64,000 nt of DNA. It comes from Klebsiella phage vB_KpM_FBKp24. Each line of letters opens with the position of its first letter. Within the stretch, counting starts at the first letter, position 1. The DNA is taken from the sequence record MW394391.1. One strand, written 5' to 3'. Shown piece after piece: positions 1 through 64,000 of this stretch. The position numbers were made by a program, and so were the translations under genes. Under the pieces are notes generated by a model. It had not been told where the DNA came from, made no database searches, and saw nothing but the letters and a program-made list of their open reading frames with translations.

Positions 1-39
1 GAAGCGCAGCTGGCGATCGCCAAAAAAGCCATGAAATAA
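1..39 (+). CDS. C-terminal fragment of an upstream plus-strand gene (..EAQLAIAKKAMK*)
   Basis: Open frame 1 runs to TAA at 37-39. A terminator hairpin follows. Confidence 0.3.
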   Translation, partial: EAQLAIAKKAMK

Positions 40-56
40 AAAATAAAAGAAAACAC

Positions 57-89
57 TTTCCTCTCTCCGCTTTTGGCGGAGAGAGGAAA
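57..89. terminator. Bidirectional rho-independent terminator
   Basis: Stem TTTCCTCTCTCCGC / GCGGAGAGAGGAAA with a TTTT loop. It is flanked by an A-run (38-55) and a T-rich tract, between convergent genes. Confidence 0.6.
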
Positions 90-94
90 TATGC

Positions 95-460
95 TTATTT
101 GATAATTTTCCCGTTAAGGAGGTTTACAAGGAACAAGCGGTAGTCGGCATCTTCGACTTCAGGGAGAATTTCGCCTTGAACCGCCGCCGCTACGCTCCGG
201 TATTTCGTGATGTCAATATCGACAACGTCCTTTCCTACTTGACTATCCGAATACCCGATGATCGTAGACTCGATTTCTTTTACAATAACTTCTAAAGGTA
301 AATCAAGTTCACGCCATCTGCCTTTAGCACCGTCGTAAATATTCTGCAAAGTAGCAGACTCACTGCTGTTAGAGAAAAGTAGTTTGGTGAAAAAACCCAA
401 AACCTTTTTACTCTGTATTAGCCGCGCAAACAGTACCGAATCATAATCTTTCAGGTACAT
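95..460 (-). CDS. hypothetical protein (121 aa)
   Basis: ORF in the minus-strand array. The terminator lies downstream. Confidence 0.5.
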   Translation of the reverse strand: MYLKDYDSVLFARLIQSKKVLGFFTKLLFSNSSESATLQNIYDGAKGRWRELDLPLEVIVKEIESTIIGYSDSQVGKDVVDIDITKYRSVAAAVQGEILPEVEDADYRLFLVNLLNGKIIK

Positions 461-481
461 CTTTACTCTCCTTTATTCCCG

Positions 482-835
482 CTAATCGGTTTCTTTCACA
501 AAATACTGAGGGTTAGCTTGGAGGAACGACTCCATTAGTATTACTGCCTTGCCCAAGTCATCGCTGACTGAAAGTAAATTAGTCGATGCAACGTAACCTT
601 TTGTCCAGCGTGTCGGTTGTTCCTTCATGTAATGAACTTCACAACGAAGTAGAAAAAAGAGCCCTCCGTTAAATTTGGCATCGCCGTCGATAATGTTTTC
701 AGTCACACCGTAACTGGACCCTACGATAGAAATCCAATTTTTCATCGATTCTTTGGTCTTAAATTTCATGACATCGATGTCTTGAATACGGCTGACCTTT
801 TTACTCAGCTGGTTTAATGCCTCAGTGATATTCAT
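482..835 (-). CDS. hypothetical protein (117 aa)
   Basis: ORF tightly packed with its neighbours. Confidence 0.5.
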   Translation of the reverse strand: MNITEALNQLSKKVSRIQDIDVMKFKTKESMKNWISIVGSSYGVTENIIDGDAKFNGGLFFLLRCEVHYMKEQPTRWTKGYVASTNLLSVSDDLGKAVILMESFLQANPQYFVKETD

Positions 836-837
836 TA

Positions 838-1623
838 TTACAGATCCAAAAGTCGTTTGGTTAATGCGCGGTGTTCTTCAACTTCTTTCTGGAAATTTGA
901 GCGCTGTAACGCTAACCAACTACTCGCATACTCCGGGTATTGGAGTAAAGTTGATTCAGCAATACGATCTTCAACAGAACCTTTTCCATCCCAAGGCTCT
1001 GCATAGTAGAAAACTTTGTGGTCATCGATCAAGGGGTTAATAGGAAACTCATCGCGGCGAACCATGCGCGTTGAGGCGTAACCTTGCCAATAGGCATATT
1101 TCGGTTTCGGGAAATTATGAACGGCGTCGGTTTTGTAAATAGGCCCTTCGAGTTCATAGCGGATCATCCGATGACAACCCCGATGGTGGTAGTGCTTGTA
1201 ATATTCAGACCACTTCCAATCAGTAGGGTTATTAGTTAAAGGCCGCGGGGATTGCCCGGTGGCCAGTAATTCTACCGCCCGCATAACCTTAGGAGAGAGT
1301 TCCTTTAAACCCGCTTTCTTTTGCGCTAGCAGAATAGATTGCATCAACGGAAAACGGGAAGGGTCATCGGTCAAATCGCGAGTGGAAAATGATTCCATGA
1401 AAGAACGAAATTGACTAAAAATGACCGATAATAATTTGACTTGAAACTGCGGTGTGATTTCATGAATAAATTGTTTTTCATTTTCAGTTAAATCCGCACC
1501 GTCGAGATAAATTTTATTCTTCGCCATTTTGTTCACTCCCAATTGATAAAGAGAATAAATGGACGGGAACGACCCGTCCATATCATGTTTAACGCCCGTT
1601 AAAAATCTTTCGTGTAAAATCAC
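838..1623 (-). CDS. hypothetical protein (261 aa; the start may be the internal Met at 1584)
   Basis: Long ORF. The listed start overlaps the upstream gene by 35 nt. Confidence 0.5.
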   Translation of the reverse strand: MILHERFLTGVKHDMDGSFPSIYSLYQLGVNKMAKNKIYLDGADLTENEKQFIHEITPQFQVKLLSVIFSQFRSFMESFSTRDLTDDPSRFPLMQSILLAQKKAGLKELSPKVMRAVELLATGQSPRPLTNNPTDWKWSEYYKHYHHRGCHRMIRYELEGPIYKTDAVHNFPKPKYAYWQGYASTRMVRRDEFPINPLIDDHKVFYYAEPWDGKGSVEDRIAESTLLQYPEYASSWLALQRSNFQKEVEEHRALTKRLLDL

Positions 1624-2161
1624 GCTCTACGTCGACCGTAGTGAGGCCGTAAGCACAAAGGATACCTTGGATATAACCTAACCATCTGTGCTTCTTAGAG
1701 AGGCTCTGAAGAAGGTCATTTTCCAGCGTCTCTAACATCCCCAGCAGATGCTCCGCGTTAAGATAAGGTGTAGTAGGTAAAGCGCCACCTTTCTCTTTAA
1801 TCAGTGAACGATACCGGTTAAGGATGGTTGGGTAAAACGCCTTTGGTACCAGATGAAAATCGCTGAGACTCCCGTGTAACATACAGTCGGTGTTAATGGG
1901 AGTATCTTCTGGAACGTAATCTGTTTCAGGTTCATTCTCGTGGAAATAGGCAATCTCTGATGCTGGGTGTGCCTCCACGACCAGTGTAATAGGAGTCGGA
2001 GTTTCTGAGTTCCCTACACCATCCAGAAGGGTAAGGAATTGATGCGCCATTAGTTCACACGCTTCCTCGACCGTCCCAGTATTACGAGCCACGTAACGAG
2101 CAATTCCTTTCACGTCAGAAAGGAATCCTTCCAATAACGCTTCTTTGGTTAATTCAGGCAT
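1589..2161 (-). CDS. hypothetical protein (190 aa)
   Basis: ORF. Its stop abuts the next gene. Confidence 0.5.
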   Translation of the reverse strand: MPELTKEALLEGFLSDVKGIARYVARNTGTVEEACELMAHQFLTLLDGVGNSETPTPITLVVEAHPASEIAYFHENEPETDYVPEDTPINTDCMLHGSLSDFHLVPKAFYPTILNRYRSLIKEKGGALPTTPYLNAEHLLGMLETLENDLLQSLSKKHRWLGYIQGILCAYGLTTVDVERDFTRKIFNGR

Positions 2162-2162
2162 C

Positions 2163-2426
2163 TTAGTACCTCATCAGAAAGAGTGACCATGAACCCATCG
2201 AAAGGGAAAGAAGCAAGTAAAAATACGCCCACTTCACATTCTTTAGATTTTCTTTTCTCATTTCCCGGTGAAAAATAAAGTAGAATAAGAAACTTAAAAG
2301 TACACCAATAACCAACACGGACAACGCAAGGGTTTTTGGAATAAAACCGTCTGTATTTAAACCAACCATCGCCCCCACAGTGTTAGTAATAATAAATAAA
2401 TAAAACATAAGGTTAAGTGACTTCAT
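2163..2426 (-). CDS. small membrane protein (start re-assigned to MKSLNLMFYLFI..)
   Basis: Two hydrophobic segments. The listed 2513 start would overlap the C-terminus of tk, whereas the internal ATG gives an ATGA-type junction with the tk stop. Confidence 0.45.
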   Translation of the reverse strand: MKSLNLMFYLFIITNTVGAMVGLNTDGFIPKTLALSVLVIGVLLSFLFYFIFHREMRKENLKNVKWAYFYLLLSLSMGSWSLFLMRY

Positions 2427-2427
2427 G

Positions 2428-3018
2428 TTATTTTTTATCCACCTCTGATTCACTGGGTTGTTGTAACGCCCAATGTTTCGAACACACGGAAATATAGCTG
2501 TCGTTCCCGCCAATTTGTACCTGTGGACCTACAACCACGACTTCACCTTTGTCGTTGAGCCGTAAAACGAAACGGGCTTTCTTTCCACACCAACAAACGG
2601 TGGGGATTTCCTCTAGCTTATCGGCAATCGCTAGAAGAATAGCCGATGCAGGAAACGCTTCTCGCTGAAAGTCTGTCCGCAATCCATAACACAGAACAGT
2701 GACATCGTTAAGGTCAGCAAGCGACCGCAATTCGTAAACATGGAAGGGTTCCAGGAATTGCGCTTCATCGACTAAAATAACCTTAGGATATTGGCGGTCT
2801 TTGTAGATGTCCGTTAAAAACGAAGTGTTCTTATCGAGCATAACACAATCGCCAGATAACCCGATACGAGAACTCACTTTTCCTTTCTCGTCCCGCGTAT
2901 CGATAGCCGGTTTGAAAATATCAACCTCCATTCCGCGCTCACGATAATTATACGCAGTTTGTAGGAGATTAGAAGACTTCGAGGAATTCATAGCGCCGAA
3001 ACGATAAATTAAAGCCAT
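2428..3018 (-). CDS. tk: thymidine kinase
   Basis: P-loop GAMNSSKSS, VILVDEAQF, a C-terminal CWCG..C zinc ribbon, and the ~195 aa length typical of bacterial/phage TK1. Confidence 0.9.
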   Translation of the reverse strand: MALIYRFGAMNSSKSSNLLQTAYNYRERGMEVDIFKPAIDTRDEKGKVSSRIGLSGDCVMLDKNTSFLTDIYKDRQYPKVILVDEAQFLEPFHVYELRSLADLNDVTVLCYGLRTDFQREAFPASAILLAIADKLEEIPTVCWCGKKARFVLRLNDKGEVVVVGPQVQIGGNDSYISVCSKHWALQQPSESEVDKK

Positions 3019-3019
3019 G

Positions 3020-3295
3020 TTACAATCCTAATGTAATTGAGGTTAAAATCACAACCAGTCCGAATAAGACCGCACCCAAATAATACCAGCGACATACGAT
3101 TTCTGTTTTAGGGTTACCATCGTTTTTAACGAGTTGCCGTATACAGAAAAACAACCCAACCGTCCCTATTAAAGCCACTAAAGCAGCCGTGATTGGATTA
3201 GGCTCTATCTGGTGTATTGCCTTAGAGGACGCCGCCACAACGAGGATGACAAAAAACATGACAAATGATAAGTAAGTATTAGGAGCCCATTTCAT
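3020..3295 (-). CDS. small membrane protein (91 aa)
   Basis: Three predicted TM helices. Confidence 0.5.
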   Translation of the reverse strand: MKWAPNTYLSFVMFFVILVVAASSKAIHQIEPNPITAALVALIGTVGLFFCIRQLVKNDGNPKTEIVCRWYYLGAVLFGLVVILTSITLGL

Positions 3296-3651
3296 CCTTT
3301 GTTTTTCCCGTATAATTTAGTACATTCCACTAACCAAACCTCAGCAATATTTCTTGCTTCGGTTGTTTCAAATTCAATGATAGGATTCATTGAATCACCC
3401 ATTATCATCAGGCTAGTATCGACGTTTTCCCGCCGGTCCCCGTCAACAAAGCTGCCGATATAGCGAATATTTCTCCACGGAATGAAGAAATTTCTGTTGC
3501 TAGGCACAGTATCCTTCACTGGACCAAGAGAAAGGATCAAACGCGTTTCGTCCGAATCCTCACTTAATTGGAAGAAAAGAGCCATGTCACAAATTGTAAC
3601 TTTCTCTTTTTTTGCAATATGTTGGTATTTTTGAATATCGAAGGGAATCAT
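3292..3651 (-). CDS. hypothetical protein (119 aa)
   Basis: ORF with a 4-nt overlap with its neighbour. Confidence 0.5.
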   Translation of the reverse strand: MIPFDIQKYQHIAKKEKVTICDMALFFQLSEDSDETRLILSLGPVKDTVPSNRNFFIPWRNIRYIGSFVDGDRRENVDTSLMIMGDSMNPIIEFETTEARNIAEVWLVECTKLYGKNKG

Positions 3652-3704
3652 GAAAAATCCTTATTAGACAAAAGAAAAAAAGAGGGACTTGTCCCTCTTT
3701 TCTA

Positions 3705-4367
3705 CTAACCGTAGTAATCTACGCATTCAGTTACCCATGCGTGAAAAGCAATAGCCGCGCTCTCTGTTTGGAAAGGGATTTGATGATCGTTAATGAACAC
3801 CGTATTTTCATGGTACGCGACGACATTGACATCTTTCCAACGTACGTAAACGACCGTCCCGTGGGCGACGGTATTATCGATATAGCTAAACTTTTTCTCG
3901 TCAACCTCGTCTTCAACTTCAGAGAAGAATTGGAGGTCTTTTTCCGAGTAGGGCTCTGCATCTTCCCCAATGAAGTATGCAGAAGGAGACGGCATAGGTT
4001 TGGCGTCATCTACAATCCCATAGGTCTTCAACCAAAGATCGGCGATGATAGTTTTCGCCAGCTCTGCACATTGATCTGTAGGGTATTGTAAAATGACCTC
4101 TGCTTCTTCTAGAAATTCGAGTATCACCATCTGAGGAGATTGTAGGGAAATCTCGCGCAGTTCGCTGAAAGGGATAACTTTCAAACTTCCCCGGGTCCGA
4201 ACTGCCAAACCACCTACCCCGAGATTATTGATCAGACCAAGAAGAGAATTAAGTTCAATGTCGCTCAGTTGGATATCGTCAGGAATGTATTTATCGAGAC
4301 TAAAAGCCATTACATCACCCCTTATCAAGTGTATAAGTAAATAAGACACGGTACGGAAAAATTTCAC
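3705..4367 (-). CDS. hypothetical protein (220 aa)
   Basis: Long ORF with an acidic C-terminal half. The internal overlapping ORFs in other frames are rejected. Confidence 0.55.
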   Translation of the reverse strand: MKFFRTVSYLLIHLIRGDVMAFSLDKYIPDDIQLSDIELNSLLGLINNLGVGGLAVRTRGSLKVIPFSELREISLQSPQMVILEFLEEAEVILQYPTDQCAELAKTIIADLWLKTYGIVDDAKPMPSPSAYFIGEDAEPYSEKDLQFFSEVEDEVDEKKFSYIDNTVAHGTVVYVRWKDVNVVAYHENTVFINDHQIPFQTESAAIAFHAWVTECVDYYG

Positions 4368-4683
4368 TACTCCCGCGCCATTTCCGATTTGGGTCGTTGA
4401 GTTTTATTGTTTCGTTGATACGCTGCCGCAATAAGTTGACCTGCGTTTCCAGAATGTAATTGAAATCGGGTTGATCCCCTCCCCATATCGCCTGACCCTT
4501 GGCTTTTACATCAAGGGTAATGACGCCCTCGATAAAAATACAAGTGAAAAATATTTCAGAGCCAAGAGACCCGGTGCGCGAGCCGTAGTCTGCATCTTTC
4601 GCCAGAAAACCTTCCATGGCGCGAATTAAAAATTCGCAGGTTTCGTTATACGCTTTGGCGCGTAAAAGGGCAGTTGTTGTCAT
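4315..4683 (-). CDS. hypothetical protein (122 aa; start uncertain)
   Basis: ORF. It overlaps the upstream gene at the listed start. Confidence 0.45.
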   Translation of the reverse strand: MTTTALLRAKAYNETCEFLIRAMEGFLAKDADYGSRTGSLGSEIFFTCIFIEGVITLDVKAKGQAIWGGDQPDFNYILETQVNLLRQRINETIKLNDPNRKWRGSSEIFPYRVLFTYTLDKG

Positions 4684-5267
4684 CGTAATTCCCCCATGAC
4701 TTTTTCAAGCCAATCGTAAACCATTTGATGAGATAGATCGTATATGTTGATACAGGGAATTCCCCTGTCCAACGCAATTTTGTACGCGGACCGTGTACCG
4801 CCTTTAGGTAAACCCTCTTTGTCTTGCGGCGCGCAAGCAATGAGAAAAGAAGAGGGGCTTTCACAGTCTTCCCCTAAAATCTGGAAGACATTTCTGATAT
4901 GAAAAACTTTTTGTCCGTCAGTGAGTCTGTCCCATACCGGATGAACGTCTTTGATAATTTCACTTGCCTTATTGATATTTTCAGCAGTGTAATTAAAATG
5001 ATCGTAGCGGTCGGAAACAAAAACGTTGTGTCGTTCAAAGGTTTTCCACGGAAGGAATATTTGCGGGTCACGTATGTAGTCATTATCGCGAAGGGCTTTC
5101 TCGAAGCCTACTTGGTACGCTTGGTCTGCCCCCGGCGCTTTTCCTGACCGCATTGAATAACCCTGCTCACAAATGAAGAAACCGAGTTCCTCACAAAAGG
5201 AAAAATGTGCATGTCCAATATCAGTTGCACCAATAGTGGTGACGTAGGAGAATTCGGCGTTCTTCAT
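4680..5267 (-). CDS. Rossmann-fold SLOG/DprA-like nucleotide-binding protein (putative)
   Basis: Motif SGKAPGADQAY resembles the DprA/LOG-family SGxAxGxDxxA motif. ~195 aa. Confidence 0.35.
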   Translation of the reverse strand: MKNAEFSYVTTIGATDIGHAHFSFCEELGFFICEQGYSMRSGKAPGADQAYQVGFEKALRDNDYIRDPQIFLPWKTFERHNVFVSDRYDHFNYTAENINKASEIIKDVHPVWDRLTDGQKVFHIRNVFQILGEDCESPSSFLIACAPQDKEGLPKGGTRSAYKIALDRGIPCINIYDLSHQMVYDWLEKVMGELR

Positions 5268-5280
5268 CGTGTATTCCTTC

Positions 5281-5568
5281 TTAATAGAGCCTTATTAACA
5301 TAGTGACACCGGAGGTGATTTTCACCACCCCGGCTAAGAAGGTGATGAACATCGCTCTGGCATACGTTCGGTTATACGACCAAAAGGAGAGCTGAAAAGC
5401 TAATACTCCCCACCCTAAACCCAATAGAATAATAATGACGGCAATGATCGACTGTTCCATGACGGACCAATTTCCGAGGAATCGACTGACGTTGATTCCT
5501 ATCCAGAGCCCGCCAAGAAAAGCAAGCGTTGTCAACGCCGCCAACATCAATTTATTCTTCGTCGTCAT
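5281..5568 (-). CDS. membrane protein (96 aa; start at MTTKNK)
   Basis: Three TM helices. AAGAGG lies 6 nt upstream of ATG 5568. The listed start is further upstream. Confidence 0.5.
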   Translation of the reverse strand: MTTKNKLMLAALTTLAFLGGLWIGINVSRFLGNWSVMEQSIIAVIIILLGLGWGVLAFQLSFWSYNRTYARAMFITFLAGVVKITSGVTMLIRLY

Positions 5569-5635
5569 CGTCATCCTCTTCGTCGTTAGATTGACCCAGA
5601 AATGCAAGGACGATTAAATCGAGTAAATCAGACAT
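5552..5635 (-). CDS. 27-aa acidic leader ORF (MSDLLDLIVLAFLGQSNDEEDDDDEE)
   Basis: ATG 5635 with an upstream GGAG. Its stop overlaps the start of the membrane-protein gene. Confidence 0.25.
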   Translation of the reverse strand: MSDLLDLIVLAFLGQSNDEEDDDDDEE

Positions 5636-5681
5636 AGTGTTTTAAAGCTCCATTGTTGTTAGTTGGACTAATTCCAATAGA

Positions 5682-5694
5682 GTGATATAGGTGT
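5682..5694 (-). promoter_or_regulatory. GTGATATAGGTGT copy of the recurrent intergenic motif (candidate phage promoter element)
   Basis: Motif copy ~47 nt upstream of the minus-strand leader ATG. It is also 48 nt upstream of the plus-strand tailspike ATG. Confidence 0.35.
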
Positions 5695-5737
5695 CAAATT
5701 AATTGGATTCCTCGTTAAAAGAGATGGCAAGTTTCCT

Positions 5738-8416
5738 ATGACTTTTGACCTATGTGATAAGGTAAATGAAATGAGTGATTTCGGGAATAAGATCAGCGAA
5801 TTAAATCCGTTGAGCGCAGGAAATATGGCGGGGGAAATTCCGTTAAGTTTAACACTGTCTAGCGGTACTTTGGCAACCAATAAAATCACGTTGAGCCAAC
5901 TCAGAGATCTTTTTGACTTCGATAGCGCATACAGCAGCGTAGAAGAAGGGATCGCTGCGACGGTAGAAAACCAAATGTTCTACGTTTACGTAGACAATAA
6001 TAAATTATCGGTCAATGAATACATCCGAACTAGCATTGGTGCGAACGCAGTCATCGGTAAAAGCGGCACTAAGAAAATTATTTATATTCCTGAACTACTG
6101 AAGCACGTCAAAGTGCAAGTAGAGAGTTTTACTGCACTGCGGGAGTTTAAACCGTGGTGGGAAGGTCAGGTAGTTTATCTGAAAGGGTACTACTCGGAGA
6201 GTACATCGGGGAGTGGTGACTTCATTGGTCATTTAGGAACAGCAACGGATGACGGCGGTGTCATCGCAGCGGGGTCGGGGTATTACTGGGAACGAAATGA
6301 CAGTAAGAATGTTATAGATGCTCAATGGTTTGGCGTTACAGCCGATGGCACCAATAAAGGGACTGAAATTAGTCGTGCACTCGATTTCATCTCTGTTCGT
6401 GGTGGGGAATTAAAATTCCCTAATGGCGAAATAAACTGGGGTACGCTCAGGAAAGTTTTTAACTATTCCGCCACTTTGAAACCGTTCACTTTATCAGGTA
6501 ACGGAGACAGCACCGTTTTTACGTTTGACGACGTCCCGCCCCCTACGCTACAAACTGGCGCTAATTGGGTTAAAGAATCACCGTTAATATCTTTTATCGG
6601 AACTAGCGGCGACAAATTCATTCCGAAGGTAGCCCTGAAGAATTTCTCTATGGACTATTCGCGACAGAAGAATAAAGGCGGGACGGATTTAACTACGCTC
6701 TCTGTGACACATCCTACTCCATATTCACTCGGGGTCTGGGGAATTTATTTCTTCTATGCCGATAGTCCGACGATTGAAAACGTGACCCTAAACAATATTT
6801 ACGGTGATGGGGTCATCATTAGGAAGTCATTCGAGCCGACAGTAAGAAACTGTCAGTTTTATAATGTTTCCGCTGGGAATATTATTGCGAGAACCGATGG
6901 TAACATGGCATCGGATTCGAACGGTGGGGCTATTTTCTTTTGGGCTTGCGTTGGTGGTCTTATCGATAATGTAACTGCTTGGAACCAACGGACTTATCAA
7001 GTTCATGTTAACTCAACCGATAACGGTACGGACGTATTTAACACATTGTGCGGTTACATTGGTATCTGGACAGAGTACCCGTGGGATCAAAACATGACAG
7101 CTAGTTCGCCAGAGACCGCACCGCCAAGAATGACTTCTATAATTTCATCAAGTAATTTGACAAACAATTGGGACAACGAAGCCAAGGGATGTACTATTCG
7201 AAATTGTACTGTTTATGGATATACTATCGGGATTAAATCGGAAGGATTTAGCGAAACCAATATTGTCAACAATATGGTTCTTAATTGCTACCTTCCTATT
7301 TTCCCGGCCAGTACTCGTGCAACTGTAGCCGATAATTTTACAGATATGCTCTACTGCGACAACCGGACTTGTCCGCAAGGTGGTTATCAAAGTATCCGTG
7401 GTCATCTTGTCTGCCATAACTACAGTACCGTCGATGACGGTGCGCGCAGAGGCGTTGAGTTCAGAGGTAATAAGTGCTATTGCGTATCGTACCCTGCTTT
7501 TAGGAGTAACCGGTCAGGATCGCTCTTCGTCGGCAATATGTTCAGGTTCGCACGTGGCGCGGCTGTTGCGATCGATACGACTATTAGTACTCTTGTTAAA
7601 GGCGTCATTGTTAGAGATAACACGTTTTTCTTTGATAGTACAATCAGCAGTACCGTGACTTCTAATATTTCTTATCATGACGGGCTTGTATTCAGTGGCA
7701 ACCGATTTGTCAATAAGTCGACCTCGTTAGTTACGATCGCATTTAGAAATAATTCAAAGAATGTTAAAATAGAAAATAACTTCTTTGAGGGTTGGTTTTT
7801 TGTAGCGTTACAGTGTACGGGTATTTTCGATAAGAACACTGTAGATGTTCAAAATCAACCGATTGCTAACAGTTATCATTTAGGTAATGTTTTTCAGGCC
7901 ACGGCGAGGGCGGTAATATCAAGGAATGAATTCAGAATTAACTCTTCTGCGACTAGTTCGCAAATTGTAGTTTCTTCAGATAATAGCGTATTTGAACGTA
8001 ATATTATACATGTACAAAATACGGGAACACCGACCTTGAATGGTTTAGTTTCATCTGAGTCCAGCGGAGCAAACCAAATTTTTGAAGGTAATTTGGTTAC
8101 GCAGAACCCGTTTAATACCGCCCTGTTCTACTTGAATACCCCGCACGCACCAACGTTTATCGGAAATGTCAATAGCGGTAATCTGATTTATATTTTCGGC
8201 ACCACTATTTATTCTCCTATAACTCTCGAACGTAACAGATGCACAGGGATATTTACTGCCCTAGCAACAGAAAAAAATACAGGTGTCAATCTTTCGTCTA
8301 AAGTGACGCCCTATGTTGGAATGAAGATGTATTACATTCTCCCTAATGCTAATGGAGCAGAAGGGGAAATATATACTGCGCAAGGATGGAAAACATTTGG
8401 TAGTATTACTGCTTAA
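5738..8416 (+). CDS. tailspike/depolymerase with a right-handed beta-helix (892 aa)
   Basis: Beta-helix-type repeats (NIYGDGVIIRKS, NCTVYGYTIGIKS) and an N-terminal module homologous to the second tailspike. Confidence 0.7.
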   Translation: MTFDLCDKVNEMSDFGNKISELNPLSAGNMAGEIPLSLTLSSGTLATNKITLSQLRDLFDFDSAYSSVEEGIAATVENQMFYVYVDNNKLSVNEYIRTSIGANAVIGKSGTKKIIYIPELLKHVKVQVESFTALREFKPWWEGQVVYLKGYYSESTSGSGDFIGHLGTATDDGGVIAAGSGYYWERNDSKNVIDAQWFGVTADGTNKGTEISRALDFISVRGGELKFPNGEINWGTLRKVFNYSATLKPFTLSGNGDSTVFTFDDVPPPTLQTGANWVKESPLISFIGTSGDKFIPKVALKNFSMDYSRQKNKGGTDLTTLSVTHPTPYSLGVWGIYFFYADSPTIENVTLNNIYGDGVIIRKSFEPTVRNCQFYNVSAGNIIARTDGNMASDSNGGAIFFWACVGGLIDNVTAWNQRTYQVHVNSTDNGTDVFNTLCGYIGIWTEYPWDQNMTASSPETAPPRMTSIISSSNLTNNWDNEAKGCTIRNCTVYGYTIGIKSEGFSETNIVNNMVLNCYLPIFPASTRATVADNFTDMLYCDNRTCPQGGYQSIRGHLVCHNYSTVDDGARRGVEFRGNKCYCVSYPAFRSNRSGSLFVGNMFRFARGAAVAIDTTISTLVKGVIVRDNTFFFDSTISSTVTSNISYHDGLVFSGNRFVNKSTSLVTIAFRNNSKNVKIENNFFEGWFFVALQCTGIFDKNTVDVQNQPIANSYHLGNVFQATARAVISRNEFRINSSATSSQIVVSSDNSVFERNIIHVQNTGTPTLNGLVSSESSGANQIFEGNLVTQNPFNTALFYLNTPHAPTFIGNVNSGNLIYIFGTTIYSPITLERNRCTGIFTALATEKNTGVNLSSKVTPYVGMKMYYILPNANGAEGEIYTAQGWKTFGSITA

Positions 8417-8426
8417 AATAAATAAA

Positions 8427-8456
8427 GGGTGGGCCATTTGGCCCACCCTTTATTTT
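8427..8456. terminator. Bidirectional rho-independent terminator
   Basis: GGGTGGGCC-ATTT-GGCCCACCC followed by TTTATTTT, between convergent genes. Confidence 0.8.
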
Positions 8457-8710
8457 CTCTTTAATGCCACCACTACCAGACCCAACACCGGATCCGCAGA
8501 ATCAGTGCGTACTAACCCGTAACGAGGAAGTTCAATTACTAGTTGAGTGATACGATGTTTTTCTTGTTCACTTAACGCACTTAAATCCAAAGCGTGAAAA
8601 TCCTCTACCACCTTAACATCGTCATCGGAGTAAGGGAAAGACCATTCGAGTTTGTTCTGTTCTTTATTCCCCGGTAAATAAAGGACATGCACCTTTTTGT
8701 ATACGTTCAT
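8450..8710 (-). CDS. hypothetical protein (86 aa)
   Basis: ORF. Confidence 0.45.
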   Translation of the reverse strand: MNVYKKVHVLYLPGNKEQNKLEWSFPYSDDDVKVVEDFHALDLSALSEQEKHRITQLVIELPRYGLVRTDSADPVLGLVVVALKRK

Positions 8711-9111
8711 TCTCTTACTACCTTTTTAAACTCGGAAACAAATTCATGTTCAGGAATCGTCACTGCTTCACGTACTAACGAAACGTAAGTCCCTACCACA
8801 GACCATTGGACAGGGAAATTGTTAGTCATTACGCGGTTAAACCCTTGAAAAAGGCGTTGGGTCTTGATGCAAAAATAATAGGCGTGAGGATCAATGTCTT
8901 TAACGTCCGCTAAACGTAAATTTCTTTCTGGTCCGTACGTTAATTGATACAGGTCGTCAGGTATTGCTTTTACTTTCTTTTCCACCAAAGAAAACAAATA
9001 ATGCAACTTACAACCCCCGTCGAAATCTCCACTGCGTAAGTATAAGAAAATATCTCCAAGTGTATTATCCTTGACAAATACCGCGGGGTCATTGCGTTTA
9101 CTTTTAAACAT
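8707..9111 (-). CDS. hypothetical protein (134 aa)
   Basis: AAGGAG lies 8 nt upstream of ATG 9111. Confidence 0.55.
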   Translation of the reverse strand: MFKSKRNDPAVFVKDNTLGDIFLYLRSGDFDGGCKLHYLFSLVEKKVKAIPDDLYQLTYGPERNLRLADVKDIDPHAYYFCIKTQRLFQGFNRVMTNNFPVQWSVVGTYVSLVREAVTIPEHEFVSEFKKVVRE

Positions 9112-9134
9112 ACGCCATGCTCCTTTTAATAGAA

Positions 9135-9160
9135 TGGAGAGTGGTTTTTACCACTCTCCA
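9135..9160 (-). terminator. stem-loop / terminator after the phoH-like gene
   Basis: TGGAGAGTGG-TTTTTA-CCACTCTCCA. Confidence 0.45.
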
Positions 9161-9165
9161 TATAT

Positions 9166-9987
9166 TCATTCTGCGTAGATCGCTAAGGCAGTTTGGCAAA
9201 TCGGAGAACGTACACAATCGGCATCGGTAAAGTTAATTACCGGGATACCTAACTGTTTACGCTCTATTCGTTCAAGTAGGTCTGCTAACCCCGACTTGAC
9301 ACCTTTAGGAAGATCGCACTGTTTTAAGTCACCATTAATGATGACCGTGGAATTGTCACCGATACGCGTCAGGAAGAGACGCATCTGATTTACCGTGACG
9401 TTTTGGGCTTCGTCAAGGATAACCACAGCATCGTCGAAAGTTCGTCCGCGCAAGAAACTGAAAGGGGCTACTTCAATTTTCTCGATTTCGGGGCGAAGGC
9501 AATATTGGAGGAAACTCGCACCCATTCTCCGGCGGAGAATATCATAGACCGGTCGGAAGTAAGGAAGGAATTTCTCGTACTGTGTCCCTGGAAGGAAACC
9601 CATCTCTTCTTCCGCTGTCAGCATCGGGCGAGTCACGACGATTTTTTCGACGTTTTTCTCACTGAGTTGATCGACCGCATAAACTGTAGCTAAAAGCGTT
9701 TTCCCTGAACCTGCGGAGCCCGTAGCGATGACGATGTCTTTACTGGCAATCGCATCCATATAAAGACCTTGATTGACGTTCCTGGCTTCAATCGGCGTAC
9801 GATCCCGTTTTTCTTTTTCCATCCCGATCTTGGTAATATCCTGAGAGTTACTTCTGCCGTCGAATCGAATTAAGTCTGCACTTTCTTCGCTCGATAAGGA
9901 CCGTTGCTGGTTCAGTCTACGGCGTGATTCGCGGCGAACTTCACGGTCTAACTTAGCATTACTCTTTTGACGACTCATCAATACCAC
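9166..9987 (-). CDS. phoH: PhoH-like ATPase
   Basis: Walker A ATGSAGSGKT. VILDEAQN, and PhoH-family length and architecture. Confidence 0.85.
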   Translation of the reverse strand: MVLMSRQKSNAKLDREVRRESRRRLNQQRSLSSEESADLIRFDGRSNSQDITKIGMEKEKRDRTPIEARNVNQGLYMDAIASKDIVIATGSAGSGKTLLATVYAVDQLSEKNVEKIVVTRPMLTAEEEMGFLPGTQYEKFLPYFRPVYDILRRRMGASFLQYCLRPEIEKIEVAPFSFLRGRTFDDAVVILDEAQNVTVNQMRLFLTRIGDNSTVIINGDLKQCDLPKGVKSGLADLLERIERKQLGIPVINFTDADCVRSPICQTALAIYAE

Positions 9988-10072
9988 CTTAGCAGATTGT
10001 AAAGAGGCTCACCTTACCATTCCGAGGAGAGCTTTTTCAGAGAAACCCTTTTCTGATTCATAAAAACCTTAA

Positions 10073-10420
10073 CTAAGAATCTTTTCTGATCAGAGGTTTA
10101 AATCCCCAGCTAAAACCGGAGAACAATCTAATCCAAAATGGCGCATCGGGTTTGTATCGGTAAAACAATTTTATCCCCGGTAACCACCCGTAATAACGTA
10201 CGGTTTTAAACCAATTAGTCCTTACCTCTGTAAAGACAGAACTTAACCAGAAACGTATTGTTTCTTTGTGTGGTTCTAATTCAGGGCTGTCGACTAGAAG
10301 TTTGTTGAAAAAATCAGTGAAGAGTAAATTGGGATCGGAATGTGTAAACTCGAGCCGTTTATTAATCGTCGGCTGATCTTCTCCCTCGATCAAGATTTCG
10401 AGAACGTGTTTCTTATCCAT
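10073..10420 (-). CDS. hypothetical protein (115 aa)
   Basis: ORF. Confidence 0.45.
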   Translation of the reverse strand: MDKKHVLEILIEGEDQPTINKRLEFTHSDPNLLFTDFFNKLLVDSPELEPHKETIRFWLSSVFTEVRTNWFKTVRYYGWLPGIKLFYRYKPDAPFWIRLFSGFSWGFKPLIRKDS

Positions 10421-10467
10421 CGTTAGGAACCCCTCGAGGCAAAAAAAGAAAATACATAGTGAAGGTT

Positions 10468-10490
10468 TGGCTCAGGGATTCCCTGAGCCA
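10468..10490 (-). terminator. hairpin terminator
   Basis: TGGCTCAGGGA / TCCCTGAGCCA. An A-run lies upstream on the plus strand. Confidence 0.45.
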
Positions 10491-10498
10491 AATAACGA

Positions 10499-10867
10499 TT
10501 ACGTTTTACTGATCACGCTAAACTGTCCTGCTAGTACTCTGTTATCGTAGAGATACTTTTTAGTACGGGCATTGTAAAGACGTACTTGATAAACGTCGGT
10601 GTTAGTATAATGCTTCAAAACGAAGATGATACGGTTACCGCACTCATACGCCGCCGCAGAAAAAACTAACCCATCGTCATCAATTTCTTCCGGCAAATTG
10701 ATACCAAACTCACAGACGTACTTCTTCCCGTCAACGTACGCTACCGTTCTTTTTTCGCCGATAGTAAAGTTACTTTTATCGTCTTTAAATGAAACGGTGG
10801 TCGCCAACGCCAGAGAAGGTATCAACAGAACAATAACTGCCATAATAAATTTTTTCATCATCAACAT
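10499..10867 (-). CDS. secreted/periplasmic protein with a signal peptide (122 aa)
   Basis: N-terminus MLMMKKFIMAVIVLLIPSLALATT. Confidence 0.5.
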   Translation of the reverse strand: MLMMKKFIMAVIVLLIPSLALATTVSFKDDKSNFTIGEKRTVAYVDGKKYVCEFGINLPEEIDDDGLVFSAAAYECGNRIIFVLKHYTNTDVYQVRLYNARTKKYLYDNRVLAGQFSVISKT

Positions 10868-10873
10868 TCCAAA

Positions 10874-11173
10874 TTAGTGATAAGTACCAGATAACCAGTA
10901 TAGACACTCTTCTTGCTGAGCGACTTCCAGTTTCATTTTCATTTCCGTGAAGCATTTGATGTCATCACGGTGCTGAGAAACAACCGACGGGTCGAATTGT
11001 TCACCCAGTTCGACTAGCATCTCCAGCGACGCGATAGTCCGTGAGAGTAGTTCAATCGTTTTGTTCAGTAACAGCGGCCTGTCAACCAGATCGTGCTCGT
11101 CTTTAATGTTGAACAGCGCATGGTAAACGTTAGTGAGCTCAGTGAATGTCAAATCTACGTTCTGGGTTTTCAT
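10874..11173 (-). CDS. hypothetical protein (99 aa)
   Basis: ORF. Confidence 0.45.
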   Translation of the reverse strand: MKTQNVDLTFTELTNVYHALFNIKDEHDLVDRPLLLNKTIELLSRTIASLEMLVELGEQFDPSVVSQHRDDIKCFTEMKMKLEVAQQEECLYWLSGTYH

Positions 11174-11224
11174 CGTGTACTCCTTTTTACGTTAAGGTGA
11201 AATTAACTAACGGTTTACGTGCTG

Positions 11225-11692
11225 TTATTTGGCGAGAATAGATTTACCTTTATATTCCAACATCAGCCCAGCTAAACCGATCCGTGTTTCCGCTTCCGTT
11301 ACCATTGCCTCTAAAGCAGACATCAGAGTCCGTTCTTTCGCTTTCAAGAATACCGGCTCGAAACCATCCGAGAATACATTATCGAGACTGATGCGTACCC
11401 AAACTTCACCGGTATCTTTCATGGCCACTTCCATTTCCCCGAAATCTTCACAGCGGTTCGGCGCCAAGTCTTTAAGAAACAGAATTGTTTTTCCGCACTC
11501 GTCTCCGACGATCCAGTTACTTTCGTCGAAATTCGTTAATTCTTCAAGGAGTTCGCCGGCATGATAAACAATGATAGCGTTAATACTTTCACGCATTTCA
11601 GTCACTGAGTCAGCGAATTTCTTTTCGCGTTCTTCACGAGTGTAGTTCAGAGAAGAGAAGACATTAGCAACAGCATCTTTGATCAGAGACAT
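11225..11692 (-). CDS. hypothetical protein (155 aa)
   Basis: ORF. Confidence 0.5.
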   Translation of the reverse strand: MSLIKDAVANVFSSLNYTREEREKKFADSVTEMRESINAIIVYHAGELLEELTNFDESNWIVGDECGKTILFLKDLAPNRCEDFGEMEVAMKDTGEVWVRISLDNVFSDGFEPVFLKAKERTLMSALEAMVTEAETRIGLAGLMLEYKGKSILAK

Positions 11693-11827
11693 GTTAGGAT
11701 TCCTTAATTGGTTTAGTTAAACGGAAAGGTCTTTCCTTTCCTTATTCACTCTGGCTATATATACTTTAAAAAAAGTGCATTTCGATTCTTATGAATTTTC
11801 AACTGACTAATAAAGGCTGAGCGCTTT

Positions 11828-13288
11828 ATGGACGTAATTATCGATGGTAAACGTTATATCCCGGAAGAACACGCTTCCCGTAAAATCGGTATCGCGATCT
11901 CCACGCGTAATCGACACGACGTACTAAAGAAAACCCTCGCTGAGCACGCCAAGTTCCTCCCCCCTAATGCGGTAATCTATATTGTCGATGATGGTTCGGA
12001 TACCCCGGTACAAGCTCCTGATTGGGCCGCTGTTCATCGTCATGAAAAAAGTGAAGGGATAGTAGCCGTTAAGAATACATCGCTTCGCCTTTTGATTGAC
12101 GCCGGCTGCGAGCATTTGTATCTGTGGGACGACGACGCCTACCCGATTGCTGATAACTGGTGGGTTCCGTATATGTTGTCACCAGAACCCCATCTCGGAT
12201 ATCAGTTTAAAGACCTAGCGGGAAAAAGAAAAATAAATGACGTTATTGAAGTGTATAATGACGGGAAACATTTTGCACTTTCAGGGCAGCGTGGAGTTAT
12301 GCTCTATTACCACAAATCGGCGATTGATAAAGTCGGTGGTTTCGATCCAATTTATCAACGAGGGATGTATGAGCACGTCGACCTTGCCCTGCGTATTCAT
12401 AACGCAGGTTTAACCACATTCCCGTTTGGTGACGTCGTCGGAAGTAACCGACTTATCCATTCCATGGACGAATACGAAGAGGTTGCGCGGTCTGTTCCGC
12501 CAGCGGATCGTCAACAGCAGGTGGAAAGAAACGTTAAGATTTATACGGCGCGCCGTAAGAGCCAGTACGCCGGTTATGCGCCTTATCGCAAAGCCCGTCG
12601 GGTAGTCGCCACCGCGCTATTAACCGCTTGTACTGACCCACAACGTCAGAATACTCACATGGCAGCAAGTAGTGCTCTACTACAGACGTGGGCAGAGAGT
12701 ATTAAAGGTGCAGAGAAGATTGTTTTTGCAGATCAGCTATCCGATATGTCTGGTGTGACAATAATCAAAGTACCAGAGGTAAGAAATCTTTCCCCGTATT
12801 TTCTCCGCTGGCTGCACATTTACCAGTGGCTGCGTGATAACCCAGATGTTACCCAAATATGGTGTACAGACGGCACCGATGTCAAAATGCTCAAAGAACC
12901 TTGGGATGAAATGGAACCGGGGAAAGTTTATGTCGGAAATGAACATACGACATACGCCAACCCTTGGTTTGACAAAGTCAATTACCAGAAGTATTTGAAA
13001 AACTTTATTACCGCCAACAAAAATGAACAGGTGGTCAACGCAGGGTTAATCGGCGGTTCCAGAGAAGACGTTATGCAACTGGCTCACGGAATGATTGCCC
13101 AAGTGTGGAAAATGAAATCCGAGATCTTCTGGCGAGAAGAACTCGCCCCTGAGTCAGTGACGGACATGGTTATGTTCGGTATCGAAGCGAAGAAGTTTGG
13201 CGATCGATTAGTGCACGGCCCTATTGTCAACACCGTTTTTAAAGGTAACGAACACGGTAAAGATATCGCTTGGTTTGCGCATAAATGA
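11828..13288 (+). CDS. glycosyltransferase with an N-terminal GT-A (family 2-like) domain (486 aa)
   Basis: IAISTRNR..VIYIVDDGSD, a GT2 nucleotide-sugar binding/DXD region. AAGG lies upstream of the ATG. Confidence 0.6.
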   Translation: MDVIIDGKRYIPEEHASRKIGIAISTRNRHDVLKKTLAEHAKFLPPNAVIYIVDDGSDTPVQAPDWAAVHRHEKSEGIVAVKNTSLRLLIDAGCEHLYLWDDDAYPIADNWWVPYMLSPEPHLGYQFKDLAGKRKINDVIEVYNDGKHFALSGQRGVMLYYHKSAIDKVGGFDPIYQRGMYEHVDLALRIHNAGLTTFPFGDVVGSNRLIHSMDEYEEVARSVPPADRQQQVERNVKIYTARRKSQYAGYAPYRKARRVVATALLTACTDPQRQNTHMAASSALLQTWAESIKGAEKIVFADQLSDMSGVTIIKVPEVRNLSPYFLRWLHIYQWLRDNPDVTQIWCTDGTDVKMLKEPWDEMEPGKVYVGNEHTTYANPWFDKVNYQKYLKNFITANKNEQVVNAGLIGGSREDVMQLAHGMIAQVWKMKSEIFWREELAPESVTDMVMFGIEAKKFGDRLVHGPIVNTVFKGNEHGKDIAWFAHK

Positions 13289-13306
13289 TCTTAGGAGGGG
13301 TTAAGA

Positions 13307-13897
13307 ATGAAAATTGCGGTCGTTGGCCACGTTTCAAGACTCTCTGCGATCGAAAGACTTGTTTCGGCTCTTCCGTGCGAAGTCTTTATGGACAGTGTAG
13401 GGAAAGGGGCTTTACACAATCACCTGAGGGCATTACGTTGGGCGGCAGAACAAAATGAGCGTGTAGTGATCATGGAAGATGACGCCATCCCCGTTACGTC
13501 TTTTATTGAAAAAGCAGAGAAATGGTTTTCGCTATTTCCCGATCAATTTCTTTCTTTTTATTTGGGGACGAGCCGTCCACCTCAATACCAGAAGTTAATC
13601 GATCATTCCATAGAAGACTCCAAAAAGCTCAACCGTCAATTCATTTGGTTGAACCAGTTGATTCACGGTGTCTGTTACTCCCCAGTTCCCGGGACAATTC
13701 AAGATATCGTTGATAAAATCGATATGAATAAACCAGCGGACTTCGCTATAGGTTCTGCTTGGGGTAAATCTGTCTATTACCCTATCAGGTCACTTGTAGA
13801 GCACCGTGACGGTAGATCGGTAGAGAAACACACCGATGGCAGGAAAAAATCTGGTGTGCGAGTAGCGCGCTTCCTAGACGGTAATTTACAGTACTAA
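13307..13897 (+). CDS. putative glycosyltransferase (GT25-like?) (196 aa)
   Basis: VVIMEDDAIP acidic motif. GGAGGGG RBS. Co-oriented and adjacent to the GT2-like gene. Confidence 0.35.
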   Translation: MKIAVVGHVSRLSAIERLVSALPCEVFMDSVGKGALHNHLRALRWAAEQNERVVIMEDDAIPVTSFIEKAEKWFSLFPDQFLSFYLGTSRPPQYQKLIDHSIEDSKKLNRQFIWLNQLIHGVCYSPVPGTIQDIVDKIDMNKPADFAIGSAWGKSVYYPIRSLVEHRDGRSVEKHTDGRKKSGVRVARFLDGNLQY

Positions 13898-13918
13898 AAT
13901 AAAAAGATCAGAGCACAA

Positions 13919-13949
13919 CTCCTCCCGTAGCAGAACGCTACGGGAGGAG
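13919..13949. terminator. Bidirectional terminator
   Basis: 13-bp stem CTCCTCCCGTAGC / GCTACGGGAGGAG. T-rich on the minus side. Confidence 0.7.
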
Positions 13950-13958
13950 AGTGTTATC

Positions 13959-14393
13959 TTACTGAACTAACGTCACGCCTTCAAAGCCATCGACCGAATA
14001 CCCTCGACATTTAACGAAGGTGATGTCGTACGCAAGTTTACCCAGATTGAACAGCGCGTCGCCAAGATCAATCCGTTCAACTTCGATTGCACAACTCCCT
14101 TCAAAGAGGTAGATAGGTATACCCTTCTCGGCCACAAAGACAATCCGTTTACCGGAAAGCTCGGCGTCGGCTTTCGCCTTTTTGATCTCAGCCATCAAGT
14201 CGACCGCCTTTAGTTCCCCGTGTTCGCTGTGCAAGAAGAGGATAACGTCCTCCTTTAATTCCGGTACGACACCGGAAAGGAAAGTTTCTGCTTCAGCGCA
14301 ATCTTCCCCGATAATCGACAAAGAATGTTGAGACTTTAAAAACTGAACGAATAACTGTTTAACGGGGGTCACGCAAAACTCCTTAGCTGACAA
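13959..14393 (-). CDS. hypothetical protein (144 aa)
   Basis: ORF. Confidence 0.5.
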   Translation of the reverse strand: MSAKEFCVTPVKQLFVQFLKSQHSLSIIGEDCAEAETFLSGVVPELKEDVILFLHSEHGELKAVDLMAEIKKAKADAELSGKRIVFVAEKGIPIYLFEGSCAIEVERIDLGDALFNLGKLAYDITFVKCRGYSVDGFEGVTLVQ

Positions 14394-14571
14394 AAGCCCT
14401 GAAACAAATAAAATGTAACCAGCCGAAAACCACGGCGCAGAAAAGACAACTGGAAAATGACAGCCACTTTCTCTTCAGTCCATCCCGACAAGCAATACCT
14501 ACGCTCATCAAGACCAGGTTTCCGCTGAACATGATTAGCACCCAGAGCAGCGAGTTAAGCGCGAACGTCAT
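14383..14571 (-). CDS. small membrane protein (62 aa)
   Basis: Two hydrophobic helices. Confidence 0.4.
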   Translation of the reverse strand: MTFALNSLLWVLIMFSGNLVLMSVGIACRDGLKRKWLSFSSCLFCAVVFGWLHFICFRAFVS

Positions 14572-14692
14572 CCTTTACTCCGGAGATAGTTTCTAACTTC
14601 CAATAGAGTTCTTTCCCTTCTCGCTTATCGGGATTAGGAAGTTTGCCCTTGCTCACGCGGATACGCACTGCAGCCTGAGAAATACCTAACAT
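14555..14692 (-). CDS. small putative HTH DNA-binding protein (45 aa; below the ORF-track cutoff)
   Basis: MLGISQAAVRIRVSKGKLPNPDKREG.. is an AlpA/Xis-like HTH signature. Its stop overlaps the next start (ATGACG). Confidence 0.3.
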   Translation of the reverse strand: MLGISQAAVRIRVSKGKLPNPDKREGKELYWKLETISGVKDDVRA

Positions 14693-14693
14693 T

Positions 14694-15161
14694 TTAGCGA
14701 CGTCTTTGATGTTTTTCAATGGGGTCAGTCCTTACAGAATTATCTTTAACAAAAGTGAAATCGAATCCTTCGATCGTTTCTATCTGAGCAATCCGACCGT
14801 AATCCGATTCGATGATTAAACTCTGGCTTCGCATAGCAAATCCAGAGAGGTCTGGAAATAGATTTCTGAAGCCGATGGCTTCTGGGGAAAGCGCGATGTC
14901 CGCATATAACCACATAGCGCCAGTACTGACGTTATTGACGATTTCATAACCCACTAAGTACCCGGCACTTTCATTTCGCCGAAACGATTTTTCCCAATCG
15001 TCCACCTGACAAAACGTCACGTAGCCAATACTTCCAAAGTTTAAGATGGATTGCATTTGCTTTTCCAGTTGATCTAACGTGATGTTATATTGATCATTGG
15101 AAAGATTCATCGCTGGCGAATTGAAGGTCATTAATTCAATATTGCGGACAAACTCTGACAT
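14694..15161 (-). CDS. hypothetical protein (155 aa)
   Basis: ORF. Confidence 0.5.
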   Translation of the reverse strand: MSEFVRNIELMTFNSPAMNLSNDQYNITLDQLEKQMQSILNFGSIGYVTFCQVDDWEKSFRRNESAGYLVGYEIVNNVSTGAMWLYADIALSPEAIGFRNLFPDLSGFAMRSQSLIIESDYGRIAQIETIEGFDFTFVKDNSVRTDPIEKHQRRR

Positions 15162-15179
15162 AGCACTTACCCCACGAAA

Positions 15180-15707
15180 CTAACCCCCGAAAGAATGGGA
15201 GGAAAACGAAGAATGTGACCGCGACGTTGAACCGAACCCTGAGCGAGTAACAGTCTTCACGCCCGATAAGCCGTTAGCAGTTCGGGTAGGGGAGAATTCT
15301 GTCCCTGTGCGAGAGCGAAAGGTTTCGCTATTCCTTGATCGATAGAAAGGCTGTGCGTAGCTCCCCGTACCGCCATAGGAATAATAATGCGGGTAGGGGT
15401 AGAAGTGAGCACCGCCATGGGACGTGTATTCACAACGATTCGCGTCGTTATCCTTTTCGCATTCTTCTTTGGTACGATATGACTTCCCTGTAACCTTTGC
15501 ATTATCAACCGCTGATTTATACGCATTGGTACAGTTCGAGGAATAATCGTTCAACGTCTTCTGACATTCAGAGATCGAGCCATAAGGACGATACGTGTCG
15601 TCAGAGACATCGCAACCTGATAAGAAAGCGCTGCTGATTATAATTCCGCCCGCGAGAATGATTCTTTTACGGAATCTCGCCTTAGCAATATTTTTTGTTC
15701 TTTTCAT
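15180..15707 (-). CDS. lipoprotein (175 aa)
   Basis: Signal peptide plus a lipobox LSGC. Ser/Thr/Gly-rich C-terminus. Confidence 0.55.
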   Translation of the reverse strand: MKRTKNIAKARFRKRIILAGGIIISSAFLSGCDVSDDTYRPYGSISECQKTLNDYSSNCTNAYKSAVDNAKVTGKSYRTKEECEKDNDANRCEYTSHGGAHFYPYPHYYSYGGTGSYAQPFYRSRNSETFRSRTGTEFSPTRTANGLSGVKTVTRSGFGSTSRSHSSFSSHSFGG

Positions 15708-15785
15708 TACCCTTGCCTTAAAAGTAAATAATCAAATAAATTCAGCGGTATAAAAAAATAGACAGAGATAACCCCTGTCTACACC

Positions 15786-16178
15786 TTAATGGTCCATTGC
15801 CGTAGGGGATTGGTTAGATGGCCTAGTAACAGACCATGCAAATCCCCCGCTACCTTTTTGTACTTTGATAACAATATCGGCAACAAATTTTGTTTTGTTA
15901 GTGAGCGCCCTTACGTCCAGCGTCAACCATAACTGACGGTTAGGTACTATTACCGGTTGTGGTTTCGAAGGGTGGGATAACAACGTCACAGTATCAAACG
16001 TCCCTGCTGAAGGTATCTCGGGCAGTGAATCAGAAAAAAGTTTACCTACGCTTCTTTTCGTGATCGGACCAAATTGGTCCTCTACAAAGGTGAGTAAATC
16101 ATCCTCAAGTTCCCCGATAAGCAAGACGATTTTATTTTCTTGCCACATGACCGCATTGAGCGCATCTTGACAATTCAT
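15786..16178 (-). CDS. hypothetical protein (130 aa)
   Basis: ORF. Confidence 0.45.
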   Translation of the reverse strand: MNCQDALNAVMWQENKIVLLIGELEDDLLTFVEDQFGPITKRSVGKLFSDSLPEIPSAGTFDTVTLLSHPSKPQPVIVPNRQLWLTLDVRALTNKTKFVADIVIKVQKGSGGFAWSVTRPSNQSPTAMDH

Positions 16179-16624
16179 TTGGTTTTCTCCTCAAGTTGAG
16201 CCAAACCACTTTTTCTTTCGGTGCGATCAAAACCATACACCGACAACTGACCTTCATTTAATTCAAAGTGCGCGATAATGTCGGCCTTAAACAACGTCTT
16301 GGGCGGAAAGGAATAATCCTGATAGAACCCTTTCGCAAACGAGCCCTCGGAGAGAAATAGGACAGACTCCTCACGCCCACCTATTGCCGGGAAGATTCGA
16401 TTCAGTTGTTTTGTCGCGCCAATAAATCGTTCAACCGGCTTGTAGTAAATGGCCATGTCAAAGCTCATGTGCCGTTCGATAATGATATTTCTGCGGTCAC
16501 TGGGAATGTTTTCAATTCCCAATTCCGCCAACCCCATCGCCAGTGCTTTTTCACTGTTACCAGTAATCAAAACAAACTTACCCTTGGCCGGAACCACTAA
16601 AGCTTTCAGTGTTTCAATGTTCAT
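16175..16624 (-). CDS. hypothetical protein (149 aa)
   Basis: ORF with a 4-nt overlap with its neighbour. Confidence 0.5.
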   Translation of the reverse strand: MNIETLKALVVPAKGKFVLITGNSEKALAMGLAELGIENIPSDRRNIIIERHMSFDMAIYYKPVERFIGATKQLNRIFPAIGGREESVLFLSEGSFAKGFYQDYSFPPKTLFKADIIAHFELNEGQLSVYGFDRTERKSGLAQLEEKTK

Positions 16625-16652
16625 GTTATTTCTCCTCTATTGAAAAATATAA

Positions 16653-16672
16653 GTAGGGGAAATTTCCCCTAC
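16653..16672. terminator. hairpin terminator
   Basis: GTAGGGGAAA / TTTCCCCTAC followed by TGTTTTATTT. Confidence 0.55.
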
Positions 16673-16676
16673 TGTT

Positions 16677-16976
16677 TTATTTACGATACGCTTTTGTACT
16701 ACCGTCGGTCTTTTGGTCGTACTGGTTTTCAGAAGGGCAATACGGATCACGGGCGGCGTAACTGCCTCCTAAGACAGGCGTAATACTTTTCCCTTCTACG
16801 TAAAAATATTCACAACCTGTCGCATGATCCACGATGATTCGCAGATAACCATCATCCATAGATTTCTTTTCGAATCGCCCACTGTAGTCGCCGTTAGGGT
16901 CGTCCCAAACCGTAATTGAATCAGCCAATGCGCTATGAGACAAGAACAGAAACGCAACAAGAAATAGTTTATACAT
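16677..16976 (-). CDS. secreted protein (99 aa)
   Basis: Signal peptide MYKLFLVAFLFLSHSALA. Confidence 0.5.
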   Translation of the reverse strand: MYKLFLVAFLFLSHSALADSITVWDDPNGDYSGRFEKKSMDDGYLRIIVDHATGCEYFYVEGKSITPVLGGSYAARDPYCPSENQYDQKTDGSTKAYRK

Positions 16977-17424
16977 CTAACACCACCCCCGAAGCACTGA
17001 ATTTATTTCGCCAGACAAACAGGGAAATCCCCTTTTCATTACGTTTGGCTTCTAACCAGACATCAGGTAAGATTTTTATTCTATCTCCCGCACCGCCAGT
17101 CGAAAGCCATAGTTTCTTCCCGCCGGTTTCAGCCGATAACCCAATGCCCATGGCGACGTCGTGAACCGAATCAATATAGTCGTTGAGCGGTTCTGTTACT
17201 TTATTTTCACCTAACCGGTTTTCCCAGTACGTAATGGTGTCAACCTCACCGTCGGAGGTTTTTGTAACATTACGCTGTAACAGAGCCACTTGAGCAACGT
17301 TGGTCACCTTATTACTGAATAATATATCGACCGTCGAAAGTAATAGATCCTCATCAGCAGCGGTGAGTAATAAACTGGATTTTTCTTGGGTGGTGAAGTT
17401 CTTGATAATGCTTTCGATATTCAT
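16969..17424 (-). CDS. hypothetical protein (151 aa)
   Basis: ORF. Confidence 0.5.
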   Translation of the reverse strand: MNIESIIKNFTTQEKSSLLLTAADEDLLLSTVDILFSNKVTNVAQVALLQRNVTKTSDGEVDTITYWENRLGENKVTEPLNDYIDSVHDVAMGIGLSAETGGKKLWLSTGGAGDRIKILPDVWLEAKRNEKGISLFVWRNKFSASGVVLDV

Positions 17425-17873
17425 TTTTTACTCTCCAGATATTCCTCGACATCTTCGACGACTAATCTTTCTTGGTGGGCTATTTCTTCTGCCGACATGC
17501 CAATTTTATCGCAGTTATCAATTACATTAAAATTAGTAAAAGCACCCACCAAATTAAGATCTACCGTGATATCAGATAAAACATCATCTAAAAAATCACC
17601 GCTCAAACCAACCGTTAATAACGCAGTTTCGCCCAATACTTCAGGTGCCATTAACCTTTCTTTAATTTTATCTATACCAGAAAGTGCTTCGGTCACCAAA
17701 ACCCCAGTGGGCTTATTTCGCAAATCGGTAAGAATTTTAACTGACTCGGATTTAAATTCATCGACCATTTCTGAATGGATTTCTTTTACTTCAGCGATTT
17801 TCTCCGGCGTTAATCTTCTTACGATTGCTTTTTGGGCTTCCTCGATAATCACCACATCGATATCTTTATCCAT
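17421..17873 (-). CDS. hypothetical protein (150 aa)
   Basis: Charged, well-balanced composition. The antisense 171-aa ORF is a low-complexity artefact. Confidence 0.5.
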   Translation of the reverse strand: MDKDIDVVIIEEAQKAIVRRLTPEKIAEVKEIHSEMVDEFKSESVKILTDLRNKPTGVLVTEALSGIDKIKERLMAPEVLGETALLTVGLSGDFLDDVLSDITVDLNLVGAFTNFNVIDNCDKIGMSAEEIAHQERLVVEDVEEYLESKK

Positions 17874-17874
17874 C

Positions 17875-18459
17875 TCAGAATCCTTTCGTCGAATTCATTA
17901 ACGTAAGACTCGGCATGTTAAAGTGCCGATCAGATTGAATCTGCGCAGCTAACGAGGTAATAGTTTTAGCTCGTAAAAGAGCCCATTGACCACTAATTGA
18001 AACAATTACCCCGGCGTCCTGGTTTTCCCCGACCAAAAAAGTCGTGTAAGAAAGTACAGAGCGCGTTTTCGCAATGAGGTTCTTCTGCTGTTCTTCGGGG
18101 ATAGGTTGACCTATCTCCTGGTGCGCGCTGATGAGATCGAGGACATCCTGTTCGCAGTAAACCGGGAACAACTGATCTTGCCCAGGGATACGTTTGCACC
18201 GCTGATAATAACGCGTCAGTGTAGGGAGAAAGGAAAAACGTTCTACAGTATTATCGTCTACCGTCACCTTTTCTAAGAACTCACTCTCTAAGCGAGTGTA
18301 GCGGTCATTTCTCCGGTTTATAGACGAGTAAAGAACTACCTGTTCGCCATCCGTTAAATTGTCGGCAGAGACAACGAGATCATCGACGATATAAACTCCG
18401 CCTTTGTAATGACGGAAAATATCCCACTGACGTACTTCACGTTTTACTGAGCTATACAT
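17875..18459 (-). CDS. hypothetical protein (194 aa)
   Basis: AAAGAGG RBS. Confidence 0.5.
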   Translation of the reverse strand: MYSSVKREVRQWDIFRHYKGGVYIVDDLVVSADNLTDGEQVVLYSSINRRNDRYTRLESEFLEKVTVDDNTVERFSFLPTLTRYYQRCKRIPGQDQLFPVYCEQDVLDLISAHQEIGQPIPEEQQKNLIAKTRSVLSYTTFLVGENQDAGVIVSISGQWALLRAKTITSLAAQIQSDRHFNMPSLTLMNSTKGF

Positions 18460-18486
18460 TTTATTAACCTCTTTCGTTGTAATGAG

Positions 18487-18522
18487 CGACTTTACCCGTC
18501 CGTTAGTGGACGGGTAAAGTCG
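18487..18522 (-). other. 14-bp-stem hairpin between genes
   Basis: CGACTTTACCCGTCC / GGACGGGTAAAGTCG. No T-run follows. Confidence 0.4.
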
Positions 18523-18531
18523 GGTACGGTA

Positions 18532-19173
18532 CTACTCCGCAATTTCGAAGTTGATCCCTTGCTGGATAGAGTGAATAGTTTCCTCGTAAGTCTCAGCCAA
18601 AGGTCTGCGAGAAGAGTTGAAGGAAAAAGACCGTTCTTCGTTAAAATGATACCGTCGGTCTTCGCCCGTATCAAAATAAAGAACAACGCCGTCTTTAACG
18701 AAATAACGTTCTTCAAGTCCTTCACGCGGGTAAAAAAATTCACGCCAGCTCGGCTCACGAACGTAACCTTTCAGAGCTGCTAAATTATCGAGTGAAACGT
18801 CGGTAATCCCCCATTGTATTTCTGGGCGAGGGTCACTGTACCCCAAATCGACGAAGAACTGAATGAAATCGTTCACTGTAACATTTAGTTCAACGCCGTC
18901 GAAGTGAGACGAGACGAAAGAGAGAACACCATCTTTAACCTTTACGACCATATCTCTCGGTTTAGTGACTATCGTCGCCGACTCTAATTCCAATATCGAT
19001 TTTACTCCCAAAAGGAGTTCGCCTGTTACTTCAGATTCATTGATCGCTAAGAATTCCAAAAGGCCCGCGATATAACCCTTTTCTTTTAAACGATCAAACT
19101 CGAAAATAAGGGTATGATTACCTTCAGTTAATCCGAATTTTACGCTCTCTTCTTTCAGGACAAACTTACCCAT
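18532..19173 (-). CDS. hypothetical protein (213 aa)
   Basis: ORF. Confidence 0.55.
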   Translation of the reverse strand: MGKFVLKEESVKFGLTEGNHTLIFEFDRLKEKGYIAGLLEFLAINESEVTGELLLGVKSILELESATIVTKPRDMVVKVKDGVLSFVSSHFDGVELNVTVNDFIQFFVDLGYSDPRPEIQWGITDVSLDNLAALKGYVREPSWREFFYPREGLEERYFVKDGVVLYFDTGEDRRYHFNEERSFSFNSSRRPLAETYEETIHSIQQGINFEIAE

Positions 19174-19176
19174 ATT

Positions 19177-19596
19177 TTATTCTCCGGTAGTGTTTCTGTT
19201 AGGGTCGAAAAAGCTCACAGTCTCTGAAACGGGTTTCCCGAGCGTTCCTTTTAAAACGCGCATGACGTTATAGTTGATCAGGTTTGCGACCGCTTCTGCT
19301 AAAATGGGCGATTTTAAATCAAGTTCTAAACCAACCCCTCCAGAGTGTCTAACTAGAACAGTAGAATCGCCGAAGCCACAAGCGTTCACTGCGCTGTATT
19401 TAACGTAGTACGTTCCTGAGTATTCTCCGTCCGATCCTTTCATTTTTTGGTCGATGAAGAAACCAAAAGGTAAGAAAGTATTTTCGATTCTTTCGAGTAT
19501 TTTTTGTTCTTCTTCTGAAAGAATACCTTGAATAAAATCGTTAATGGATGGATTGTCTAAAACTTTGTTTGTGATTTTCACTTCTTCCGTTTTCAT
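19177..19596 (-). CDS. hypothetical protein (139 aa)
   Basis: ORF. Confidence 0.5.
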   Translation of the reverse strand: MKTEEVKITNKVLDNPSINDFIQGILSEEEQKILERIENTFLPFGFFIDQKMKGSDGEYSGTYYVKYSAVNACGFGDSTVLVRHSGGVGLELDLKSPILAEAVANLINYNVMRVLKGTLGKPVSETVSFFDPNRNTTGE

Positions 19597-19626
19597 ATTG
19601 TCACCTTTAGTTAGAATTAAATGAGT

Positions 19627-20154
19627 TTACCACTTTAATCGAGACTGACGCAATGTCCACGGATTAGAGTAAACCGTTAATGTTTGAACCTTAATATCTT
19701 TTGGAGATAGTTCTATTGGAGGGTTTGATTTGATATTAAAGGGATGAATAGAATAGAATTCTACATTTTCCCCGGGGTTATAAATCCGCACTTTCTTTAA
19801 CAAAAACATATCCAACGGCTTCGTTACCCAAATCTCCTTTGTAAAATGGGCATCCCAAACTTGCTTTTTCTCCGTTAATACATCCGATGGAATGTGACAG
19901 ATTTTTGTTATTAACGCCTCTTCTGGGGTATAAACAAAAAAGTCCATGTATGGATATTTTTTCTCTTCGAAAAAAGTTGATACGTTTGGGTAAATAGAAC
20001 TAAAGCATTTCTCTACCGAAGGCGCTAGAGAAATACGCGGAATATTCGGTTCAGGATATTTTACATCCTTTGATTCTTTCAGTTCCATTCCATCAGGTAA
20101 CTTGGGCTTCCATAACCCTGCTAATTCGCCATTAAAACTAATGTGTAGGTACAT
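19627..20154 (-). CDS. hypothetical protein (175 aa)
   Basis: ORF. Confidence 0.5.
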   Translation of the reverse strand: MYLHISFNGELAGLWKPKLPDGMELKESKDVKYPEPNIPRISLAPSVEKCFSSIYPNVSTFFEEKKYPYMDFFVYTPEEALITKICHIPSDVLTEKKQVWDAHFTKEIWVTKPLDMFLLKKVRIYNPGENVEFYSIHPFNIKSNPPIELSPKDIKVQTLTVYSNPWTLRQSRLKW

Positions 20155-20170
20155 TAAACCTCCAAAAAAG

Positions 20171-20194
20171 AAAAGGGGCGATTTCGCCCCTTTT
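20171..20194 (-). terminator. rho-independent terminator
   Basis: AAAAGGGGCGA-TT-TCGCCCCTTTT, flanked by A/T runs. Confidence 0.7.
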
Positions 20195-20198
20195 CTAA

Positions 20199-21713
20199 TT
20201 AATAACCGAGAACTTTGTTCAGTTGCTCAATTGCCAGACCCAGCGCTGCCTGGGCATCAATCTGCGCATCGATCGCCTTCTGCGTTGCCGCAAACTGAAG
20301 AACAATCTCATCGCGAAGCGGCTTGATCGCTGCGATCAACGCTTCATTACGTTCCTTCTGCTCCAGCTCTGCCGCTACCCGTTCGAGTTCCAGAATCTGT
20401 TTACGAACATCCACAGAACTAGTCGGTGCCGGTAATTGCTCTTTGAGCTCGATCGGTGTGATAGGGTCCGGTACCGCAGATAACATTTCAGGGAGCGTTG
20501 CTAAATTTACCGGTTTAACCTCTAGTTGCGCGAGGCGATTAGGGTATTGAGAAGAATTGGGTTTGACATCGGTCGTTTTCTTCTCTAACGCTTCCATTAC
20601 CGCCTGCGCTATCGCAGTAGTAGGTTCTTCGCCACACGTTCTCACTATTTCCTCCCCGCTCGGTTTCCCTTCATCAATAGCAACCCAGCTCACTACCTTC
20701 TCCTTTGCATTGGCGTTAGGGTGAGCATCATCGTAGATTCTGATTTTACCCTCGGTCAATAACGGATTTAGGATATCGTAACGGTCTTGGGAGCTCAATG
20801 CTCCGTCGAGGCCGATATAGTTCCACACCCGGAAGAGAGGTAACGGTTTTCCTAAATTGGTCAAAAGCTCAATGACCAAAGTACCTACTGCACGCGGATC
20901 AATTTTCCGGACATCTACAACCGAAGGGATAGGATCTAACGTGAGTGTAGGTGCCGCGTGATCGAAACGCTGCTCAGAGGTAGGCAACGGCTTGCAGAAG
21001 TCACCGTGCACAAAACGGCCCACCGGGTAACGAACATTTTCGCCTTCCGGGAACTGCTCCTTGACCCCTTCGTATTTCTTCAGGTAGTTCAGTACGTCAG
21101 AGCGCGCTTGACCTTTCAAGTATTTATACTCTACCAAAGCGTTGTCGAGCTCAGTGCGCGTAAAGCCTTCTTTATTAGTTAAAAGAAGCGCTTTGATTTT
21201 AACCGCCGCATTAATGAGTTTCCCATCTTTGAGGTGCAGTTTACGCAACTCGTCGAAATTGACGAGTTTCTTTTCTTCACCAAGGAAAACGATTTCATCT
21301 TTATTTACTGGTGTTTCAGTGCTCATAGCGGGTTTATCCATGACGGGGACAATACGGTTTATCAATGTGCGTTTGCGAGTCACGAGCGTCTGTTTCCCCG
21401 GAGCTGCAATGTGGACTACCTCTCCGGAGAGTTGATGTTGCGGTGGCTGCGCGACCACGTTAATCGGGGCTGAGTGCATTTTGTGACGCAGGTGCGGAGA
21501 GCCAACGACGCCTTTCCGCGTTATCGGGGTGACAACGATACGATCTTTTGTAATCACGTAATCCAGTAACAACCCTAGCTCTTTCTTGTTCAGCGTACGG
21601 AGGGAGGGGATTTTCGTTTGGAGAAGGTCGTAGGTCATTCCGTCGGGAATACGCTCCAGAAAGCGACTCAGTTCGTTATACGGTAAGTAAAGTTTTTCTT
21701 GTAAACGGGCCAT
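20199..21713 (-). CDS. hypothetical protein with a C-terminal coiled coil (504 aa). Its N-terminal ~80 aa are paralogous to the next ORF
   Basis: L.E.SRFLE..P.G.TYD.L..KIPSLR.LNK is shared with 21772..22050. Confidence 0.55.
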   Translation of the reverse strand: MARLQEKLYLPYNELSRFLERIPDGMTYDLLQTKIPSLRTLNKKELGLLLDYVITKDRIVVTPITRKGVVGSPHLRHKMHSAPINVVAQPPQHQLSGEVVHIAAPGKQTLVTRKRTLINRIVPVMDKPAMSTETPVNKDEIVFLGEEKKLVNFDELRKLHLKDGKLINAAVKIKALLLTNKEGFTRTELDNALVEYKYLKGQARSDVLNYLKKYEGVKEQFPEGENVRYPVGRFVHGDFCKPLPTSEQRFDHAAPTLTLDPIPSVVDVRKIDPRAVGTLVIELLTNLGKPLPLFRVWNYIGLDGALSSQDRYDILNPLLTEGKIRIYDDAHPNANAKEKVVSWVAIDEGKPSGEEIVRTCGEEPTTAIAQAVMEALEKKTTDVKPNSSQYPNRLAQLEVKPVNLATLPEMLSAVPDPITPIELKEQLPAPTSSVDVRKQILELERVAAELEQKERNEALIAAIKPLRDEIVLQFAATQKAIDAQIDAQAALGLAIEQLNKVLGY

Positions 21714-21771
21714 GTGATTACTCCTTTCTTAATGAAGAGGTGTTAACTTAACTTATCTTTTATCCAAATAT

Positions 21772-22050
21772 TTACCGGAAGAAGAAAGAGGGCGATATTA
21801 ATTCATTGGTTGATAGCATATATCTTTTATGTTTCAAAAATGTTATTTCACCAGCTTCATTCTTTGTAACAGAAATAAAACCCCTTTCAACGACGTATTT
21901 AAATAAGAGATCAAAATCTTCTTTGTTTAACAAGCGAAGCGAAGGGATTTTAAGTTTTAATGTATCGTAGGTAGATCCTGCTGGGTATTTTTCTAAGAAA
22001 ATATTAAGAGAATTGAAAGAGTCGTAAAGATTTGATTTTAAGCAGGTCAT
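21772..22050 (-). CDS. hypothetical protein (92 aa), a stand-alone copy of the N-domain of the upstream gene
   Basis: Sequence similarity to the N-terminus of the 504-aa protein. Confidence 0.45.
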   Translation of the reverse strand: MTCLKSNLYDSFNSLNIFLEKYPAGSTYDTLKLKIPSLRLLNKEDFDLLFKYVVERGFISVTKNEAGEITFLKHKRYMLSTNELISPSFFFR

Positions 22051-22081
22051 TTAATCTACTCCTTGCGTGTTAGAAACGGAG

Positions 22082-22450
22082 TTATTTAACCAACGTTTGA
22101 AGAGACGCAATGATTGCTTTTATTTCTTCATTATCGAAGACAATGTAGGTTGCCTTTTCTTCGTAGAAACCATCGCGGGTGGTACATTCTAAATCCATCG
22201 GGATATTAGAAGAGATACCATTTACCCGAGTCTCTTTCTGTGCACGCTCGTCGATGTCCATCAACGTTTCCGATGAGTCTGCATCAATATCGACGAGCGC
22301 TTTGTACACGAAATCATTTGTCATGGATTCGTATTTAATGTTCAATGAGTGGATAGCCGGCTCTAACAACGCTTCCTGATACGCGGGGCCAAAAATAAAC
22401 AGCGTTCCCGAAGGTAATTTGAGGAATTCTTCTTTGTTGTAAAGCTTCAT
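22082..22450 (-). CDS. hypothetical protein (122 aa; start re-assigned to MKLYNKEEF)
   Basis: GGAGAAATCAA-ATG RBS. The listed start is a TTG. Confidence 0.45.
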   Translation of the reverse strand: MKLYNKEEFLKLPSGTLFIFGPAYQEALLEPAIHSLNIKYESMTNDFVYKALVDIDADSSETLMDIDERAQKETRVNGISSNIPMDLECTTRDGFYEEKATYIVFDNEEIKAIIASLQTLVK

Positions 22451-22514
22451 TTGATTTCTCCTATAAAAGACAACGTAAATTAGAATCGAATTTGATTCAT
22501 CTGTCAATATTACA

Positions 22515-22545
22515 TTCTGGTGATATATACATCAAAAATTATGCA
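22515..22545 (-). promoter_or_regulatory. sigma70-like promoter (TTGATG-17-TAATAT) overlapping a TATATATCAC motif variant
   Basis: Read on the minus strand. It lies ~70 nt upstream of ATG 22450. Confidence 0.35.
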
Positions 22546-22548
22546 TAA

Positions 22549-22578
22549 TTCCTTACAGCGCCTGAACGCTGTAAGGAA
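22549..22578 (-). terminator. terminator after the NAD module
   Basis: 12-bp stem TTCCTTACAGCG / CGCTGTAAGGAA. Confidence 0.5.
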
Positions 22579-22590
22579 AGTTTTATGCTA

Positions 22591-24348
22591 TCAAATCCAT
22601 TGTGCCGCACGTTCACGGATAGTACGAATACTTTCCAGAATCTTCACATCGCCGTTCAGGTAAACTGTACGCATCGCGTCTCGCTCACTTCCGCGCAACG
22701 TTTCGTACTGCTCCCGAGTCAGATCGTCTTTCAGTGTTAGCGTTCCATCATCTTCACGATAGACAATCAGATACCCTTTTGCTGACTTCTTAGTACCGTC
22801 GTCAGTTTTAGGGTTCTTCGCGATGTTGTAGTGTTTACCGTTGACTTTACCGGCGGTTGCCTTCATGGCGATGCCCAGAGTGTCGCGAGTCACAAACTGG
22901 AACTCGAAACTCCCTACCCCAAAGACAACGTTAGAGCTACAGAATCCATTCTCTTTCAAACGGGAAAGGATCCGTGTCATGGTGTTGATGTTGATCGCAT
23001 CGCCATAGATCAAACCGACGTGCGGATCCAGCTCTTTATACCCAGCGGCATTTGTGGTTCCGCCGAAGATTTCCCAGAGTATCTGTACTGCACCCTTCTG
23101 CTCTTCGATAGAAATAGGTTTCCCTGTTTTAGTCGAATAGAATTGACCATCAACACAGAAAGATTCGAAATTACCAGACGTAGCATTTTGAATCGCGACA
23201 AATTTCGTAGCATCTAAAGCAGAAGCTCCCCCTAAAACGACCATCTCTTGGGAATTGTGATTATCGCCGTCCCAAGTGTATCCGCAGAGGATATGGTACG
23301 GATTCCCGGAATCTGGACGATAGACCAGTTTACCGTCACGCGCCATAATCGCATCTTTGTTTGCGATAGCTTTGGTGGTGATGGTGTCAAAGAAGTCATT
23401 CGTATCACTGACGAAGCTGAAAACGCCAGAAGGGTAAACTTCCGTGATCAGGCGTCGTTGGAATAATTCCTCCGCCTTCGAGAGTAACTCCGCTTCTGTG
23501 ACATTAGCGTATTCAGGGGTCGCCTTCAGCTCCTCTGCGTAAACTGCAATATTCAGACAGGTTACGCTGTGTTCTGTGGCTGGGACACTACCAGCGATTT
23601 CCGAGACCGATACGTCGCCTTCTGGATTATAGAAGCGATTCGCGGTCCAGACCGAAGGGAAGCTGTCGCTCCCTTTGAAATAGATCAGCTGACCTACTGA
23701 GCTGTTCGCATCGTCAAACATCCCCGACATTCCACGTAACGCGAAGTTATGTGCCTGGTAGTCAATGAACGCTTGCGCCGCACCCGTCTCGTTAGCGTAC
23801 TGCTCCAGTACACGGCGGAAGTGTAACGCTTTCGTTGCCAACACGCACGGTTTCCAGAGTTCGTTACTCCAGAGGTCTTCGAAGTAACCGGTCAGCCACC
23901 CAAAGCCGTCGACAGTGTTTTCAATCGTCAGGAATGGAACACGAATAGGGACTAATGACCCCTCCGGTACCGCACGAATTTCGAGCGGGATATAACCCAG
24001 TTCGTGCAGCTCTTTCAGATGCGTCGATTTCACCACGCCTTTACCCAGAACCCCGTCCATGTATTCGAGGTATTCAGCCTCTACCTGATTAAACGGCGTT
24101 TTGAAGAAGTTATCAAAACTCCCGACCAACCAGCGGAGCACTAAACGCTGCAGACCCATAAATACCGAACCGTCAAAGTCCAGTGGGGTATTGAAGTACG
24201 TGTGACTTCTGGCCGTCAGGTTTTCAAAGAAGCTGTCGGTACCCAGCGGTTGTTGGTTGATGTGCCCGGTTTTATAGGCGTCACAGAGCAGGAATACCAG
24301 CGGATCTTCGGTATAGAATTTTGGGTCTTTCAGTAAAGGATTGGTCAT
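22591..24348 (-). CDS. nadV: nicotinamide phosphoribosyltransferase family protein (NadV/Nampt-like; possibly Namat of NARP1)
   Basis: Nampt-family length and overall similarity. Adjacent and overlapping (ATGA) with a Prs-like gene. Confidence 0.8.
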   Translation of the reverse strand: MTNPLLKDPKFYTEDPLVFLLCDAYKTGHINQQPLGTDSFFENLTARSHTYFNTPLDFDGSVFMGLQRLVLRWLVGSFDNFFKTPFNQVEAEYLEYMDGVLGKGVVKSTHLKELHELGYIPLEIRAVPEGSLVPIRVPFLTIENTVDGFGWLTGYFEDLWSNELWKPCVLATKALHFRRVLEQYANETGAAQAFIDYQAHNFALRGMSGMFDDANSSVGQLIYFKGSDSFPSVWTANRFYNPEGDVSVSEIAGSVPATEHSVTCLNIAVYAEELKATPEYANVTEAELLSKAEELFQRRLITEVYPSGVFSFVSDTNDFFDTITTKAIANKDAIMARDGKLVYRPDSGNPYHILCGYTWDGDNHNSQEMVVLGGASALDATKFVAIQNATSGNFESFCVDGQFYSTKTGKPISIEEQKGAVQILWEIFGGTTNAAGYKELDPHVGLIYGDAININTMTRILSRLKENGFCSSNVVFGVGSFEFQFVTRDTLGIAMKATAGKVNGKHYNIAKNPKTDDGTKKSAKGYLIVYREDDGTLTLKDDLTREQYETLRGSERDAMRTVYLNGDVKILESIRTIRERAAQWI

Positions 24349-25235
24349 TTCACGCGTCCATCTTTAGCGGTTAAATAGGATTGGGTTGGTAACCCGTCGT
24401 CGGTGATGTTTTCCCACCACACGTTAGTCGAGAAAATCTGATCGAAGGCAGCGGAAAGCTCGCCTAGTCCTTTCGAGAAAATACCGTGAGTCACGAAGAG
24501 ACTGAGCGATTTCGGGCTCTGAGTACTGAGCTTTTTCGCCAGCTCAGTGAAGGTCCACCCACCATCGCAAATGTCATCAACAACCAACAGATTACGACCT
24601 TCGATATTGTCGTTGTCCAGTAGCGTAATGTCGAGGATATTGCCGGTTTTGGTATCGCGCTTTTTGTTTGCATAAACGATAGGCGCACCACCCAAGAGTT
24701 TCGCCAGCTCTTCAGTTTTCTTCGCAGCGCCACCGTCAGGGGAAACTAACACGACGTTATTCTCCCGAATCCAATTGGCCAGGAGATTAAAGACTATTTT
24801 GGACTGCTCCAGAACGACGAGGTTTTTGATCAGGGCCGGGGTGACGTTAGAGTGCGGATCGTGTATCAACACTCGGTCTGCTTTCAGGCTGTTGAACAGC
24901 TCTGCGAATACGCCGAGGGAGAACGATTCTCCTGCATTACACACGCGGTCTTGGCGTGCGTACGGGAAATACGGTACGGTTAAATGAAGTTCTGTTTTCG
25001 CCGTATATTTACCAATACGACGAATAGCATCGACCAGCAGCAGTAAGCGGACTGCCTCACTGGAAGATTTGATACTTCCTTCTATTTTAACGATACCAAT
25101 ATCGTGCGGAGGAAGACCGTGGCGATTAATTGCAATATGTTCTTCCCCGCCCGGGAACGTTAAGTTTTCATAAAGGACGGGTTGTCCATCGAACGTAACT
25201 TTAAACATTGTAACCCCTTTAAAAATGGTAAACAA
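24345..25235 (-). CDS. ribose-phosphate pyrophosphokinase family protein (Prs-like; possibly ADPR-PP synthetase Adps)
   Basis: VPYFPYARQDR and the PRPP-binding loop LLVVDDICDGGWT. Confidence 0.8.
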   Translation of the reverse strand: MFTIFKGVTMFKVTFDGQPVLYENLTFPGGEEHIAINRHGLPPHDIGIVKIEGSIKSSSEAVRLLLLVDAIRRIGKYTAKTELHLTVPYFPYARQDRVCNAGESFSLGVFAELFNSLKADRVLIHDPHSNVTPALIKNLVVLEQSKIVFNLLANWIRENNVVLVSPDGGAAKKTEELAKLLGGAPIVYANKKRDTKTGNILDITLLDNDNIEGRNLLVVDDICDGGWTFTELAKKLSTQSPKSLSLFVTHGIFSKGLGELSAAFDQIFSTNVWWENITDDGLPTQSYLTAKDGRVK

Positions 25236-25256
25236 TAATCTTCAAAATAAATATTA

Positions 25257-25796
25257 TCAGCGTGTTATCGGATTCTGGACTTTCACGTAGGTGGAAAATC
25301 GACACCGTTCGTGCCAACTAAACTCGTGAGTTTCGAGTACCCAACCCTTATGGACCGTAGTATAAGAGAGTAGTTTACCGAGCTCCTGAATAAGGTCGAT
25401 GTCTAACTTTATATTACCGTTGGAGTGAATGGGGATTTCCGTGACGTAGATCTTCTGTACACGATCGATCAATTGTTTGTAGATACTGACCCCTCCGCAG
25501 ATAACAACCTCGTTGTAGCCTCTTCTAGAGGCATCTACGGCGATATCTTCGAATGAGCTGTAGGCAATGATATCAGGGATAGATTCGAATTGAGAAGGGT
25601 TACTTGTCAGAACGTAGTGGGTACGTCCCGGTAAAGCCCGTCCTATTCCTTTTGCTGTAGTAGAGCCCATGACAATCGCTTTATTTTTGGTTTTCCTGAC
25701 GAACCATTGCATATCTTCTTCAGAACGCCAAGGGAGTTTATCGTCTTGACCAATGACGAAATCAAGATCGTGTGCTACGATGAGAGAGAAAATCAT
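25257..25796 (-). CDS. frd: dihydrofolate reductase
   Basis: N-terminus IVAHDLDFVIGQDDKLPW, and VMGSTTAKGIGRALPGRTHYVLT. Confidence 0.9.
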   Translation of the reverse strand: MIFSLIVAHDLDFVIGQDDKLPWRSEEDMQWFVRKTKNKAIVMGSTTAKGIGRALPGRTHYVLTSNPSQFESIPDIIAYSSFEDIAVDASRRGYNEVVICGGVSIYKQLIDRVQKIYVTEIPIHSNGNIKLDIDLIQELGKLLSYTTVHKGWVLETHEFSWHERCRFSTYVKVQNPITR

Positions 25797-25840
25797 TGTG
25801 AGTTACCTTTCAGTGAGTTCAAAATAAAAAACAGAAACGT

Positions 25841-25850
25841 GATAATAGAG
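25841..25850 (-). promoter_or_regulatory. GTGATAATAG motif variant upstream of frd
   Basis: ~45 nt upstream of frd ATG 25796. The spacing matches the other motif copies. Confidence 0.3.
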
Positions 25851-25977
25851 AGAGACGAATGTCTACCTGCCTAGTTTTAAAACTAATTCCTGAATATATC
25901 GGCGTAGGATAGGTTCTACTATAGTTTGATTCTTGTGACAATAACCTCACTACTAGCCCGGTTGGGCAGGAGATGAA

Positions 25978-27960
25978 ATGAGTACCAACTTTATATTCAT
26001 GCCAAATAATCAGTTCAGGTTGGTCGATAATGGTCGTGTCGCTAACGCTGGGAAGCTTTATATCGGTAAAGCAAACACAGATCCTACAGTCGCTGCTAAT
26101 CAGATAACCGTTACTGGTCTTGCCATTGACGGTACAAACAGTATCTTAAATCAACCAATTAATTTGGACAAGCATGGTTTCCCGTTGGACGAATTGGGAA
26201 ACGTAGTGACATTATCAGTTGACTCGCACTATAGCCTTGCTATCTTTGACGCGTACAGTAAACTACAACAATCAGTCAGTGCAGTGGAAATTAATGAGGT
26301 CGAGAGTTTTTCCTCCCTGCGTACATTACCTGTTCTCCGCGCCGGTCAAAGAGTTAGAGTGAAGGCTCATACAGCCGGAACTTCCTTGGGTGGCGGGGAG
26401 TTTATCGGTGTGTTGGGTACAAAAGCTGATGACGGCGGCGTTGTGGCCTCAGGTAGCGGCTTTTACTGGGTGAGGGTTATCAACGGTGTGGTAAATGTCG
26501 ATAACTTCGGCGCGCGGGGCGACGGGAGTGCAGACGATACTAACGCTATTCTCGCCGCACTTAACTACGCCATTGCTAATGGTATCTCCGTAGAGTTTAC
26601 CGCGAATAAAACTTACAAGATTACCGGCAGTACCGGGCTCAGTTTTGATATTGGTAAAATTTCCGTTGGTTGTTACAATGGTCGGGCTAAGCTGGATTTT
26701 AGCGGCTTCACTGGTACTACCGCTATCAACGTTTATTCTTCGTTAACTTATCCAACCTCCATGTACAGAAATACCACAAACCGTTTAATAGGACTGGAGG
26801 TATTTGGTGGGTTAACTACCGGGGTAAATGGGTTGTTAGTCGGTAATGACACTTACGATTACAACGGTCAAACTATTATTCAAAACTGTTCGTTCTTCCG
26901 GTTTGATAACGTGGTACTTTGCGCGAAGAATACGTGGCGAACCAAGTTTATCGCTTGTACGATTTCTACCGGGATAAGTAATATATTTTACGCGCCATCT
27001 GGTATTCTTAATTCTGGTGAAAGTATTACATTTAGCGATTGTCAGATTAGTGATTCTAATAACGCCCCTTTCACGGTTGCTTGCTCAAACTTCGCGATCG
27101 GCTTTATTGGTTCGTCGGTATTGAACACTCGATTAGTCATCAGCGGTTCGGGTAGCGTTGTCAGTATCGAAGGGATGAGTAATTTTGAAAACCCCAATGC
27201 CAAAAACTACTATCGGTTTGCTGAAGTTACCGGCGCCGGAGCGCGGCTGATTATCAGTTACTCAACGGTGGTCTGTAACACCCCTGCTATCCAAACAAAA
27301 CCACTATTTTACGTAGGGGCAAACGCATTCATCATTTTCAATGGAGTTAAACTCCAAGGTAATAGTTATCCTTTCGAATTGGATGCTACAGGACCAGGTA
27401 ACCGCCGGTGGATAGAAGGACCAGGATTTGTTTTTGCCACGGGCTGTACTTGTGATATTCTTTCTGGTGCAGGTAATATCCCGCTACATGAATCATTATC
27501 GCCGATTCGAAATTGGGATTTTGAAAGTGGTGATTTGAGTGACTGGGCTATTAATAACTCAGGATCTTCTGCTCAAACCGCGGTAGTATCGTCGACTTCC
27601 AGTAAAGTAGGTACGTATGGTTTACGGTTAACGTCAGTTAGCGGATTGAATATCTTCGCTACGTCTACATTTAGCGTGAAACCGGGTAGGTACTTCGCCA
27701 CCAGTTTCTGGGGACGAGTTGTTACGGCTAATGCCGGGGCAACGTCTGCAGGTAACTTAACACTCAGTTTTAAAACGGACGCAGGCGTGCAGATTAATGC
27801 ATTAACTGCTAATCTTCCTTCGAGTGTTACCGACTGGGCAGTTTACGGTGCCTTCATTCAGGGAGTTGTCCCACGTGGTGCTGCGAGAGCGGAGATTTCT
27901 TTACGAGCTTCTCAGGGCGCAGTTGTTGACTTTGATTCGGTTCTTTTCAATATGTTTTAA
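25978..27960 (+). CDS. tailspike/depolymerase with a pectate-lyase-like beta-helix and a C-terminal carbohydrate-binding module (660 aa)
   Basis: VDNFGARGDGSADDTNAI (pectate-lyase-3-like). C-terminal CBM4/9-like jelly-roll signature. Strong AGGAG RBS. Confidence 0.7.
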   Translation: MSTNFIFMPNNQFRLVDNGRVANAGKLYIGKANTDPTVAANQITVTGLAIDGTNSILNQPINLDKHGFPLDELGNVVTLSVDSHYSLAIFDAYSKLQQSVSAVEINEVESFSSLRTLPVLRAGQRVRVKAHTAGTSLGGGEFIGVLGTKADDGGVVASGSGFYWVRVINGVVNVDNFGARGDGSADDTNAILAALNYAIANGISVEFTANKTYKITGSTGLSFDIGKISVGCYNGRAKLDFSGFTGTTAINVYSSLTYPTSMYRNTTNRLIGLEVFGGLTTGVNGLLVGNDTYDYNGQTIIQNCSFFRFDNVVLCAKNTWRTKFIACTISTGISNIFYAPSGILNSGESITFSDCQISDSNNAPFTVACSNFAIGFIGSSVLNTRLVISGSGSVVSIEGMSNFENPNAKNYYRFAEVTGAGARLIISYSTVVCNTPAIQTKPLFYVGANAFIIFNGVKLQGNSYPFELDATGPGNRRWIEGPGFVFATGCTCDILSGAGNIPLHESLSPIRNWDFESGDLSDWAINNSGSSAQTAVVSSTSSKVGTYGLRLTSVSGLNIFATSTFSVKPGRYFATSFWGRVVTANAGATSAGNLTLSFKTDAGVQINALTANLPSSVTDWAVYGAFIQGVVPRGAARAEISLRASQGAVVDFDSVLFNMF

Positions 27961-27983
27961 ATAAAAAAAATAAGTAGTCATAG

Positions 27984-28014
27984 CCCTAGGGGATCCGTAA
28001 TGGATCCCCTAGGG
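27984..28014. terminator. Bidirectional terminator
   Basis: 13-bp stem CCCTAGGGGATCC / GGATCCCCTAGGG. An A8 run lies upstream. Confidence 0.65.
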
Positions 28015-28037
28015 TACGTTCGCGCCGGAAAGCGGAA

Positions 28038-28760
28038 TTATTTAAACGCCGGGTGAAGTTTGATCACTTTCACTTCCGCAGCGAGAGCTTTGTCAGCTTT
28101 GGCTTCGGCGAGGTCGATGGCTTGCTGGAGGTTAACCCAGAATTCGACAGTGGTTTTGGTGGCTTTTGCCAGGCGGTAGGCGGTGCGGATGGTCAGTTTG
28201 GATTTACCGTCGAGCAGACGCGACAGCGTTGACGTTGCCAGGCCGATGTGTTTGGCGAAATCAGTCGGGGCGATACCAGCGGGTTCCAGGTACTCTTTCA
28301 GGAGAATTTCACCTGGAGTGGAGGGTTTGCGTGCTTTTGCCATTTTTTGGTATTCCTTTGGTTTATAAGGAGAAGTTAGTGGTGCGTTGTTACACAATAC
28401 TACTTCTTGACGTGAAAGATTACCCGGAAAGAGAATCGATCCGACGACGAAAATCTCTTGTTTTAAACCGTCCGGGGTATTACGGAACAGCGTAATCTGA
28501 TTTTTGTTTTTCGCCAGAAGATCGGTGAGTAGTTTCACGTAATAATCTGACGGGTTATCGAGATCGCGTAGCAGGAGAACCTCGGCTTCCGCGAAACTGA
28601 TCCTCTTCTCCTGCACTATCGACATTTGCAGCGGGAACTTCAGTTTATGGACCAGGATATCGTACGGTAACGAAATCACCTCTTTCGGATTATTCTCTTT
28701 ATCAAGAATATACCGATTGAGTTCTTCGTCTTTGATGTCTTTGTTCACGTAGTGAATCAT
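28038..28760 (-). CDS. fusion protein: unknown N-terminal domain plus a C-terminal HigA-like (XRE) HTH antitoxin domain
   Basis: PGEILLKEYLEP..FAKHIGLATSTLSRLLDGKSKLTIRTAYRLAKATKTTVEFWVNLQ matches the HigA antidote family. Confidence 0.6.
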   Translation of the reverse strand: MIHYVNKDIKDEELNRYILDKENNPKEVISLPYDILVHKLKFPLQMSIVQEKRISFAEAEVLLLRDLDNPSDYYVKLLTDLLAKNKNQITLFRNTPDGLKQEIFVVGSILFPGNLSRQEVVLCNNAPLTSPYKPKEYQKMAKARKPSTPGEILLKEYLEPAGIAPTDFAKHIGLATSTLSRLLDGKSKLTIRTAYRLAKATKTTVEFWVNLQQAIDLAEAKADKALAAEVKVIKLHPAFK

Positions 28761-28815
28761 TTTGTTCTCCTTTATTTAAAGATTGGTGACCGTTTGTTGC
28801 CACCAACCGCCAAAA

Positions 28816-29250
28816 TTATTTGGTATAAACGAACCCGCTTAATGTCATACCTACCAAAGGATACGGTTTGACATTCTCTTCGTTGTCTAACATAATGGCA
28901 ACAACGGAGAGCGTAGGATATTCAGGGTCGGTTATGCGGTATTCCCCGCCCAGAAGAACTTTCCTTTTCTGTCTTTCAACTACTCCGATATGCGGTACTA
29001 AAACAGAGAAGTTCCCTTCCCGCGTCATGACGAAAGGGACACTAACTGAGAAACCGATATACTCTTTCTCCCCAGGGGGCGCAAACATAAGAGTATCGAC
29101 GATTATAGCAGAGTGCCCCTTAAGTTCATGCCCAGAAAAATCAGCGCGAGCTTTGAGGAAATCAAGCAATGGTAAGGGACCAGGTCTAGTTATCGGTACC
29201 CAGAGGTTACTAAATTTTTTTGCTTCCACGTTATGAATTCCTTCAAACAA
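28816..29250 (-). CDS. hypothetical protein (144 aa)
   Basis: ORF. Confidence 0.5.
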   Translation of the reverse strand: MFEGIHNVEAKKFSNLWVPITRPGPLPLLDFLKARADFSGHELKGHSAIIVDTLMFAPPGEKEYIGFSVSVPFVMTREGNFSVLVPHIGVVERQKRKVLLGGEYRITDPEYPTLSVVAIMLDNEENVKPYPLVGMTLSGFVYTK

Positions 29251-29270
29251 TTAGTTAGTTACAAAGTACG

Positions 29271-29666
29271 TTATCCGATAGTGATAATACGTTCTTCAAA
29301 TCTGAGCGGGTTAGGAATGTTTACGTCATCCATTTCTGAAAGGTAATACGCGGCAAGTTCCCGCGTAAAGAGAGAAACACTCGTCTCAGATAATGCGAGA
29401 GCGTCTGCAACTTTGATGACAATATTGTTCCAGAAGTCGCTTTTTACTTTCACTTTTAGCGTAGGGAACTTCCCGTCGGCAATAAAATCTAGACCGTATT
29501 CAAACGTCAGATGGTCAGAACAACCATAATCCGTTTCGACGTGCAAATCCGATAACCTCCCTCTTAGTTTCTCCTCAGTCATCGTAGGCATGACTATACA
29601 TAGGTCGATATCATTTTCGTTCTTCTCTGCATTGCAAAGAATGAAGACCATTCGCTGACTGCTCAT
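29271..29666 (-). CDS. hypothetical protein (131 aa)
   Basis: ORF. Confidence 0.5.
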   Translation of the reverse strand: MSSQRMVFILCNAEKNENDIDLCIVMPTMTEEKLRGRLSDLHVETDYGCSDHLTFEYGLDFIADGKFPTLKVKVKSDFWNNIVIKVADALALSETSVSLFTRELAAYYLSEMDDVNIPNPLRFEERIITIG

Positions 29667-29667
29667 T

Positions 29668-30078
29668 TTATTCTCCTTTTAAGTCCCTTAAATCAATAAG
29701 ACCATCGCAGTAACAGATTTTGAGATAATGTTCCTCGCCCTGAATAAATTTTACAATAGCCTCATTTACCCCTGTATCAATTATTTCGATACAACACAAA
29801 GAGACGGATAGTTCAGGATGGGATTTTTTTATTAAGTACGATAACTTCCTTGTGTTTTCCCGAATACCTTCTAAAGGAGATAAGTACTCGACCAAGACCA
29901 CTTTGTCATCTATTCTGCCTATGATAAAGGAAGCCCCAGTCGATAAATGACTGATCGGGTCTGGTATATTGTAGGGCTTAATGGTAAATTTACGGTCGCT
30001 ACCTATCAGCGTAAAGTCATACGTCCCCTCTTGTAGACCCGGTACAACATTTAAACCAAAGATACTCTCGATATCCAT
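29668..30078 (-). CDS. hypothetical protein (136 aa)
   Basis: ORF. Confidence 0.5.
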   Translation of the reverse strand: MDIESIFGLNVVPGLQEGTYDFTLIGSDRKFTIKPYNIPDPISHLSTGASFIIGRIDDKVVLVEYLSPLEGIRENTRKLSYLIKKSHPELSVSLCCIEIIDTGVNEAIVKFIQGEEHYLKICYCDGLIDLRDLKGE

Positions 30079-30090
30079 TTTCCCTCTCTC

Positions 30091-30456
30091 TTAAGGCATG
30101 ACAACCCAATAAGGATCGTCGAGATTGTCGGCGCACCACCGCGCAACCTTTAAGAATTCTTCAAAGTCAGAAAACCCAATATTGTTGCGTTGTTCTTTCG
30201 TCATAGGCCAGCGCGTCAGTAACTGAAGTTTCTCCAGGAAGAAGTCATCTATTTTACCGTAACAAATCCCATCTTTTTCTCGTCCACTGAAAACAATATT
30301 GAGATAGTTGTTAGTGAAGTTGGCCACCGAATAATAAGTGGAATGGTTAATGAACAATGAATTATCCATTGGGCAGGTACTGGGGACTTGCGCAAAAAGT
30401 TTATTGCCGTCCTCGGTGTCTTCTTTGAGCTCACCAAATTGAAATAAGATTGCCAT
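30091..30456 (-). CDS. hypothetical protein (121 aa)
   Basis: ORF. Confidence 0.5.
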   Translation of the reverse strand: MAILFQFGELKEDTEDGNKLFAQVPSTCPMDNSLFINHSTYYSVANFTNNYLNIVFSGREKDGICYGKIDDFFLEKLQLLTRWPMTKEQRNNIGFSDFEEFLKVARWCADNLDDPYWVVMP

Positions 30457-30480
30457 TCATTTTATCCTTTATAGCACGAA

Positions 30481-30505
30481 TCCTAGGAGAGGTTATCTCC
30501 TAGGA
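30481..30505 (-). other. intergenic stem-loop (TCCTAGGAGA / TCTCCTAGGA), first of three hairpins in a 131-nt gap
   Basis: Perfect 10-bp stem. Confidence 0.4.
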
Positions 30506-30587
30506 CGATGGAGTTATTTAATGTTTTTAATTTTCTCTTAGTTGAATAAAACGCGGGTTTGACCGCCCGCTTCGGCTTATAACAGGA

Positions 30588-31394
30588 TTACATTCCTGTA
30601 ACGATTGCTTTCAACCAAGCCTCGACAATGGCCTGATTTTTAGGGTAAAGCGCCACGTTACTAAAACCTTCTTCCGTAATCGTAATCGCGTAACGTTCAT
30701 CGTACTGTGGCAAACTTAATGCGGGAGTCACGGTGAAATACCGCGCCGGTTTAAACGACCCGTTAGAATTTAACCATTTAGTCTGGTCAAAAACGTAATC
30801 AATCTCTGCCCGCATTGAAACCCTGGCTTTGATCCCGCCGAACAGCGCATGGTATTGTTCGGTTATTTTTGGTTTCAGTTGCTGCCCCGGTGAGAGATTC
30901 TCGGTATTAAATACGGGTACGATAATCCCTCTTTCCGTTACGTACTCTTCAATGACTTCGAAGAACGGCGAGAGGGTCTTCAGATTCAAGGGGTAGCGAT
31001 CATCGCACTGAAACAAACCGTACGGGCGAATATCGATGTTGGGAGTGCGCAGTAAATACTCGTAGATGAATTCCCCAAACCAACGCATGATTCGCCCTTC
31101 CGGCGAACAATCGAACCACGCGCCCTTACCAGGTGTGGAACAGGTAAAACGGACTACAACTTTTCCCTCCACCGGCCTTTCAACAATTGATAACCAATGA
31201 TAATCGTTATTTTTGGTATAAGTAAACATCGGGTAAAGTTTAGCGGCGGGATGATCGAAAAGTGACTTTTTAGGAATGACGTTAACAGTCGTACCTTCGC
31301 CATCCTTTTCCGCTAAATCAACGATCATCTCTGGAACAAGGGGGTGAACAGCGTTTTGAGTAACCACTGATTTTTCGTTTGGTAAAATAATCAT
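30588..31394 (-). CDS. hypothetical protein (268 aa)
   Basis: ORF. Confidence 0.55.
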   Translation of the reverse strand: MIILPNEKSVVTQNAVHPLVPEMIVDLAEKDGEGTTVNVIPKKSLFDHPAAKLYPMFTYTKNNDYHWLSIVERPVEGKVVVRFTCSTPGKGAWFDCSPEGRIMRWFGEFIYEYLLRTPNIDIRPYGLFQCDDRYPLNLKTLSPFFEVIEEYVTERGIIVPVFNTENLSPGQQLKPKITEQYHALFGGIKARVSMRAEIDYVFDQTKWLNSNGSFKPARYFTVTPALSLPQYDERYAITITEEGFSNVALYPKNQAIVEAWLKAIVTGM

Positions 31395-31470
31395 CGTGCA
31401 GTTTCCTTCTTCGTGACCAGTTAGTGGCCCGTTACGTTAGATAAGAGAATTTTAGATTCTCAGGTATAGA

Positions 31471-31510
31471 GTGTAGAGACTAGGTCTCTACACTTAAGTG
31501 ATATAGGCGT
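31471..31510 (-). promoter_or_regulatory. 10-bp-stem hairpin (GTGTAGAGAC/GTCTCTACAC) plus a GTGATATAGGCGT motif copy
   Basis: Motif at 31498-31510. It lies ~100 nt upstream of ATG 31394. Confidence 0.35.
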
Positions 31511-32040
31511 TAATTAACTTGGGTCTCGGTATTCTTCACGTAAATTCCCGTTTCAACAAATAACGAAAACCCTACGGCTGAAATCTCAACCTTCTCATTA
31601 CTTTCAGCAGTAACTTTTGCGCACATGTTGGTGTTTTCAGTATTGATCTCGCCAGTTACGCGAATAGTGGCTTTTTCAACGATCCCAGGTATAGCGACTT
31701 CCGCTTCGCTTTTCAAATCCAGAATCCGGAAATTGTAGTTCTCGACTTGGATAGGTGTGAATGTAGGGTAAGGGACAATTACATACCCTGCTGCCACTAG
31801 CTCATCTGCGTCATTGTATCGATTATAATGGACAAGTACCTTGTCTACATGGATCGCGGTAATCTCCCGGCGACACATTTCCTCCATTTCCATTCTTGGG
31901 AAAGATAAGAAAAAGATATTAAACCCTTCCTTAGAATCTGCTTTAAAGAAGATATCTTTCCCTGTTTCAAGAATCCCGACGAAATGATGGTGGTTTTCTC
32001 TGATGATTTTGAACTGCATTTTCTTAATGTCAGTAAACAT
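31510..32040 (-). CDS. hypothetical protein (176 aa)
   Basis: ORF. Confidence 0.5.
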   Translation of the reverse strand: MFTDIKKMQFKIIRENHHHFVGILETGKDIFFKADSKEGFNIFFLSFPRMEMEEMCRREITAIHVDKVLVHYNRYNDADELVAAGYVIVPYPTFTPIQVENYNFRILDLKSEAEVAIPGIVEKATIRVTGEINTENTNMCAKVTAESNEKVEISAVGFSLFVETGIYVKNTETQVN

Positions 32041-32058
32041 ACTTTATTTTCCTATTAT

Positions 32059-32499
32059 TTAGGGATAAATTCCGTAAGATTCCCACTCTACCAAACCCAC
32101 GGGCGTCAATAAACCCCGTCCAATTTCCTGCTCCCGATCTTTCTGTTTATCCTTTTCAGAAAAGTCGTCAATGCGCATTAACCTATTTGATGCCAAAAGG
32201 TGATTCCCTTTATTCCCGCACAGGCTTTCGTAGTGGATAACTTTAGGGGAGATTGTACGCACCCCTTCGTCAGTGTTAAAACTTAGTATAGCTGTAGTAC
32301 TAAGTTCCCCCTCCAATAACCATAGCGTTTCCGTTGTGTCCCCTGTTCCGCGAATTTTCTGATCGTGGTTTAAAAAGAAAATATGAATTTTTTCGTTTTT
32401 AGGTATTAATTCCACAACCCTGACTACTTTCCCGACGTTATCAAGGTGTTCGGGGTCGCTGATCACGAGCGCTAAACAACCCGCCTCGATTGGTTTCAT
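32059..32499 (-). CDS. hypothetical protein (146 aa)
   Basis: ORF. Confidence 0.5.
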   Translation of the reverse strand: MKPIEAGCLALVISDPEHLDNVGKVVRVVELIPKNEKIHIFFLNHDQKIRGTGDTTETLWLLEGELSTTAILSFNTDEGVRTISPKVIHYESLCGNKGNHLLASNRLMRIDDFSEKDKQKDREQEIGRGLLTPVGLVEWESYGIYP

Positions 32500-32876
32500 G
32501 CGCGTTTCTCCTGTGTAAGGAAATACTCGCGTATTCCTTCGGCTAACGGACCGAAATCGGATACCAACTGTAACAGAGCTAGTTGGTCATCGGTCTGCCG
32601 TAGTCGTTCTAACCCGATACGCGGTGGTGTTAGTCCTACCTCAGTCAGTTCCAATTTACCGAGATAGATCTTTGTCTGCCCGCGATCGAGAAAGGCGTGA
32701 AAGGACAATTCCGGCCCAGTAGCAAGAATCAGCCCATCAAAGGGATTCTTCCCGCTATACACGCTTTCCCTCTGAAAATGGAAAGACGCCGCCACTTTCT
32801 CGCCTTCCCCTAATTCCTTTTGACAATGTTTTAACCAACGTTCAGTCAATTCCGCTTCTTTGAATTTAAATTCCAT
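32496..32876 (-). CDS. hypothetical protein (126 aa)
   Basis: AAGGAG RBS. A terminator lies upstream. Confidence 0.55.
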   Translation of the reverse strand: MEFKFKEAELTERWLKHCQKELGEGEKVAASFHFQRESVYSGKNPFDGLILATGPELSFHAFLDRGQTKIYLGKLELTEVGLTPPRIGLERLRQTDDQLALLQLVSDFGPLAEGIREYFLTQEKRA

Positions 32877-32906
32877 ACCGACTCCTTATTAAACAAAATA
32901 AAAATA

Positions 32907-32930
32907 TAGGGACAAACGTCCCTATATTTC
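32907..32930 (-). terminator. rho-independent terminator
   Basis: ATATAGGGAC-AAAC-GTCCCTATAT, followed by TTTTTATTTTGTTT on the minus strand. Confidence 0.8.
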
Positions 32931-32941
32931 AGTACGTACTT

Positions 32942-34630
32942 TTAGTAGTGGCGCGTCAGCGAATAACGCACGGTAGCGCCATCTGCCATTTCAGCAACCA
33001 GATTGAAAGGTCCAGTGCTACGATAGATTTCAACACCAGTGTTCCCGGGGATCTGAATCCCTGCCGCAACAGAACCTTCCACTTCTTCCAGCTTATTCGC
33101 TTGGGAGAACGCTTCAACAACGCGACGGACATCGCGGAGTTCATGCGTCAGCTCTTCGGCAAACAGCGCAGATTGGTTTGAATTTTTGTCCTTAAATCCT
33201 TCGAGGACTAAAATCATACCGTGATCTGGAGTGTTGTACGTGAAGGTCTCTTTCCCGCCCCACGCTTGCGGAGAGAGGGTGATCCCAACCACTTTTACCG
33301 GACCCGTTGCATCCGTCCAATTCATCAGACGAGAACCACCTTGGTAGCTGTAGCAAGAAACGGAGTTGCGCTTCTCTTCCGAATCCCAGCGATGGATAGG
33401 TTTGGCATCGACAACCACGCGATCTGTCATCTGAACGGTGTTGAATCGCGAATAACCCGCATTGTGGAATTCGACGGTCAAAGATTGCGCCTTAGGCAAG
33501 ACCTCTACCATAAATTGCATTAGGGAAATCGCACCACCGTCAACAACCCGTTTCGCAGGGGCAACTTTCTCTTCTTTGGTTTTCAGGCCATCGAAGATGC
33601 TACCGACTTCTTCCGTCTCTTTTGCCGTCGCAGTCGGCTGCCATACCCATTCCTGAATATCGCTCACCAACGCGAAACGACGGCGGAACGCGGATTCGAT
33701 CCCGAGCGTTTTCACTAACGTTTTCGCCTTTTCCAACTGCTCCTCAGTTGGAGCTTCAGTGGCGCGCATGTAGTTAACACCTTCAATGCTTTCACGGAAT
33801 TTACGAATCGCGTATTGTTCGTGACCGCTTTGAATGTCGTCCATCAACACGCCGACGACCGTAGTGTGGAAATGAATGATGTCTTTGTTGTCAAAGTTCA
33901 TCGCTTCCCACACCAGGTTGTTTTTGATGTTGTTGTTTTTGGTGGCATTGAACTCGCGATGGAGTTTCGCCCAGGTTTTAAACCGGTTGGCGAATTTGGT
34001 GATATGTTTCAATTCACCGTGTTCGAACAGTTCAACAGCCCGCTGCACTGTTTCAGGCGCCCAGCGTGTCAGGCCACTGCGCAGGATACGAACCAGTTCA
34101 CGCCCTTCTGCTTCTTTACCTAAACGCTCTTCGTCGTTATCGTAAGTAAAGATCAGCGCAGTCGATGCACAGTTCAGTTTACCGTTGAAGTGGCGGAATT
34201 TACCAGAATGCTTCAGCGAGTAATCGGCGACGTTCTCCACGACGATGTCGGTTACCGGGCAACGGGCGACAATACGGTTCAATGCCTTAACCATCGCGTA
34301 TGCGTTGGTGTGCGGTTCGCCCTCTGCTTCGATATCAATATCGAAAGCCAGGCTCTTAGCTACGCCGTCATCGATGGTCACATATTGGCCAAATTTATTC
34401 AGCCAGCGTTCACAGGTTTTACAGCGGTACTGTTGACGCTGCTCTTCCGGAAACAGGCTCAGGTAATGTTGATACAGCGATTTGCCAGTGCTGGCTTCAA
34501 CATCGACTTTATAAATATCGTCATCGATATCGAAAAGAGAAAGGTTGTGCTCAATAATATCAACCAAAGAATCGTAAAAACGATCTTCAGCGACAACAGT
34601 TTCATTGGAAGCTACGATTTGTTCAGACAT
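32942..34630 (-). CDS. large hypothetical protein (562 aa)
   Basis: Long ORF with a CKTCERW Cys pair. The antisense ORFs are rejected. Confidence 0.6.
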   Translation of the reverse strand: MSEQIVASNETVVAEDRFYDSLVDIIEHNLSLFDIDDDIYKVDVEASTGKSLYQHYLSLFPEEQRQQYRCKTCERWLNKFGQYVTIDDGVAKSLAFDIDIEAEGEPHTNAYAMVKALNRIVARCPVTDIVVENVADYSLKHSGKFRHFNGKLNCASTALIFTYDNDEERLGKEAEGRELVRILRSGLTRWAPETVQRAVELFEHGELKHITKFANRFKTWAKLHREFNATKNNNIKNNLVWEAMNFDNKDIIHFHTTVVGVLMDDIQSGHEQYAIRKFRESIEGVNYMRATEAPTEEQLEKAKTLVKTLGIESAFRRRFALVSDIQEWVWQPTATAKETEEVGSIFDGLKTKEEKVAPAKRVVDGGAISLMQFMVEVLPKAQSLTVEFHNAGYSRFNTVQMTDRVVVDAKPIHRWDSEEKRNSVSCYSYQGGSRLMNWTDATGPVKVVGITLSPQAWGGKETFTYNTPDHGMILVLEGFKDKNSNQSALFAEELTHELRDVRRVVEAFSQANKLEEVEGSVAAGIQIPGNTGVEIYRSTGPFNLVAEMADGATVRYSLTRHY

Positions 34631-34684
34631 GTCATTTCCTATTTTGCAAAATAAGGGGTTTTGTTCAGAGTAATTCTAACGGGT

Positions 34685-35278
34685 TTATTTTCGGAACAGA
34701 TTTAAAAATCGGGTAAGTAAAGAAGGACGAGATTTCCGCATAACTTCAGCCCAGTACGCGCCTTCATCGACAGGGGATTTATCGGCAGCAGATGCATAAT
34801 CGGAATAATTTGCGGCGGATGCGTAATTGTCAGAGGGACTGTACTGTTTAGAATCAGTGTAGGGTCTTTTCTTTTCCTGCTTAGCGTCCTGCAGCCGTTG
34901 CCGCTGTACTGCCTCTTCAGCGATATAAGTATTTTTATTACGCATGAAATCCATCAGTGAGGCTAAAGCCAATTCCGCGCGGGCAGTGGAATTGTAGGTG
35001 ATGGAGCAATTGTTCACGTTCCGCCCATCGTTCGTTTGGAAACGGACTAGACCATCACCGTTTGACAAAGTGAACACTTCATTAGTGACCACATTCAGTG
35101 AAGCAACCGGGACCGCTATTGTAATAACGTCGCCCATAATTTCCAACTGGGTGCCGTTATCGATTATTATCCAAAAACGATTTTCCACCTGTTGAACCAG
35201 TTTCCCCAAAAAGTCCGTTCGCTCTGGAATGATCGCACCGTTTTCGTTAGGGACGTCACTACGAATGTTATCTTGCAT
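34685..35278 (-). CDS. hypothetical protein (197 aa)
   Basis: ORF. Confidence 0.5.
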   Translation of the reverse strand: MQDNIRSDVPNENGAIIPERTDFLGKLVQQVENRFWIIIDNGTQLEIMGDVITIAVPVASLNVVTNEVFTLSNGDGLVRFQTNDGRNVNNCSITYNSTARAELALASLMDFMRNKNTYIAEEAVQRQRLQDAKQEKKRPYTDSKQYSPSDNYASAANYSDYASAADKSPVDEGAYWAEVMRKSRPSLLTRFLNLFRK

Positions 35279-35636
35279 GAGGAAGCTCCGGGGTTAGATC
35301 GCCAACTTTAAGAACGGTAACAGCGCGGTCCTTTTTATCGTACGGGATAAAGGCTATACAGAAGTAGCGTTCTTCTTGCATCAACTGAACAATTTTCCCT
35401 TCTGATTTAATGTCCTTCCCTTCCCACTTGAGTCTCGTGATAGAGACATCGAAGTCAAAAACTAAATCCTCCGCGGGTTCTTTCTCTACTGCTACGGTTT
35501 CACTTTTGACCAGAATCTTTGTATCACCCGCGTACAGGAATATCTTACCGTCACGAATATAGAGTGTTGCTTCCGCATCGCGAAACGGTTGGAAATCAAT
35601 AAAATCCATTTCCTCAAGAATAAACGTCTTCGCCAT
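35268..35636 (-). CDS. hypothetical protein (122 aa)
   Basis: ORF. Confidence 0.5.
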   Translation of the reverse strand: MAKTFILEEMDFIDFQPFRDAEATLYIRDGKIFLYAGDTKILVKSETVAVEKEPAEDLVFDFDVSITRLKWEGKDIKSEGKIVQLMQEERYFCIAFIPYDKKDRAVTVLKVGDLTPELPHAR

Positions 35637-35639
35637 AGC

Positions 35640-35969
35640 TTAATCCGCCAGATCAATAATTTGCTCGGTAAAAGGGAACCGGTTCGCTAACATCTCCATA
35701 CAGGTTCCTACCGAATCGCCAATGAAATAGTAGTCGTAAAGCATCCCGCTCGTATGACGGTGCTTGACATGTAGTATCAGTCCTTTACGATCGGCTGCGT
35801 AAAAGTCATTAAACCACGCAGAGGTGATGTACTCACCTACACCAAACACCGCCCGTAAATAATCTTTCACCGTCATCTGTTCATTTTCCGGGAAAAATCC
35901 AAACGACTTTATCTCGAACAGTTCAAAGCGATGTTCTAATTGCATGTTAACTCCCTCGTTAAAGGCCAC
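35640..35969 (-). CDS. hypothetical protein (109 aa)
   Basis: ORF. Confidence 0.5.
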   Translation of the reverse strand: MAFNEGVNMQLEHRFELFEIKSFGFFPENEQMTVKDYLRAVFGVGEYITSAWFNDFYAADRKGLILHVKHRHTSGMLYDYYFIGDSVGTCMEMLANRFPFTEQIIDLAD

Positions 35970-36006
35970 AAAAAGACTCCTGAGGCAATAACCTCAGGAG
36001 ACCGTA

Positions 36007-36783
36007 CTATTTACGCTTTTTCTTTTTGGATTGCCCAGAAGCGTGTTTAGACACGCGTTTAGGACGTGCCGGTGGCGCGGTGAAAAGGTTGCGTTTTCCG
36101 CCCATACTGAATCCGCCATTGAAAGAGAAGCTGGTCTGGAACTCTGAGGGCAGAGCTTCTTTAAACTTGGTTTTCCACGCCTGACGCAGCGCTACGTGAT
36201 TAACCTGAAATGTCCCTTGAACAAACCAGTCGCCCGGGTTACGCTCAATCAGCGTTTTCCCGCCGTAGGTTGCAGTGACGGTGTTCTCTTCTTGGCTGAC
36301 AACAATACTGACAACCGGGTGTTCGATCGCTGGTTTTTCTGCATTGACCAGCTCGGAAGCACTGTCTAATTCGATGTGCTTCGTTGAAAGATCTGCAGGG
36401 GTAATTTCGTGCCGATAATATTCACCGGGGTTGTCATCAACTTCAATCCCTTTCCCGAATCGTCCGGACTGAGAATGATTTTGTACCTTTTTGGTATCAG
36501 GAATAAATGCGGGTTCGTCTACGTAAATAAGACGACTCTTTTCTTTTGGTGTTTCTGCTGCAGGTAGTACTAATCTATCGTACGGGGAACGTACATGGAA
36601 ATTGAAAGGTTTTAACTCGCGACCATCGCCCAGTACGCGCTCCAATTCTTCTTCAGAAATAAACGCCGGGTCATCTACCGGAATGGTCAGGCGTGTTTGC
36701 CCGCGGCCGTGGACGTTTTGTTTTTCTGCGAGAGTTTCAGCGGTGATCACGCCTTCTACAGCTTCGATTTTTTTACTTTCCAT
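36007..36783 (-). CDS. hypothetical protein with a polybasic C-terminal tail (258 aa)
   Basis: C-terminus ..RVSKHASGQSKKKKRK. Confidence 0.55.
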   Translation of the reverse strand: MESKKIEAVEGVITAETLAEKQNVHGRGQTRLTIPVDDPAFISEEELERVLGDGRELKPFNFHVRSPYDRLVLPAAETPKEKSRLIYVDEPAFIPDTKKVQNHSQSGRFGKGIEVDDNPGEYYRHEITPADLSTKHIELDSASELVNAEKPAIEHPVVSIVVSQEENTVTATYGGKTLIERNPGDWFVQGTFQVNHVALRQAWKTKFKEALPSEFQTSFSFNGGFSMGGKRNLFTAPPARPKRVSKHASGQSKKKKRK

Positions 36784-36810
36784 TTTATTTTCCTTCTTTT
36801 AGAAAATTGA

Positions 36811-37143
36811 TTAACGACGACGTTTTACTTTGATCGGTTTAGCACGTACCTTCTTCTTCGGTAACGGTCGACCTTTGGCGTGCTTAGAAACACGGATCGC
36901 TTCTAATTTCTCGATTTCATAATCGATAGTTTCCCCGCTGTCGTCAGTGATTCGGTTCAACACGGTAATGTCAATGTGTTTTACCTTCACCTTTAATAAC
37001 GGGAAATGTTTCTGAAAGATTTCTGCCAGAGTATCAAAGTTAATGGTCGATGTTTTTGGATCCACTGCTTCACGGAATAAACTGTGATGAAGAGAGTGGC
37101 CTTGAGTTCTGGCAGAAAGGGTGTTCTTAATCCGTTCTTTCAC
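36811..37143 (-). CDS. hypothetical protein with a polybasic C-terminal tail (110 aa; GTG start)
   Basis: C-terminus ..VSKHAKGRPLPKKKVRAKPIKVKRRR. GGGAGGA RBS. Confidence 0.5.
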   Translation of the reverse strand: MKERIKNTLSARTQGHSLHHSLFREAVDPKTSTINFDTLAEIFQKHFPLLKVKVKHIDITVLNRITDDSGETIDYEIEKLEAIRVSKHAKGRPLPKKKVRAKPIKVKRRR

Positions 37144-37210
37144 AGGTTATCCTCCCTGTCGTTTTTATTAAAAGTTGGTTCATAATCGAGTTACCAAACT
37201 AAAAAATAAA

Positions 37211-37237
37211 TTGAGGGGATCCGAAGACCCCCTCAAT
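37211..37237 (-). terminator. rho-independent terminator
   Basis: ATTGAGGGG..CCCCTCAAT, followed by T6ATTT on the minus strand. Confidence 0.7.
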
Positions 37238-37239
37238 CG

Positions 37240-37713
37240 TTAATTTACCAAATAGAAGATAACGTCTTCAGCGAGCGTAAAGTTGGTGAGTAGGGATTCA
37301 TAAGTCTTGTCCCGACGTACGCGGCTAAAATAAAAATACGCTTCGTCTACGTAAACGTGCGTAATGGGATGTTTTCGGTACGCAGCGGTATAACCCTGTT
37401 CGTACGGTTTTCCGACGATGACCCTTAAGTCTTGCGGTATTACCCCAGCGTTACGCGTAAACCGAGACAAAAGTTCTTCTTTCATTTCACTCGTCGGGAA
37501 TAAGATGAGTGAGTGGGCAGGGTCTTTTTTAGCCCGTGAAAATATCCATTCGGTCTTTCCTGTTTGCCGCGTTGCAGTAAAGCCAATAGTGCGACACTCC
37601 CGAAGTAAAATCGGTCGCCGCCAATCACAACGTTTGGCCTGCTCAGAATTCTCTGAGATAAGCGTCTTTTCTAATACCTGCGCAATTGATTCAAAATCGT
37701 TTTTATTTGCCAT
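37240..37713 (-). CDS. hypothetical protein (157 aa)
   Basis: ORF. Confidence 0.5.
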   Translation of the reverse strand: MANKNDFESIAQVLEKTLISENSEQAKRCDWRRPILLRECRTIGFTATRQTGKTEWIFSRAKKDPAHSLILFPTSEMKEELLSRFTRNAGVIPQDLRVIVGKPYEQGYTAAYRKHPITHVYVDEAYFYFSRVRRDKTYESLLTNFTLAEDVIFYLVN

Positions 37714-37731
37714 GGTGTATTTTGCCTTTTG

Positions 37732-38082
37732 TTACAGTGAATGGAACCAACCTTCATTATCTGGTTCCGAAGAAAACTCAAAGTTCACAAACTCTTTCCC
37801 TTTTGCAAACTCTGCAAAGGTATCCGTACCAATCCAAAATCCCCGGCGTTTCAACTCATATTGGTCGCCATTTAAACGAAAAGATACTTTCCCTTCATTA
37901 GCGTCAAACTCCGCGTCAATCCATTCGCCATCAGTCATTCCTTTAAACGCAGACGTAAAACGAAAGAAGCCTGACTTATACAGACTACCGATTAGTTTCC
38001 CGCCTCGTGAATTACCAATATTTTTTGGCGTAGAAAGAAAACGAAGGTTGTTTAAATCTAACTTCATTTCCTCTCCCCTCAA
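37732..38082 (-). CDS. hypothetical protein (116 aa)
   Basis: ORF. Confidence 0.5.
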   Translation of the reverse strand: MRGEEMKLDLNNLRFLSTPKNIGNSRGGKLIGSLYKSGFFRFTSAFKGMTDGEWIDAEFDANEGKVSFRLNGDQYELKRRGFWIGTDTFAEFAKGKEFVNFEFSSEPDNEGWFHSL

Positions 38083-38405
38083 TCAAGAAACTCTATTGAA
38101 AAAGTCCCTTCTTCTCGATTATAACCCACGAAAAAACGGACACCATTGGCTTTCAAGATATTACTCAAGGCAACAACCGCGGTTGTCGAATCGTCGCGGC
38201 CAAACAACGGGTTTGAAATCGTATTCTGTAATTCCCAGAAAGGGTCACCCGATTTCTTTTTTCGTTTCCACCGAGAACGAAAGGTAACCGGTTGTTTTTG
38301 CCAAAGGTATAACGGTCCTTTATTCGTTTGGACTGTCAACGAACGAATAAAGGTTGCGTCCGTATATTCTTTGCCAAATAGAAACGTTTTTATTTTTTCC
38401 AACAT
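38079..38405 (-). CDS. hypothetical protein (108 aa)
   Basis: ORF. Confidence 0.5.
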   Translation of the reverse strand: MLEKIKTFLFGKEYTDATFIRSLTVQTNKGPLYLWQKQPVTFRSRWKRKKKSGDPFWELQNTISNPLFGRDDSTTAVVALSNILKANGVRFFVGYNREEGTFSIEFLD

Positions 38406-38639
38406 TTATAGCTCCTTAGAAACAGATTTCGTCAGTGTCTGAATTTGCTCCAGAACACAGAGGTCGTTTTGAATAGATTCGACACTGATACCGTAGAAAT
38501 GCGCTATTTCCTCAGTGCGCATTCCGTTCTTGACGCCTTGTTGAATGAGTTTAGCAATACTCGGATTTTCTATCTTTGCGAGTAGCGCGTCGAAGTTGTT
38601 GAGGTAATCCTTATACGCGTTACGATCCATTAGAAACAT
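38406..38639 (-). CDS. small HTH protein (sigma region-4 / GerE-like?) (77 aa)
   Basis: ..RTEEIAHFYGISVESIQNDL.. is helix-turn-helix-like. Confidence 0.35.
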   Translation of the reverse strand: MFLMDRNAYKDYLNNFDALLAKIENPSIAKLIQQGVKNGMRTEEIAHFYGISVESIQNDLCVLEQIQTLTKSVSKEL

Positions 38640-39009
38640 CCTTTAAACGGCTTCTGGCAATGTCAGACCAACCGTGTTCACGAAAAAGACGGTCTAAAGT
38701 GGCGCTATACTCGTTTATCTTTGCCTGCAGCTCAATAGCCTCTGCAATTTTAACAGGGTCGTCAGGAATCAGAAAATCTTCTCTGATCAAAAACCAACCA
38801 GATAGCCCCTCTATTTTGACGACGAGGGAGTCAGGTAGCCCGACTCTTTTAACTCCGGGTACCCGATCGACTTCTTTAAAAACTTTCGTTACAAAAGGCG
38901 TAATATTAATAGCCTTTATACCCGTCCAGGTTTTACCAATTTTTCTTACTTTGGAAATCGTATCAGTGACGATAACTTTGTTCATAATCTTTTCCTCTTT
39001 ACTCGCCAT
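38620..39009 (-). CDS. hypothetical protein (129 aa)
   Basis: ORF. Confidence 0.5.
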   Translation of the reverse strand: MASKEEKIMNKVIVTDTISKVRKIGKTWTGIKAINITPFVTKVFKEVDRVPGVKRVGLPDSLVVKIEGLSGWFLIREDFLIPDDPVKIAEAIELQAKINEYSATLDRLFREHGWSDIARSRLKDVSNGS

Positions 39010-39011
39010 TA

Positions 39012-39455
39012 CTATTTCCTCACCTGAATACTATTAACCCACTTCTCATCCTCAGTTATTGGATAGAACTCCGTCGTTTTAATTTTACCGATTAAAGATA
39101 ACCAACGTAAATACGTTTCATCATCTACAAATAAAACCGCATTTTTTCTTTGATTAAATTCATCAGGGATTACCCTACTAATCCCACGCGTAGGAAACGG
39201 AAGAGATTTGATTAACCGCCGTTGGTTAACTTCAATCTTTACTTGTTCTATACCTCGCGAAGCTTCGTCGACCGTTGGGATATAACCAGTTTCAGCCTGA
39301 ACAAACGGTTTTATTTCAGGGCGATCAAAGTATCTGAGGCGTTCTTGCTTCGTCCAGTTTACTTTTCGATCTAGAAAAGCAATAATCGATTTGTCAGTAA
39401 AACCGAGAATAAATCCTAATCTAGTGCAATGGCGTAAATTACCCAGATTTAACAT
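39012..39455 (-). CDS. hypothetical protein (147 aa)
   Basis: ORF. Confidence 0.5.
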   Translation of the reverse strand: MLNLGNLRHCTRLGFILGFTDKSIIAFLDRKVNWTKQERLRYFDRPEIKPFVQAETGYIPTVDEASRGIEQVKIEVNQRRLIKSLPFPTRGISRVIPDEFNQRKNAVLFVDDETYLRWLSLIGKIKTTEFYPITEDEKWVNSIQVRK

Positions 39456-40453
39456 TACACCTCCTTATTCAACCCAGAAACGATAGTGGCGCGGATCCAT
39501 TTGAATTTCAGCTTTCGTACCCCGTTGACAACAGGACCGACCCAATACCCATGCCAATGGGCACGGCGAATATGCGCTGCTCTTCCGTAAGTCTTTTGTC
39601 CTTTCTTTCGCTTCTCCATTTCTTCCAGGTAATCAAACCCTACTGGAAACTTACGATGCGCATTCAGGAAACGCAAGCTGTAGTGTTTACCCGAACGTTT
39701 CATTTTGGTTAAACGAAAGGTGTTACGGAAATCAGCAGCGTCTTGCTGGTCATATTCCTGCGCGACGAATAAAGCCACATTTAACAGCTTCGTGTACGTT
39801 TCACGATAACCGTCACGCATGAGAATACCTGCCGCCTCTTCTGCGTCAAGGTTGTGCTCCTTCGCAGCACGAACAATCGTAGGGTCAGAAGCAATGACTT
39901 CTTCCAACGTCAACCCTTCATCGAACGGAAAGAAGAGCGTTTGCGGGAATCCACCGTCGTTATACGGGTAGACGATAGTCAACCCTTCTTTCCCGCTCCA
40001 ATGTGTAACCGTGGAGAGGAAAATCCCTTCAATGAGCGGTTCCTCCGGGAGTGGGTGCTTGATAGGGCAAGCTGAAAGGTCGACGTACCCCGTCCAATGA
40101 GGAATGGTTTTCAGAACGGTTAGCGGCAATTTACCGTTGAACTCGGAGTCCAGCACATCTGCCAATAATTCAGAAGGGATTTGATATTCCGGTTTCGTGA
40201 TTTGCCAGCAGTAGGTCATACTCGCGTGCCAGAACATTTCCCGGTAGTATGGATTACTGAAATCGATTCCCTTTGGGAACCCTTTATTTTCACCCCATAT
40301 TTCCAATGGGTAAAAATACGGTGGGATTTCCCCTTTCGTTTCCGTAAGGATGCGATTGAAGAAATCTTTTGCGTCCCACGCCCTCAAGCGCGGGAGTAAG
40401 GTTTTTTCTACGGTTTCAAGAATGTTCACGGAATCTTTTCTCCATTCCTTCAT
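39455..40453 (-). CDS. hypothetical protein (332 aa)
   Basis: ORF. Confidence 0.55.
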   Translation of the reverse strand: MKEWRKDSVNILETVEKTLLPRLRAWDAKDFFNRILTETKGEIPPYFYPLEIWGENKGFPKGIDFSNPYYREMFWHASMTYCWQITKPEYQIPSELLADVLDSEFNGKLPLTVLKTIPHWTGYVDLSACPIKHPLPEEPLIEGIFLSTVTHWSGKEGLTIVYPYNDGGFPQTLFFPFDEGLTLEEVIASDPTIVRAAKEHNLDAEEAAGILMRDGYRETYTKLLNVALFVAQEYDQQDAADFRNTFRLTKMKRSGKHYSLRFLNAHRKFPVGFDYLEEMEKRKKGQKTYGRAAHIRRAHWHGYWVGPVVNGVRKLKFKWIRATIVSGLNKEV

Positions 40454-40979
40454 CTACGTGCCAACAAAACAGAGAGAAAAAATGCTCTTCCATAGATTGC
40501 GGCAATAATGAGAAATTAGCGGGAGTGACGATATTGTATTTTTTCTTGTTCGATAGAGCGACGATAAAATGACTCTTGGTAACTCTAACCGAAACAATCT
40601 CGTGGCCATACATCTTATTAATTTGTTTGCCATCTCTTATTCGGAGCCCGACAATTCCTTGCCCTATGCGTAATCCATTTTTAGAGGAAGGAACAATCCA
40701 GTCCCCTTGACGATTTTTGAAGAAATTCCACCAAAGACTCACCGGGATAAACCAATGAGCATCTTTAAGATTTCTTCCCGTATGATAAGAGATAGCCTCG
40801 TACATTTCCTTTTGCGTTAAAGTCGTCCCCTCTTGGTCAGGGGTATTTATTTTTACTCCCATTTTTTCAGAGTAAACAAACATGATGATAGAGTTATCGC
40901 GAAGAAATAAATTTTCGCTTACCCACTTACCATACTCTATCTCTAACTCAAGAACTTTTTCTGCTGTACTCTTTTCCAT
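40416..40979 (-). CDS. hypothetical protein (187 aa)
   Basis: ORF. Confidence 0.5.
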   Translation of the reverse strand: MEKSTAEKVLELEIEYGKWVSENLFLRDNSIIMFVYSEKMGVKINTPDQEGTTLTQKEMYEAISYHTGRNLKDAHWFIPVSLWWNFFKNRQGDWIVPSSKNGLRIGQGIVGLRIRDGKQINKMYGHEIVSVRVTKSHFIVALSNKKKYNIVTPANFSLLPQSMEEHFFSLFCWHVDEGMEKRFREHS

Positions 40980-41005
40980 TTTTTACCCGATCAGTGCTAA
41001 TTACA

Positions 41006-41194
41006 TTAGACGTCTAACGTGGGGTTCCACCAAGTAGCAAGTCTGTCCAAATCTTTGACCACTTTGGCAGCCTGCCTTGCCGGGATACGGTACTTTCTGG
41101 CTACCCGGCGTTTTGCGCTTTGTACAGTAGTCATGCAGGTGGAAAGGTCGTAGGTGACCAAGTTATCTATTTTCTTGCGTAAAGATTCTTTCAT
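41006..41194 (-). CDS. hypothetical protein (62 aa)
   Basis: ORF. Confidence 0.35.
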   Translation of the reverse strand: MKESLRKKIDNLVTYDLSTCMTTVQSAKRRVARKYRIPARQAAKVVKDLDRLATWWNPTLDV

Positions 41195-41210
41195 TTTATT
41201 ACTCCTTTAA

Positions 41211-41486
41211 TCATTTATCGTTAATGATAACGAATGGATCATTACTTTTTTCTAATACTTGCTTACGTGTGTATAGCGTGGGATCGAAGTTAGACACCGA
41301 TACGTATACGCCGTTGCCGAAATCGGCATAGCAGCCATCACTGTAAATAACCTCTACATCACTGTATAACTTTGCGCGAAGTTTACATTGCTCGATTTCT
41401 TTTTCTTTCTTCGCGGACAATAGATACGGAGTGAATCCTAGCATCACAACAACAGCTACCCCTAAGAAAATAATTAATTTATTCAT
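41211..41486 (-). CDS. membrane-anchored/secreted protein (91 aa)
   Basis: N-terminal TM segment MNKLIIFLGVAVVVMLGF. Confidence 0.45.
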   Translation of the reverse strand: MNKLIIFLGVAVVVMLGFTPYLLSAKKEKEIEQCKLRAKLYSDVEVIYSDGCYADFGNGVYVSVSNFDPTLYTRKQVLEKSNDPFVIINDK

Positions 41487-41746
41487 TACATTTTTCCTTT
41501 AATGGTTTGGTATAACCGATCGAGGTTGTCACTGATGAGTTTCCCACGCGAAATAGTAATCGGCTTAGTCCTTGAATCGTAAAAGGTTATTTCTAATACG
41601 ACGAACGGAATCGTCCCGAGCCGCCCTTTAAAACTACGGTCTACAATAGACCGCCGAATCGTTTTAATATCGCGAATGAATAAGCAATAATAATTTTCTC
41701 CGTCAGTAATATCCACTTTCCCATTAAGTACCGTAAAGTTTGGCAT
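41486..41746 (-). CDS. hypothetical protein (86 aa)
   Basis: ORF. Confidence 0.45.
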   Translation of the reverse strand: MPNFTVLNGKVDITDGENYYCLFIRDIKTIRRSIVDRSFKGRLGTIPFVVLEITFYDSRTKPITISRGKLISDNLDRLYQTIKGKM

Positions 41747-41755
41747 AGTTTTCTC

Positions 41756-42079
41756 TTAGTGAAATAATTCGATTAAAGGAACGGTAACAGACAGAGTTTT
41801 TTTCGGTTTATTTCTGTGGTTTCCAACGCCAAAAGCCCTTAGTTTAACGCTGTCTTCCGTGTGGAAACGAAGCGACTGTAAATCCAGTAACATTCTTTCG
41901 ACAGCCCGCTCATTAGCTCTCGACCAAGTCAGAGTCGCAACGGTCTGACCGTTAAGAAGAGTTTCAAGACAAACTTGGTAAGAGTATTCCTTTTTTATAT
42001 TTTCTTTAACTATTTGCTCAATAGCGACTATCAGCCCCTGAAAAGCAGGAACCTCTTCTAAGCGAGGAACGCGTTTCAA
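41756..42079 (-). CDS. hypothetical protein (107 aa)
   Basis: ORF. Confidence 0.45.
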   Translation of the reverse strand: MKRVPRLEEVPAFQGLIVAIEQIVKENIKKEYSYQVCLETLLNGQTVATLTWSRANERAVERMLLDLQSLRFHTEDSVKLRAFGVGNHRNKPKKTLSVTVPLIELFH

Positions 42080-42081
42080 GC

Positions 42082-42588
42082 TTAACCTCCGTAACTGTTA
42101 TCGAAACCAAAAGACGTCCCCTCGATAACGAGAATGACTTTACTTTCCGGCGGATAAATAACATCCAGCGCCGATCTGATTTCTTCGTTCACGTTAAATC
42201 TGGCTTTAATGCAACCACAGATATTTTTCATTAATTCCTTACTTTTATTTTCATTGAGCATAATTCGAACAATGAGATCGGCGTCATCGTCAATAGATGC
42301 TTGCGTCTCAATCCCATCGGTTTCCACGTTATATTCGAAGCGAACGTTGTCCGCCGAAACGTTATGAACACTAAAACCTTCTGGTACCGTATGGTATTCT
42401 ACGCCAGACGAAATTAGCGCGACAATTTTCTCGATTTCATTGCGAGAGATTTTACAAACTTCCGCCTTTAAACGCTCAATGGCTTCTTTTTCACTGTTTC
42501 GGTGTTTTTGAATAGCGTCAAGAGCCATAGGGGAAGAAACGAAACTTTTGATCACTTCTGCGATTTTTGACGGTTCAGTGGATTTCAT
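42082..42588 (-). CDS. hypothetical protein (168 aa)
   Basis: ORF. Confidence 0.5.
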   Translation of the reverse strand: MKSTEPSKIAEVIKSFVSSPMALDAIQKHRNSEKEAIERLKAEVCKISRNEIEKIVALISSGVEYHTVPEGFSVHNVSADNVRFEYNVETDGIETQASIDDDADLIVRIMLNENKSKELMKNICGCIKARFNVNEEIRSALDVIYPPESKVILVIEGTSFGFDNSYGG

Positions 42589-42651
42589 GATATTTTTCCT
42601 TTTGTTGATTTCAGAACAATTAAAGAGTGAATGTTTTTCTACTTCATTAAG

Positions 42652-42660
42652 GTGATATAG
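42652..42660 (-). promoter_or_regulatory. GTGATATAG motif copy
   Basis: On the minus strand it sits ~30 nt after the terminator and ~65 nt upstream of ATG 42588. Confidence 0.35.
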
Positions 42661-42690
42661 ACTTTAAATGTAATCGAAACAAAAAATAAA

Positions 42691-42716
42691 AGAGGGGCAT
42701 CTGCCCCTCTTTTATA
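42691..42716 (-). terminator. rho-independent terminator
   Basis: AGAGGGGC-ATCT-GCCCCTCT flanked by A/T runs. Confidence 0.75.
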
Positions 42717-42724
42717 GCGTTACC

Positions 42725-44029
42725 TTAGTTCAGTTTCCTGCGCTCCTGTACGACAATCTCCCCTTCTTTCAGGTAGATTTTCTTACGCGGTTTACGCAGG
42801 GCTTTCGCCAGCGAGATGTTTTCTGAAGGCGTGACTTCGAAAGCCGGGAGTCCAGCAGCAGCGCGAGCCTCAATGGCTTCCATCGGTGTAAGCAGACGGA
42901 AATGTAATGGTTCCCCCATGTAATGACGACCATCACGCATTAACGCCGGTTCGATCTGAGTTTTGTCAGTCAGGTTAGTGGTGATGATCATTTTACGTGT
43001 AATAGCGCTTCCTACGCCATCGGTTTCGTTCAGCAGTTCAGCCATCATTTCGTTACCATGGCTACGTGGTGCGATCAGAAGATCACCGTCTTCTACGATA
43101 ATCACCGGGAATGCGGGTTCTTTCCTTTTTACCCCAATTTCTACAGTGGGAAGATTAGGTTGAGTTGCCATCTGGTCAAATATTTTACGCTCTTTAAACA
43201 AAACATCGCGGCCTGCGCCGTTAATGACCTGCGCTTTCTCCATGTAATTGTCACTGAAGTTGAAGATAGAAGAAATGAAATCTTTGTATTCGATCACTTC
43301 CTTTTTCTTCACGTAGATCGGCATGAGATTCAGCGCTGTGGCCGCAGAAGAAATAGCCGTGGATTTCCCGGTACCGGGTTCGCCCATCAGGATCAGTACT
43401 GTTTCATCGGAAGCGATAAAGTCTTCGATGAGGTTAACAATCCCACCGTCAAGGTAGGGGTAAAATGCGTTGTGAGTATGGCCAGAGTGCTGAATTTCCT
43501 TTTTCTTCAACCCCAATCCCTCACCAAACATATTTTTCTCAATGACGGTCTCGTAATAGTAACGACTGTCGTCTTTTGGCGGCTCCGTCGTGTCAAGTTT
43601 GATGTTTTCACGGACAGCCGCCCATAAGGCGTCATAGAGATCTTTTGACAGAATACCAGAGAATTGCAGTAGCGTCTTCTCCCCGCCAAGCACACGAAGA
43701 AAACCGACAGGGCGATTGTAGCGGTCCAACGCGATAAACTGGTCGTCGTCGTACTGAAAGAAACCGTGTTTTTCCAGGAATACGGAAACCCACTGTGTTT
43801 CCGAGAAGTAGTGGATAGACGCGTTTATGTAGTCGCTGGAATCAAGACCAAAAATTGGTAATTGATTGGCGGCCAGAAAGTGACGCACCATATTTTTTGG
43901 AGAGAGCTCATCATTATCGTTGCCGACCAATGCAGCGAATGCATCATAAGCCTCAGCGAATGAATCAAAAACGTCATTCAGTAATTTGTGAGAGCGAGTG
44001 AGATTTGCTACAGCATTAGAATAAGACAT
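42725..44029 (-). CDS. AAA+ ATPase (BCS1-like family)
   Basis: Walker A GEPGTGKST and second region of homology ITTN..EPALMRDGR. Confidence 0.75.
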   Translation of the reverse strand: MSYSNAVANLTRSHKLLNDVFDSFAEAYDAFAALVGNDNDELSPKNMVRHFLAANQLPIFGLDSSDYINASIHYFSETQWVSVFLEKHGFFQYDDDQFIALDRYNRPVGFLRVLGGEKTLLQFSGILSKDLYDALWAAVRENIKLDTTEPPKDDSRYYYETVIEKNMFGEGLGLKKKEIQHSGHTHNAFYPYLDGGIVNLIEDFIASDETVLILMGEPGTGKSTAISSAATALNLMPIYVKKKEVIEYKDFISSIFNFSDNYMEKAQVINGAGRDVLFKERKIFDQMATQPNLPTVEIGVKRKEPAFPVIIVEDGDLLIAPRSHGNEMMAELLNETDGVGSAITRKMIITTNLTDKTQIEPALMRDGRHYMGEPLHFRLLTPMEAIEARAAAGLPAFEVTPSENISLAKALRKPRKKIYLKEGEIVVQERRKLN

Positions 44030-44085
44030 TTCGATTCCTCATTAAGTTAGTGAAAAATGAACTTTATGTTCGTTGTATCAATGCA

Positions 44086-44097
44086 GTGATATATAAG
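44086..44097 (-). promoter_or_regulatory. GTGATATATAAG motif copy
   Basis: After the terminator and ~55 nt upstream of ATG 44029. Confidence 0.35.
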
Positions 44098-44119
44098 CAA
44101 AAATATTTTCAAAATATAA

Positions 44120-44144
44120 GATGGAGAGGCAACGCCTCTCCATC
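44120..44144 (-). terminator. rho-independent terminator
   Basis: GATGGAGAGGC-AAC-GCCTCTCCATC. T-rich on the minus side. Confidence 0.7.
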
Positions 44145-44146
44145 GA

Positions 44147-44497
44147 TCAGTGAAAATATTGATAAGACCAAAACCCCAACCATACTGAGGCCATCACCAA
44201 AGTAAAAACATTTAGCATTACGCCAAGCATAGTTGCAAAAGTATTTTTCTGGTAATGACGACGGCGTATTAAGTACCCGGGGTAATAGAGCACCCAAAAG
44301 AAACTCGGCGAGTTACCAGTTTTATTCCCTAAAACAAATTTATCCATCGCTATCAGATAAGTCATCCAGAAGAAATAAATGACAGACATCAACCAAAGCG
44401 AATTAAACGGCCAAAAGGTAACGATGGGATGATAGGCCCAGAGAAAATAATAACCGAAGGTGAGCAGGTAGCCGAGCAGGAAAAAGAAATTCTTCAT
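44147..44497 (-). CDS. membrane protein (116 aa; start re-assigned to MKNFFFLLGY)
   Basis: Four TM segments. The internal start gives a 4-nt overlap with the upstream gene. Confidence 0.5.
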   Translation of the reverse strand: MKNFFFLLGYLLTFGYYFLWAYHPIVTFWPFNSLWLMSVIYFFWMTYLIAMDKFVLGNKTGNSPSFFWVLYYPGYLIRRRHYQKNTFATMLGVMLNVFTLVMASVWLGFWSYQYFH

Positions 44498-44961
44498 TGC
44501 AGGCACTGCGTAGAAAAACCGCGAAGGAAGCGAAAGATATCTTCCCGGGATTTCAGATCGGTTAACTCTTGCCATGGCGCTTCTTTCCAGAACTGAACTG
44601 AAAGCGAGTAGCGATTGATGCAACCCGCGTAACTGTCAACGTAAACGTTTAAACGGATAGCGAAGATACTGGAGAGTCGCGGAGTTTTGATTGGTAAACG
44701 AATGACAAAATTAGCGTAGGTGCCGCTGATCGACTCGAGAAAAGTTTCCGAGAAAAATTCCAGCTTCGGAAAATAATGCGGGTCGATATAAGGAGCTTTC
44801 AGAATATTGTTGCCGCCGCCCAACCAGTTTGCGGTATCTTTCAGGGACCGCAAGAACAGTTGTTTATTCCGTTCAGGAAAATCAGGGCGGTCCAATTTAA
44901 CGAACCCTAATAATTCTTTACCAAGAACAACTTTTGTATCAAATTTCATTATTTTCTCCAA
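44494..44961 (-). CDS. hypothetical protein (155 aa)
   Basis: ORF. Confidence 0.5.
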   Translation of the reverse strand: MEKIMKFDTKVVLGKELLGFVKLDRPDFPERNKQLFLRSLKDTANWLGGGNNILKAPYIDPHYFPKLEFFSETFLESISGTYANFVIRLPIKTPRLSSIFAIRLNVYVDSYAGCINRYSLSVQFWKEAPWQELTDLKSREDIFRFLRGFSTQCLQ

Positions 44962-45257
44962 ATTAAGGGAATTGTAAACCTAGAAGGGATTTTGCGATGT
45001 TTGAGTTTAGCTTTGGCTTTACCTGAGCAAATTACCTCTAGCTCAAAACTTTCAGGTAAGAGAAGGTCCATTCGTTTAACTTTCTCGACTAGACCTTTCA
45101 CTGAGACCGGATCGCATGAAGCAATGACTCCCCCACCAATGGCCCTGTTATCTAGCAATAAATTACTTTGTAGTTTGATAGGGTCTAAAATACTCTGTAC
45201 ATCTATTACCCATTTTTCAAGGCCGGGTATTTCATGATAGTTGGGGAGCGTTTTCAT
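44949..45257 (-). CDS. hypothetical protein (102 aa)
   Basis: ORF. Confidence 0.45.
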   Translation of the reverse strand: MKTLPNYHEIPGLEKWVIDVQSILDPIKLQSNLLLDNRAIGGGVIASCDPVSVKGLVEKVKRMDLLLPESFELEVICSGKAKAKLKHRKIPSRFTIPLIWRK

Positions 45258-45260
45258 TTT

Positions 45261-46952
45261 TTATTCCTTTGGTTTTTTACCGGTGATGCGCAATGTGACA
45301 GGTTGCCAAATACCGCGTTCGGTGGCAGCGTGTTCTGCGCGTTGTAGAATAGCCGCTGTATCTGGCCATTCTGTAATAACAGGAAGAACTTCTTTGAGAG
45401 GGATGTCCATTTTCAGTTCATCTCCCTCAAACCACGCTTCACTGTTATCCGCTAACCATTCCGAATTATCAATGGTAACAGCGATTTTTTGATCCGCTTT
45501 TCGAGCAAGGTTATCCACGAGGATGTCGGCATATCCGGTAAGGAGTTCGCGGTTTTTCACCGACTCTTCGGAACTGAAAACTCGCCCAGAATGAATCGAC
45601 CAGAACTCCGCGCCAAAGTGGGCGTATCCGCTAACCTTACGCTCTCCTTTGAGGCCGGACGAACCAAAGAAGCGAATAGCCGGGGAACTTAAAAAAGCTC
45701 GCCAGCGCATTGCATCGCGTAAAAGGTCGGTAGAAAGCGGCTTTAATTTAAAACCATCGGGGTCTTTAACATACTCGCCATCTAACGTCTGGCGGAAGTA
45801 TTCGATGTCTTGTTCGGTTAAAGGTCTGAGAGTTACTGCGCCGCCGCCGTTCTTCAGATCAACGACAAGTTTACCATCTTCCTTAGAGAGGGCTCCGGTT
45901 CCTGGATCAAACCCATAAATTACCGGCGCAGGAGAATTGTCTTTCTCCGCCCGCAAAGCACGATTTTCCGATTGCTTTTGAGTCAACCGGTCATCCGTTG
46001 CTTCTTTCTCCAGCTCTGCCAAAGACTCTCTAGCTTGTCGTTGACGGGCCAACTCTTCACGGATAAACCCCTGAAGTTCCTCTGACGTTTCTGTTAGCGA
46101 GATAACGTAGTGATCGTTCTTACTGGGGGTATCCTTCAGATAAAATCCTAGCGGGTTATTAAATTCGTTATGAAAAATAACCGATATGGTGTCACCAACA
46201 GATTTAACACTGATTTCCTTAATCGGTCCGTAATAATCCTGACCGTTCAGCGTTTCATAAAGCGACCGAATTTCATCCTCAATATCTTCATTGAGTTGTG
46301 CTTTAGGGTAAGGAGCAGTCATTCCCGGCTCCATTATTCCCCAGTCCCACTCTACGATCTCTTTTATTTCCCGAGGTACTCTATTGGACAAGTTGTTCTG
46401 TAACGATCTGATTGATTCTTCAGTCGCCAAAATAACATGGTCGCTACCGGGGAGGATTACCCCTGCGCGACCTTCTAAACCCAGGTAATCTTTTACCAGT
46501 CTACGTGTGTCGAGGGTAAATGAATTTGGCCCGCATTCGATAATCGGGTTAAAACCCACAGCGCTGATCTTTCTGCGAAGGTCAGCGAGTTCCTGGGCCA
46601 TCCGGCGTACTTCGTACATGAAAACAGTACACCCTTCCGGTTGAGTGGGAAGTGTTTGGTAGTATTCAATACGGCTCAGGGGGAGTTGGTCTTGTTTGTC
46701 CATTTCAACCTCAGTGAGTTTGTCTAATAATGCGATTTCGTTGTAAGCACCAAATACAGTCTCAAGACCATATTTGAACTCATGAATTTGGTCGATAGGT
46801 AGTTTGCCGTAAAAGATATAATCGATATCGTTTTTCGGTTCGCAGATAATCCCACCTAACGCCTCAATGCGTTTAGCGTATTGCTCACGGGTAAAACGAC
46901 TAAACTCACCGACGAGCGCAATGTTCATCTTCTCTAAGCTTTCACCTGACAT
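45261..46952 (-). CDS. large hypothetical protein with a BRCT-like N-terminus, adjacent to rtcB (563 aa)
   Basis: N-terminal IALVGEFSRFTREQYAKRIEALGG is a BRCT-like pattern. Internal KEDG tetrapeptide. Its stop abuts the rtcB start. Confidence 0.55.
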   Translation of the reverse strand: MSGESLEKMNIALVGEFSRFTREQYAKRIEALGGIICEPKNDIDYIFYGKLPIDQIHEFKYGLETVFGAYNEIALLDKLTEVEMDKQDQLPLSRIEYYQTLPTQPEGCTVFMYEVRRMAQELADLRRKISAVGFNPIIECGPNSFTLDTRRLVKDYLGLEGRAGVILPGSDHVILATEESIRSLQNNLSNRVPREIKEIVEWDWGIMEPGMTAPYPKAQLNEDIEDEIRSLYETLNGQDYYGPIKEISVKSVGDTISVIFHNEFNNPLGFYLKDTPSKNDHYVISLTETSEELQGFIREELARQRQARESLAELEKEATDDRLTQKQSENRALRAEKDNSPAPVIYGFDPGTGALSKEDGKLVVDLKNGGGAVTLRPLTEQDIEYFRQTLDGEYVKDPDGFKLKPLSTDLLRDAMRWRAFLSSPAIRFFGSSGLKGERKVSGYAHFGAEFWSIHSGRVFSSEESVKNRELLTGYADILVDNLARKADQKIAVTIDNSEWLADNSEAWFEGDELKMDIPLKEVLPVITEWPDTAAILQRAEHAATERGIWQPVTLRITGKKPKE

Positions 46953-46954
46953 TT

Positions 46955-48199
46955 TTACCCCTTCACGCAGACTATTTGTTTCAACGTAAAAAGAACTTCC
47001 ACGAGATCGTCTTGCGAACGCATTACATCGTCAATGTTCTTATACGCTTTTGGTGTTTCATCGATGACATCTTTGTCTTTGCGGCATTCGACGCCTTCAG
47101 TGTCACGTATTTGATCTTCTACTGTGAAGACACGTTTTGCTTCTCCACGGGACATCAGACGACCGGCGCCATGGGAACACGAGCAGAATGATTCTGAATT
47201 CCCTTTCCCGCGTACCACAAATGTTTTTGCACCCATCGACCCGGGAATAATAGCGAGATCGGTTGTCCTGGCTCTGACCGCCCCTTTACGGGTAACAAGG
47301 ACGTTTTGATCAAAGTGATTTTCCAGCGCAACGTAGTTATGATGACAATTGATGGCGGTCACTTTATTCTCGAAGGGTTTTTGTAAAACCTTATGCAGCG
47401 CAATCAGTGTTGCATTGAGCATAATGGCGCGGTTTACAGCCGCGAAGTCCTGTGCCCATTGCACAGCTTCTAGGTAGTCTTTGTAGTAGACCGACCCTTC
47501 CGGTAAATAAGCCAGGTCGTCATCAACTAAATGGATAAAGAAACGCGCCATTTCTTCCTTTGCTTTCTCAATGAAGAAACGACCAATTGCGTTACCTATA
47601 CCGCGAGAACCGGAATGAATTACTATCCAAAGTGAGTCATTCTGGTCGAGTGATAATTCAACAAAATGATTGCCGCTACCCAACGTTCCTGCGTGTGAAG
47701 CAAAACGGTTCGCGTTACGTAACAGAGTAGGGTATTTATCAGTGATGAACTTCAAGCGATTCTCTAATGAGACTAACTCGGCTTTAAGCTGTAGCGTTAA
47801 GTTTTGAGGGTCATTATTACCCCACGCTCCCCGGTCGTTCGGCCCACCGTTATCGGTACGGCCATGGGGGATGAGTTGTTCAATCGCGCTACGAATACCG
47901 GAAAGATCTGTTGGTAAGTCCTCGCGTTTTAACGATGTCTGTTGACCCACCAACCCGCAACCAATGTCAACACCAAGCGCAGCAGGAATAATGGCCCCCT
48001 TTGTTGCAATGACAGAACCTATTGTCGCACCCATCCCCCAGTGGACATCGGGCATGACTGCGATATGCTTGAAGATAAACGGTAAGGTAGTGAGGTTATG
48101 AAGTTGTTTTTCTGCCTGCTCTTCCACTGGGACAAATTTTGTCCAAGATTTAATGTTGACTTTGTCACCTTTAATAAAAACAATATTTGAATCTGACAT
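46955..48199 (-). CDS. rtcB: RNA-splicing ligase RtcB
   Basis: MPDVHWGMGATIGSV. NCHHNYVALENH (conserved His-rich active site). ~414 aa. Confidence 0.9.
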   Translation of the reverse strand: MSDSNIVFIKGDKVNIKSWTKFVPVEEQAEKQLHNLTTLPFIFKHIAVMPDVHWGMGATIGSVIATKGAIIPAALGVDIGCGLVGQQTSLKREDLPTDLSGIRSAIEQLIPHGRTDNGGPNDRGAWGNNDPQNLTLQLKAELVSLENRLKFITDKYPTLLRNANRFASHAGTLGSGNHFVELSLDQNDSLWIVIHSGSRGIGNAIGRFFIEKAKEEMARFFIHLVDDDLAYLPEGSVYYKDYLEAVQWAQDFAAVNRAIMLNATLIALHKVLQKPFENKVTAINCHHNYVALENHFDQNVLVTRKGAVRARTTDLAIIPGSMGAKTFVVRGKGNSESFCSCSHGAGRLMSRGEAKRVFTVEDQIRDTEGVECRKDKDVIDETPKAYKNIDDVMRSQDDLVEVLFTLKQIVCVKG

Positions 48200-48213
48200 T
48201 TTTATTTCCTCAG

Positions 48214-48933
48214 TTATTTAACCATGTTACGGCATTGTTCCAGAGTGAAACCTTTCTCCATGAGATCGGCCACCATGATTTCATGTTGCATTTTATACTG
48301 CTCAAACAACACTTTTATCTCAACAACAGTACCCGCGCTGTCTACTAGTTTAACCGTGAAAGATTCTTCGTTGACGGCGTACGTATTGGTTACAAAGAAC
48401 TCCTGTAACGCTTTTAAAATCAACCCCATTAGAAAGAAGTTGGGTAAATCCAGAAACAGATCGTGATACTCCGTAAGTCCCTTGCCCCAACGATAATAAA
48501 TATCAAGGACATCTACGTTTGGCCCAGAAAAAGATATCGGACCACCTTCGTTTTTCTTTATCGTGATCACGTTCTGTTTAAGTATAACCTCCTTAAAGAA
48601 AATCTCATTAAACAAAGCGCGGTCGTAATGGTAGGGAAGAATTTTAATTTGGAAGCAGGATTCCAAATCCTCTCCGGGTAATTCGTTGACCATAGGGTAC
48701 ATGGCACGTTCCCAGTAACTATTTTTATCGTCACCTACTTCTTTTACGGTGTCGAGATAGGAAAGCCAACCCCGTAGAATGGAGTCAAACACGGGATTAG
48801 CGAAGAAGTCGGGGACAGTTGTTACTATCTTCTCCAACCTGTCAAGGAACGCCCCAGTCATCTCAAGTGGGTCAGTGTGTTCTCGATTCTCGTCCGGATC
48901 AACATCTGTTTGCGCTAATAAATTAAAGTCCAT
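48214..48933 (-). CDS. hypothetical protein (239 aa)
   Basis: ORF. Confidence 0.55.
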   Translation of the reverse strand: MDFNLLAQTDVDPDENREHTDPLEMTGAFLDRLEKIVTTVPDFFANPVFDSILRGWLSYLDTVKEVGDDKNSYWERAMYPMVNELPGEDLESCFQIKILPYHYDRALFNEIFFKEVILKQNVITIKKNEGGPISFSGPNVDVLDIYYRWGKGLTEYHDLFLDLPNFFLMGLILKALQEFFVTNTYAVNEESFTVKLVDSAGTVVEIKVLFEQYKMQHEIMVADLMEKGFTLEQCRNMVK

Positions 48934-48951
48934 CCCTTCCGCCTTTTTTAA

Positions 48952-49515
48952 TTAGAACCAATCCTCAATGACCCTTTCCAGGTCACCTACGCTACTACTC
49001 AACCATTTCGTTTCGTCCGTCCATTCTGTCCAAGGTTGAACTTCGTCTAACAAAGAACAACCTTTACGCACTTTGATAACGGAAAGATCGAGATTAAAAA
49101 CAATCTCGTGTTGAGTCAGTTGCAAATAGAAGATCCCCGTCTGTGATTCTTCATCCCAGTAGGTCCCGCTGGAGTAGGGTAAGGTAGAGCCCTCTTCATT
49201 TTTTCCTTGAACCCCTTCATCCCAAAATCGTTTTACCCATGGACCAGTTTCATCGAGATCTCTTTCAGCTCTGTCAGAAAAATCGATAAAGGTAAACTGC
49301 CACCGAGAAATGAGTTTTTTCATTTTCTCAACGAGGACTTTTCGGGTCAGGGGCTCTTCTGCAAATGTAGGCGAATTAAAGAGTGGTTCTTCTTTCCGTT
49401 CCATTTGCTCACGAATTTTCCCAGTGAGATCCCAGCGCTCGGTATGCTCCGCCAATTCACTTAGAATCTCGTCCACTACTTCACGAGTGAGTACAACCAC
49501 TTTATCGTTAAACAT
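48952..49515 (-). CDS. hypothetical protein (187 aa)
   Basis: ORF. Confidence 0.5.
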   Translation of the reverse strand: MFNDKVVVLTREVVDEILSELAEHTERWDLTGKIREQMERKEEPLFNSPTFAEEPLTRKVLVEKMKKLISRWQFTFIDFSDRAERDLDETGPWVKRFWDEGVQGKNEEGSTLPYSSGTYWDEESQTGIFYLQLTQHEIVFNLDLSVIKVRKGCSLLDEVQPWTEWTDETKWLSSSVGDLERVIEDWF

Positions 49516-49517
49516 CT

Positions 49518-49820
49518 TTAGAGCACCTTATTAATCAAATACAGTTTCACCCGGACAATAACTTCATGACAATAGTCGTTATCAGAGATCGCTTCTAAAG
49601 CAGAACATTCGATAGCAGTAAGAATCCTTCTTGGTTGCCACCCGCCTGCCAGCGCCGCATCAATGAATCCCGTCCAATCAATAGTGAATCCTGCGTTAAA
49701 TATTTTACCTACTGCGATATCTAACGGCAAACCGTGAGTAGCCACCAGGAAGAACAATTTATCTCCCGAGAACAAATTATTTTTCATTTCGCAATTTCCC
49801 TCCGATTGCATCGATTTCAT
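49518..49820 (-). CDS. hypothetical protein (100 aa)
   Basis: ORF. Confidence 0.4.
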   Translation of the reverse strand: MKSMQSEGNCEMKNNLFSGDKLFFLVATHGLPLDIAVGKIFNAGFTIDWTGFIDAALAGGWQPRRILTAIECSALEAISDNDYCHEVIVRVKLYLINKVL

Positions 49821-50304
49821 CCATCAAGGGCTTCAGTGCATAAAGGCCCTCAATCGCTTCTAACGAATGATCTGCCCGTAACCGAGACACACTCTCACGA
49901 TGACGTTCAAACCACTCAGCGTCCGTTTCAGGGACTTCTAAGATCTCCCACCAACGTGCGGTAGATTTCTTTTTCCGACCGAACCGTTTCCCTTCGCGAA
50001 GCTCTACTTCTTGAATAACAAAACGACCTCTCCCGGTGACTACTTCCTCGAGGTCACTGATGGGTGAATATTCTTCGGTGACGTTACCTGCCCACATCTC
50101 CTTGAAATTGATTTCCCAACGGCATCGACTGCCCCAAGCAAAATAAATCCCAGTAGTTTCGATTAAAATAACTTTGCCATTTTCAGAGGTAAATGATGCC
50201 GCCGGGGAAACGCCTCGCCGGAACCAAGTGCGGCTACCAATGATTAACATTTTACCGTGTTCACTGGAGACAAACGAGGCTAAGATCATTATTTTATTCT
50301 CCAC
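49777..50304 (-). CDS. hypothetical protein (175 aa)
   Basis: ORF. Confidence 0.5.
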   Translation of the reverse strand: MENKIMILASFVSSEHGKMLIIGSRTWFRRGVSPAASFTSENGKVILIETTGIYFAWGSRCRWEINFKEMWAGNVTEEYSPISDLEEVVTGRGRFVIQEVELREGKRFGRKKKSTARWWEILEVPETDAEWFERHRESVSRLRADHSLEAIEGLYALKPLMDEIDAIGGKLRNEK

Positions 50305-50663
50305 ATTCTGCGGGCTATACGTCGCTCTGCCGGACTCGTTGGCTCATGACTGCCAGTATTGTAAACGTCGAATAAATAATCACCTGTACCTTCTTCTATT
50401 AAAATCTTTCTTCCTGAGCGAAAAAATTCTGCGCGAGATTTTCGCTCATGGTCGTAAACACTTTCTATTTCCTCTACCGAGACACCAAAAACCGCACCCA
50501 GTTCTTCTAAACGCAAACCGGAGGAAATTGCTTTTTCAATGTCGACCCCGATGAGCCTCTCCGAAATTTCGAAGCGCTCCTGTCTGTGCCGGTCCATCAT
50601 TTCATGTTGCGCCTTAACAAGTCGACCTAAACTACTGTCCCAAAAATCGTCGTAGTTTGACAT
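50289..50663 (-). CDS. hypothetical protein (start re-assigned to MSNYDDFWD)
   Basis: The internal ATG removes the overlap with the upstream gene. Confidence 0.45.
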   Translation of the reverse strand: MSNYDDFWDSSLGRLVKAQHEMMDRHRQERFEISERLIGVDIEKAISSGLRLEELGAVFGVSVEEIESVYDHERKSRAEFFRSGRKILIEEGTGDYLFDVYNTGSHEPTSPAERRIARRMWRIK

Positions 50664-50664
50664 T

Positions 50665-51069
50665 TTATTCTCCGGTATCCATTGCGCCTTGGATGAGATT
50701 ATCGAGTTCCACAAATTCTTCAAATGTGGTATTTAAGTCCATAGACCCTGACATTTGGTAGTTACGGAAATTATGATACCGCTGCTCTTGATCGGTAAGA
50801 GGAGTGTATTCACCTCTCCCCTTTTTAATTTCCATTTTATAAATTTTTCGGCGATTAAGGCTCGTCAAAATACTGTCTTGAAGAGCAGTCAGACGTTGGA
50901 TGGTGATGGTTTTATCTGTTACCCGAAGCCGTGTGTCTTGTAAAGAAGATAAATTGTCACCGTTCGGCGTCACGATAATTAAATTAGGACGAGAGGCACA
51001 AAACTCACGGATTCTTTTCAGGAGACTTGTCAAAGACTCATCATTCATTTTGTTTTCCTCAGGTGCCAT
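50665..51069 (-). CDS. hypothetical protein (134 aa)
   Basis: ORF. Confidence 0.5.
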   Translation of the reverse strand: MAPEENKMNDESLTSLLKRIREFCASRPNLIIVTPNGDNLSSLQDTRLRVTDKTITIQRLTALQDSILTSLNRRKIYKMEIKKGRGEYTPLTDQEQRYHNFRNYQMSGSMDLNTTFEEFVELDNLIQGAMDTGE

Positions 51070-51290
51070 TGTACAATGATTTCTTCGTAAAGTTTATTTG
51101 CTGATTCTTGGTCGTGAAAATGAAACCACTCGAAATTGCTGGGGTTGGAATAATAAAGTACCCCGATGGACGGTTTAGATTCACCCCAGAGCGGGAAATG
51201 TTTTTGAATAGGTGGCGTGACATGTACCAATTCATCGAAATTGACGACACGGCCATTGATCACAATTTTCTTTAGGTTAGTATCGGCCAT
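51045..51290 (-). CDS. hypothetical protein (82 aa; start MADTNLKK)
   Basis: AAGGGGGT RBS 8 nt upstream of ATG 51290. Confidence 0.5.
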   Translation of the reverse strand: MADTNLKKIVINGRVVNFDELVHVTPPIQKHFPLWGESKPSIGVLYYSNPSNFEWFHFHDQESANKLYEEIIVQWHLRKTK

Positions 51291-51318
51291 GTTATGAAAC
51301 CCCCTTGTTAAGAGTGAA

Positions 51319-51657
51319 ATGAATATGAGACTGGACGACGGTATTCTAACTTTCTTTTGCCCGGGTTGCGAGACCACCCATTCTGTTTCGGTCGAACCAA
51401 CTGACCCTTGTTACTGGACGTGGAATGGGTCGTTAGAGAAACCAACGTTATCTCCGAGTGTTTTGACCCGCTCCGGTCATTACGTGGACGGTAGTCATGG
51501 TTGCTGGTGTAACTATTATACCGCGCACCCGGAAGAAGAAGTTGTCTTTAAGTGTTATCGCTGCCACAGCTTTATCCGCGACGGCAATATTGAATTCCTT
51601 TCTGACTGCAGCCATAAATTGGCAGGGCAGACTGTTCCTTTAGATCCATTAAAGTGA
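51319..51657 (+). CDS. Cys-rich (zinc-ribbon-like) protein on the plus strand (112 aa)
   Basis: CPGC, CWC and CYRCH motifs. A plus-oriented terminator hairpin follows. Confidence 0.4.
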   Translation: MNMRLDDGILTFFCPGCETTHSVSVEPTDPCYWTWNGSLEKPTLSPSVLTRSGHYVDGSHGCWCNYYTAHPEEEVVFKCYRCHSFIRDGNIEFLSDCSHKLAGQTVPLDPLK

Positions 51658-51666
51658 TATAGGCGT
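51654..51666 (-). promoter_or_regulatory. GTGATATAGGCGT motif copy
   Basis: Identical 15-mer to 31496-31510. Confidence 0.3.
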
Positions 51667-51667
51667 G

Positions 51668-51693
51668 AAACAGGGTCGATACGACCCTGTTTC
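51668..51693 (+). terminator. terminator hairpin (plus-oriented)
   Basis: AAACAGGGTCG-ATA-CGACCCTGTTT followed by CCGTTTGT. Confidence 0.55.
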
Positions 51694-51704
51694 CGTTTGT
51701 GCTA

Positions 51705-53096
51705 CTAACCCACTTTTTTCATAGTAGAATAACTGACCGCTTCCACGGGTTTAGTGACATCATATTCCCGCAAGGCAATTTCAAAGGTCTCAGGGCTATG
51801 TTTATTTAACATGAACAACGCCTGTACTGAGGCACCCGGTAAAGGCGGGAAAGGAACTGGACTACGGGGTTCTGCATCAGGAAACGCCATTTTGAAGAAG
51901 CGGCGAATCTCTTTGTCCCCCAGAACTTCAACCTCTACACGAATGTCAATTCTACCATCCCTTAGAATTGCATCGTCCAGTTTCTCAGGGTGATTCGTGG
52001 TCAAGAACACAATGACATCATTCAGACGCATTACGCCATCTAGTGCGTTGAGGAAATCAGACAAACTCCCATTCAGGTATTCGTCCATTGCCTTGTCGTC
52101 TGATTTCGTTTCTTCTAATGTCCCCGGTACCCCGTGAGGCATTTCGATAACATTCAACCCAGACGACTCTTTTTCCTTTTCTTTTAATTCAACTATTGTC
52201 TTTTCTTTACTGCGTGCTTTCGTAAAAGAGTAAGTATCAATATCCTCGATGATGACAACACCACCCGCCGCGCGCTGGAATAATGCCTGATATTGTAATC
52301 CGCCGCTCGGTTTAAGGGTATGAATGTTACGACCTAAAGCCCCAGCCAGTGCGGAAATAAGACTGCTCTTACCAGTGCCAGGTAGCCCATAAAGTAATAC
52401 TGTAAATTTATAAGGTAATCCCCGCGAATGGTACCACTCTTTACTCCGACTAAATTCAAAGACGGGTTCAATCAATCCTTTTTGTACATTATCAGTAACA
52501 ACAATAGTGTCCAGGCTCCGCTTAGGGAGACGGCAGAGGTATTCCCAATTGGCGGTATTGTTGACAAATGCACCGACTGTATTTTTAGTGTCACTTTTCA
52601 CCATGAACGCATCCATCAGTTCGAGTATTGCCTTATGGCTTCGCCCAAACTTACTGATACTCAACCGGTATTTAGAAGCATTAGACGCATTGGCGTCTAT
52701 TTCAATGATTTTAAATACAAAGAGCGTACCGCGATAGAAAAAGAAATGAGAACCCACACCCGGACCTACCGCGCCGTCCGTCCCACTACTTTCCCCATCG
52801 ATAGTAATCGTTCTGCTCCAGTGAAACCAACTGTTCAATGAGAACCAATTAAGGAAGGCAGTGTACTGCTCTGAGTTATAATTAGTCCAGTTGGTGCTGG
52901 CAGTATTGAAAATCAAACTGGTAACGAATTGCCTTTTAACCCACTGAATCACCGCTTTGGGGGTTTTGATTAAACCCCAACCGATTGCGCCTGAGACAGC
53001 TAAAGAACTCGCAGTAACAATCGCGTTCTGTGCCATGGGGTAATCTTTAAAGTTAGACAATATATGGTCGTAAAACGACATTAGCTGTTCAAGCAT
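51705..53096 (-). CDS. AAA+ ATPase, BCS1-like (463 aa)
   Basis: LLYGLPGTGKSS. LNALDGV..VIVFLTTNHPEKLDDAILRDGRID. Confidence 0.8.
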   Translation of the reverse strand: MLEQLMSFYDHILSNFKDYPMAQNAIVTASSLAVSGAIGWGLIKTPKAVIQWVKRQFVTSLIFNTASTNWTNYNSEQYTAFLNWFSLNSWFHWSRTITIDGESSGTDGAVGPGVGSHFFFYRGTLFVFKIIEIDANASNASKYRLSISKFGRSHKAILELMDAFMVKSDTKNTVGAFVNNTANWEYLCRLPKRSLDTIVVTDNVQKGLIEPVFEFSRSKEWYHSRGLPYKFTVLLYGLPGTGKSSLISALAGALGRNIHTLKPSGGLQYQALFQRAAGGVVIIEDIDTYSFTKARSKEKTIVELKEKEKESSGLNVIEMPHGVPGTLEETKSDDKAMDEYLNGSLSDFLNALDGVMRLNDVIVFLTTNHPEKLDDAILRDGRIDIRVEVEVLGDKEIRRFFKMAFPDAEPRSPVPFPPLPGASVQALFMLNKHSPETFEIALREYDVTKPVEAVSYSTMKKVG

Positions 53097-53166
53097 TGAT
53101 AATCTCCGTTACACTGGTCTGGTCGTAGCATAAGGTTACATTCCGCCGTAAAAAGCAAAAAAAAAA

Positions 53167-53190
53167 GAGGAGGGAAATCCCTCCTCTTTT
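53167..53190 (-). terminator. rho-independent terminator
   Basis: GAGGAGGG-AAAT-CCCTCCTC flanked by A10/T4. Confidence 0.75.
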
Positions 53191-53193
53191 AGC

Positions 53194-53358
53194 TTATTCT
53201 AAATCGTTGAGTTCCTGACGCACGATCTTTTTATTGATACGACGCTCGGCGCGGTGAGTGAGCAACTTGGAGTACGGTCCCGGAATAGTCGGATTACCTG
53301 GGCGGGCGCTCCAATATTCTTGGCTCTGAGCCTTACTGCCGCGTTTGGTTCTTGCCAT
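53194..53358 (-). CDS. small basic protein (54 aa, MARTKRGSKAQSQEYW..). The alternative-frame ORF-track call is 53199..53414
   Basis: GAGGA RBS 8 nt upstream. The terminator follows immediately. Confidence 0.35.
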   Translation of the reverse strand: MARTKRGSKAQSQEYWSARPGNPTIPGPYSKLLTHRAERRINKKIVRQELNDLE

Positions 53359-53417
53359 CTTTTGAGTCCTCGAGTTGAAGTATGTAATCGAGGACGGACT
53401 TGAAAGTAATGCATAGC

Positions 53418-53801
53418 TTACCCCGCTGTAAATATTAAGAGTTTCTGATCAAAGTCAAAGTCTTGATGCCGAGCCATCAAAAAAGTTGAGAGTCCTTCAT
53501 AGTCGTTCCATCGATCGTCGTTCTGTTCATTGCTACACGCAATAATTTCAGAAATAATCATTGGGATATCTTCCTTACTAACAACCCACGGACCCAGTTC
53601 GTCGTTAGGGCAGATATTAACCCGTGCCATAATTTCAACTAGTGTACGCTGATTCTTCCACGTCGCTAGCCTTTTAGGCGCCACCGCGTCGTCATCGAAA
53701 ACTTCGTCGTATTCAAGTGTTTTCCCTACACCATCTTCGCCTGTAACCGGTTCCGGTACAGTCTCTTTATCGACCGAATAAAACGTGAGATAAAAGCCCA
53801 T
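53418..53801 (-). CDS. hypothetical protein (127 aa)
   Basis: ORF. Confidence 0.5.
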   Translation of the reverse strand: MGFYLTFYSVDKETVPEPVTGEDGVGKTLEYDEVFDDDAVAPKRLATWKNQRTLVEIMARVNICPNDELGPWVVSKEDIPMIISEIIACSNEQNDDRWNDYEGLSTFLMARHQDFDFDQKLLIFTAG

Positions 53802-54167
53802 CTATTCTCCGCCCCAGAAATAAGTTAAGATTGAATCAAAGTCAGCAATCTCCCAGAAAGTATCCAATTCAAGCCACGAGTCGATAATATCTAAGGGACC
53901 TTCTTTCATCCATTTGTCCAGTAACTCCCGAATCTCTTCGCCTGTTAAAACGAAGTGTATTCCTGGACGAGGGAGATTGTATTTGGCTTGTACCAGTTTA
54001 TGAAAATCTTCTGCCTGTACCCCGCTGATCCCTCTCATCGCTAACACCGGACCAAGGTGATGGCCGTAGGTTAAATACTGACGAGTCTCTCCTGCTTCAG
54101 TTTCGTAGGTAGCGATCTTTTCAGGAATAACACGGTCACGCTGAAATTCTCTGAGCTCAACGAACAT
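53802..54167 (-). CDS. hypothetical protein (121 aa)
   Basis: ORF. Confidence 0.5.
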   Translation of the reverse strand: MFVELREFQRDRVIPEKIATYETEAGETRQYLTYGHHLGPVLAMRGISGVQAEDFHKLVQAKYNLPRPGIHFVLTGEEIRELLDKWMKEGPLDIIDSWLELDTFWEIADFDSILTYFWGGE

Positions 54168-54172
54168 AGTCT

Positions 54173-54646
54173 TTAACCCTCAAACCGATAGACGATAATT
54201 TCAAAATCAGTATCCGAAAAAACCCGCTTGATATTTTCACTCACGCGCTCCCAGTCACCACCTGCTAACCCGCACCCCAATAGAGGGAAACCGACTTTTA
54301 AAACCCTCCCTTCCTTTTTCAGGATAGAGGCCATTAGTTTCAACGCCAGATAAAGAGCAGCGTAATGGGTTTTATAGTCAGGGTGCGAATGTTCGTGATG
54401 AAATTGACCACAAAGGTTGAAGCCCCATTGATTCCCATTCTTAGCAGCAGTTAATTTCCCCAAGCGTTTGTTGTAAGGGCGCTTATCGGAAAAGTAAGAT
54501 TCCGCTAACCAAGGCAATGCTTCGAATATTTTAACAGCAATACCGCTCTTAGCGACCCCAAAGCAATTGACTTGGTGGGCTATGACGTCAACTTCCTTAT
54601 TAAGAAAGGCTTCAATCAAATCCCCTTTTATTTCAGTGTATTTCAT
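54173..54646 (-). CDS. macro domain protein (ADP-ribose binding/processing)
   Basis: VDVIAHQVNCFGVAKSGIAVKI and GFPLLGCGLAGGDWE match macro-domain signature regions. Confidence 0.65.
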   Translation of the reverse strand: MKYTEIKGDLIEAFLNKEVDVIAHQVNCFGVAKSGIAVKIFEALPWLAESYFSDKRPYNKRLGKLTAAKNGNQWGFNLCGQFHHEHSHPDYKTHYAALYLALKLMASILKKEGRVLKVGFPLLGCGLAGGDWERVSENIKRVFSDTDFEIIVYRFEG

Positions 54647-54664
54647 AGCCCGCTCTCGCCGTGG

Positions 54665-55282
54665 TTAATTGATGATGAATTTACATTTTTCGAGGTGGTA
54701 TTCTTTCCCGCCAAAGCAGAGTTTCTTAACGTAATCCGGACGAGGGAGATTAACGTTCTCTGTGTAGGCGTTATGGGATACTAACGACTTGTTAACGACT
54801 TCGCCTTTGTTGTATTCAACGAGCCGACCGGGGAATTCTTGGGAAAAACCAAACCCCGAGAATTTCAATTTTACATGCGAATGAAAAGAGAGATTTCGCC
54901 AACCTGGGAATTTCAACCCTTTCACGTGGGCAGCGATAAAACGAATCAACGCAGTGTAAACTTTACCCAGTTCACCCGTGGTAATGACTTCGTCTTCGTT
55001 ACCGAAACGGAAGATGACTTTGGAATCGTGACCATCTTTATTACGGTACCAGTCGACGACAAAACGAGAGTAGTAACCGTAGAGACCATTCTCTGGCGTA
55101 CTGCGGTTACGGTAAGACTGCGCCGTATCGGAGTCGTACCGGTAGCACGTATTGTGCTCAAAAGGCTGACCCCGTCTGAAACCGATGAACTGCGCGAGCT
55201 GGACCGCCTGGATTAATGTCAGGTGTACGATCGTACCTAACTTGTTAGTAAGAATAAAGATAGGACTTGAAGCTGTTTGCAT
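54665..55282 (-). CDS. hypothetical protein (205 aa)
   Basis: ORF. Confidence 0.5.
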   Translation of the reverse strand: MQTASSPIFILTNKLGTIVHLTLIQAVQLAQFIGFRRGQPFEHNTCYRYDSDTAQSYRNRSTPENGLYGYYSRFVVDWYRNKDGHDSKVIFRFGNEDEVITTGELGKVYTALIRFIAAHVKGLKFPGWRNLSFHSHVKLKFSGFGFSQEFPGRLVEYNKGEVVNKSLVSHNAYTENVNLPRPDYVKKLCFGGKEYHLEKCKFIIN

Positions 55283-55287
55283 TCGTT

Positions 55288-55887
55288 TTACTCCTGCAGC
55301 AGTTTGGTTATTTCACCAATGAACTCGGAATGGTCTTCTATTTTATCTCGACCAATCTCCGAGCCCGTAATTTGATCATCAACATAACGAGAGACCAAGG
55401 CGTTGATTTTCCCAGCGGGACTGGAAAGGAATTCATCTGACTCAGCGTAATCAGCATTCCAGTTACGAATATAGAATGAAGGGTTAAAGGTCTCTGTCGT
55501 TCGGAAGTCAGGGAGTTTACCCACCATTAAAAGTTCCAACGAAGGAGAATAATGTACACCGTATTCAGTTCGACCGGTGTACTCGTTAAGTTCTGCCTTT
55601 GCCCAAATATTAAAACTGTCTATAATCCATACCCTGCTACATTTTAGAGCAATCTCCCTTTTCCAATCAGCAAGCGGGCCGTCTTGTAACATCGCTGAAA
55701 TATGCTCGTCGCTCATTATGACTTCGTAATAGTTCCGCCGGTTGAAATCTTCTAATCTCCTTTTTAAAAGGGAAAACAGATTCTGCTGCTCGGCGCTGAT
55801 AAAAGCGTCGTAATACTTATTGGTAATAAGATCTCTTTCTACTTCTGACAGCGGTTCTTTAAGAAAACCGAGTTTTGTTCTGGACAT
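55288..55887 (-). CDS. hypothetical protein (199 aa)
   Basis: ORF. Confidence 0.5.
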   Translation of the reverse strand: MSRTKLGFLKEPLSEVERDLITNKYYDAFISAEQQNLFSLLKRRLEDFNRRNYYEVIMSDEHISAMLQDGPLADWKREIALKCSRVWIIDSFNIWAKAELNEYTGRTEYGVHYSPSLELLMVGKLPDFRTTETFNPSFYIRNWNADYAESDEFLSSPAGKINALVSRYVDDQITGSEIGRDKIEDHSEFIGEITKLLQE

Positions 55888-55896
55888 TTTTACTCC

Positions 55897-56304
55897 TTAA
55901 TTAAAGTTGAACACCAATCGTTCAGCGCCCGATTCTTTGAGGATGTTTAATTGTTCGAACCACCACTCCCCAAGATGTTCCCGCCAACTCGCCGTTACGC
56001 CTTCCCCTTCGGGAAGAGTACTTCTTCCATCGCCACTACGGTCTTCTACGAGCGTATCGTAGTCAAAGTCCAGTAACACTTTGACATCCAAAATATAGTT
56101 ATAATCGTAATCGTAACTGATAGGTCTCCCTGCCTTTTCCCATTTATACGGCAAAGGAGGAACGCCAGCCATATTCCTTACGTCAGCGAGCCAACCGTAA
56201 ATAAAGTAGTTCTGGAAATCAAACCAATCCGCTCCTCCAGAAATAATCTCCCATTTCCCTTCTTTGTTTTTCTTCTCAAACCGTCCCTCGATATAAGCGC
56301 CCAT
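55897..56304 (-). CDS. hypothetical protein (135 aa)
   Basis: ORF. Confidence 0.5.
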   Translation of the reverse strand: MGAYIEGRFEKKNKEGKWEIISGGADWFDFQNYFIYGWLADVRNMAGVPPLPYKWEKAGRPISYDYDYNYILDVKVLLDFDYDTLVEDRSGDGRSTLPEGEGVTASWREHLGEWWFEQLNILKESGAERLVFNFN

Positions 56305-56307
56305 GTT

Positions 56308-57525
56308 CTAGTCTCCGTAGTAATAACTGAAGGTGAAGGTAAACCCGTACTTGGTGTATTCCGGTGAAATATGGAAGATCTGTGCGGGTTTACTTTCCTT
56401 CATAGCGGGGATACGTTCTTTTAATGCATCCAGTGCGATGTCCACTTGGGTGTTACTTAGTTCAGAAAGAGTTATTGTCGCGCAATAGGTAGCGGTGAAT
56501 ATATCTTTTCTATTCCAGCCGACCGCGTGAGAGACAGATTTACCGTCGTCCCAGTCTTTAACATACTGGCGAAGTGTTTGTTCCGTAAAAGACAAATCTA
56601 ACTTCGGTACACTGATCATCTTTTCTTTAATTAATGAGACTAGCGCCCGAGTCAACGTAATTAAAGAAACCTGTTGTACTTGACCGCTGGCGCCTGAATT
56701 TAATTTTCGGATAAAATGGCCAATGAGTTGAGGGAGTTTATTGATCATTTTATTAAAAATAGTATCGTTAGGTGGTTTTACGGGAGGGAAGCAAATTGAC
56801 AATATAACTTTATCCCGATTACCCCCAATTCTTTCCACAGAGTATTCCGCGTAGAGCGAACCGTCTTCCCCGAAAGAAAGTTCAACGTCCTTTCTAACAG
56901 CTGAGGAACCTATCACATCTCGCGCGTCATCAAAAGTGATACTATAGGCTATCGGGGAAACGTTGTTATCTTTGCTCCGCCGGTAATTTGTAAGGACACT
57001 AGTAACCGCGAGGTGCGGGGCGTTGAGGTCCTCTAGGGTAGCGACGATGTCTTTCATTTTAGTCTCCTGTTTATTACTGAGGGAATTATCGACGAAGGTA
57101 AAAATAGCTTCTATTTCTTCGACGGGGTTAATAACATGACTACGGCTCATGTACGAGGTTATTAACCTATTTAGTTTTTCGATCAGTTCTTTTTCTGAGG
57201 CAACACCCACGTAACCTTTTTTCTGCCACTCAAAACGAATATCGAAATGAATAGAGTAGCGATCATTGTCAGGAAGTACTGGTCTTGTAAAATGAGTGAC
57301 AGTACCGTCTTTAATTACAATATCGATACGAACCTGATCTATCGCGTCGCTAATGAATTTTGGAACACTCCAGCTATATTCTAGCTCAGGATTCGGGGTA
57401 GTGGGTTCGCAAGACAGTGTAAATTTCGGGAAAGGAGAATAACTGACATTGGCTTTAAATAAATAAAATTTACCTGCTTGAAAATCTTTAACAATTGAAT
57501 CGTTCTGACCTTTTGAATAGTTCAT
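56308..57525 (-). CDS. hypothetical protein (405 aa)
   Basis: Long ORF. Confidence 0.6.
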   Translation of the reverse strand: MNYSKGQNDSIVKDFQAGKFYLFKANVSYSPFPKFTLSCEPTTPNPELEYSWSVPKFISDAIDQVRIDIVIKDGTVTHFTRPVLPDNDRYSIHFDIRFEWQKKGYVGVASEKELIEKLNRLITSYMSRSHVINPVEEIEAIFTFVDNSLSNKQETKMKDIVATLEDLNAPHLAVTSVLTNYRRSKDNNVSPIAYSITFDDARDVIGSSAVRKDVELSFGEDGSLYAEYSVERIGGNRDKVILSICFPPVKPPNDTIFNKMINKLPQLIGHFIRKLNSGASGQVQQVSLITLTRALVSLIKEKMISVPKLDLSFTEQTLRQYVKDWDDGKSVSHAVGWNRKDIFTATYCATITLSELSNTQVDIALDALKERIPAMKESKPAQIFHISPEYTKYGFTFTFSYYYGD

Positions 57526-57551
57526 TTTGTCACCTCACACTTTTACCGTAA

Positions 57552-57579
57552 TAGAGTCGGAGGAACTCCTCCGACTCTA
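57552..57579. other. 12-bp-stem hairpin (TAGAGTCGGAGG/CCTCCGACTCTA); the T-run is on the plus side only
   Basis: Perfect stem. Followed by GGTTTTATTTTGG on the plus strand. Confidence 0.4.
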
Positions 57580-57584
57580 AGGTT

Positions 57585-57893
57585 TTATTTTGGTCTTACA
57601 CGTAGTTCGAGTTTCACTTTCCCGATGGAATCATTTTCAATGACAATACTTCGCCAGAGACCGATCTCCCCGCCATAGGCGTAAAAGCAGATCTCGCGTT
57701 CAAGAATGTCGAAGAGTCGAGTAACCGCCCTCTTCTCATCTTCGTTGAACTCAAAGCATGGATCAAGCGATTTTTCTCGATGTACCTTTACGTTTTGAAC
57801 CAGTTCTACAGCATCGTTAAATTCCGTAGAAACTAGTCCGGCGTGAACGGCGTTATGTACGTAAACTACTGTCTCCAGTACACAGGTCGTCAT
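57585..57893 (-). CDS. hypothetical protein (102 aa; start MTTCVLET)
   Basis: TAATG overlap with the upstream small ORF. Confidence 0.45.
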   Translation of the reverse strand: MTTCVLETVVYVHNAVHAGLVSTEFNDAVELVQNVKVHREKSLDPCFEFNEDEKRAVTRLFDILEREICFYAYGGEIGLWRSIVIENDSIGKVKLELRVRPK

Positions 57894-58024
57894 TAGATTA
57901 CTCCACCCCAAACAATCGCCGCCGCAAATAACCACCAACCCCAGCTATGTTCCCCGTGAAAGAAACCATAGCCTCCAATACCGATTAACACTAAACTTAA
58001 AATACCGGCCATGAAATATTTCAT
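57893..58024 (-). CDS. small membrane protein (43 aa, MKYFMAGILSLVLIGIGGYGFFHGEHSWGWWLFAAAIVWGGVI)
   Basis: ATGA overlap with the TS stop. Two hydrophobic helices. Below the ORF-track cutoff. Confidence 0.4.
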   Translation of the reverse strand: MKYFMAGILSLVLIGIGGYGFFHGEHSWGWWLFAAAIVWGGVI

Positions 58025-59412
58025 ACCGACACCTCTATTTTAATCGCAGGGTGGTGTTTGTATTCCGTGAAGACGAAGTCCTCAAAGGTGAGTTCAAATA
58101 ATCCTTTCTTTGGAACGACCACCGCCGAATCGTAATAGTGCTCAGAACGAACAAAACATTCTACTGGTTTATACGGCTCACGAGTAAGCTGTAATTTCAC
58201 TTCCTCGATCTGGTTAAGGTAGATATGGACGTTAGTCAGATTACCAACCAACTGTTTTGGCGCCATCCCCAACTCATGGGCAAAGGCCAGTAACATGAAT
58301 GCGTAGAACGCCTGGTTATACGGTTCGCCGACGGGTAAGTCCACGGAACGCATTGAGTACTTAAGACTCAACCACTGCGTAGGGACATGATTCTCAGTGA
58401 GCCACTCCGCTTTACGTTCTGCCGACATCTTAGGTTGATTACAATGTTCTTCTGCGTAGCAGTCGGACATGTGATCTTCCCAGAGATCCTGGAAGTACGG
58501 GTTAGCGTTATTCGCGCACCAATCCAAACGCTCGCGCAGCGTCATCTCTTCCACGTAGAACTCTACGAGGAAATGACAGGGAGTGAGGCACGGTTTTCCG
58601 TTGATAACGTTTTCCTGCGGTGTCACCTTTACCGTCTTAGTTCGCGGTACCCCGTGACTGGCCAGAAAATCTTCGCAGTTATCGGTCTTACCGTGATCTT
58701 CCAGGCGCGGCCAGAAGATCGCATAAAGGTCCGGGCTGTGGGTTTTTAAATGTTCCCACATCTCGTCATTAGTGAGAGTAACTTCTTTCGTTTCCTCTGG
58801 CATCCAGAGTGGGTTCCACGCCGAGATGAGAATCCGGCGGGATTCTGGATTGTTCCGCAGCAGGTCTAAAACATATGCGACTTGATCAACGCCTTTCTTC
58901 TTAAGCGGGTCTTCCGAGAAGTTTCGCCAGGCGCTACCATACGGCGCATTCAGATCATTTACGTGATGTGCGATTACCGAGCGCGTACGCGGTACGTTAT
59001 GCGAATCCAACCACACGTGACCCTCTTCGACTGGGCGAATAGAGATCTTCTTACTGAAGAACTCGATGTACGCATCTTCGTTGTTTTCTTCCAGCCAACG
59101 CAAACGCTCGTAATTCTCCAACTCCACTTCCGTAGAGACGTTTTCCTTCAACCGCCACGGCGCCCAGAAATCCCCTTTCCCGTCCTCGGTGATCATCGAC
59201 TCCATATGGAGCTCACCATTAAGGATAGAACGGAACTCTCGCCAAGCCAGTTTACGAGAAACAAACTTTGTGGTGAGTAACGGGAACTCACCTTTTGATA
59301 GATCGTATTTTAATCTGGCATCAAAAATACCGATAGTCCCTGTCCCGGTACGATCGCCGCGCACTCGTCCTGTTTCCAAGACTTCCTGGAGTAATTCAAG
59401 GTATTGTTTCAT
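58021..59412 (-). CDS. thyA: thymidylate synthase homologue with three large insertions (463 aa)
   Basis: N-terminus MKQYLELLQEVL..GDRTGTGT. RRILISAWNP. The PCH nucleophile motif. YSMRSVD. PYNQAFYAF. C-terminus HHPAIK. Confidence 0.8.
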   Translation of the reverse strand: MKQYLELLQEVLETGRVRGDRTGTGTIGIFDARLKYDLSKGEFPLLTTKFVSRKLAWREFRSILNGELHMESMITEDGKGDFWAPWRLKENVSTEVELENYERLRWLEENNEDAYIEFFSKKISIRPVEEGHVWLDSHNVPRTRSVIAHHVNDLNAPYGSAWRNFSEDPLKKKGVDQVAYVLDLLRNNPESRRILISAWNPLWMPEETKEVTLTNDEMWEHLKTHSPDLYAIFWPRLEDHGKTDNCEDFLASHGVPRTKTVKVTPQENVINGKPCLTPCHFLVEFYVEEMTLRERLDWCANNANPYFQDLWEDHMSDCYAEEHCNQPKMSAERKAEWLTENHVPTQWLSLKYSMRSVDLPVGEPYNQAFYAFMLLAFAHELGMAPKQLVGNLTNVHIYLNQIEEVKLQLTREPYKPVECFVRSEHYYDSAVVVPKKGLFELTFEDFVFTEYKHHPAIKIEVSV

Positions 59413-59642
59413 TTATTCTCATTCTCCCCTATTTCAGTTAATTTCAACATCAAGTTATTGCGTGCGTTTAGCATAGTCTGTGTATTTTTAAAACCTATGC
59501 GCAGTTCACCACCGGAATAGAAGAGAACTTTAAAAAACGCATAATCGTTTCGGTCTTCTGGCCATGCCGGCCCAACAAACTTTATGTCGCTTAGATCAAT
59601 CATAAAACTTTGATCTGTACCATCGAGTATCGTAGTTAACAT
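59409..59642 (-). CDS. hypothetical protein (77 aa)
   Basis: ORF. Confidence 0.45.
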   Translation of the reverse strand: MLTTILDGTDQSFMIDLSDIKFVGPAWPEDRNDYAFFKVLFYSGGELRIGFKNTQTMLNARNNLMLKLTEIGENENK

Positions 59643-60031
59643 TCACTTTCCTCAGTAAAAATTTTATCGATGTACGGCGTTTTATTGACCCCAACAAATT
59701 CCCCGGTAAACCATCCGTCGGAGAGACGAACGATCTTGTAATAAAACATCCGGTTAAATCGCGTTCCGTTTTTCTTTGTGATCATGTTCGTTATTGCTGC
59801 CGGCAAACAAAAGGCACCAGACATGATCTTTCTTTCGTATCCTTTACCGACCCGGAATCGGAATTCTTCTGTGGTTGTATCAACCTCAAAGTCGATCGAT
59901 GAATACAATTCCGGTTGTAGGTCCCGGAAACCTGCGGAGAGATAACAGCTCCCACCAGGCATTAAGCGAAGGTAAATGCTCTTTTGTTTCAGCGTAAGCT
60001 TGGGAATATTCTCGAGTTTCTCAAAGGGCAT
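59636..60031 (-). CDS. hypothetical protein, paralogue of 61723..62133 (start MPFEKLEN)
   Basis: Shares MPF.K.. and IDFE..FRFRVG.GY.R...G.F.LP with the 136-aa ORF. Confidence 0.5.
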   Translation of the reverse strand: MPFEKLENIPKLTLKQKSIYLRLMPGGSCYLSAGFRDLQPELYSSIDFEVDTTTEEFRFRVGKGYERKIMSGAFCLPAAITNMITKKNGTRFNRMFYYKIVRLSDGWFTGEFVGVNKTPYIDKIFTEESEC

Positions 60032-60560
60032 CTGAGTTTGCTCCAAATTGGAAAGGTGAAAAGAAGTTGATAACCATTTCGACCTTTTCTTTGTCAATAA
60101 AGAACTTCCCAACTTCGTTATAGTCTGGGTCAAGGAAGTCGACGAGCCTTTCTTTAAAATACTCGCAAACCACATCGTTTTGTTTCATTTCACTGATGGC
60201 GGAGACTCTCAGTATAACTTCGCCTTCAATCTTGTTGATGTGGTAATTCACGGTGTACCCGCGCAGCGCGGTGTTGATTTCTCCAACATGGAGTGTTTCG
60301 ACGTAGAAGCTAGAATAGCCAAATTGACCATCCCAGTTTTCTTTTAGAACCAGTTCGAATTTCTCCTCGACTCTGCGCAGGATTTGCGTAAAATCTTTTT
60401 CAAGTTCAGGAATTACTTTTCTTTTACGCTCTTCTAATTCATCAACGTAAAGGAAAAGCTCTTTAAACTTATTCCCTCCGCGAGTAGAGAGTTCTTTTTC
60501 TTTTTTCAAAAACCAAAATATTTGATCGAGTTTCATTTTTATTCCTCCGTAATTTATCAA
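60021..60560 (-). CDS. hypothetical protein (179 aa)
   Basis: ORF. Confidence 0.5.
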   Translation of the reverse strand: MINYGGIKMKLDQIFWFLKKEKELSTRGGNKFKELFLYVDELEERKRKVIPELEKDFTQILRRVEEKFELVLKENWDGQFGYSSFYVETLHVGEINTALRGYTVNYHINKIEGEVILRVSAISEMKQNDVVCEYFKERLVDFLDPDYNEVGKFFIDKEKVEMVINFFSPFQFGANSDAL

Positions 60561-60582
60561 AATAAAACAAGACGGAATAAAA

Positions 60583-60610
60583 AGAGAGGGGGAGATTCCC
60601 CTCTCTTTTC
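60583..60610 (-). terminator. rho-independent terminator
   Basis: AGAGAGGGG-GAGATT-CCCCTCTCT flanked by A/T runs. Confidence 0.7.
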
Positions 60611-61209
60611 TATTTACCCGTGCGAGTGTTTACCCAGGAAGACAAATGCTTCAGTTTGTCACGATGAGCGAGTAGCTTGCTCCAGCTTTTCTCGGGTTTG
60701 TTGGTGGAATCTCCAACTACCCTTTGATAGGCGTAGACGATTTGATCGTAAGAAACTTCAGCCGGCATCCCGCCAGTGGCCGTACAGAAGAGAGGCATGA
60801 CAACCTCAGAAATTTTCCTGTCGGGTGTCATCTTATTGAAATAAACAATTTGACAGAATGCAGCGAGGGCCACACGGTAAGCGATATCTTTTTCTTTTGC
60901 GGGGCTAGGAAAACGCATAGTCGGCGCGTAGCACAGCTGTAGATTACCGCCTAAAGAAACAGTAATAGCTTGGCCCACCGGCATTTCTTTACCCCAGAAA
61001 CGCTCGATAGCAAATTGTACTGCATCTTGAGAATCGGGAAATTTATTCGCTATAACTTTGTCGAAGCCGCCATCCATGATCCCGAATGAATTACCTGGCG
61101 TAATAACGCAGTCGTAATCTTTTCCCGGGATCAGCGCATTAAAGTCGCCTTTCTGGTAATGTTGGCGGGGTGAAAGATTTACTCTGTCAACGATCTTTAG
61201 ATTAAACAT
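60610..61209 (-). CDS. macro-domain-like protein (second copy; 199 aa)
   Basis: ITPGNSFGIMDGGFDKVI resembles the macro-domain Gly-rich ADP-ribose-binding loop. Confidence 0.45.
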   Translation of the reverse strand: MFNLKIVDRVNLSPRQHYQKGDFNALIPGKDYDCVITPGNSFGIMDGGFDKVIANKFPDSQDAVQFAIERFWGKEMPVGQAITVSLGGNLQLCYAPTMRFPSPAKEKDIAYRVALAAFCQIVYFNKMTPDRKISEVVMPLFCTATGGMPAEVSYDQIVYAYQRVVGDSTNKPEKSWSKLLAHRDKLKHLSSWVNTRTGK

Positions 61210-61213
61210 TTTA

Positions 61214-61699
61214 TTACCTTCCTAGATTAAAGAGTGATTGTAAAGGGCTCAGTAATGGTTTCTTGTAGTTTCGATAGACGATCTCGATTGATAACTTTGC
61301 TCCGGATTTGGAGGTCAAAAGAAGTACATCTGAAATGTATCGGGTTTTCAGGAGCTTCTTCTTCTGATAAATCTCAAGAACTTTCTCGGCTTTCTCGTCG
61401 ATAAGGTAATCGCTATCTAGCCTTACTCGAATTTCTTTCAGTGCATTAGTTCGAATCGCAAGTTGAAAGTCGATAGAGAGTCGAGGCGCTGTCACCTTGA
61501 CAGACCCTTTCTCCCCGATACCGTTCTTCAACTTCTCATGGAAAGCAACGCTGGCTGATTTGTCCCGTAAATATTCGGTGACTTCGTCTATCGTCTTGGA
61601 GATAACAGCGATCAGTGCGATCTCTAGACTTTGGGGTTCTTCTTCCACCGGTTCTTCAAGTGATTGAAACAATTTAGCAAGTGGGTCGGCTGAGGTCAT
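61214..61699 (-). CDS. hypothetical protein (161 aa)
   Basis: ORF. Confidence 0.5.
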   Translation of the reverse strand: MTSADPLAKLFQSLEEPVEEEPQSLEIALIAVISKTIDEVTEYLRDKSASVAFHEKLKNGIGEKGSVKVTAPRLSIDFQLAIRTNALKEIRVRLDSDYLIDEKAEKVLEIYQKKKLLKTRYISDVLLLTSKSGAKLSIEIVYRNYKKPLLSPLQSLFNLGR

Positions 61700-61722
61700 T
61701 TTTTACTCCTACTTTTATCAGA

Positions 61723-62133
61723 TCAAATCCAACGATCGTTAGGGCGAATAAAGGTTTGGAAAACGCCGTACCACCAACCGTCGTCTTTCAAAACGGGTTG
61801 GAAGTAGGCAGAACGCCGCATTGACCCGACCTGATTTTTCCCTGCAGCAATAATATTCTTGTACCAAATAGTGCGTAGTACTGCACTAGGAAGCTGGAAT
61901 TTCCCGCCCACTAAAGGACGGTCGTAATTTTCCCCTACACGAAAACGAAACCTACCATTGTTAGGCTCGTATTCAAAGTCGATAGTATTGTTTTCCCCCT
62001 CTTCTAATCCCCAGAGAAATGTCTTTGATAATGAACAGTCCGAATCGCGCGACAGTCGAATGTAAGGTACTGTATAGACTTGCTCACGCGGAGTAGAGGT
62101 AGTGGGAGTATATGGTATCTTGATAAAAGGCAT
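61723..62133 (-). CDS. hypothetical protein, paralogue of 59636..60031 (136 aa)
   Basis: Conserved block IDFEYEPNNGRFRFRVGENYDRPLVGGKFQLP. Confidence 0.5.
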   Translation of the reverse strand: MPFIKIPYTPTTSTPREQVYTVPYIRLSRDSDCSLSKTFLWGLEEGENNTIDFEYEPNNGRFRFRVGENYDRPLVGGKFQLPSAVLRTIWYKNIIAAGKNQVGSMRRSAYFQPVLKDDGWWYGVFQTFIRPNDRWI

Positions 62134-62163
62134 GTAATTCTCCTTGACTAAAAAATAAAAGAA

Positions 62164-62187
62164 TAGAGGGGAATTAATTCCCCTCTA
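62164..62187 (-). terminator. rho-independent terminator
   Basis: TAGAGGGG-AATTAATT-CCCCTCTA. A6TA4 lies upstream on the plus strand. Confidence 0.65.
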
Positions 62188-62192
62188 CGTTA

Positions 62193-62570
62193 TTAGCAGA
62201 CGATCGAATCAACGAACAGTGCGGTATTGCTGCGAGTCGGCTGAATTTGCTTTTCGATGGTCGGGAAGAATTTACCGGCGGCGTTAATGAAAAGAAACGC
62301 GGTGTCTTTCTCGCCGCGACCTACTTTTTCGGCCGATAGAACACTAACCGGGAAAGGAACAACTTTGACTTTATCAATCACTGCCGGACCAAGGTAAAGC
62401 TCGATCATTTCCGCAAACTTTTTACGGGTCGCTGGATCACCGTAAACTTTAATTGTTTTCCCTTTTACCAGGTTATTGAGAATGAACGCTGCGTAGTGAA
62501 GCAGCGCTGTATTGTTGAAAGTACCTGTAACGCGGATCGATTGAATTCGTTTCATTTCGTGAACACCCAA
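62193..62570 (-). CDS. hypothetical protein (125 aa)
   Basis: ORF. Confidence 0.45.
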   Translation of the reverse strand: MGVHEMKRIQSIRVTGTFNNTALLHYAAFILNNLVKGKTIKVYGDPATRKKFAEMIELYLGPAVIDKVKVVPFPVSVLSAEKVGRGEKDTAFLFINAAGKFFPTIEKQIQPTRSNTALFVDSIVC

Positions 62571-63109
62571 TAAACACTGTAGAAGTTGATCGCATGAATA
62601 CCGGAAGAGAGGGTATCAAGTTCCCCTAGGTCATCAGGGTCAATAAGGTTGACCTTTAACCCTGTCGCCAACAAACGTTTCAGATTGTAAGCCACGGCTG
62701 TCTGAGGAATCCGAAACGTAATCGCTTGTTGGTTTCTGAAGTGACTAACCAAATCGCGAGGGGCATCACCTAAACGTTCTAGATACTTAGCGAACGTTTC
62801 GCCATCTAACCCGTCTAACGACCACTGCCAAACGACACCGTCTGCCGCAACGACAGCCACTCCTTTATAACGATACGGTTTTTGGTATTCTCCCCATTTG
62901 ATACTCTCTGGCTGATAGCAAGAATTGTAATCTGTGATCCTCAGTTCTTCGCCAGGTTCTGCTTCATCGACCATTTCAGCAAAAGCGGGAAGGAGAATAG
63001 TCTCACCGGCAGCGTTTTTAGCATGGGCGACAATTTCACCCTCAGTGAGCCCATAAGCATCAGCTGCGTAAACCCCACGTTCAAACTTCAATTTTATCTG
63101 CTGAGTCAT
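62552..63109 (-). CDS. hypothetical protein (185 aa)
   Basis: ORF with a 4-nt overlap with the Tpt1 gene. Confidence 0.5.
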   Translation of the reverse strand: MTQQIKLKFERGVYAADAYGLTEGEIVAHAKNAAGETILLPAFAEMVDEAEPGEELRITDYNSCYQPESIKWGEYQKPYRYKGVAVVAADGVVWQWSLDGLDGETFAKYLERLGDAPRDLVSHFRNQQAITFRIPQTAVAYNLKRLLATGLKVNLIDPDDLGELDTLSSGIHAINFYSVYWVFTK

Positions 63110-63675
63110 TCTTTCTTTTCCTCTATTTTAAAACAGCCAACCGGAACGTGCCTGACTAACCAGACCCCGTTCAACGCTTTGTAGAACACGTAGCCGAGCT
63201 CAATTAATTTCTCGGCATCTACGCTCAGTACCACGAGAGAGCCTTTCTTAGCGTACCGTAAACCCACTAACCGCGCCGTCTCAATGTGATCGGTCAAATG
63301 GACAAACTGACGAGATTGCGGATTGAGTCCGTTCTCAAAAATGCTCTCTAAGTTACCCGATGCGGTACCGTGGTACAAAACCCTAGGAGGGGTCTCTTTG
63401 CTAAAAGACATTTCATTCACTGGGAAAGAATGCCCTTGTACCGCTCTGATTGCCGAAAGGTCTTTGGAAAGACTGAATCGTTTCTTGTCGTCTGTTTCAA
63501 CGACGTACATTAACTCCTCTAAACTGACCTCTTTTTTCTGCTCACTGAAAGCAGCAATAAGATCGTCGAGTTTTACATATCCAAATTCGTCCGGCGTTAA
63601 TTTCAATGCCTGAGGGCGATGACGTAAAACAAAACAGAGCGTTTTAGACAGTTTAATGGGGTCATTCATTAGCAT
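63106..63675 (-). CDS. kptA: RNA 2'-phosphotransferase Tpt1/KptA
   Basis: LSKTLCFVLRHRP. IRAVQGHS. LYHGT. FVHLT. NGVWL. ~190 aa, typical of bacterial KptA. Confidence 0.8.
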   Translation of the reverse strand: MLMNDPIKLSKTLCFVLRHRPQALKLTPDEFGYVKLDDLIAAFSEQKKEVSLEELMYVVETDDKKRFSLSKDLSAIRAVQGHSFPVNEMSFSKETPPRVLYHGTASGNLESIFENGLNPQSRQFVHLTDHIETARLVGLRYAKKGSLVVLSVDAEKLIELGYVFYKALNGVWLVRHVPVGCFKIEEKKE

Positions 63676-63937
63676 GAATACTCTTGTTAATGTAAATATT
63701 CCACCCCGGACTCACCCATACTGGAATTTTAAAACCTAAATGGTCTTCTTCTCGATAACCCCAATCTTCCCTTTTAGTAAATGAAAAGAAACGATCGCGA
63801 TCCGCTCTCAACTTATCGTAATAGGCAAACATTTTGTGATCAATTGCCTCTGCTTTATATTTCGCATAGAGCCATTTGCGATACTGCGCTTCCATTTCAT
63901 TGTATTCCACCGGCTCATACCCAGAAAGAATCGTCAC
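63662..63937 (-). CDS. hypothetical protein (91 aa)
   Basis: ORF. Confidence 0.45.
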   Translation of the reverse strand: MTILSGYEPVEYNEMEAQYRKWLYAKYKAEAIDHKMFAYYDKLRADRDRFFSFTKREDWGYREEDHLGFKIPVWVSPGWNIYINKSIHANE

Positions 63938-64000
63938 ACCACCAGTAACATTTTCGGGGTAGCACTGGAGTCCATCCCAAATAGCGGGAAGGGGGATAAA

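Follow-up and report, generated by a model that had tools for sequence, protein, structure and literature searches.

A 38-nt signal that recurs upstream of minus-strand genes in a 64,000-nt stretch of the Klebsiella phage vB_KpM_FBKp24 genome (MW394391.1; hereafter the window) is most probably the early promoter of a phiKZ-like, nucleus-forming jumbo phage, read by its virion RNA polymerase. The motif exceeds chance expectation, keeps its position and orientation relative to genes, is conserved between phages and resembles the signals of the phiKZ family (Chimalliviridae). Its start site, early timing and polymerase we infer by homology.

The motif in the window

The octamer TATATCAC was found six times in the window compared to 1.37 expected, always on the minus strand, and none of 100 shuffled sequences reached six copies. 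All six extend to TATATCACNNNANTG, i.e. TATATCAC-N3-A-N-TG, whereas GTGATATAGG with up to one mismatch was not significant alone (4 found in the window vs 2.4 expected). The recurrent motif proposed in an initial annotation of this DNA is therefore real, and its sequences are present where that annotation placed them. The identical 15-mer AAGTGATATAGGCGT at 31496-31510 and 51652-51666 was confirmed, and the relaxed variant reported at 22521-22533 belongs to the family, while a seventh, variant copy with the core TATATAGC had been overlooked (Table 1). The second relaxed variant, upstream of frd, scored too low with the 38-nt matrix to be a family member, so that frd, listed among the genes served, has none upstream; ATTATCAC from this position is neither recurrent nor strand-biased genome-wide. 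The frd-upstream element ATTATCACGT...TTTTA.T.TGAA.TCA is kept in three lineages.

Table 1. Members of the promoter family in the window, and one non-member. Leaders run from the predicted +1.
Site (strand)	Core	Core coordinates	Predicted +1 G	Score (bits)	Leader and gene	Surroundings
5673..5710 (-)	TATATCAC	5689-5682	5675	42.4	~107 nt, gene 5281..5568	Divergent gap beside plus-strand gene 5738..8416
11745..11782 (-), variant	TATATAGC	11761-11754	11747	22.5	55 nt, gene 11225..11692	
22511..22548 (-)	TATATCAC	22527-22520	22513	36.8	63 nt to ATG 22450	Preceded by hairpin 22549-22578
31489..31526 (-)	TATATCAC	31505-31498	31491	32.2	97 nt to ATG 31394	Leader highly conserved, three hairpins (leader fold)
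42643..42680 (-)	TATATCAC	42659-42652	42645	46.4, closest to consensus	57 nt to ATG 42588	Terminator 42715-42686 immediately before
44077..44114 (-)	TATATCAC	44093-44086	44079	22.4	50 nt to ATG 44029 of 434-aa ATPase-like gene	Terminator 44144-44120 before; upstream half weaker
51645..51682 (-)	TATATCAC	51661-51654	51647	41.2		Upstream half within hairpin 51667-51693
25841..25850 (-), non-member	CTATTATCAC			<10	upstream of frd	

The copies had been described as entirely intergenic. Intergenic DNA makes up ~6% of the window, and all six TATATCAC copies indeed fall there, between minus-strand genes, except that the 51654-61 core overlaps the stop codon of the plus-strand gene 51319..51657. The upstream half of the 31489..31526 site overlaps the 3' end of ORF 31510..32040, and the two copies with cores at 11761 and 44093 score far below the others in the window. 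Family members lie upstream of two of the genes originally assigned to the motif, the AAA+ ATPase gene (42725..44029) and the gene 5281..5568, but the measured distance from the core to the start codon is 64-121 nt instead of the proposed 45-75 nt.

A stem of at least 10 bp within 75 nt upstream was detected for four of the seven sites, compared to 4% of random windows. Only two of the stem-bearing sites follow a hairpin plus T-run terminator on the minus strand, and the earlier statement that copies usually sit just after a terminator hairpin is therefore only roughly right. Since about half of the copies lie directly behind a hairpin, each gap would end one unit and begin the next; the hairpin 22549-22578, for example, closes the operon frd / ribose-phosphate pyrophosphokinase / nicotinamide phosphoribosyltransferase.

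The signal in related genomes

The window contains no polymerase gene, and the polymerase sets were read instead in Klebsiella phage vB_KpM_Centimanus, a 300-kb phage to which the window is ~96% identical. The Centimanus record annotates a nuclear shell protein, PhuZ and seven split RNA polymerase genes in two sets; PHROG matches were obtained for the shell protein (4e-44) and PhuZ (9e-81). In blastp comparisons with phiKZ, products 00153, 00145, 00140 and 00139 corresponded to gp55, gp68, gp71+73 and gp74 of the non-virion polymerase, and 00088 to gp80 of the virion polymerase (E values 1e-30 to 1e-74). Centimanus thus encodes both split beta/beta' multisubunit enzymes, virion and non-virion.

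A genome-wide scan, which the initial annotation had suggested as a check, was run on Centimanus with a 38-nt matrix built from 21 sites (consensus gT.TC.A-N5-TTT.A.G.(a/c)TATATCAC(t/c).TA.TGaA). At a threshold of at least 12 bits it gave 27 matches, compared to ~0.2 by chance and 0-2 per shuffled genome. All 27 are on the minus strand, but since this strand carries ~90% of the genes, their shared strand adds little to what gene orientation already explains. According to the record annotation, each match precedes a co-oriented gene, at 23-141 nt from the start codon and in one case at 355 nt. Among the genes served are those for the shell protein and the gp55 homologue (match at 153303), the gp68 homologue (145009) and the gp71-74 homologues (139853), so that the 27 matches stand before co-oriented operons that include the non-virion polymerase genes; these operons are called early by analogy with phiKZ (PMC4666361). 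As an unbiased check, the top intergenic 8-mers of Centimanus were collected, and they proved to be motif 8-mers and terminator stems. Some sites precede clusters with annotated virion proteins, e.g. at Centimanus 11364.

The site at 5673..5710 is identical in Centimanus (210073). In the more distant phages MJ359 and KpYy_2_45, the motif is retained at syntenic gaps with diverged flanks. The 22511..22548 site has syntenic counterparts in both, with the core TATATCTC; the 31489..31526 site is likewise syntenic and the 42643..42680 site is kept. The orthologues of the 44077..44114 site score 33 bits in MJ359 and 28.6 bits in KpYy_2_45, and in both phages the flanks can no longer be aligned.

The 21-site consensus describes a three-part signal (positions are counted from the predicted +1, the G of A.TG): T.TC.A at about -34 to -29, TTT.A.G at about -23 to -17, TATATCAC at -14 to -7, and A.TG. 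The TATATCAC part is invariant and the two upstream parts nearly so; the signal therefore combines an AT-rich extended element near -10 with conservation near -20 and -30. All 21 sites carry TG at a 6-nt spacing past the core, and in one leader the predicted fold places a 5'-terminal hairpin that starts exactly at the predicted G.

Comparison with phage promoters and alternative readings

Early promoters of phiKZ, with the core TATATTAC, are read by the virion RNA polymerase gp80/gp149/gp178/gp180. Sites read directly from phiKZ before gp53, gp54 (shell), gp68, gp70.1/71 and gp76 have the form aaaaaTTTgAGATcTATAT(T/C)A(C/T)taa..TG, and the skeleton TTT-N6-TATAT(C/T)A(C/T)-N5-TG is common to both phages. 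They also share the number of copies per genome (27 in Centimanus, 32 in phiKZ; PMC10914365), the syntenic positions before the shell gene, gp68 and gp71-74, and the terminator-then-promoter arrangement. However, the Klebsiella core differs by an invariant C at a position that is mostly T in phiKZ, and its upstream part is T.TC.A-N5-TTT, in contrast to the A-run before TTT in phiKZ. The host and genus are also different, protein identity is ~23-34%, and the Klebsiella promoters are predicted from sequence.

The published early consensus strings were also compared: TATATTAC for phiKZ, TBYAWWWWWTTTCARRYAKATATTATYWAAGTGWA for N1M2 and ...TTTRARR_BTATATTACDWHDGTG for 201phi2-1 (PMC7058600). The N1M2 string, written as TBYA-W5-TTT-CARRYA-TATATTAT-YWAAGTG-WA, aligns position by position with T(C)(C/G)A-N5-TTT-.A.Gt(c/a)-TATATCAC-y.TA.TG-aA, and N1M2 has 31 copies of its motif. 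The comparison with promoter classes of related phages thus places the skeleton with those of phiKZ, 201phi2-1, OBP and N1M2. The predicted early promoters of the last three share the conservation at -30, -20 and -10, which agrees with the description of early promoters as conserved at these positions (PMC11512511), but have ATTAT or TTAC in the core where ATCAC is found here; they differ at several flanking positions, and their phages infect Pseudomonas and K. aerogenes and belong to other genera. All jumbo phages that encode RNA polymerases have been described as carrying an early-type motif ahead of their early operons (PMC7598289). A further likeness is to AR9, with the element AAATATATATTAT-(6N)-G+1; phiKZ and phiR1-37 also start 6 nt past the element (PMC5312081). 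AR9 and phiR1-37 share the AT-rich element at about -10, the G start 6 nt further on and reading by a virion-packaged multisubunit polymerase (PMC5312081), but they have uracil-containing DNA, no phage nucleus and a longer AT-rich element, and no upstream elements like TC.A or TTT.A.G have been described for them.

In the initial annotation, the motif was assigned to the middle or late class and to a polymerase redirected by the phage. If it were instead a promoter of that class read by the non-virion RNA polymerase that the phage itself encodes, this could account for A.TG at the predicted start, which is similar to T-3 A T G+1, the late signal of phiKZ (PMC4666361), and a few sites do lie in regions with virion genes; yet we consider this reading unlikely. 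Middle and late promoters of phiKZ are short and weakly conserved, while the early ones have a well-conserved extended element (PMC4666361; PMC7598289), and the signal described here is 38 nt long and nearly invariant. Its skeleton recurs in the phiKZ sites bearing the published core of that phage, it precedes the genes of the non-virion enzyme itself, and in the Centimanus scan neither the major head, terminase and tail sheath genes nor any plus-strand gene has a match directly upstream. Assignment to the phiKZ late class in particular was tried and rejected: that class has TATG at the start and no conserved upstream element (PMC4666361), whereas 34 nt are conserved upstream of A.TG here. The relative encodes phiKZ-type polymerases, the skeleton is that of consensuses described as early, and the sites stand before shell and non-virion polymerase genes; therefore, the early class, read by the injected virion polymerase, is the better reading. 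Such genes have to be expressed when there is as yet no non-virion enzyme. In 201phi2-1, some non-virion polymerase subunit genes have no early promoter nearby (PMC11512511), so the placement before polymerase genes is supportive, not proof.

It is still less probable that the element is not itself a promoter but is bound by a regulator of the phage or acts in the RNA, for example as a processing site or leader element. This reading would fit its recurrence and conservation in gaps close to gene 5' ends and the conserved structured leaders that follow several copies. However, the element is asymmetric, lacking a dyad, it always has the orientation of the gene downstream, with a fixed spacing across 38 nt, and its conservation lies mostly upstream of the point where related phages start transcription, with none between copies downstream of the G.

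Promoters of the sigma-70 type have TTGACA-like and TATAAT-like hexamers 16-18 nt apart, and in the -10 hexamer the second base is A and the sixth T. A variant of this type, with TATATC as -10 and t.gT.T as -35, read by the host RNA polymerase, alone or helped by a phage factor, is highly improbable: the geometry is possible (TATATC matches TATAAT at four of six positions, TTG lies 17 nt upstream in some copies, e.g. at 42659, and the predicted G is 8 nt past the hexamer), but the last T, essential in the -10, is an invariant C here, upstream conservation is strongest (TC.A, TTT.A.G) inside the would-be spacer, and phiKZ development needs no host polymerase (PMC4666361, PMC10914365). A sigma-70 scan called none of the seven sites, and sigma-70-like matches were at chance level in two of the three scanned segments and ~2.4 sd above chance in the third, in line with the initial view of a phage-specific signal unlike sigma-70.

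Proposed early transcription and a possible second class

If the signal is the early promoter of the virion polymerase, this multisubunit enzyme would be packaged in the virion and injected along with the DNA, and would recognize the 38-nt signal with no need for the host RNA polymerase or for newly made protein. It would start 6 nt past the core and transcribe the minus-strand early operons, among whose products would be the nuclear-shell protein and the second polymerase's subunits. This second, non-virion enzyme would later read the middle and late genes.

The variant copy at 11745..11782 belongs to a sub-family with the core TATATA/TGC and a conserved promoter-plus-leader cassette of ~85 nt. 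It aligns with Centimanus 172321, 193978 and 216857, and all four members lie in divergent gaps beside plus-strand genes, the only setting of this sub-family. The sub-family may form a temporal class of its own, or act as a two-way control module linking the plus-strand genes with minus-strand early units. In the main core, the invariant C could reflect a changed base-specific contact in the virion polymerase of this clade. At 51645..51682, the plus-strand gene 51319..51657, a real gene by its match to phrog_3362 (1.5e-32), sits between the promoter and the next minus-strand gene (51045..51377), and the counterpart promoter in MJ359 is 40 nt from its gene. The wedged gene hints at promoter-proximal leaders as places where new genes insert. 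Taken together, two specificity classes, a changed polymerase contact and leaders as insertion sites form a doubtful, tentative proposal.

We found no published promoter for this group of ~300-kb Klebsiella jumbo phages, and the one paper on the genus that was consulted makes no mention of promoters. The probable early-promoter signal is of a known kind, newly described in this group, and confirms a known rule rather than opening a new one. For annotation, it provides a precise 38-nt early-promoter model for the ~300-kb Klebsiella jumbo phages Centimanus, MJ359 and KpYy_2_45, and probably for phiKp5130/9438. The model flags the genes whose expression probably comes first and precedes formation of the phage nucleus; the window has seven such units, most of them without a known function. 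The natural variation in the signal, both in the core (C or T) and in the -30 element, offers a probe of promoter recognition by sigma-less virion multisubunit polymerases.

Copies of the motif in the window and in Centimanus

The recurrent signal described in the initial annotation is real: the sequences quoted there are present at their positions, and the 15-mer common to the copies with cores starting at 31505 and 51661 is identical in both. The 10-mer originally proposed, GTGATATAGG, gave four matches with one mismatch allowed against 2.4 expected, which alone is not significant. The oriented core TATATCAC occurs six times in the window, always on the minus strand and never on the plus strand; with 1.37 copies expected and six reached in none of 100 shuffles, this excess is significant. 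All six copies carry the extension TATATCAC-N3-A-N-TG, and all six lie, as had been claimed, within the gaps separating minus-strand genes, which by a crude gene call make up approximately 6% of the window.

The window shares ~96% identity with the genome of Klebsiella phage vB_KpM_Centimanus (299,730 bp), whose minus strand carries 23 copies of the core, 19 of them with the A.TG extension, and whose plus strand carries two. Alignment of 21 sites yielded the 38-nt consensus gT.TC.A-N5-TTT.A.G.(a/c)TATATCAC(t/c).TA.TGaA, where the T and G at 6-7 nt past the core are invariant. A genome-wide scan of Centimanus with the matrix derived from these sites, at a threshold of at least 12 bits, gave 27 matches, all on the minus strand (0-2 per shuffled genome). 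Using the gene positions of the record's own annotation, every match was upstream of a co-oriented start codon, at a distance of 23-141 nt with one exception at 355 nt. None of the 27 precedes a plus-strand gene, and the major head, terminase and tail sheath genes have none immediately in front of them. An unbiased count of 8-mers brought out two dominant intergenic signals, the terminator stems of the GAGAGGG/CCCTCTC type and the motif itself.

Applied to the window, the matrix recovered the six copies and a variant at 11761 with the core TATATAGC. The copy at 25841, previously listed as a relaxed member, failed the matrix, and ATTATCAC was not recurrent genome-wide; frd, named as one of the genes served, has no family member upstream. 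The conserved element found there instead (Table) may represent a different class of promoter. The variant belongs to a sub-family built on a conserved cassette of ~85 nt, ..AATCGAAATGCAGTTTTTTT.A.GTATATAT.GC.A.AGTGAA..GGAAAG....CTTTYC...TAACTAAAC, whose copies at 11761 and at Centimanus 172321, 193978 and 216857 are all located in divergent gaps adjoining a plus-strand gene.

Table. Locations of candidate promoters and neighbouring features (window numbering unless Centimanus is named)
Location	Strand	Feature
Centimanus 153303	-	Site serving the shell gene, then the gp55 homologue
Centimanus 145009	-	Site serving the gp68 homologue
Centimanus 139853	-	Site serving the gp71-74 homologues
11690-11830; Centimanus 172321, 193978, 216857 (and 198059)		Sub-family with core TATATA/TGC
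21772-22507		Two small genes after candidate promoter 22527, extra relative to Centimanus
25797-25860	-	Element upstream of frd, ATTATCACGT...TTTTA.T.TGAA.TCA, conserved in the window, Centimanus and MJ359; flanks diverge
31395-31491	-	Predicted 97-nt leader after candidate promoter 31505
42725-44029		434-aa ATPase-like gene with its own candidate promoter (44093); in MJ359 and KpYy_2_45, replaced in Centimanus
51319-51657	+	Real gene (phrog_3362, 1.5e-32) between candidate promoter 51661 and the minus-strand gene to be served
51645-51693		Candidate promoter 51661 together with its hairpin
51667-51693		Hairpin at candidate promoter 51661
20169-20196; 32901-32930; 42686-42715; 62150-62190		Examples of terminator hairpins with GAGGGG/CCCCTC-type stems and TTTTATTTT tail, found window-wide
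Centimanus 121400-121483		Annotated tRNA, anticodon tta ('tRNA-Stop'), inside a tRNA cluster beyond the window

Terminators, leaders and conservation

The copies had been described as usually sitting just after a terminator hairpin. Since stems of at least 6 bp were uninformative (present in 57% of random windows), we raised the threshold to 10 bp; such stems occur within 75 nt upstream of 4/7 window sites and 13/27 Centimanus sites, compared with 4% of random windows. Two of the window cases are canonical terminators. The sequence TTTTATTTT, intergenic at all eight of its occurrences in the window, was considered as a second promoter class; because it directly follows hairpins and is too near ribosome-binding sites, we treated it as a terminator tail. 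The hairpins with this tail recall the terminator motif conserved in phiKZ, in which TTAT follows a hairpin (PMC10914365).

The predicted leaders in the window are 50-107 nt long. Across lineages, the predicted leader after 31505 is better conserved than the coding sequence next to it, and it folds into three hairpins, the first beginning exactly at the predicted +1 G, with one compensatory pair change; it has no Rfam match, and an Rfam search of the whole window found no known RNA family.

The more distant relatives of the window include MJ359, KpYy_2_45 and KpLz-2_45. For MJ359 and KpYy_2_45, nucleotide alignment with the window covers only about one-tenth of a 20-kb query, and despite this they retain the motif at the same gaps. 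In the alignments it forms a distinct conserved block, most clearly at 44093, where the flanks fail to align; the terminator hairpins upstream keep their structure and differ in sequence. Gene-content differences between the window and Centimanus adjoin candidate promoter sites (Table). The TGA stop codon of the plus-strand gene at 51319-51657 lies inside the core of 51661, and the adjacent hairpin could act as a terminator on both strands. The counterpart of 51661 in MJ359 and KpYy_2_45 is only ~40 nt from its gene. The plus-strand gene looks like an insertion into the leader, in which case the promoter would read antisense through it.

Relation to early promoters of phiKZ-type phages

The annotation of the Centimanus record includes seven split genes labelled 'RNA polymerase beta subunit', together with a nuclear shell protein and the tubulin PhuZ. 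PHROG profiles matched the shell protein (4e-44) and PhuZ (9e-81); the profile was needed for the shell assignment, as blastp against phiKZ gp54 gave no match at 1e-3. Blastp paired Centimanus 00153 with gp55, 00145 with gp68, 00140 with gp71 and gp73, 00139 with gp74 and 00088 with gp80, and the gene order in the polymerase block is that of phiKZ gp50-gp75. Based on these data, we assign the phage to the phiKZ-like nucleus-forming jumbo phages with virion and non-virion multisubunit RNA polymerases, both sets being present in Centimanus. The tRNA with anticodon tta is possibly a suppressor.

Comparison with the promoter classes of related phages, which the initial annotation had proposed, gave a match. 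The phiKZ sites, read directly, have the form aaaaaTTTgAGATcTATAT(T/C)A(C/T)taa..TG before gp53, gp54 (shell), gp68, gp70.1/71 and gp76, and share with the motif the skeleton TTT-N6-TATATYAY-N5-TG. The published consensuses (PMC7058600) are TATATTAC for phiKZ, ...TTTRARR_BTATATTACDWHDGTG for 201phi2-1 and TBYAWWWWWTTTCARRYAKATATTATYWAAGTGWA for N1M2, the last aligning with the motif consensus position by position, TBYA-N5-TTT part included. In each jumbo phage that encodes an RNA polymerase, a motif of this sort can be located ahead of early operons, and transcript profiling, wherever done, confirmed it as the early promoter (PMC7598289). Early promoters of AR9 read AAATATATATTAT-(6N)-G+1, and transcription in phiKZ and phiR1-37 starts 6 nt past the element (PMC5312081). 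With the invariant G as +1, the three conserved blocks of the motif fall at -14 to -7, -23 to -17 and -34 to -29; early promoters of phiKZ and 201phi2-1 are conserved at -10, -20 and -30 (PMC11512511).

The best reading is that the copies are early promoters, whose motif the injected virion polymerase would recognise. The data show the motif with its statistics, location, orientation and conservation, its likeness to the signals of the phiKZ family and, in Centimanus, both polymerase sets; where transcription starts, that it is early and the identity of the enzyme are what we infer here. The initial annotation was right in kind in proposing a phage-specific promoter, and its middle or late class and phage-redirected polymerase appear wrong. 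One rival, that the non-virion enzyme reads the copies as middle or late promoters, is disfavoured in that such promoters of phiKZ are short and weak (PMC4666361) and the genes of that enzyme are themselves preceded by the motif. In phiKZ, all subunits of the non-virion polymerase are early gene products (PMC4666361). A regulator site or RNA element is unlikely because the motif is asymmetric and fixed in orientation, with no conservation downstream of the G. A sigma-70 promoter was rejected: a consensus scan of 35 kb around the sites called none of them, with sigma-70-like matches at chance level in two of three segments and ~2.4 sd above chance in the third, the -10 element requires T where the motif has an invariant C, and its strongest upstream conservation falls inside the would-be spacer.

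We found no published promoter for the Centimanus-type group, and a literature search for TATATCAC returned unrelated primer matches only. An IMG/VR scan with a 16-base skeleton gave 63 matches, mostly single ones on unrelated contigs; strong full-length matches came only from KpYy and a small number of contigs of jumbo size. Seven other contigs, from uncultured phages and several of them jumbo-size (132-272 kb), matched the 38-nt model strongly over its full length (28-33 bits). The motif is a further instance of a well-described kind of signal, and these matches suggest that further relatives, unsequenced in culture, use the TATATCAC variant.

What the first reader, a model, noticed from the sequence alone, without database searches (positions are those of the whole stretch)
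22591..25235. Adjacent Nampt-like + Prs-like pair: a candidate NARP1 NAD+ reconstitution module (Namat + Adps)
A 585-aa Nampt/NadV-family gene and a 296-aa Prs-family gene sit back to back with an ATGA stop/start overlap. The Prs-family gene carries the canonical VPYFPYARQDR and VVDDICDGG PRPP loops. In phages, this exact pairing was recently shown to encode ADPR-pyrophosphate synthetase plus nicotinamide-ADPR transferase, rather than classical Prs and NadV. That pair rebuilds NAD+ from ADPR and nicotinamide and so counters NAD+-depleting immunity such as Thoeris, DSR, or SEFIR/SIR2 systems. The sequence alone cannot separate Prs from Adps, but the gene context matches.
Basis: partly seen in the sequence, partly recalled or inferred. 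Interest (0 to 1): 0.8.

Follow-up and report, generated by a model that had tools for sequence, protein, structure and literature searches.

The report
Known phage NAD+ rebuilding gene pair
These two overlapping genes of a jumbo Klebsiella phage are a genuine member of NARP1, a published two-enzyme pathway that rebuilds NAD+ after bacterial defences destroy it, and this exact pair is already listed in the discovery paper's tables, so the call is right but not new.

Summary
Two minus-strand genes overlap by ATGA: a 585-aa Nampt-like gene (22591-24348) and a Prs-like gene (24345-25208). The Prs-like gene is 287 aa from an ATG with a ribosome-binding site, not 296 aa from the upstream TTG.

The Prs-like protein falls in the Adps clade: it splits from canonical Prs in 100% of bootstraps and scores 275 bits on an Adps HMM against 71 on a Prs HMM. 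It also carries Adps-type loops. The Nampt-like protein carries the published Namat adenine-clamp motif (GSFEFQFVTRD). Its best match among solved structures is the SPbetaL1 Namat crystal structure, and its score profile mirrors the validated Bas63 Namat, not a KVP40-type Nampt.

Both genes are under strong purifying selection (dN/dS 0.03-0.09). The window matches Klebsiella phage vB_KpM_FBKp24. Both proteins, at 100% identity, are already in Osterman et al. 2024 Supplementary Tables 1 and 2 as an Adps homologue and an "Adps-associated" Namat. Novelty is therefore "already known", although this phage's pair has not been tested biochemically.

Noted in passing: an unlinked Macro_2 ADPR-1''-phosphatase-like gene, KptA and RtcB also lie in the window, and close relatives carry NadR and PnuC just beyond it.

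The parts
24345..25208 (-). adps: ADP-ribose pyrophosphate synthetase homologue (Prs family, Adps clade), 287 aa from the ATG at 25208
   Evidence: ORF. ATG plus RBS. phrog_619 at 297 bits against a best canonical Prs model of 128 bits, with all Prs equivalogs far below cutoff. The Prs | Adps+window split has 100% bootstrap support. Adps HMM 274.9 bits against Prs HMM 71.2 bits. 100% identical to MW394391_00204 in Osterman 2024 Table S1.
22591..24348 (-). namat: nicotinamide ADP-ribose transferase homologue (Nampt family, Namat clade), 585 aa
   Evidence: ORF. Best PDB sequence hit is 9w5x/9w5w SPbetaL1 Namat at 395 bits, against 157 bits for mammalian NAMPT. Best fold hit is 9w5x with TM 0.94. 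42-45% identical to validated Namats and 29-33% to phage Nampts. 100% identical to the FBKp24 protein, which Table S2 lists as 'Adps-associated'.
24345..24348 (-). ATGA overlap: the adps stop (TGA) overlaps the namat start (ATG), which suggests translational coupling
   Evidence: Read directly from the sequence. Menlow and SPbetaL1 also have overlapping or abutting adps-namat genes.
25214..25220 (-). Shine-Dalgarno-like AAAGGGG, 5 nt upstream of the adps ATG
   Evidence: Sequence.
22882..22914 (-). Namat selectivity-clamp helix (SCH) motif GSFEFQFVTRD, residues 479-489. The aromatic residues F481 and F485 sit at the two adenine-stacking positions.
   Evidence: Motif definition GS-X-phi-X-phi-X-phi-TRD from PMC12774641. 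Alignment and residue mapping. All 120 best database homologues carry the motif, whereas phage Nampts have GGGLLQxxxRD.
24181..24210 (-). Namat selectivity-clamp loop (SCL) region RSHTYFNTPL, residues 47-56. It has the long Bas63-type loop length.
   Evidence: Alignment. T50 aligns with R40 of SPbetaL1, and Y51/F52 follow it. This loop discriminates only weakly.
23464..23550 (-). Namat insertion 1 (about residues 267-295) relative to SPbetaL1 Namat, predicted helical
   Evidence: Alignment gaps. AF2 model pLDDT around 93-97 in this stretch. Bas63 Namat has a shorter insertion at the same site.
23101..23277 (-). Namat insertion 2 (about residues 358-416), a small alpha/beta subdomain after the RPDSG strand
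   Evidence: Alignment. AF2 predicts strands 359-364, 396-399 and 402-405 and helix 377-391, with block pLDDT 81-96. Bas63 and Menlow have different insertions at the same site.
24945..24977 (-). Adps pyrophosphate-loop motif VPYFPYARQDR (residues 78-88), shared with Prs
24636..24668 (-). Adps flexible catalytic loop NKKRDTKTGNI (residues 181-191). K182 aligns with the essential K162 of SPbetaL1 Adps. The loop follows the Adps-type K-x-R-[DN]-x-x-T-G pattern rather than the Prs K-R-R-P pattern.
   Evidence: Alignment and mapping. The K162A mutation abolishes activity (Osterman 2024). The pattern is present in 101 of 120 homologues.
24549..24578 (-). Adps ribose-5-phosphate-loop equivalent DDICDGGWTF (residues 211-220). 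It is Adps-type DGGxT instead of Prs DTGGT. Trp at position x is rare.
   Evidence: Alignment. Among 120 homologues, DGGRT occurs 89 times and DGGWT 3 times.
22549..22578 (-). 12-bp GC-rich hairpin starting 12 nt after the namat stop and followed by a T-rich tail on the minus strand. It is the probable transcription terminator that closes the unit.
25257..25796 (-). Dihydrofolate reductase gene, 48 nt upstream on the same strand. It is probably co-transcribed but is context, not part of NARP1.
   Evidence: PF00186 at 3.8e-31. The DHFR-adps-namat order is conserved in relatives. A divergent intergenic region lies upstream, at 25797-25977.

Best explanation
The pair is a NARP1 module (NAD+ reconstitution pathway 1) of the jumbo Klebsiella phage vB_KpM_FBKp24.

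Inferred mechanism, by homology to characterised members:
- When a host SIR2-, TIR- or SEFIR-type defence cleaves NAD+ into ADP-ribose and nicotinamide, the first enzyme (Adps, 24345-25208) uses ATP to pyrophosphorylate the terminal ribose of ADP-ribose, giving ADPR-pyrophosphate.
- The second enzyme (Namat, 22591-24348) replaces the pyrophosphate with nicotinamide, giving NAD+ directly.
- This restores the NAD+ pool and lets the phage replicate.

Shown here from sequence:
- Both proteins belong to the Adps and Namat clades.
- The catalytic and specificity residues are conserved.
- The genes are overlapping, ordered adps then namat, conserved across relatives, under purifying selection, and closed by a terminator-like hairpin.

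Inferred only: the enzyme activities and the anti-defence effect in this phage.
For: Published listing:
- The identical proteins are listed as an Adps homologue with Namat within 10 genes (MW394391_00204) and as an 'Adps-associated' Namat (MW394391_00203) in Osterman et al. 2024 Tables S1 and S2 (identity verified).

Adps:
- NJ tree with 500 bootstraps: the Prs | Adps+window split is found in 100%. The window protein sits inside the group bracketed by the experimentally validated Bas63, SPbetaL1 and FADO Adps.
- An HMM built from Adps sequences without the window lineage gives 274.9 bits, against 71.2 bits for a Prs HMM. An HMM of the three validated Adps alone gives 146.9 bits, while E. coli Prs scores 81.4 on it.
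- Adps-type motifs are present: DPHSNVTPALIKN, K-x-R-D-x-x-T-G, and DGGWT. The Prs N- and C-terminal helices are absent. K182 aligns with the essential K162.

Namat:
- The SCH motif GSFEFQFVTRD has aromatic residues at both adenine-stacking positions.
- All NAM/NMN/AMP-contact residues of the SPbetaL1 structure are conserved, except the SCL R40 position.
- PDB score profile in bits for Namat / HdNadV / mammalian NAMPT / 7yqo: window 395/308/157/141; validated Bas63 Namat 430/352/144/178; KVP40-like Nampt, the opposite pattern, 240/204/359/401.
- The AF2 model (pLDDT 92.9) best matches the Namat crystal structure, TM 0.94.

Context:
- ATGA overlap.
- dN/dS 0.025-0.085.
- Synteny in 11 relatives.
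- The published rule that 97% of Adps-clade genes have an adjacent Namat.
Against: - No biochemical or genetic test exists for this phage or its genus. Membership rests on sequence and on a bioinformatic catalogue.
- Identity to the validated Adps proteins is low (25-34%) and only modestly above identity to Prs (23-24%). My outgroup contained only gammaproteobacterial Prs plus one mycobacterial fragment.
- The lineage has unusual residues at specificity-relevant positions: Thr rather than Arg/Lys/Tyr at SCL position 3, Glu at SCH phi1 (13 of 120 homologues), and Trp in the Adps DGGxT loop (3 of 120).
- Namat enzymes also make NMN from PRPP in vitro, and close relatives of this phage encode NadR. 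A contribution through NMN is therefore not excluded.
- H. ducreyi NadV is solved in complex with NMN or nicotinamide (PDB titles) and, from my own knowledge, forms NMN. It is nevertheless closer in sequence to the Namat group than to classical Nampt. Overall similarity alone is therefore not decisive.
Confidence: 0.9

Rival explanations
1. Classical salvage route (NARP2-like). The Prs-like enzyme makes PRPP and the Nampt-like enzyme makes NMN from nicotinamide. A phage NadR (NMN adenylyltransferase), encoded elsewhere in the genome, then completes NAD+ synthesis.
For: - Pfam and NCBIfam name the proteins Nampt and Prs, and TIGR01251 is passed at 128 bits against a cutoff of 113.
- The close relatives Centimanus and KpLz-2_45 encode NadR and PnuC about 8-10 kb beyond kptA, that is, just outside the window.
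- Namat enzymes retain NMN-forming activity with PRPP in vitro.
Against: - The Prs-like protein is in the Adps clade and lacks Prs-type loops.
- All Prs equivalog models score 3- to 8-fold below their cutoffs.
- SPbetaL1 Adps gave no product in the assay intended to test PRPP synthesis.
- The Nampt-like protein has the aromatic Namat clamp, which enforces ADPR-PP preference, rather than the GGGLLQ of Nmnat-associated phage Nampts.
- NadR is not adjacent to the pair. It is paired with PnuC, an arrangement Osterman et al. treat as a separate nicotinamide-riboside route.
Confidence: 0.05
2. Nucleotide-supply role. The Prs-like enzyme is a genuine PRPP synthetase that boosts nucleotide synthesis for a 300-kb genome. 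It would be co-expressed with DHFR, and the window also holds ThyA and Tdk. The Nampt-like gene would be incidental.
For: The gene lies 48 nt downstream of DHFR on the same strand, apparently in one transcription unit. Thymidylate synthase and thymidine kinase are also in the window.
Against: - The Adps-clade and motif evidence is the same as above.
- The stop/start overlap with namat, and the conserved adps-namat pairing across more than 850 phages, argue for a joint function.
- DHFR adjacency is lineage-specific. Bas63, SPbetaL1, FADO, Menlow and PS119XW have other neighbours.
Confidence: 0.03
3. The pair is a decayed or non-functional remnant, or the ORFs are chance reading frames.
For: None found.
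Against: - Both ORFs are intact and full length, with conserved catalytic residues.
- dN/dS is 0.025-0.085 at substantial dS.
- The AF2 model has a pLDDT of 92.9.
- An RBS and a terminator-like hairpin are present.
Confidence: 0.01

Closest known systems
NARP1 of Escherichia phage Bas63 (JohannRWettstein gp79-80), Bacillus phage SPbetaL1 (gp190-191) and phage FADO (Osterman et al. 2024; Namat structures 9W5X/9W5W, Lan et al. 2026)
   Same: - Two-gene adps-then-namat arrangement, overlapping or abutting.
- Adps-type loops, including the essential Lys.
- Namat catalytic core and the SCH motif with two aromatic stacking residues.
- Long SCL and a large insertion after RPDSG, as in Bas63 Namat (593 aa against 585 aa).
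   Different: - Only 25-34% (Adps) and 42-45% (Namat) identical to the validated proteins.
- SCL position 3 is Thr.
- SCH phi1 is Glu.
- The Adps loop is DGGWT instead of DGGRT or S[FY]GGT.
- The two Namat insertions have lineage-specific sequence.
- The upstream neighbour is DHFR.
- The pair has not been tested experimentally.
Haemophilus ducreyi NadV (PDB 9KE8/9KEO). It is solved in complex with NMN or nicotinamide (PDB titles). That it is a bona fide NMN-forming Nampt is from my own knowledge.
   Same: It is the second-best match among solved structures, at 308 bits and TM 0.91. It belongs to the same sequence neighbourhood as the Namat clade rather than to the mammalian, Xanthomonas or T4-like phage Nampt group.
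   Different: Its clamp helix reads GAQTYQRNTRD, with Gln and Arg at the two positions where Namat, including the window protein, has aromatic residues. That it forms NMN is from my own knowledge and the PDB titles.
NARP2 / classical Nampt of KVP40-type and other T4-like phages (Nmnat-associated)
   Same: Same fold and the same nicotinamide and ribose-phosphate binding residues.
   Different: - 29-33% identity.
- GGGLLQxxxRD in place of the aromatic clamp.
- Short SCL and no insertions.
- Opposite PDB score profile.
- No adjacent Adps.
Class I ribose-phosphate pyrophosphokinase (Prs), for example E. coli Prs
   Same: Same two-domain PRT-type fold family, the PYxxYARQDR pyrophosphate loop, the catalytic Lys, and the DD acidic pair.
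   Different: - 23-24% identity.
- Lacks the N-terminal and C-terminal Prs helices.
- DLHAEQIQGFFD is replaced by DPHSNVTPALIKN.
- KRRP is replaced by KKRDTKTG.
- DTGGT is replaced by DGGWT.
- Prs HMM scores 71 bits against 275 bits for the Adps HMM.
NARP1-AP (Adps-Adpp-Namat with a Macro-domain ADPR-1''-phosphate phosphatase, Vibrio phage Gary; Osterman et al. 2026 preprint)
   Same: The window also encodes a Macro-domain protein (60610-61209). Its nearest solved relative is a yeast ADPR-1''-monophosphatase.
   Different: - The Macro gene lies 35 kb from the pair, not within the operon.
- It has no detectable pairwise similarity to Gary Adpp.
- FBKp24 is not in the NARP1-AP table.

Membership tests
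NARP1 (Adps + Namat) | The Prs-family protein falls in the Adps clade, separate from cellular Prs. | tested here: met
   The NJ split Prs | Adps+window is found in 100% of 500 bootstraps, and the window protein is nested among validated Adps. Adps HMM 274.9 bits against Prs HMM 71.2 bits. phrog_619 at 297 bits. The protein is listed in Osterman Table S1.
NARP1 (Adps + Namat) | A Namat homologue lies in the immediate vicinity (within 10 genes), with the order adps then namat. | tested here: met
   The genes are adjacent with a 4-nt ATGA overlap on the same strand, adps first.
NARP1 (Adps + Namat) | [quoted passage not shown] | tested here: met
   GSFEFQFVTRD at residues 479-489. F481 and F485 align with F392 and Y396 of SPbetaL1. 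Phi1 is Glu rather than the usual Thr/Ser.
NARP1 (Adps + Namat) | The Namat SCL supplies an adenine-stacking residue: Arg at position 3, or Lys/Tyr at position 3 followed by a stacking residue at position 4. | tested here: inconclusive
   The loop has the long Bas63-type length, but position 3 is Thr50, followed by Tyr51 and Phe52. Phage Nampts also show Lys-Phe at these columns, so the column pattern alone does not discriminate.
NARP1 (Adps + Namat) | Conserved Nampt-like catalytic core in Namat (D13, Y15, F189, R192, D215, catalytic His, R306, D308 in SPbetaL1 numbering). | tested here: met
   The equivalents are D23, Y25, F202, R205, D228, H260, R344 and D346, all conserved.
NARP1 (Adps + Namat) | Essential catalytic Lys of Adps (K162 in SPbetaL1). 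| tested here: met
   K182 aligns with K162, within an Adps-type K-x-R-D-x-x-T-G loop.
NARP1 (Adps + Namat) | Enzyme activities: ADPR + ATP gives ADPR-PP, and ADPR-PP + nicotinamide gives NAD+. | not testable with these tools
   This needs purified proteins and LC-MS, as in Osterman et al. 2024.
NARP1 (Adps + Namat) | Counteracts NAD+-depleting defences (SIR2-HerA, DSR1/2, type I Thoeris, SEFIR). | not testable with these tools
   This needs phage deletion or co-expression plaque assays.
Canonical Prs (PRPP synthetase) | Scores above the curated equivalog cutoffs and carries the Prs-type ribose-5-phosphate loop DTGGT, the DLHAxQIQGFFD motif, and the terminal helices. | tested here: not met
   The best equivalog scores are 103, 93 and 74 bits against cutoffs of 296-536 bits. 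Only the broad subfamily model TIGR01251 is passed, at 128 bits against 113. The loops are DGGWT and DPHSNVTPALIKN, and the N- and C-terminal Prs segments are absent.
NMN-forming Nampt of NARP2 / classical salvage | Non-aromatic SCH-equivalent (GGGLLQ type), a short SCL-equivalent loop, and association with an NMN adenylyltransferase. | tested here: not met
   The protein has an aromatic clamp and a long loop. No NMNAT lies in the window. NadR occurs only distally, and only in relatives. NCBIfam PRK09198 is passed at 422 bits against 405, but that model does not separate Namat from Nampt.
NARP1-AP (with Adpp phosphatase) | A Macro-domain gene (PF14519/PF01661/PF20016) within two genes of the NARP1 pair. 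| tested here: not met
   The neighbours are DHFR, a tailspike, and proteins with no Pfam match. The only Macro hit is at 60610-61209, 35 kb away. It is not similar to Gary Adpp.
NARP1 with RyDEP (RyR-domain cADPR glycosidase) | A PF02026 RyR-domain gene inside or next to the NARP1 operon. | tested here: not met
   PF02026 was not among the families reported from a Pfam scan of 97 window ORFs (that scan lists only the 25 families matched by most members), and it did not hit the flanking ORFs scanned individually.

The most novel reading that the evidence does not exclude
The phage runs a dispersed NAD+/ADP-ribose economy rather than a bare two-gene NARP1. An unlinked Macro_2 protein (60610-61209, fold nearest to yeast ADPR-1''-monophosphatase) would convert ADPR-1''-phosphate to ADPR and so feed Adps in trans. 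The ADPR-1''-phosphate could come from RES-type defences or from the phage's own KptA/Tpt1 RNA-repair reaction. This would amount to a split NARP1-AP that operon-based searches miss. The recurrence of Macro, ThyA, RtcB, Adps and Namat in the same order in the unrelated Pseudomonas jumbo phage PS119XW would then reflect functional linkage, not only shared ancestry.
Probability: 0.15. Interest if true: 0.45.

Novelty: already known. Interest (0 to 1): 0.15.

Why it matters
NARP1 is a widespread phage counter-defence, reported in about 4% of sequenced phages. It neutralises every immune system that kills by cleaving NAD+ into ADP-ribose and nicotinamide. Knowing that this therapeutic-candidate Klebsiella jumbo phage lineage carries it helps predict host range against Klebsiella strains armed with SIR2, TIR or SEFIR systems. 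It also corrects the misleading database names (Prs, Nampt).

As a discovery it adds nothing. The identical proteins are already in the discovery paper's catalogue. The modest added value here is an explicit residue-level membership test, the lineage-specific deviations (Thr50, Glu482, Trp218, two folded insertions), and the observation that other NAD+/ADPR-handling genes sit in the same genome.

Tried and rejected
- **PADLOC scan** of both proteins gave only weak PRT-domain hits to PsyrT and ShosT. I dismissed these as a shared phosphoribosyltransferase fold.
- **Exact-sequence look-ups of encoding contigs** for Adps and for P0121 found nothing on record. Provenance therefore rests on 100% protein identity to FBKp24.
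- **The genome-contig scan with E. coli Prs** returned only gammaproteobacterial Prs at 80-99% identity. This gives a shallow outgroup, and no Prs from more distant taxa was obtained apart from one M. smegmatis fragment copied.
- **The first bootstrap script** timed out and was replaced by a numpy NJ implementation.
- **The sigma-70 promoter scan** found no more sites than shuffled sequence (6 against 7.5), so no promoter is claimed.
- **The FBKp24 genome paper** does not mention NAD, nicotinamide or salvage.
- **Fold comparison cannot by itself separate Namat from Nampt.** TM scores are 0.94 against 0.90-0.91, so I used it only as supporting evidence.
- **The SCL rule** turned out to discriminate poorly in my alignment.
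- **No Adps structure** appears in the PDB copy searched, so the ADPR-binding pocket of Adps could not be checked against an experimental template. I ran no further search on it because a Prs-like model would not discriminate between substrates.
- **The Macro protein as an Adpp orthologue** was rejected, because there is no pairwise similarity to Gary Adpp.


Full report
**Observation.** The Nampt-like ORF is 22591..24348 (585 aa). The Prs-like ORF is listed mechanically as 24345..25235 (296 aa) from a TTG. The stop of the upstream gene and the start of the downstream gene share ATGA. An in-frame ATG at 25208 is preceded by AAAGGGG five bases upstream. That start gives 287 aa, which agrees with the annotation in three relatives and with the N-termini of homologues. 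I take 24345..25208 as the gene. Pfam finds NAPRTase plus NAMPT_N in the first protein and Pribosyltran (plus a weak Pribosyltran_N) in the second. PHROGs gives phrog_448 (554 bits) and phrog_619 (297 bits). The quoted loops VPYFPYARQDR and VVDDICDGG are present.

**Where the window comes from.** A 4-kb query around the pair matches eleven roughly 300-kb Klebsiella jumbo phage records. The best is vB_KpM_Centimanus at 97%; KpLz-2_45 belongs to the genus Siatvirus. The Nampt-like protein is 100% identical to that of Klebsiella phage vB_KpM_FBKp24 (verified). In all annotated relatives the order is DHFR, Prs-like, Nampt-like.

**What is already published.** Osterman et al. 2024 (bioRxiv 10.1101/2024.02.11.579819) showed that phage operons annotated Prs plus Nampt in fact encode two different enzymes.
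- Nicotinamide ADPR-transferase (Namat) converts ADPR-PP plus nicotinamide to NAD+.

The pair overcomes SIR2-HerA, type I Thoeris, DSR1, DSR2 and SEFIR. In their survey, 97% of Adps-clade genes have Namat nearby, and 859 phages carry the pair. Their Supplementary Table 1 (Adps homologues) contains MW394391_00204 of vB_KpM_FBKp24, marked "Namat within 10 genes: Yes". Table 2 contains MW394391_00203, marked "Adps-associated". A script confirmed two identities. The Table 1 sequence equals the window's 287-aa protein residue for residue. The 399 residues shown in Table 2 equal the start of the window's 585-aa protein. The exact pair is therefore already catalogued as NARP1, on bioinformatic grounds only.

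**Independent test of the Prs-like protein.** I aligned it with three experimentally validated Adps (Bas63 gp79, SPbetaL1 gp190, FADO gp78; loci), eleven other Table S1 Adps, E. coli Prs, six further gammaproteobacterial Prs, and an M. smegmatis fragment. The window protein shows the Adps state at every discriminating segment:
- It has no N-terminal Prs helix and no C-terminal LAEAIRR helix.
- It has DPHSNVTPALIKN where Prs has DLHAEQIQGFFD.
- It has NKKRDTKTGNI where Prs has DKRRPRANV.
- It has DDICDGGWTF where Prs has DDMIDTGGT.

K182 aligns with K162 of SPbetaL1 Adps, whose K162A mutant is inactive.

A neighbour-joining tree separates Prs from all Adps plus the window protein in 100% of 500 bootstraps. 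The window protein pairs with Klebsiella phage Menlow (94%). The Prs branch attaches beside the Gram-positive Adps clade, so the validated Bas63 and SPbetaL1/FADO proteins bracket the window protein.

An HMM built from Adps sequences, excluding the window and Menlow, scores the window protein at 274.9 bits. A Prs HMM gives 71.2 bits. An HMM of the three validated Adps alone gives 146.9 bits, while E. coli Prs scores 81.4 on it. NCBIfam agrees. Only the broad subfamily model TIGR01251 is passed (128 against 113 bits), and every Prs equivalog falls far below its cutoff. The PDB copy holds no Adps, and the best Prs hit is only 73 bits.

Two caveats apply. The outgroup is narrow. Raw identity to the Gram-positive validated Adps (25-29%) barely exceeds identity to Prs (23-24%), so the motifs, the profiles and the tree carry the argument.

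**Independent test of the Nampt-like protein.** Lan et al. 2026 (PMC12774641) solved SPbetaL1 Namat (9W5X, 9W5W). They defined a "selectivity clamp" with two parts.
- A variable loop, the SCL.

The double mutant R40A/F392G loses NAD+ formation but keeps NMN formation.

The window protein reads GSFEFQFVTRD at residues 479-489, with F481 and F485 at the stacking positions. Three Nampts of T4-like phages with no adjacent Adps read GGGLLQxxxRD. Every nicotinamide-, ribose-phosphate- and AMP-contact residue of the crystal structure is conserved, apart from the SCL position.

The SCL has the long Bas63-type length (RSHTYFNTPL), but Thr stands where Arg, Lys or Tyr is typical. The aligned columns also look similar in Nampts, so I score that feature as inconclusive.

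Sequence searches against the PDB give a clear reciprocal pattern:

| Query | SPbetaL1 Namat | 9KE8 | Mammalian NAMPT | 7YQO |
|---|---|---|---|---|
| Window protein | 395 | 308 | 157 | 141 |
| Validated Bas63 Namat | 430 | 352 | 144 | 178 |
| KVP40-like Nampt | 240 | 204 | 359 | 401 |

All values are bit scores. All 120 best database homologues carry the aromatic motif, and the exact window variant occurs in 12 clusters.

An AlphaFold2 model (pLDDT 92.9) best matches the Namat crystal structure (TM 0.94). Next comes H. ducreyi NadV (9KE8/9KEO, TM 0.91), then mammalian NAMPT at about 0.90. The H. ducreyi enzyme, solved in complex with NMN, sits near the Namat group but has Gln and Arg at the two clamp positions. 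This shows that the clamp residues are the informative feature, not overall similarity. The window protein has them.

**Anatomy and expression.** Relative to SPbetaL1 Namat, the protein has two insertions, at about residues 267-295 and 358-416. Bas63 Namat has insertions at the same two sites and Menlow at the second, with unrelated sequence. The model predicts both window insertions to be folded, as helices and as a small alpha/beta unit.

A 12-bp GC-rich hairpin with a T-rich tail on the minus strand begins 12 nt after the namat stop. Upstream of DHFR lies a divergent intergenic region facing a plus-strand tailspike gene. I therefore infer a three-gene unit, DHFR-adps-namat. No promoter can be claimed, because promoter-like sites were no more frequent than in shuffled sequence.

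Against KpLz-2_45 and MJ359, dN/dS is 0.025-0.028 for adps and 0.075-0.085 for namat, at dS 0.33-1.35. Both genes are under strong purifying selection.

**Mechanism.** Steps shown here are family membership, conserved catalytic and specificity residues, gene coupling, and selection. Steps inferred by homology are these: Adps pyrophosphorylates ADPR with ATP, Namat condenses ADPR-PP with nicotinamide to give NAD+, and the phage thereby escapes NAD+-depleting defences. I put this at about 0.9.

The main rival is classical PRPP to NMN salvage completed by a phage NadR. It gains some plausibility because Centimanus and KpLz-2_45 encode NadR and PnuC about 8-10 kb beyond kptA, just outside the window, and because Namat can make NMN in vitro. 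The Adps-type loops and the aromatic clamp argue against it. A pure nucleotide-supply role for the Prs-like gene, suggested by its DHFR neighbour, fails on the same evidence. It also fails because DHFR adjacency is peculiar to this lineage.

**Accessory genes.** Known NARP1 extensions are a Macro-domain ADPR-1''-phosphate phosphatase (Adpp, the NARP1-AP pathway) and a RyR-domain cADPR glycosidase (RyDEP). Neither lies next to the pair, and FBKp24 is not in the NARP1-AP table.

A Pfam scan of the other 97 ORFs of the window turned up several related genes:
- KptA/Tpt1 at 63106-63675
- RtcB at 46955-48199
- ThyA at 58021-59412
- a 199-aa protein at 60610-61209 with a borderline Macro_2 hit

That last protein has only one PDB sequence hit, 1NJR. 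Its AF2 model (pLDDT 94.6) best matches 1NJR, yeast Ymx7, an ADP-ribose-1''-monophosphatase, followed by the DarG and alphavirus macrodomains. The Macro-2 clade is described as converting Appr-1''-p to ADPR in the tRNA-splicing pathway (PMC6397177). The protein shows no pairwise similarity to the validated Adpp of Vibrio phage Gary.

In Pseudomonas jumbo phage PS119XW, homologues of Macro, ThyA, RtcB, Adps and Namat occur in the same order within 11 kb. This may be inherited synteny or functional linkage. It supports, weakly, the idea of a dispersed ADPR-recycling network. I give that reading a probability of about 0.15.

**Verdict.** The pair is a bona fide sequence-level member of NARP1 and is already listed as such in the literature. 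It is therefore not novel and deserves low interest as a discovery. What remains open is experimental confirmation in this lineage, and the meaning of its few unusual residues and of the distal Macro gene.

Noticed in passing
window 60610-61209 (-): A 199-aa protein with a borderline Macro_2 (PF14519) hit at 26.4 bits against a cutoff of 27. Its only PDB sequence hit and its best fold match is 1NJR, yeast Ymx7 ADP-ribose-1''-monophosphatase. The AF2 model has pLDDT 94.6. The motif PGNSFGIMDGGFD is invariant in 23 homologues. It is a candidate ADPR-1''-phosphate phosphatase lying 35 kb from NARP1. It is not similar to the validated Adpp of phage Gary, and relatives mis-annotate it as 'tail protein'. 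Centimanus did not appear among the tblastn hits.
   Followed up: yes
window 63106-63675 (-): KptA/Tpt1 RNA 2'-phosphotransferase (PF01885 at 2.7e-42; phrog_5470). [quoted passage not shown]
   Followed up: partly
window 46955-48199 (-): RtcB RNA ligase (PF01139 at 4e-120). In Pseudomonas jumbo phage PS119XW an RtcB-type ligase lies immediately upstream of adps-namat, with ThyA and the Macro homologue a few kb further upstream. This is the same relative order as in the window.
   Followed up: partly
outside the window: L093 10600-12962 (Centimanus) and L002 37228-39273 (KpLz-2_45): Close relatives encode PnuC (nicotinamide riboside transporter) and NadR (NMN adenylyltransferase / NR kinase) about 8-10 kb beyond kptA. 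The lineage therefore probably carries a second NAD+ route in addition to NARP1. Osterman et al. mention NadR+PnuC operons as an untested candidate pathway.
   Followed up: partly
window 25978-27960 (+): A 660-aa tailspike with a P22-type head-binding domain (PF09008), a pectate-lyase-like region and a carbohydrate-binding region. It faces DHFR across a divergent intergenic region. In Centimanus the corresponding position holds a minus-strand tail protein gene, and in KpLz-2_45 and MJ359 it holds different plus-strand tail or tailspike genes. This looks like a swapped receptor-binding module, in line with the branched-fibre biology reported for this phage.
   Followed up: no
window 20199-22507 (-): The region just downstream of namat differs from Centimanus. 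The window has three ORFs (122-141 aa, 92 aa and 504 aa) where Centimanus has one 513-aa ORF. The 92-aa and 504-aa proteins share an N-terminal module (phrog_2539), which suggests duplication or an indel.
   Followed up: no
window 58021-59412 (-): The thymidylate synthase is unusually long at 463 aa, and the Pfam domain is matched in two stretches, which implies a large insertion. PS119XW has a similarly long ThyA of 476 aa.
   Followed up: no
window 24549-24578 (-), Adps residue W218: The Adps loop reads DGGWT, whereas 89 of 120 homologues have DGGRT and only 3 have Trp. This position replaces a Gly of the Prs ribose-5-phosphate loop and may contact the ADP moiety of ADPR. Its significance is unknown.
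   Followed up: partly
database homologues P0025, P0044, P0047, P0055, P0077, P0113, P0147, P0212, P0220: Adps- and Namat-like proteins at 41-48% identity occur on multi-megabase bacterial contigs (Cyanobacterium, Geminocystis, Thorsellia, Enterovibrio, Pseudoalteromonas, Erwinia, Paramixta). This fits the reported bacterial NARP1 homologues. Whether they lie in prophages was not checked.
   Followed up: no

Follow-up and report, generated by a model that had tools for sequence, protein, structure and literature searches.

Does the accessory region of a Klebsiella jumbo phage that runs from an NAD+-rebuilding gene pair to a Tpt1 gene, some 41 kb away, encode a single closed NAD+ circuit, or do these genes act separately? 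The window (the whole 64,000-nucleotide stretch of DNA that was analysed) is phiKp24-like, and since a close relative carries a chimallin shell, PhuZ and split RNA polymerases, the phage is nucleus-forming. A sequence-only reading had proposed that NAD+ consumed by Tpt1 is regenerated through macro-domain enzymes and an Adps/Namat pair, in a loop coupled to RNA repair by RtcB. All six genes it named (Namat, Adps, RtcB, two macro genes and Tpt1) lie where it placed them, with their catalytic motifs intact, and the limits it gave are exact, position 22591 being the Namat stop and position 63675 the Tpt1 start. We find that the closed circuit is not supported; these are probably ordinary counter-defence genes, scattered and each gained or lost by itself.

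The NAD+-rebuilding pair belongs to what appears to be a self-contained block:

25257..25796, minus strand: dihydrofolate reductase (DHFR), first gene of the block (PF00186, 4e-30)
24345..25235, minus strand: Adps, Prs-like ADP-ribose pyrophosphate synthetase, first NARP1 enzyme (PF00156, PF13793)
22591..24348, minus strand: Namat, nicotinamide ADP-ribose transferase, second NARP1 enzyme (PF04095, 5e-25, and NAMPT_N, PF18127)
22549..22578, no strand assigned: 12-bp hairpin directly past the Namat stop, followed on the minus strand by a T-rich tail; resembles a terminator closing the block

DHFR lies 21 nt upstream of Adps, whose stop shares 4 nt with the Namat start, and the trio is kept in every clade relative. 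The best PDB match of Namat is the SPbetaL1 Namat (9W5X/9W5W, 3.6e-117), with true Nampt reaching only ~1e-45. Its catalytic-core arginine (R344, in RPDSG) is kept, as are the two aromatics in its selectivity-clamp helix, GVGSFEFQF (F481, which corresponds to F392, and F485, which corresponds to Y396), and in the published Namat structure such clamp residues give the enzyme its specificity for ADPR-PP (PMC12774641). Compared with the crystallised NARP1 Namat, the window protein is longer (585 versus 491 aa), carries insertions at two places, about residues 267-295 and 358-416, and differs in its clamp loop, which is longer; the Namat of Centimanus, a 95%-identical phage, is 99% identical to it. 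Adps is related to Prs structures at 2e-19. Vibrio phage Gary has a validated Adps whose N-terminal region aligns with it at 36% identity (5e-14), the DPHS motif being common to both. The block thus matches NARP1 (Osterman et al. 2024, bioRxiv 10.1101/2024.02.11.579819) in its two-gene operon architecture, its closest solved relative, its catalytic arginine and its clamp-helix aromatics, but, unlike published NARP1, it is headed by a DHFR gene. As shown for homologues, Adps would pyrophosphorylate ADP-ribose with ATP, and Namat would couple the resulting ADPR-PP to nicotinamide, giving NAD+; the pair would in this way reverse the NAD+ depletion caused by host defences such as SIR2 and TIR.

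The only other gene with a supported link to this block is the first of the two macro genes:

54173..54646, minus strand: macro1, Adpp-family, predicted ADP-ribose 1''-phosphate phosphatase (homology to Vibrio phage Gary Adpp)

With 19.1 bits, macro1 falls just under the Pfam cut-off of 22; it is a real macro domain nonetheless. It shares 33% identity (E 2e-21) with the purified, tested Adpp of Vibrio phage Gary and carries the family motifs AHQxNCF, GIA, GQ(F/Y) and GCGLAGGDW; judged by its sequence, it belongs to the Adpp family of NARP1-AP, the system that combines Adps, an Adpp macro phosphatase and Namat (Osterman et al. 2026, bioRxiv 10.64898/2026.01.28.702374). Each of these enzymes has a homologue in the window, with Adps and Namat translationally coupled, and macro1 is present in 10 of 10 clade genomes. 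In published cases the macro gene lies at most two genes from NARP1 (10.64898/2026.01.28.702374), whereas macro1 is separated from it by 29 kb containing 48 genes, and lies past two opposite-strand genes. Nevertheless, across 50,697 phage records, in counts that depend on tblastn thresholds and include redundant records (Tpt1 96, RtcB 706, Namat-like 2003, Adpp-like 2206, Macro_2-like 45), Adpp-like and Namat-like genes occur together in ~900-1150 records against ~87 expected, about a tenfold excess. We infer from homology and this genome-level co-occurrence that macro1 most likely strips the 1''-phosphate from ADP-ribose 1''-phosphate made by RES-type NADases (aRES), and that the resulting ADPR would feed NARP1, as a NARP1-AP with an unlinked phosphatase. 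The host genus of the window phage is known to carry aRES, which was described in K. pneumoniae (10.64898/2026.01.28.702374). The same logic is found in RyDEP, a phage glycosidase with a RyR domain that supplies NARP1 with ADPR made from cyclic ADPR signals (bioRxiv 10.64898/2026.05.28.727677): there too, the ADPR used in NAD+ resynthesis is released from a derivative by an accessory enzyme, although the protein family is unrelated and the substrate is another. As such, the step from macro phosphatase to Adps/Namat is the part of the sequence-only reading that stands, and it had already been published as NARP1-AP.

The second macro gene and Tpt1 lie at the far end of the region:

60610..61209, minus strand: macro2, Macro_2/YMR087W-like macro domain (PF14519, 26.4 bits against a cut-off of 27)
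63106..63675, minus strand: Tpt1/KptA NAD+-dependent RNA 2'-phosphotransferase (PF01885, 3e-41)

Although macro2 is just under the Pfam cut-off, its AF2 model (pLDDT 94.5) indicates a real macro domain, with Foldseek matches to DarG (1e-7, 5m3i; also 5m3e), the YMR087W Appr-1''-pase (2.6e-7) and Poa1p (3e-5); it matches 1njr at 1.7e-6 as a single sequence and at 5e-11 as a family profile. The gene is found in 9 of 10 clade genomes, Centimanus being one that lacks it: neither macro2 nor its neighbour (61214..61699) has a match in the whole Centimanus genome, where the flanking genes are 95-100% identical. Tpt1, present in all 10 clade genomes, matches the Runella Tpt1 structure 7KW8 at 9e-41, retains the catalytic tetrad (R18, H19, R66, R122) and overlaps the neighbouring ORFs on both sides. 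It would be a further independent enzyme, acting on RNA 2'-phosphates or ADP-ribosylating 5'-phosphates. Around the Tpt1 genes of Ea35-70, Y3 and phiCD211, no macro, NARP or RtcB gene lies within 6 kb.

The macro proteins, especially macro2, might instead erase ADP-ribosylation of nucleic acids or proteins rather than process metabolites, their targets being the marks of DarT-like or other ADP-ribosyltransferase defences, or Tpt1's own 5'-phosphate ADP-ribosylation. Bacterial and mammalian Tpt1 are described as ADP-ribosylating 5'-phosphate ends, which macro hydrolases restore (PMC12678800, PMC6582358). DarG macrodomains stand beside YMR087W among the top structural matches of macro2, only 1.9 kb and four genes separate macro2 from Tpt1, and LR756500, the sole Tpt1 phage outside the clade with a macro2-like gene, has both within 17 kb. 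The sequence of macro1 also matches OARD1/TARG1 in the PDB (5e-7) and DarG, but macro1 lacks the catalytic lysine and aspartate of TARG1 (K84 and D125; Gln81 and Ala128 at the aligned positions) and groups with the phosphatase-type Adpp proteins. Moreover, Centimanus has lost macro2 but keeps Tpt1, a macro2-like gene accompanies Tpt1 in only 11 of its 96 records, and no ADP-ribosyltransferase besides Tpt1 was detected within the window. We consider this explanation unlikely.

The remaining component is the RNA ligase:

46955..48199, minus strand: RtcB RNA 3'-phosphate/5'-OH ligase, variable accessory gene (PF01139, 4.6e-119, full profile)

RtcB also matches PDB RtcB structures and contains the metal-ligand and nucleophile motifs DIGCG, GSGNHF, HSGSRG, CHHNY and SHGAGR. 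Only 3 of 10 clade genomes carry it, and it has no match anywhere in the Centimanus genome. RtcB joins 3'-phosphate or 2',3'-cyclic phosphate ends to 5'-OH ends with GTP, using no NAD+ and producing a clean 3'-5' junction. Since this junction holds no 2'-phosphate, RtcB supplies no substrate for Tpt1; conversely, the end left once Tpt1 removes a terminal 2'-phosphate is not joinable by RtcB. RtcB appears to be an independently acquired, GTP-dependent ligase that reseals RNAs, probably tRNAs, in which cuts by host nucleases have produced 2',3'-cyclic phosphate and 5'-OH termini.

This established enzymology bears directly on the proposed circuit, in which Tpt1 spends NAD+ in RtcB-coupled RNA repair, the macro proteins yield ADPR and Adps/Namat restore NAD+; if true, RNA repair would carry no net NAD+ cost to the cell. 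Every enzyme it names is present with an intact active site, its last two steps are a pathway demonstrated in other phages, and nicotinamide and an ADPR derivative are the products of Tpt1. Because the chemistry is compatible, a salvage route from Tpt1 products into NARP1 is conceivable. However, conversion of the Tpt1 product into the macro substrate requires a 2H cyclic phosphodiesterase. In yeast, the by-products of tRNA splicing are handled by Tpt1, the 2H cyclic phosphodiesterase Cpd1 and the macro phosphatases Poa1 or YMR087W. The window likewise has Tpt1 with its tetrad, together with one macro resembling Poa1p and another resembling YMR087W, but neither a Cpd1-type 2H enzyme nor a Trl1-type ligase, which would create the 2'-phosphate, was found. 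Specifically, no 2H or other cyclic phosphodiesterase turned up in searches of the window and of those Centimanus gene products that were submitted to Pfam, and the Centimanus record annotation lists neither such an enzyme nor an RNA ligase/2H enzyme that would make 2'-phosphate junctions. The only candidate with a cyclic-phosphodiesterase motif, adjoining macro1, was rejected, its histidine being lost in a homologue. Iyer, Burroughs, Anantharaman and Aravind (2022, PMC9503650) had already tied phage RNA repair to an NAD+/ADPr network and NAD+ salvage genes, and had predicted that jumbo phages have a KptA-2H-Macro network for RNA repair. What the window has in common with that network is its jumbo-phage origin and the presence of KptA, of macro domains and of an RNA ligase; the window differs in that the ligase is RtcB, needing no 2'-phosphate removal, the 2H component is missing and the genes are not neighbours.

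The six genes are in fact scattered over 41 kb and interspersed with 62 other genes, with 36, 12, 10 and 4 genes (21.7, 6.0, 6.0 and 1.9 kb) between successive components, and the array is interrupted at several points:

25978..27960, plus strand: tailspike, parting the NARP1 block from all other circuit genes (Head_binding PF09008, 5.6e-13; beta-helix)
51319..51657, plus strand: DUF6527 gene, accompanied by a hairpin of its own (51667-51693); splits the minus-strand array on the stretch from RtcB to the macro genes
53163..53190, minus strand: intergenic 12-bp hairpin and T-run between macro1 and RtcB, terminator-like
62163..62188, minus strand: intergenic 11-bp hairpin and T-run parting macro2 from the Tpt1 block, terminator-like

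The tailspike is unlike the Centimanus tail gene in both sequence and orientation. That the genes share one strand, as had been claimed, is true but uninformative, given that 103 of the 108 called window genes are on the minus strand. The order NARP1, macro1, macro2, Tpt1 is kept in ten relatives (macro2 itself in 9 of 10) despite frequent indels in the region; this clade-wide order is compatible with a functional link and does not require one. When co-conservation of tpt1, the macro genes and Adps/Namat, along with RtcB, was checked across relatives, it failed, and with it the rest of the loop. Namat-like genes accompany Tpt1 in 11 of 96 Tpt1 records, all of this Klebsiella clade, with at most 3 more anywhere among the 50,697 records; Adpp-like macro genes do so in 13. 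On the other side, RtcB occurs in 25 of the 96, from three lineages, against ~1.3 expected from raw RtcB frequency with genome size and phylogeny ignored. The complete set is restricted to phiKp24 and three near-identical genomes, Centimanus doing without RtcB and macro2. In addition, Tpt1 turnover is stoichiometric with RNA 2'-phosphates, and countering NADase defences already suffices as a reason for NARP1. We therefore regard the closed circuit as very improbable. By-products of Tpt1 could leak to the macro1 step only if another enzyme opens the cyclic phosphate, and nothing indicates that such leakage is a selected function.

Ordinary NAD+ salvage through PRPP and NMN, serving phage replication together with pnuC and nadR and involving no ADPR economy, is least credible of all. 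In its favour, the two proteins fall in the Prs and Nampt families, Namat enzymes retain some NMN-forming activity (PMC12774641), and pnuC and nadR lie about 8-10 kb past Tpt1 in Centimanus. Against it, the Nampt-like protein is much nearer to crystallised Namat than to any Nampt and keeps the specificity clamp, the Prs-like protein resembles validated Adps, and a translationally coupled pair of this kind is the published definition of NARP1.

Altogether, these results suggest that the stretch is part of a long, leftward-transcribed accessory array holding several separate counter-defence and auxiliary genes rather than one circuit, in which the sole supported link is the previously published one from macro phosphatase to NAD+ rebuilding.

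We consider it likely that the Adps, Namat, macro-domain, Tpt1 and RtcB genes of phiKp24 are independent modules, i.e., separable counter-defence genes. NARP1 (Adps and Namat, which rebuild NAD+ from ADP-ribose [ADPR] and nicotinamide), together with an unlinked Adpp-type macro phosphatase, would restore NAD+ after attack by host NADases; RtcB would reseal cleaved RNAs; and Tpt1 and the second macro protein would form modules apart from both NARP1 and RtcB. The sequence-only reading had instead proposed a closed circuit, in which Tpt1, a macro protein and Adps/Namat form an NAD+ loop coupled to RNA repair by RtcB.

Components of the proposed circuit and intervening features in the window
22591..24348, minus strand: Namat, with NAPRTase and NAMPT_N domains
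24345..25235, minus strand: Adps, Prs-like; 4-nt overlap between its stop and the start of Namat
25978..27960, plus strand: tailspike gene, separating the NARP1 block from all other components of the proposed circuit
46955..48199, minus strand: RtcB, full length (4.6e-119, 398.8 bits, profile positions 1-426)
51319..51657, plus strand: second opposite-strand gene, between RtcB and the macro genes
53163-53190: strong intergenic hairpin with a T-run, between macro1 and RtcB
54173..54646, minus strand: macro1, Adpp-family (E 2e-21, 33% identity to the Adpp of Vibrio phage Gary)
60610..61209, minus strand: macro2, Macro_2/YMR087W-like (PF14519, 26.4 bits vs a cut-off of 27)
62163-62188: strong intergenic hairpin with a T-run, between Tpt1 and macro2
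63106..63675, minus strand: Tpt1/KptA, PTS_2-RNA domain (3e-41, 141.8 bits vs a curated cut-off of 26)

phiKp24 (vB_KpM_FBKp24), one of whose proteins has a 100% identical counterpart in the window, is a Klebsiella jumbo phage of 307 kb. Within the phage collection, the window is nearest to Klebsiella phage vB_KpM_Centimanus (~300 kb; 95-96% nucleotide identity over ~80% of the region). Centimanus has genes for a nuclear shell protein, the tubulin PhuZ and several split RNA polymerase beta subunits, as well as a tRNA cluster. Given the shell protein, PhuZ and the split polymerases, the lineage is therefore one of nucleus-forming jumbo phages that transcribe with their own polymerases. A sigma-70 promoter scan of the window returned background level and is uninformative for a phage that brings multisubunit RNA polymerases of its own; the hairpins alone were used. 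The minus strand holds 103 of the 108 genes called in the window, and all the genes named in the closed circuit are indeed present in one region, with the Namat stop (22591) and the Tpt1 start (63675) as its outer limits. This region is no physical unit, since two plus-strand genes and hairpins intervene; 36, 12, 10 and 4 other genes lie between successive members of the six-gene set. PHROGs searches with ten window neighbours lacking a known function gave nothing informative, and the phiKp24 genome paper (PMC8386662) makes no mention of the circuit genes.

Other genes of the window show features of their own. The tailspike (25978-27960, plus strand) combines a P22-type head-binding domain with a beta-helix, on the strand opposite to the surrounding genes. 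In Centimanus the site is occupied by a tail protein gene of opposite orientation whose product differs (48% identity, confined to 264 aa); this looks like a swap of host-range cassettes beside the NARP1 block. The AAA+ ATPase at 42725-44029 (minus strand) has no Centimanus counterpart at that site, only a paralogue of 31% identity at another place in the genome, and the BCS1-like AAA+ ATPase at 51705-53096 (minus strand), with a BCS1_N domain, has a 100% identical Centimanus copy. A thymidylate synthase homologue (58021-59412, minus strand) is 463 aa long and matches the 266-position Pfam profile in two separated stretches, and thus has roughly 190 aa of insertions. The 92-aa product of 21772-22050 (minus strand) is paralogous, at 42% identity, to the N-terminal domain of the adjoining 504-aa protein (20199-21713, minus strand), a family match being absent for both.

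Although both macro proteins score slightly under Pfam cut-offs, both are real macro domains. macro1 carries the family motifs common to six NARP1-associated macros; macro2 has no sequence relationship to Adpp, and its homologues bear PF14519 or PF01661. macro2 matches the yeast ADP-ribose 1''-monophosphatase YMR087W (1njr) at 1.7e-6 with a single sequence and at 5e-11 with a family profile. Its structural model (pLDDT 94.5) matches DarG (1e-7), 1njr (2.6e-7), and viral and Poa1p macrodomains, and G39, N40, G43, D46, G47, G48 and D50 of its GNSxG...GGFD loop are invariant. Judged by sequence and predicted model, a macro fold for macro2 is certain, with a YMR087W-type phosphatase activity as a candidate function. 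Its homologues in phage records are often labelled "tail protein" or "tail assembly-like", and PHROG 14717 ("tail protein") is matched; these labels are probably a propagated annotation artefact. macro2 and the upstream 161-aa ORF (61214..61699, no family match) make up a two-gene cassette (60610-61699, minus strand), in place of which Centimanus has an unrelated 164-aa ORF.

The macro proteins could also be read as erasers of ADP-ribosylation, possibly paired with Tpt1 as the writer. We find this unlikely, given that macro1 has neither the Lys nor the Asp that are catalytic in TARG1/DarG-type glycohydrolases: in the OARD1 alignment, Gln81 (CGQF) and Ala128 (GCGLAGG) occupy the TARG1 catalytic positions (K84 and D125). 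Because these catalytic residues are missing, macro1 was rejected as a DarG/TARG1-type ADP-ribosyl glycohydrolase.

The closed circuit depends on Tpt1 and RtcB, and both enzymes look intact. Tpt1 retains the catalytic tetrad R18, H19, R66 and R122 (R16, H17, R64 and R119 of Runella Tpt1), and all nucleophile and metal-ligand motifs were found in RtcB (DIGCG, GSGNHF, HSGSRG, CHHNY and SHGAGR). RtcB uses GTP to ligate a 5'-OH end to an end bearing a 3'-phosphate or a 2',3'-cyclic phosphate, and it cannot seal the end left when Tpt1 removes a terminal 2'-phosphate. Since RtcB leaves no 2'-phosphate and uses no NAD+, coupling of Tpt1 to RtcB is not expected on established enzymology. A source of 2'-phosphate, whether a ligase of the Trl1 or plant type or an end-healing enzyme of the 2H kind, was not found by Pfam in the window ORFs. 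The annotation of the entire Centimanus genome has none either; only a polynucleotide kinase and a DHH phosphoesterase, both encoded outside the kptA region, were seen there. The gene translationally coupled to Tpt1 (62552..63109) has a shallow alignment and a model pLDDT of 38. In Ea35-70, Y3 and phiCD211, the annotated Tpt1 neighbours are all hypothetical proteins, other circuit components being absent. RtcB itself is an exact single-gene indel relative to Centimanus, in which its conserved flanking genes (45261-46952 and 48214-48933) lie 15 bp apart, and its nearest homologues outside the clade of phiKp24-like Klebsiella jumbo phages are those of Erwinia Agricanvirus jumbo phages (71% identity).

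The distribution of the genes also bears on the closed circuit. When all window proteins were compared by local tblastn with the complete genome of Centimanus, Namat, Adps, macro1 and Tpt1 proved 97-99% identical, and RtcB, macro2 and 61214..61699 had zero matches. Among the distinct clade genomes, Tpt1, Namat and macro1 each occur in 10/10, macro2 in 9/10 and RtcB in 3/10; the complete six-gene set is found only in phiKp24 and three near-identical genomes. Across 50,697 phage records, matches were found for Tpt1 in 96, RtcB in 706, Namat/NadV-like proteins in 2003, Adpp-like macros in 2206 and Macro_2-like proteins in 45. Pairs were counted from chimeric queries, both parts being present where two separate matches fell in one record. 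In these raw counts, which ignore phylogeny, record redundancy and small threshold differences between searches, Tpt1 occurs with a Namat-like protein in 11 records (and at most 3 more), all 11 from the clade; with an Adpp-like macro in 13 (11 from the clade and two others); and with RtcB in 25 (3 Klebsiella, 15 Erwinia Agricanvirus and 7 inferred Clostridioides phiCD211-like, 4 of them listed), and Adpp-like and Namat-like proteins co-occur in ~900-1150 records, against ~87 expected if independent. The overlap of Tpt1 with RtcB exceeds the raw expectation of ~1.3 records and is confined to three large-phage lineages. The two genes are separable in each of the two checkable lineages, and Tpt1 occurs without RtcB in Simmy50, in all Y3-like phages and in 7/10 clade genomes. 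The expected joint conservation did not appear, RtcB and macro2 being missing from Centimanus and the Tpt1 pair counts being low. One operon or co-inherited module is likewise contradicted, given the intervening opposite-strand genes and hairpins, the separate loss of RtcB and macro2, and the low co-occurrence of Tpt1.

Furthermore, the step from Tpt1 to the macro protein, as proposed, skips a cyclic phosphodiesterase, which in yeast and in predicted phage networks is a 2H enzyme bridging the Tpt1 product and the macro substrate (Iyer et al., PMC9503650). We found no such enzyme: Pfam scans covering every window ORF, concatenated as pseudo-proteins, detected no 2H, LigT or CPDase family, and none appeared among the Centimanus gene products sent to Pfam or in the annotation of the Centimanus record. 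Altogether, an integrated NAD+ circuit is not supported, and we regard it as very unlikely; if real, it would represent a new kind of viral metabolic self-sufficiency.

A scan of the window for paired H-x-T/S motifs gave two candidates, 54665..55282 and 19627..20154. The former, which adjoins macro1, was rejected as a phosphodiesterase because its HLTL motif is not conserved, His20 being Gln in a homologue, and its family has only 3 members. The latter (minus strand, 175 aa, PHROG 10766), at a distance of 2.4 kb from the NARP1 block, matches nothing in Pfam or the PDB, 2H homology being undetectable. Its family is widespread (251 cluster representatives), either stand-alone or fused in proteins of up to 1749 aa, with H4-x-S6, Y75 and E107 invariant, D101 and T105 of a D-A-H-x-T-x-E motif present in at least 90% of members, and the H-x-T mostly conserved. 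This motif pair resembles the paired H-x-T/S of 2H phosphoesterases, making the protein a candidate only. In Centimanus, past the right end of the window (Centimanus 264000-299730), kptA has a gene for an HD/PDEase-like phosphohydrolase two positions upstream. Some 8-10 kb further on from the kptA region are genes for the nicotinamide riboside/NMN transporter PnuC and for NadR, an NMN adenylyltransferase and kinase, which would give this phage type another NAD+ route, independent of the first. Centimanus also has a third Macro protein (L009, 32246-32692; PF01661, 7.8e-10).

ADPR-PP decays spontaneously to an ADPR cyclic phosphate (Osterman et al., 10.1101/2024.02.11.579819), and the Tpt1 product belongs to this class of molecule too. 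Chemically, the decay product could be salvaged via a putative phosphodiesterase and the macro proteins, the candidates for the phosphodiesterase being the 19627..20154 protein, the HD phosphohydrolase of the relative and host ThpR. We give little probability to a wider salvage loop in the clade, in which a putative phosphodiesterase and then the two macro phosphatases would return ADPR to Adps/Namat; if true, it would make NARP1 leak-proof and, incidentally, Tpt1 NAD+-neutral.

Returning to independent modules, the NARP1 block consists of adjacent Prs-family and Nampt-family genes on the same strand with a 4-nt overlap, which is the arrangement that defines a NARP1 operon; a DHFR gene heads the block, and just past Namat stands a 12-bp hairpin that has a T-rich tail. 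Namat matches the crystallised SPbetaL1 Namat (9W5X/9W5W) at 3.6e-117, as against ~1e-45 for genuine Nampt structures, and retains R344 of the catalytic core (R306 of the reference) and both clamp-helix aromatics, F481 and F485 (F392 and Y396). Aromatics of the selectivity-clamp helix separate ADPR-PP-using Namat from PRPP-using Nampt (PMC12774641). By sequence outside the variable clamp loop, 22591..24348 is thus assigned to the Namat type, nearer to the characterised Namat than to Nampt, and plain salvage by the Prs/Nampt pair is very unlikely. Adps is 36% identical to the validated Vibrio phage Gary Adps over the N-terminal portion available for the latter. Homology to validated enzymes predicts that ADPR and ATP give ADPR-PP, and that ADPR-PP and nicotinamide give NAD+. 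Namat (22591-24348) is 94 aa longer than the SPbetaL1 enzyme; two insertions span residues ~267-295 and ~358-416, and the clamp loop has four extra residues, YFNT.

One arm of the proposed circuit, from the macro protein to Adps/Namat, agrees with the NARP1-AP pathway published in January 2026, macro1 being a homologue of Adpp, which was purified from Vibrio phage Gary as an ADP-ribose 1''-phosphate phosphatase (10.64898/2026.01.28.702374). In that study, RES-domain defence proteins (aRES; K. pneumoniae was among the sources cloned) convert NAD+ to nicotinamide and ADPR-1''P, which NARP1 cannot use, and phages with both NARP1 and Adpp (NARP1-AP) overcome aRES (10.64898/2026.01.28.702374). A 2026 study of RyDEP follows the same logic, with accessory enzymes supplying ADPR to NARP1 (10.64898/2026.05.28.727677). 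By the published criterion, the macro gene belongs to the NARP1 operon or lies at most two genes from it, a search span that gave a macro gene in 15% of cases (10.64898/2026.01.28.702374); macro1 differs in lying 28.9 kb and 48 genes from Adps, with two plus-strand genes intervening. The genome-level co-occurrence suggests that unlinked Adpp and NARP1 are frequent, and this arrangement may be far commoner than the figure of 15% for NARP1 phages, which comes from operon neighbourhoods. Neither the components nor the supported link of the macro protein to NARP1 is new; what is added here is NARP1 with an unlinked Adpp in this type of phage. phiKp24 thus appears to be a nucleus-forming Klebsiella jumbo phage with NARP1-AP, in which the phosphatase gene lies away from the operon, and this unlinked arrangement bears on predictions of which Klebsiella phages for therapy evade defences that deplete NAD+, aRES among them.
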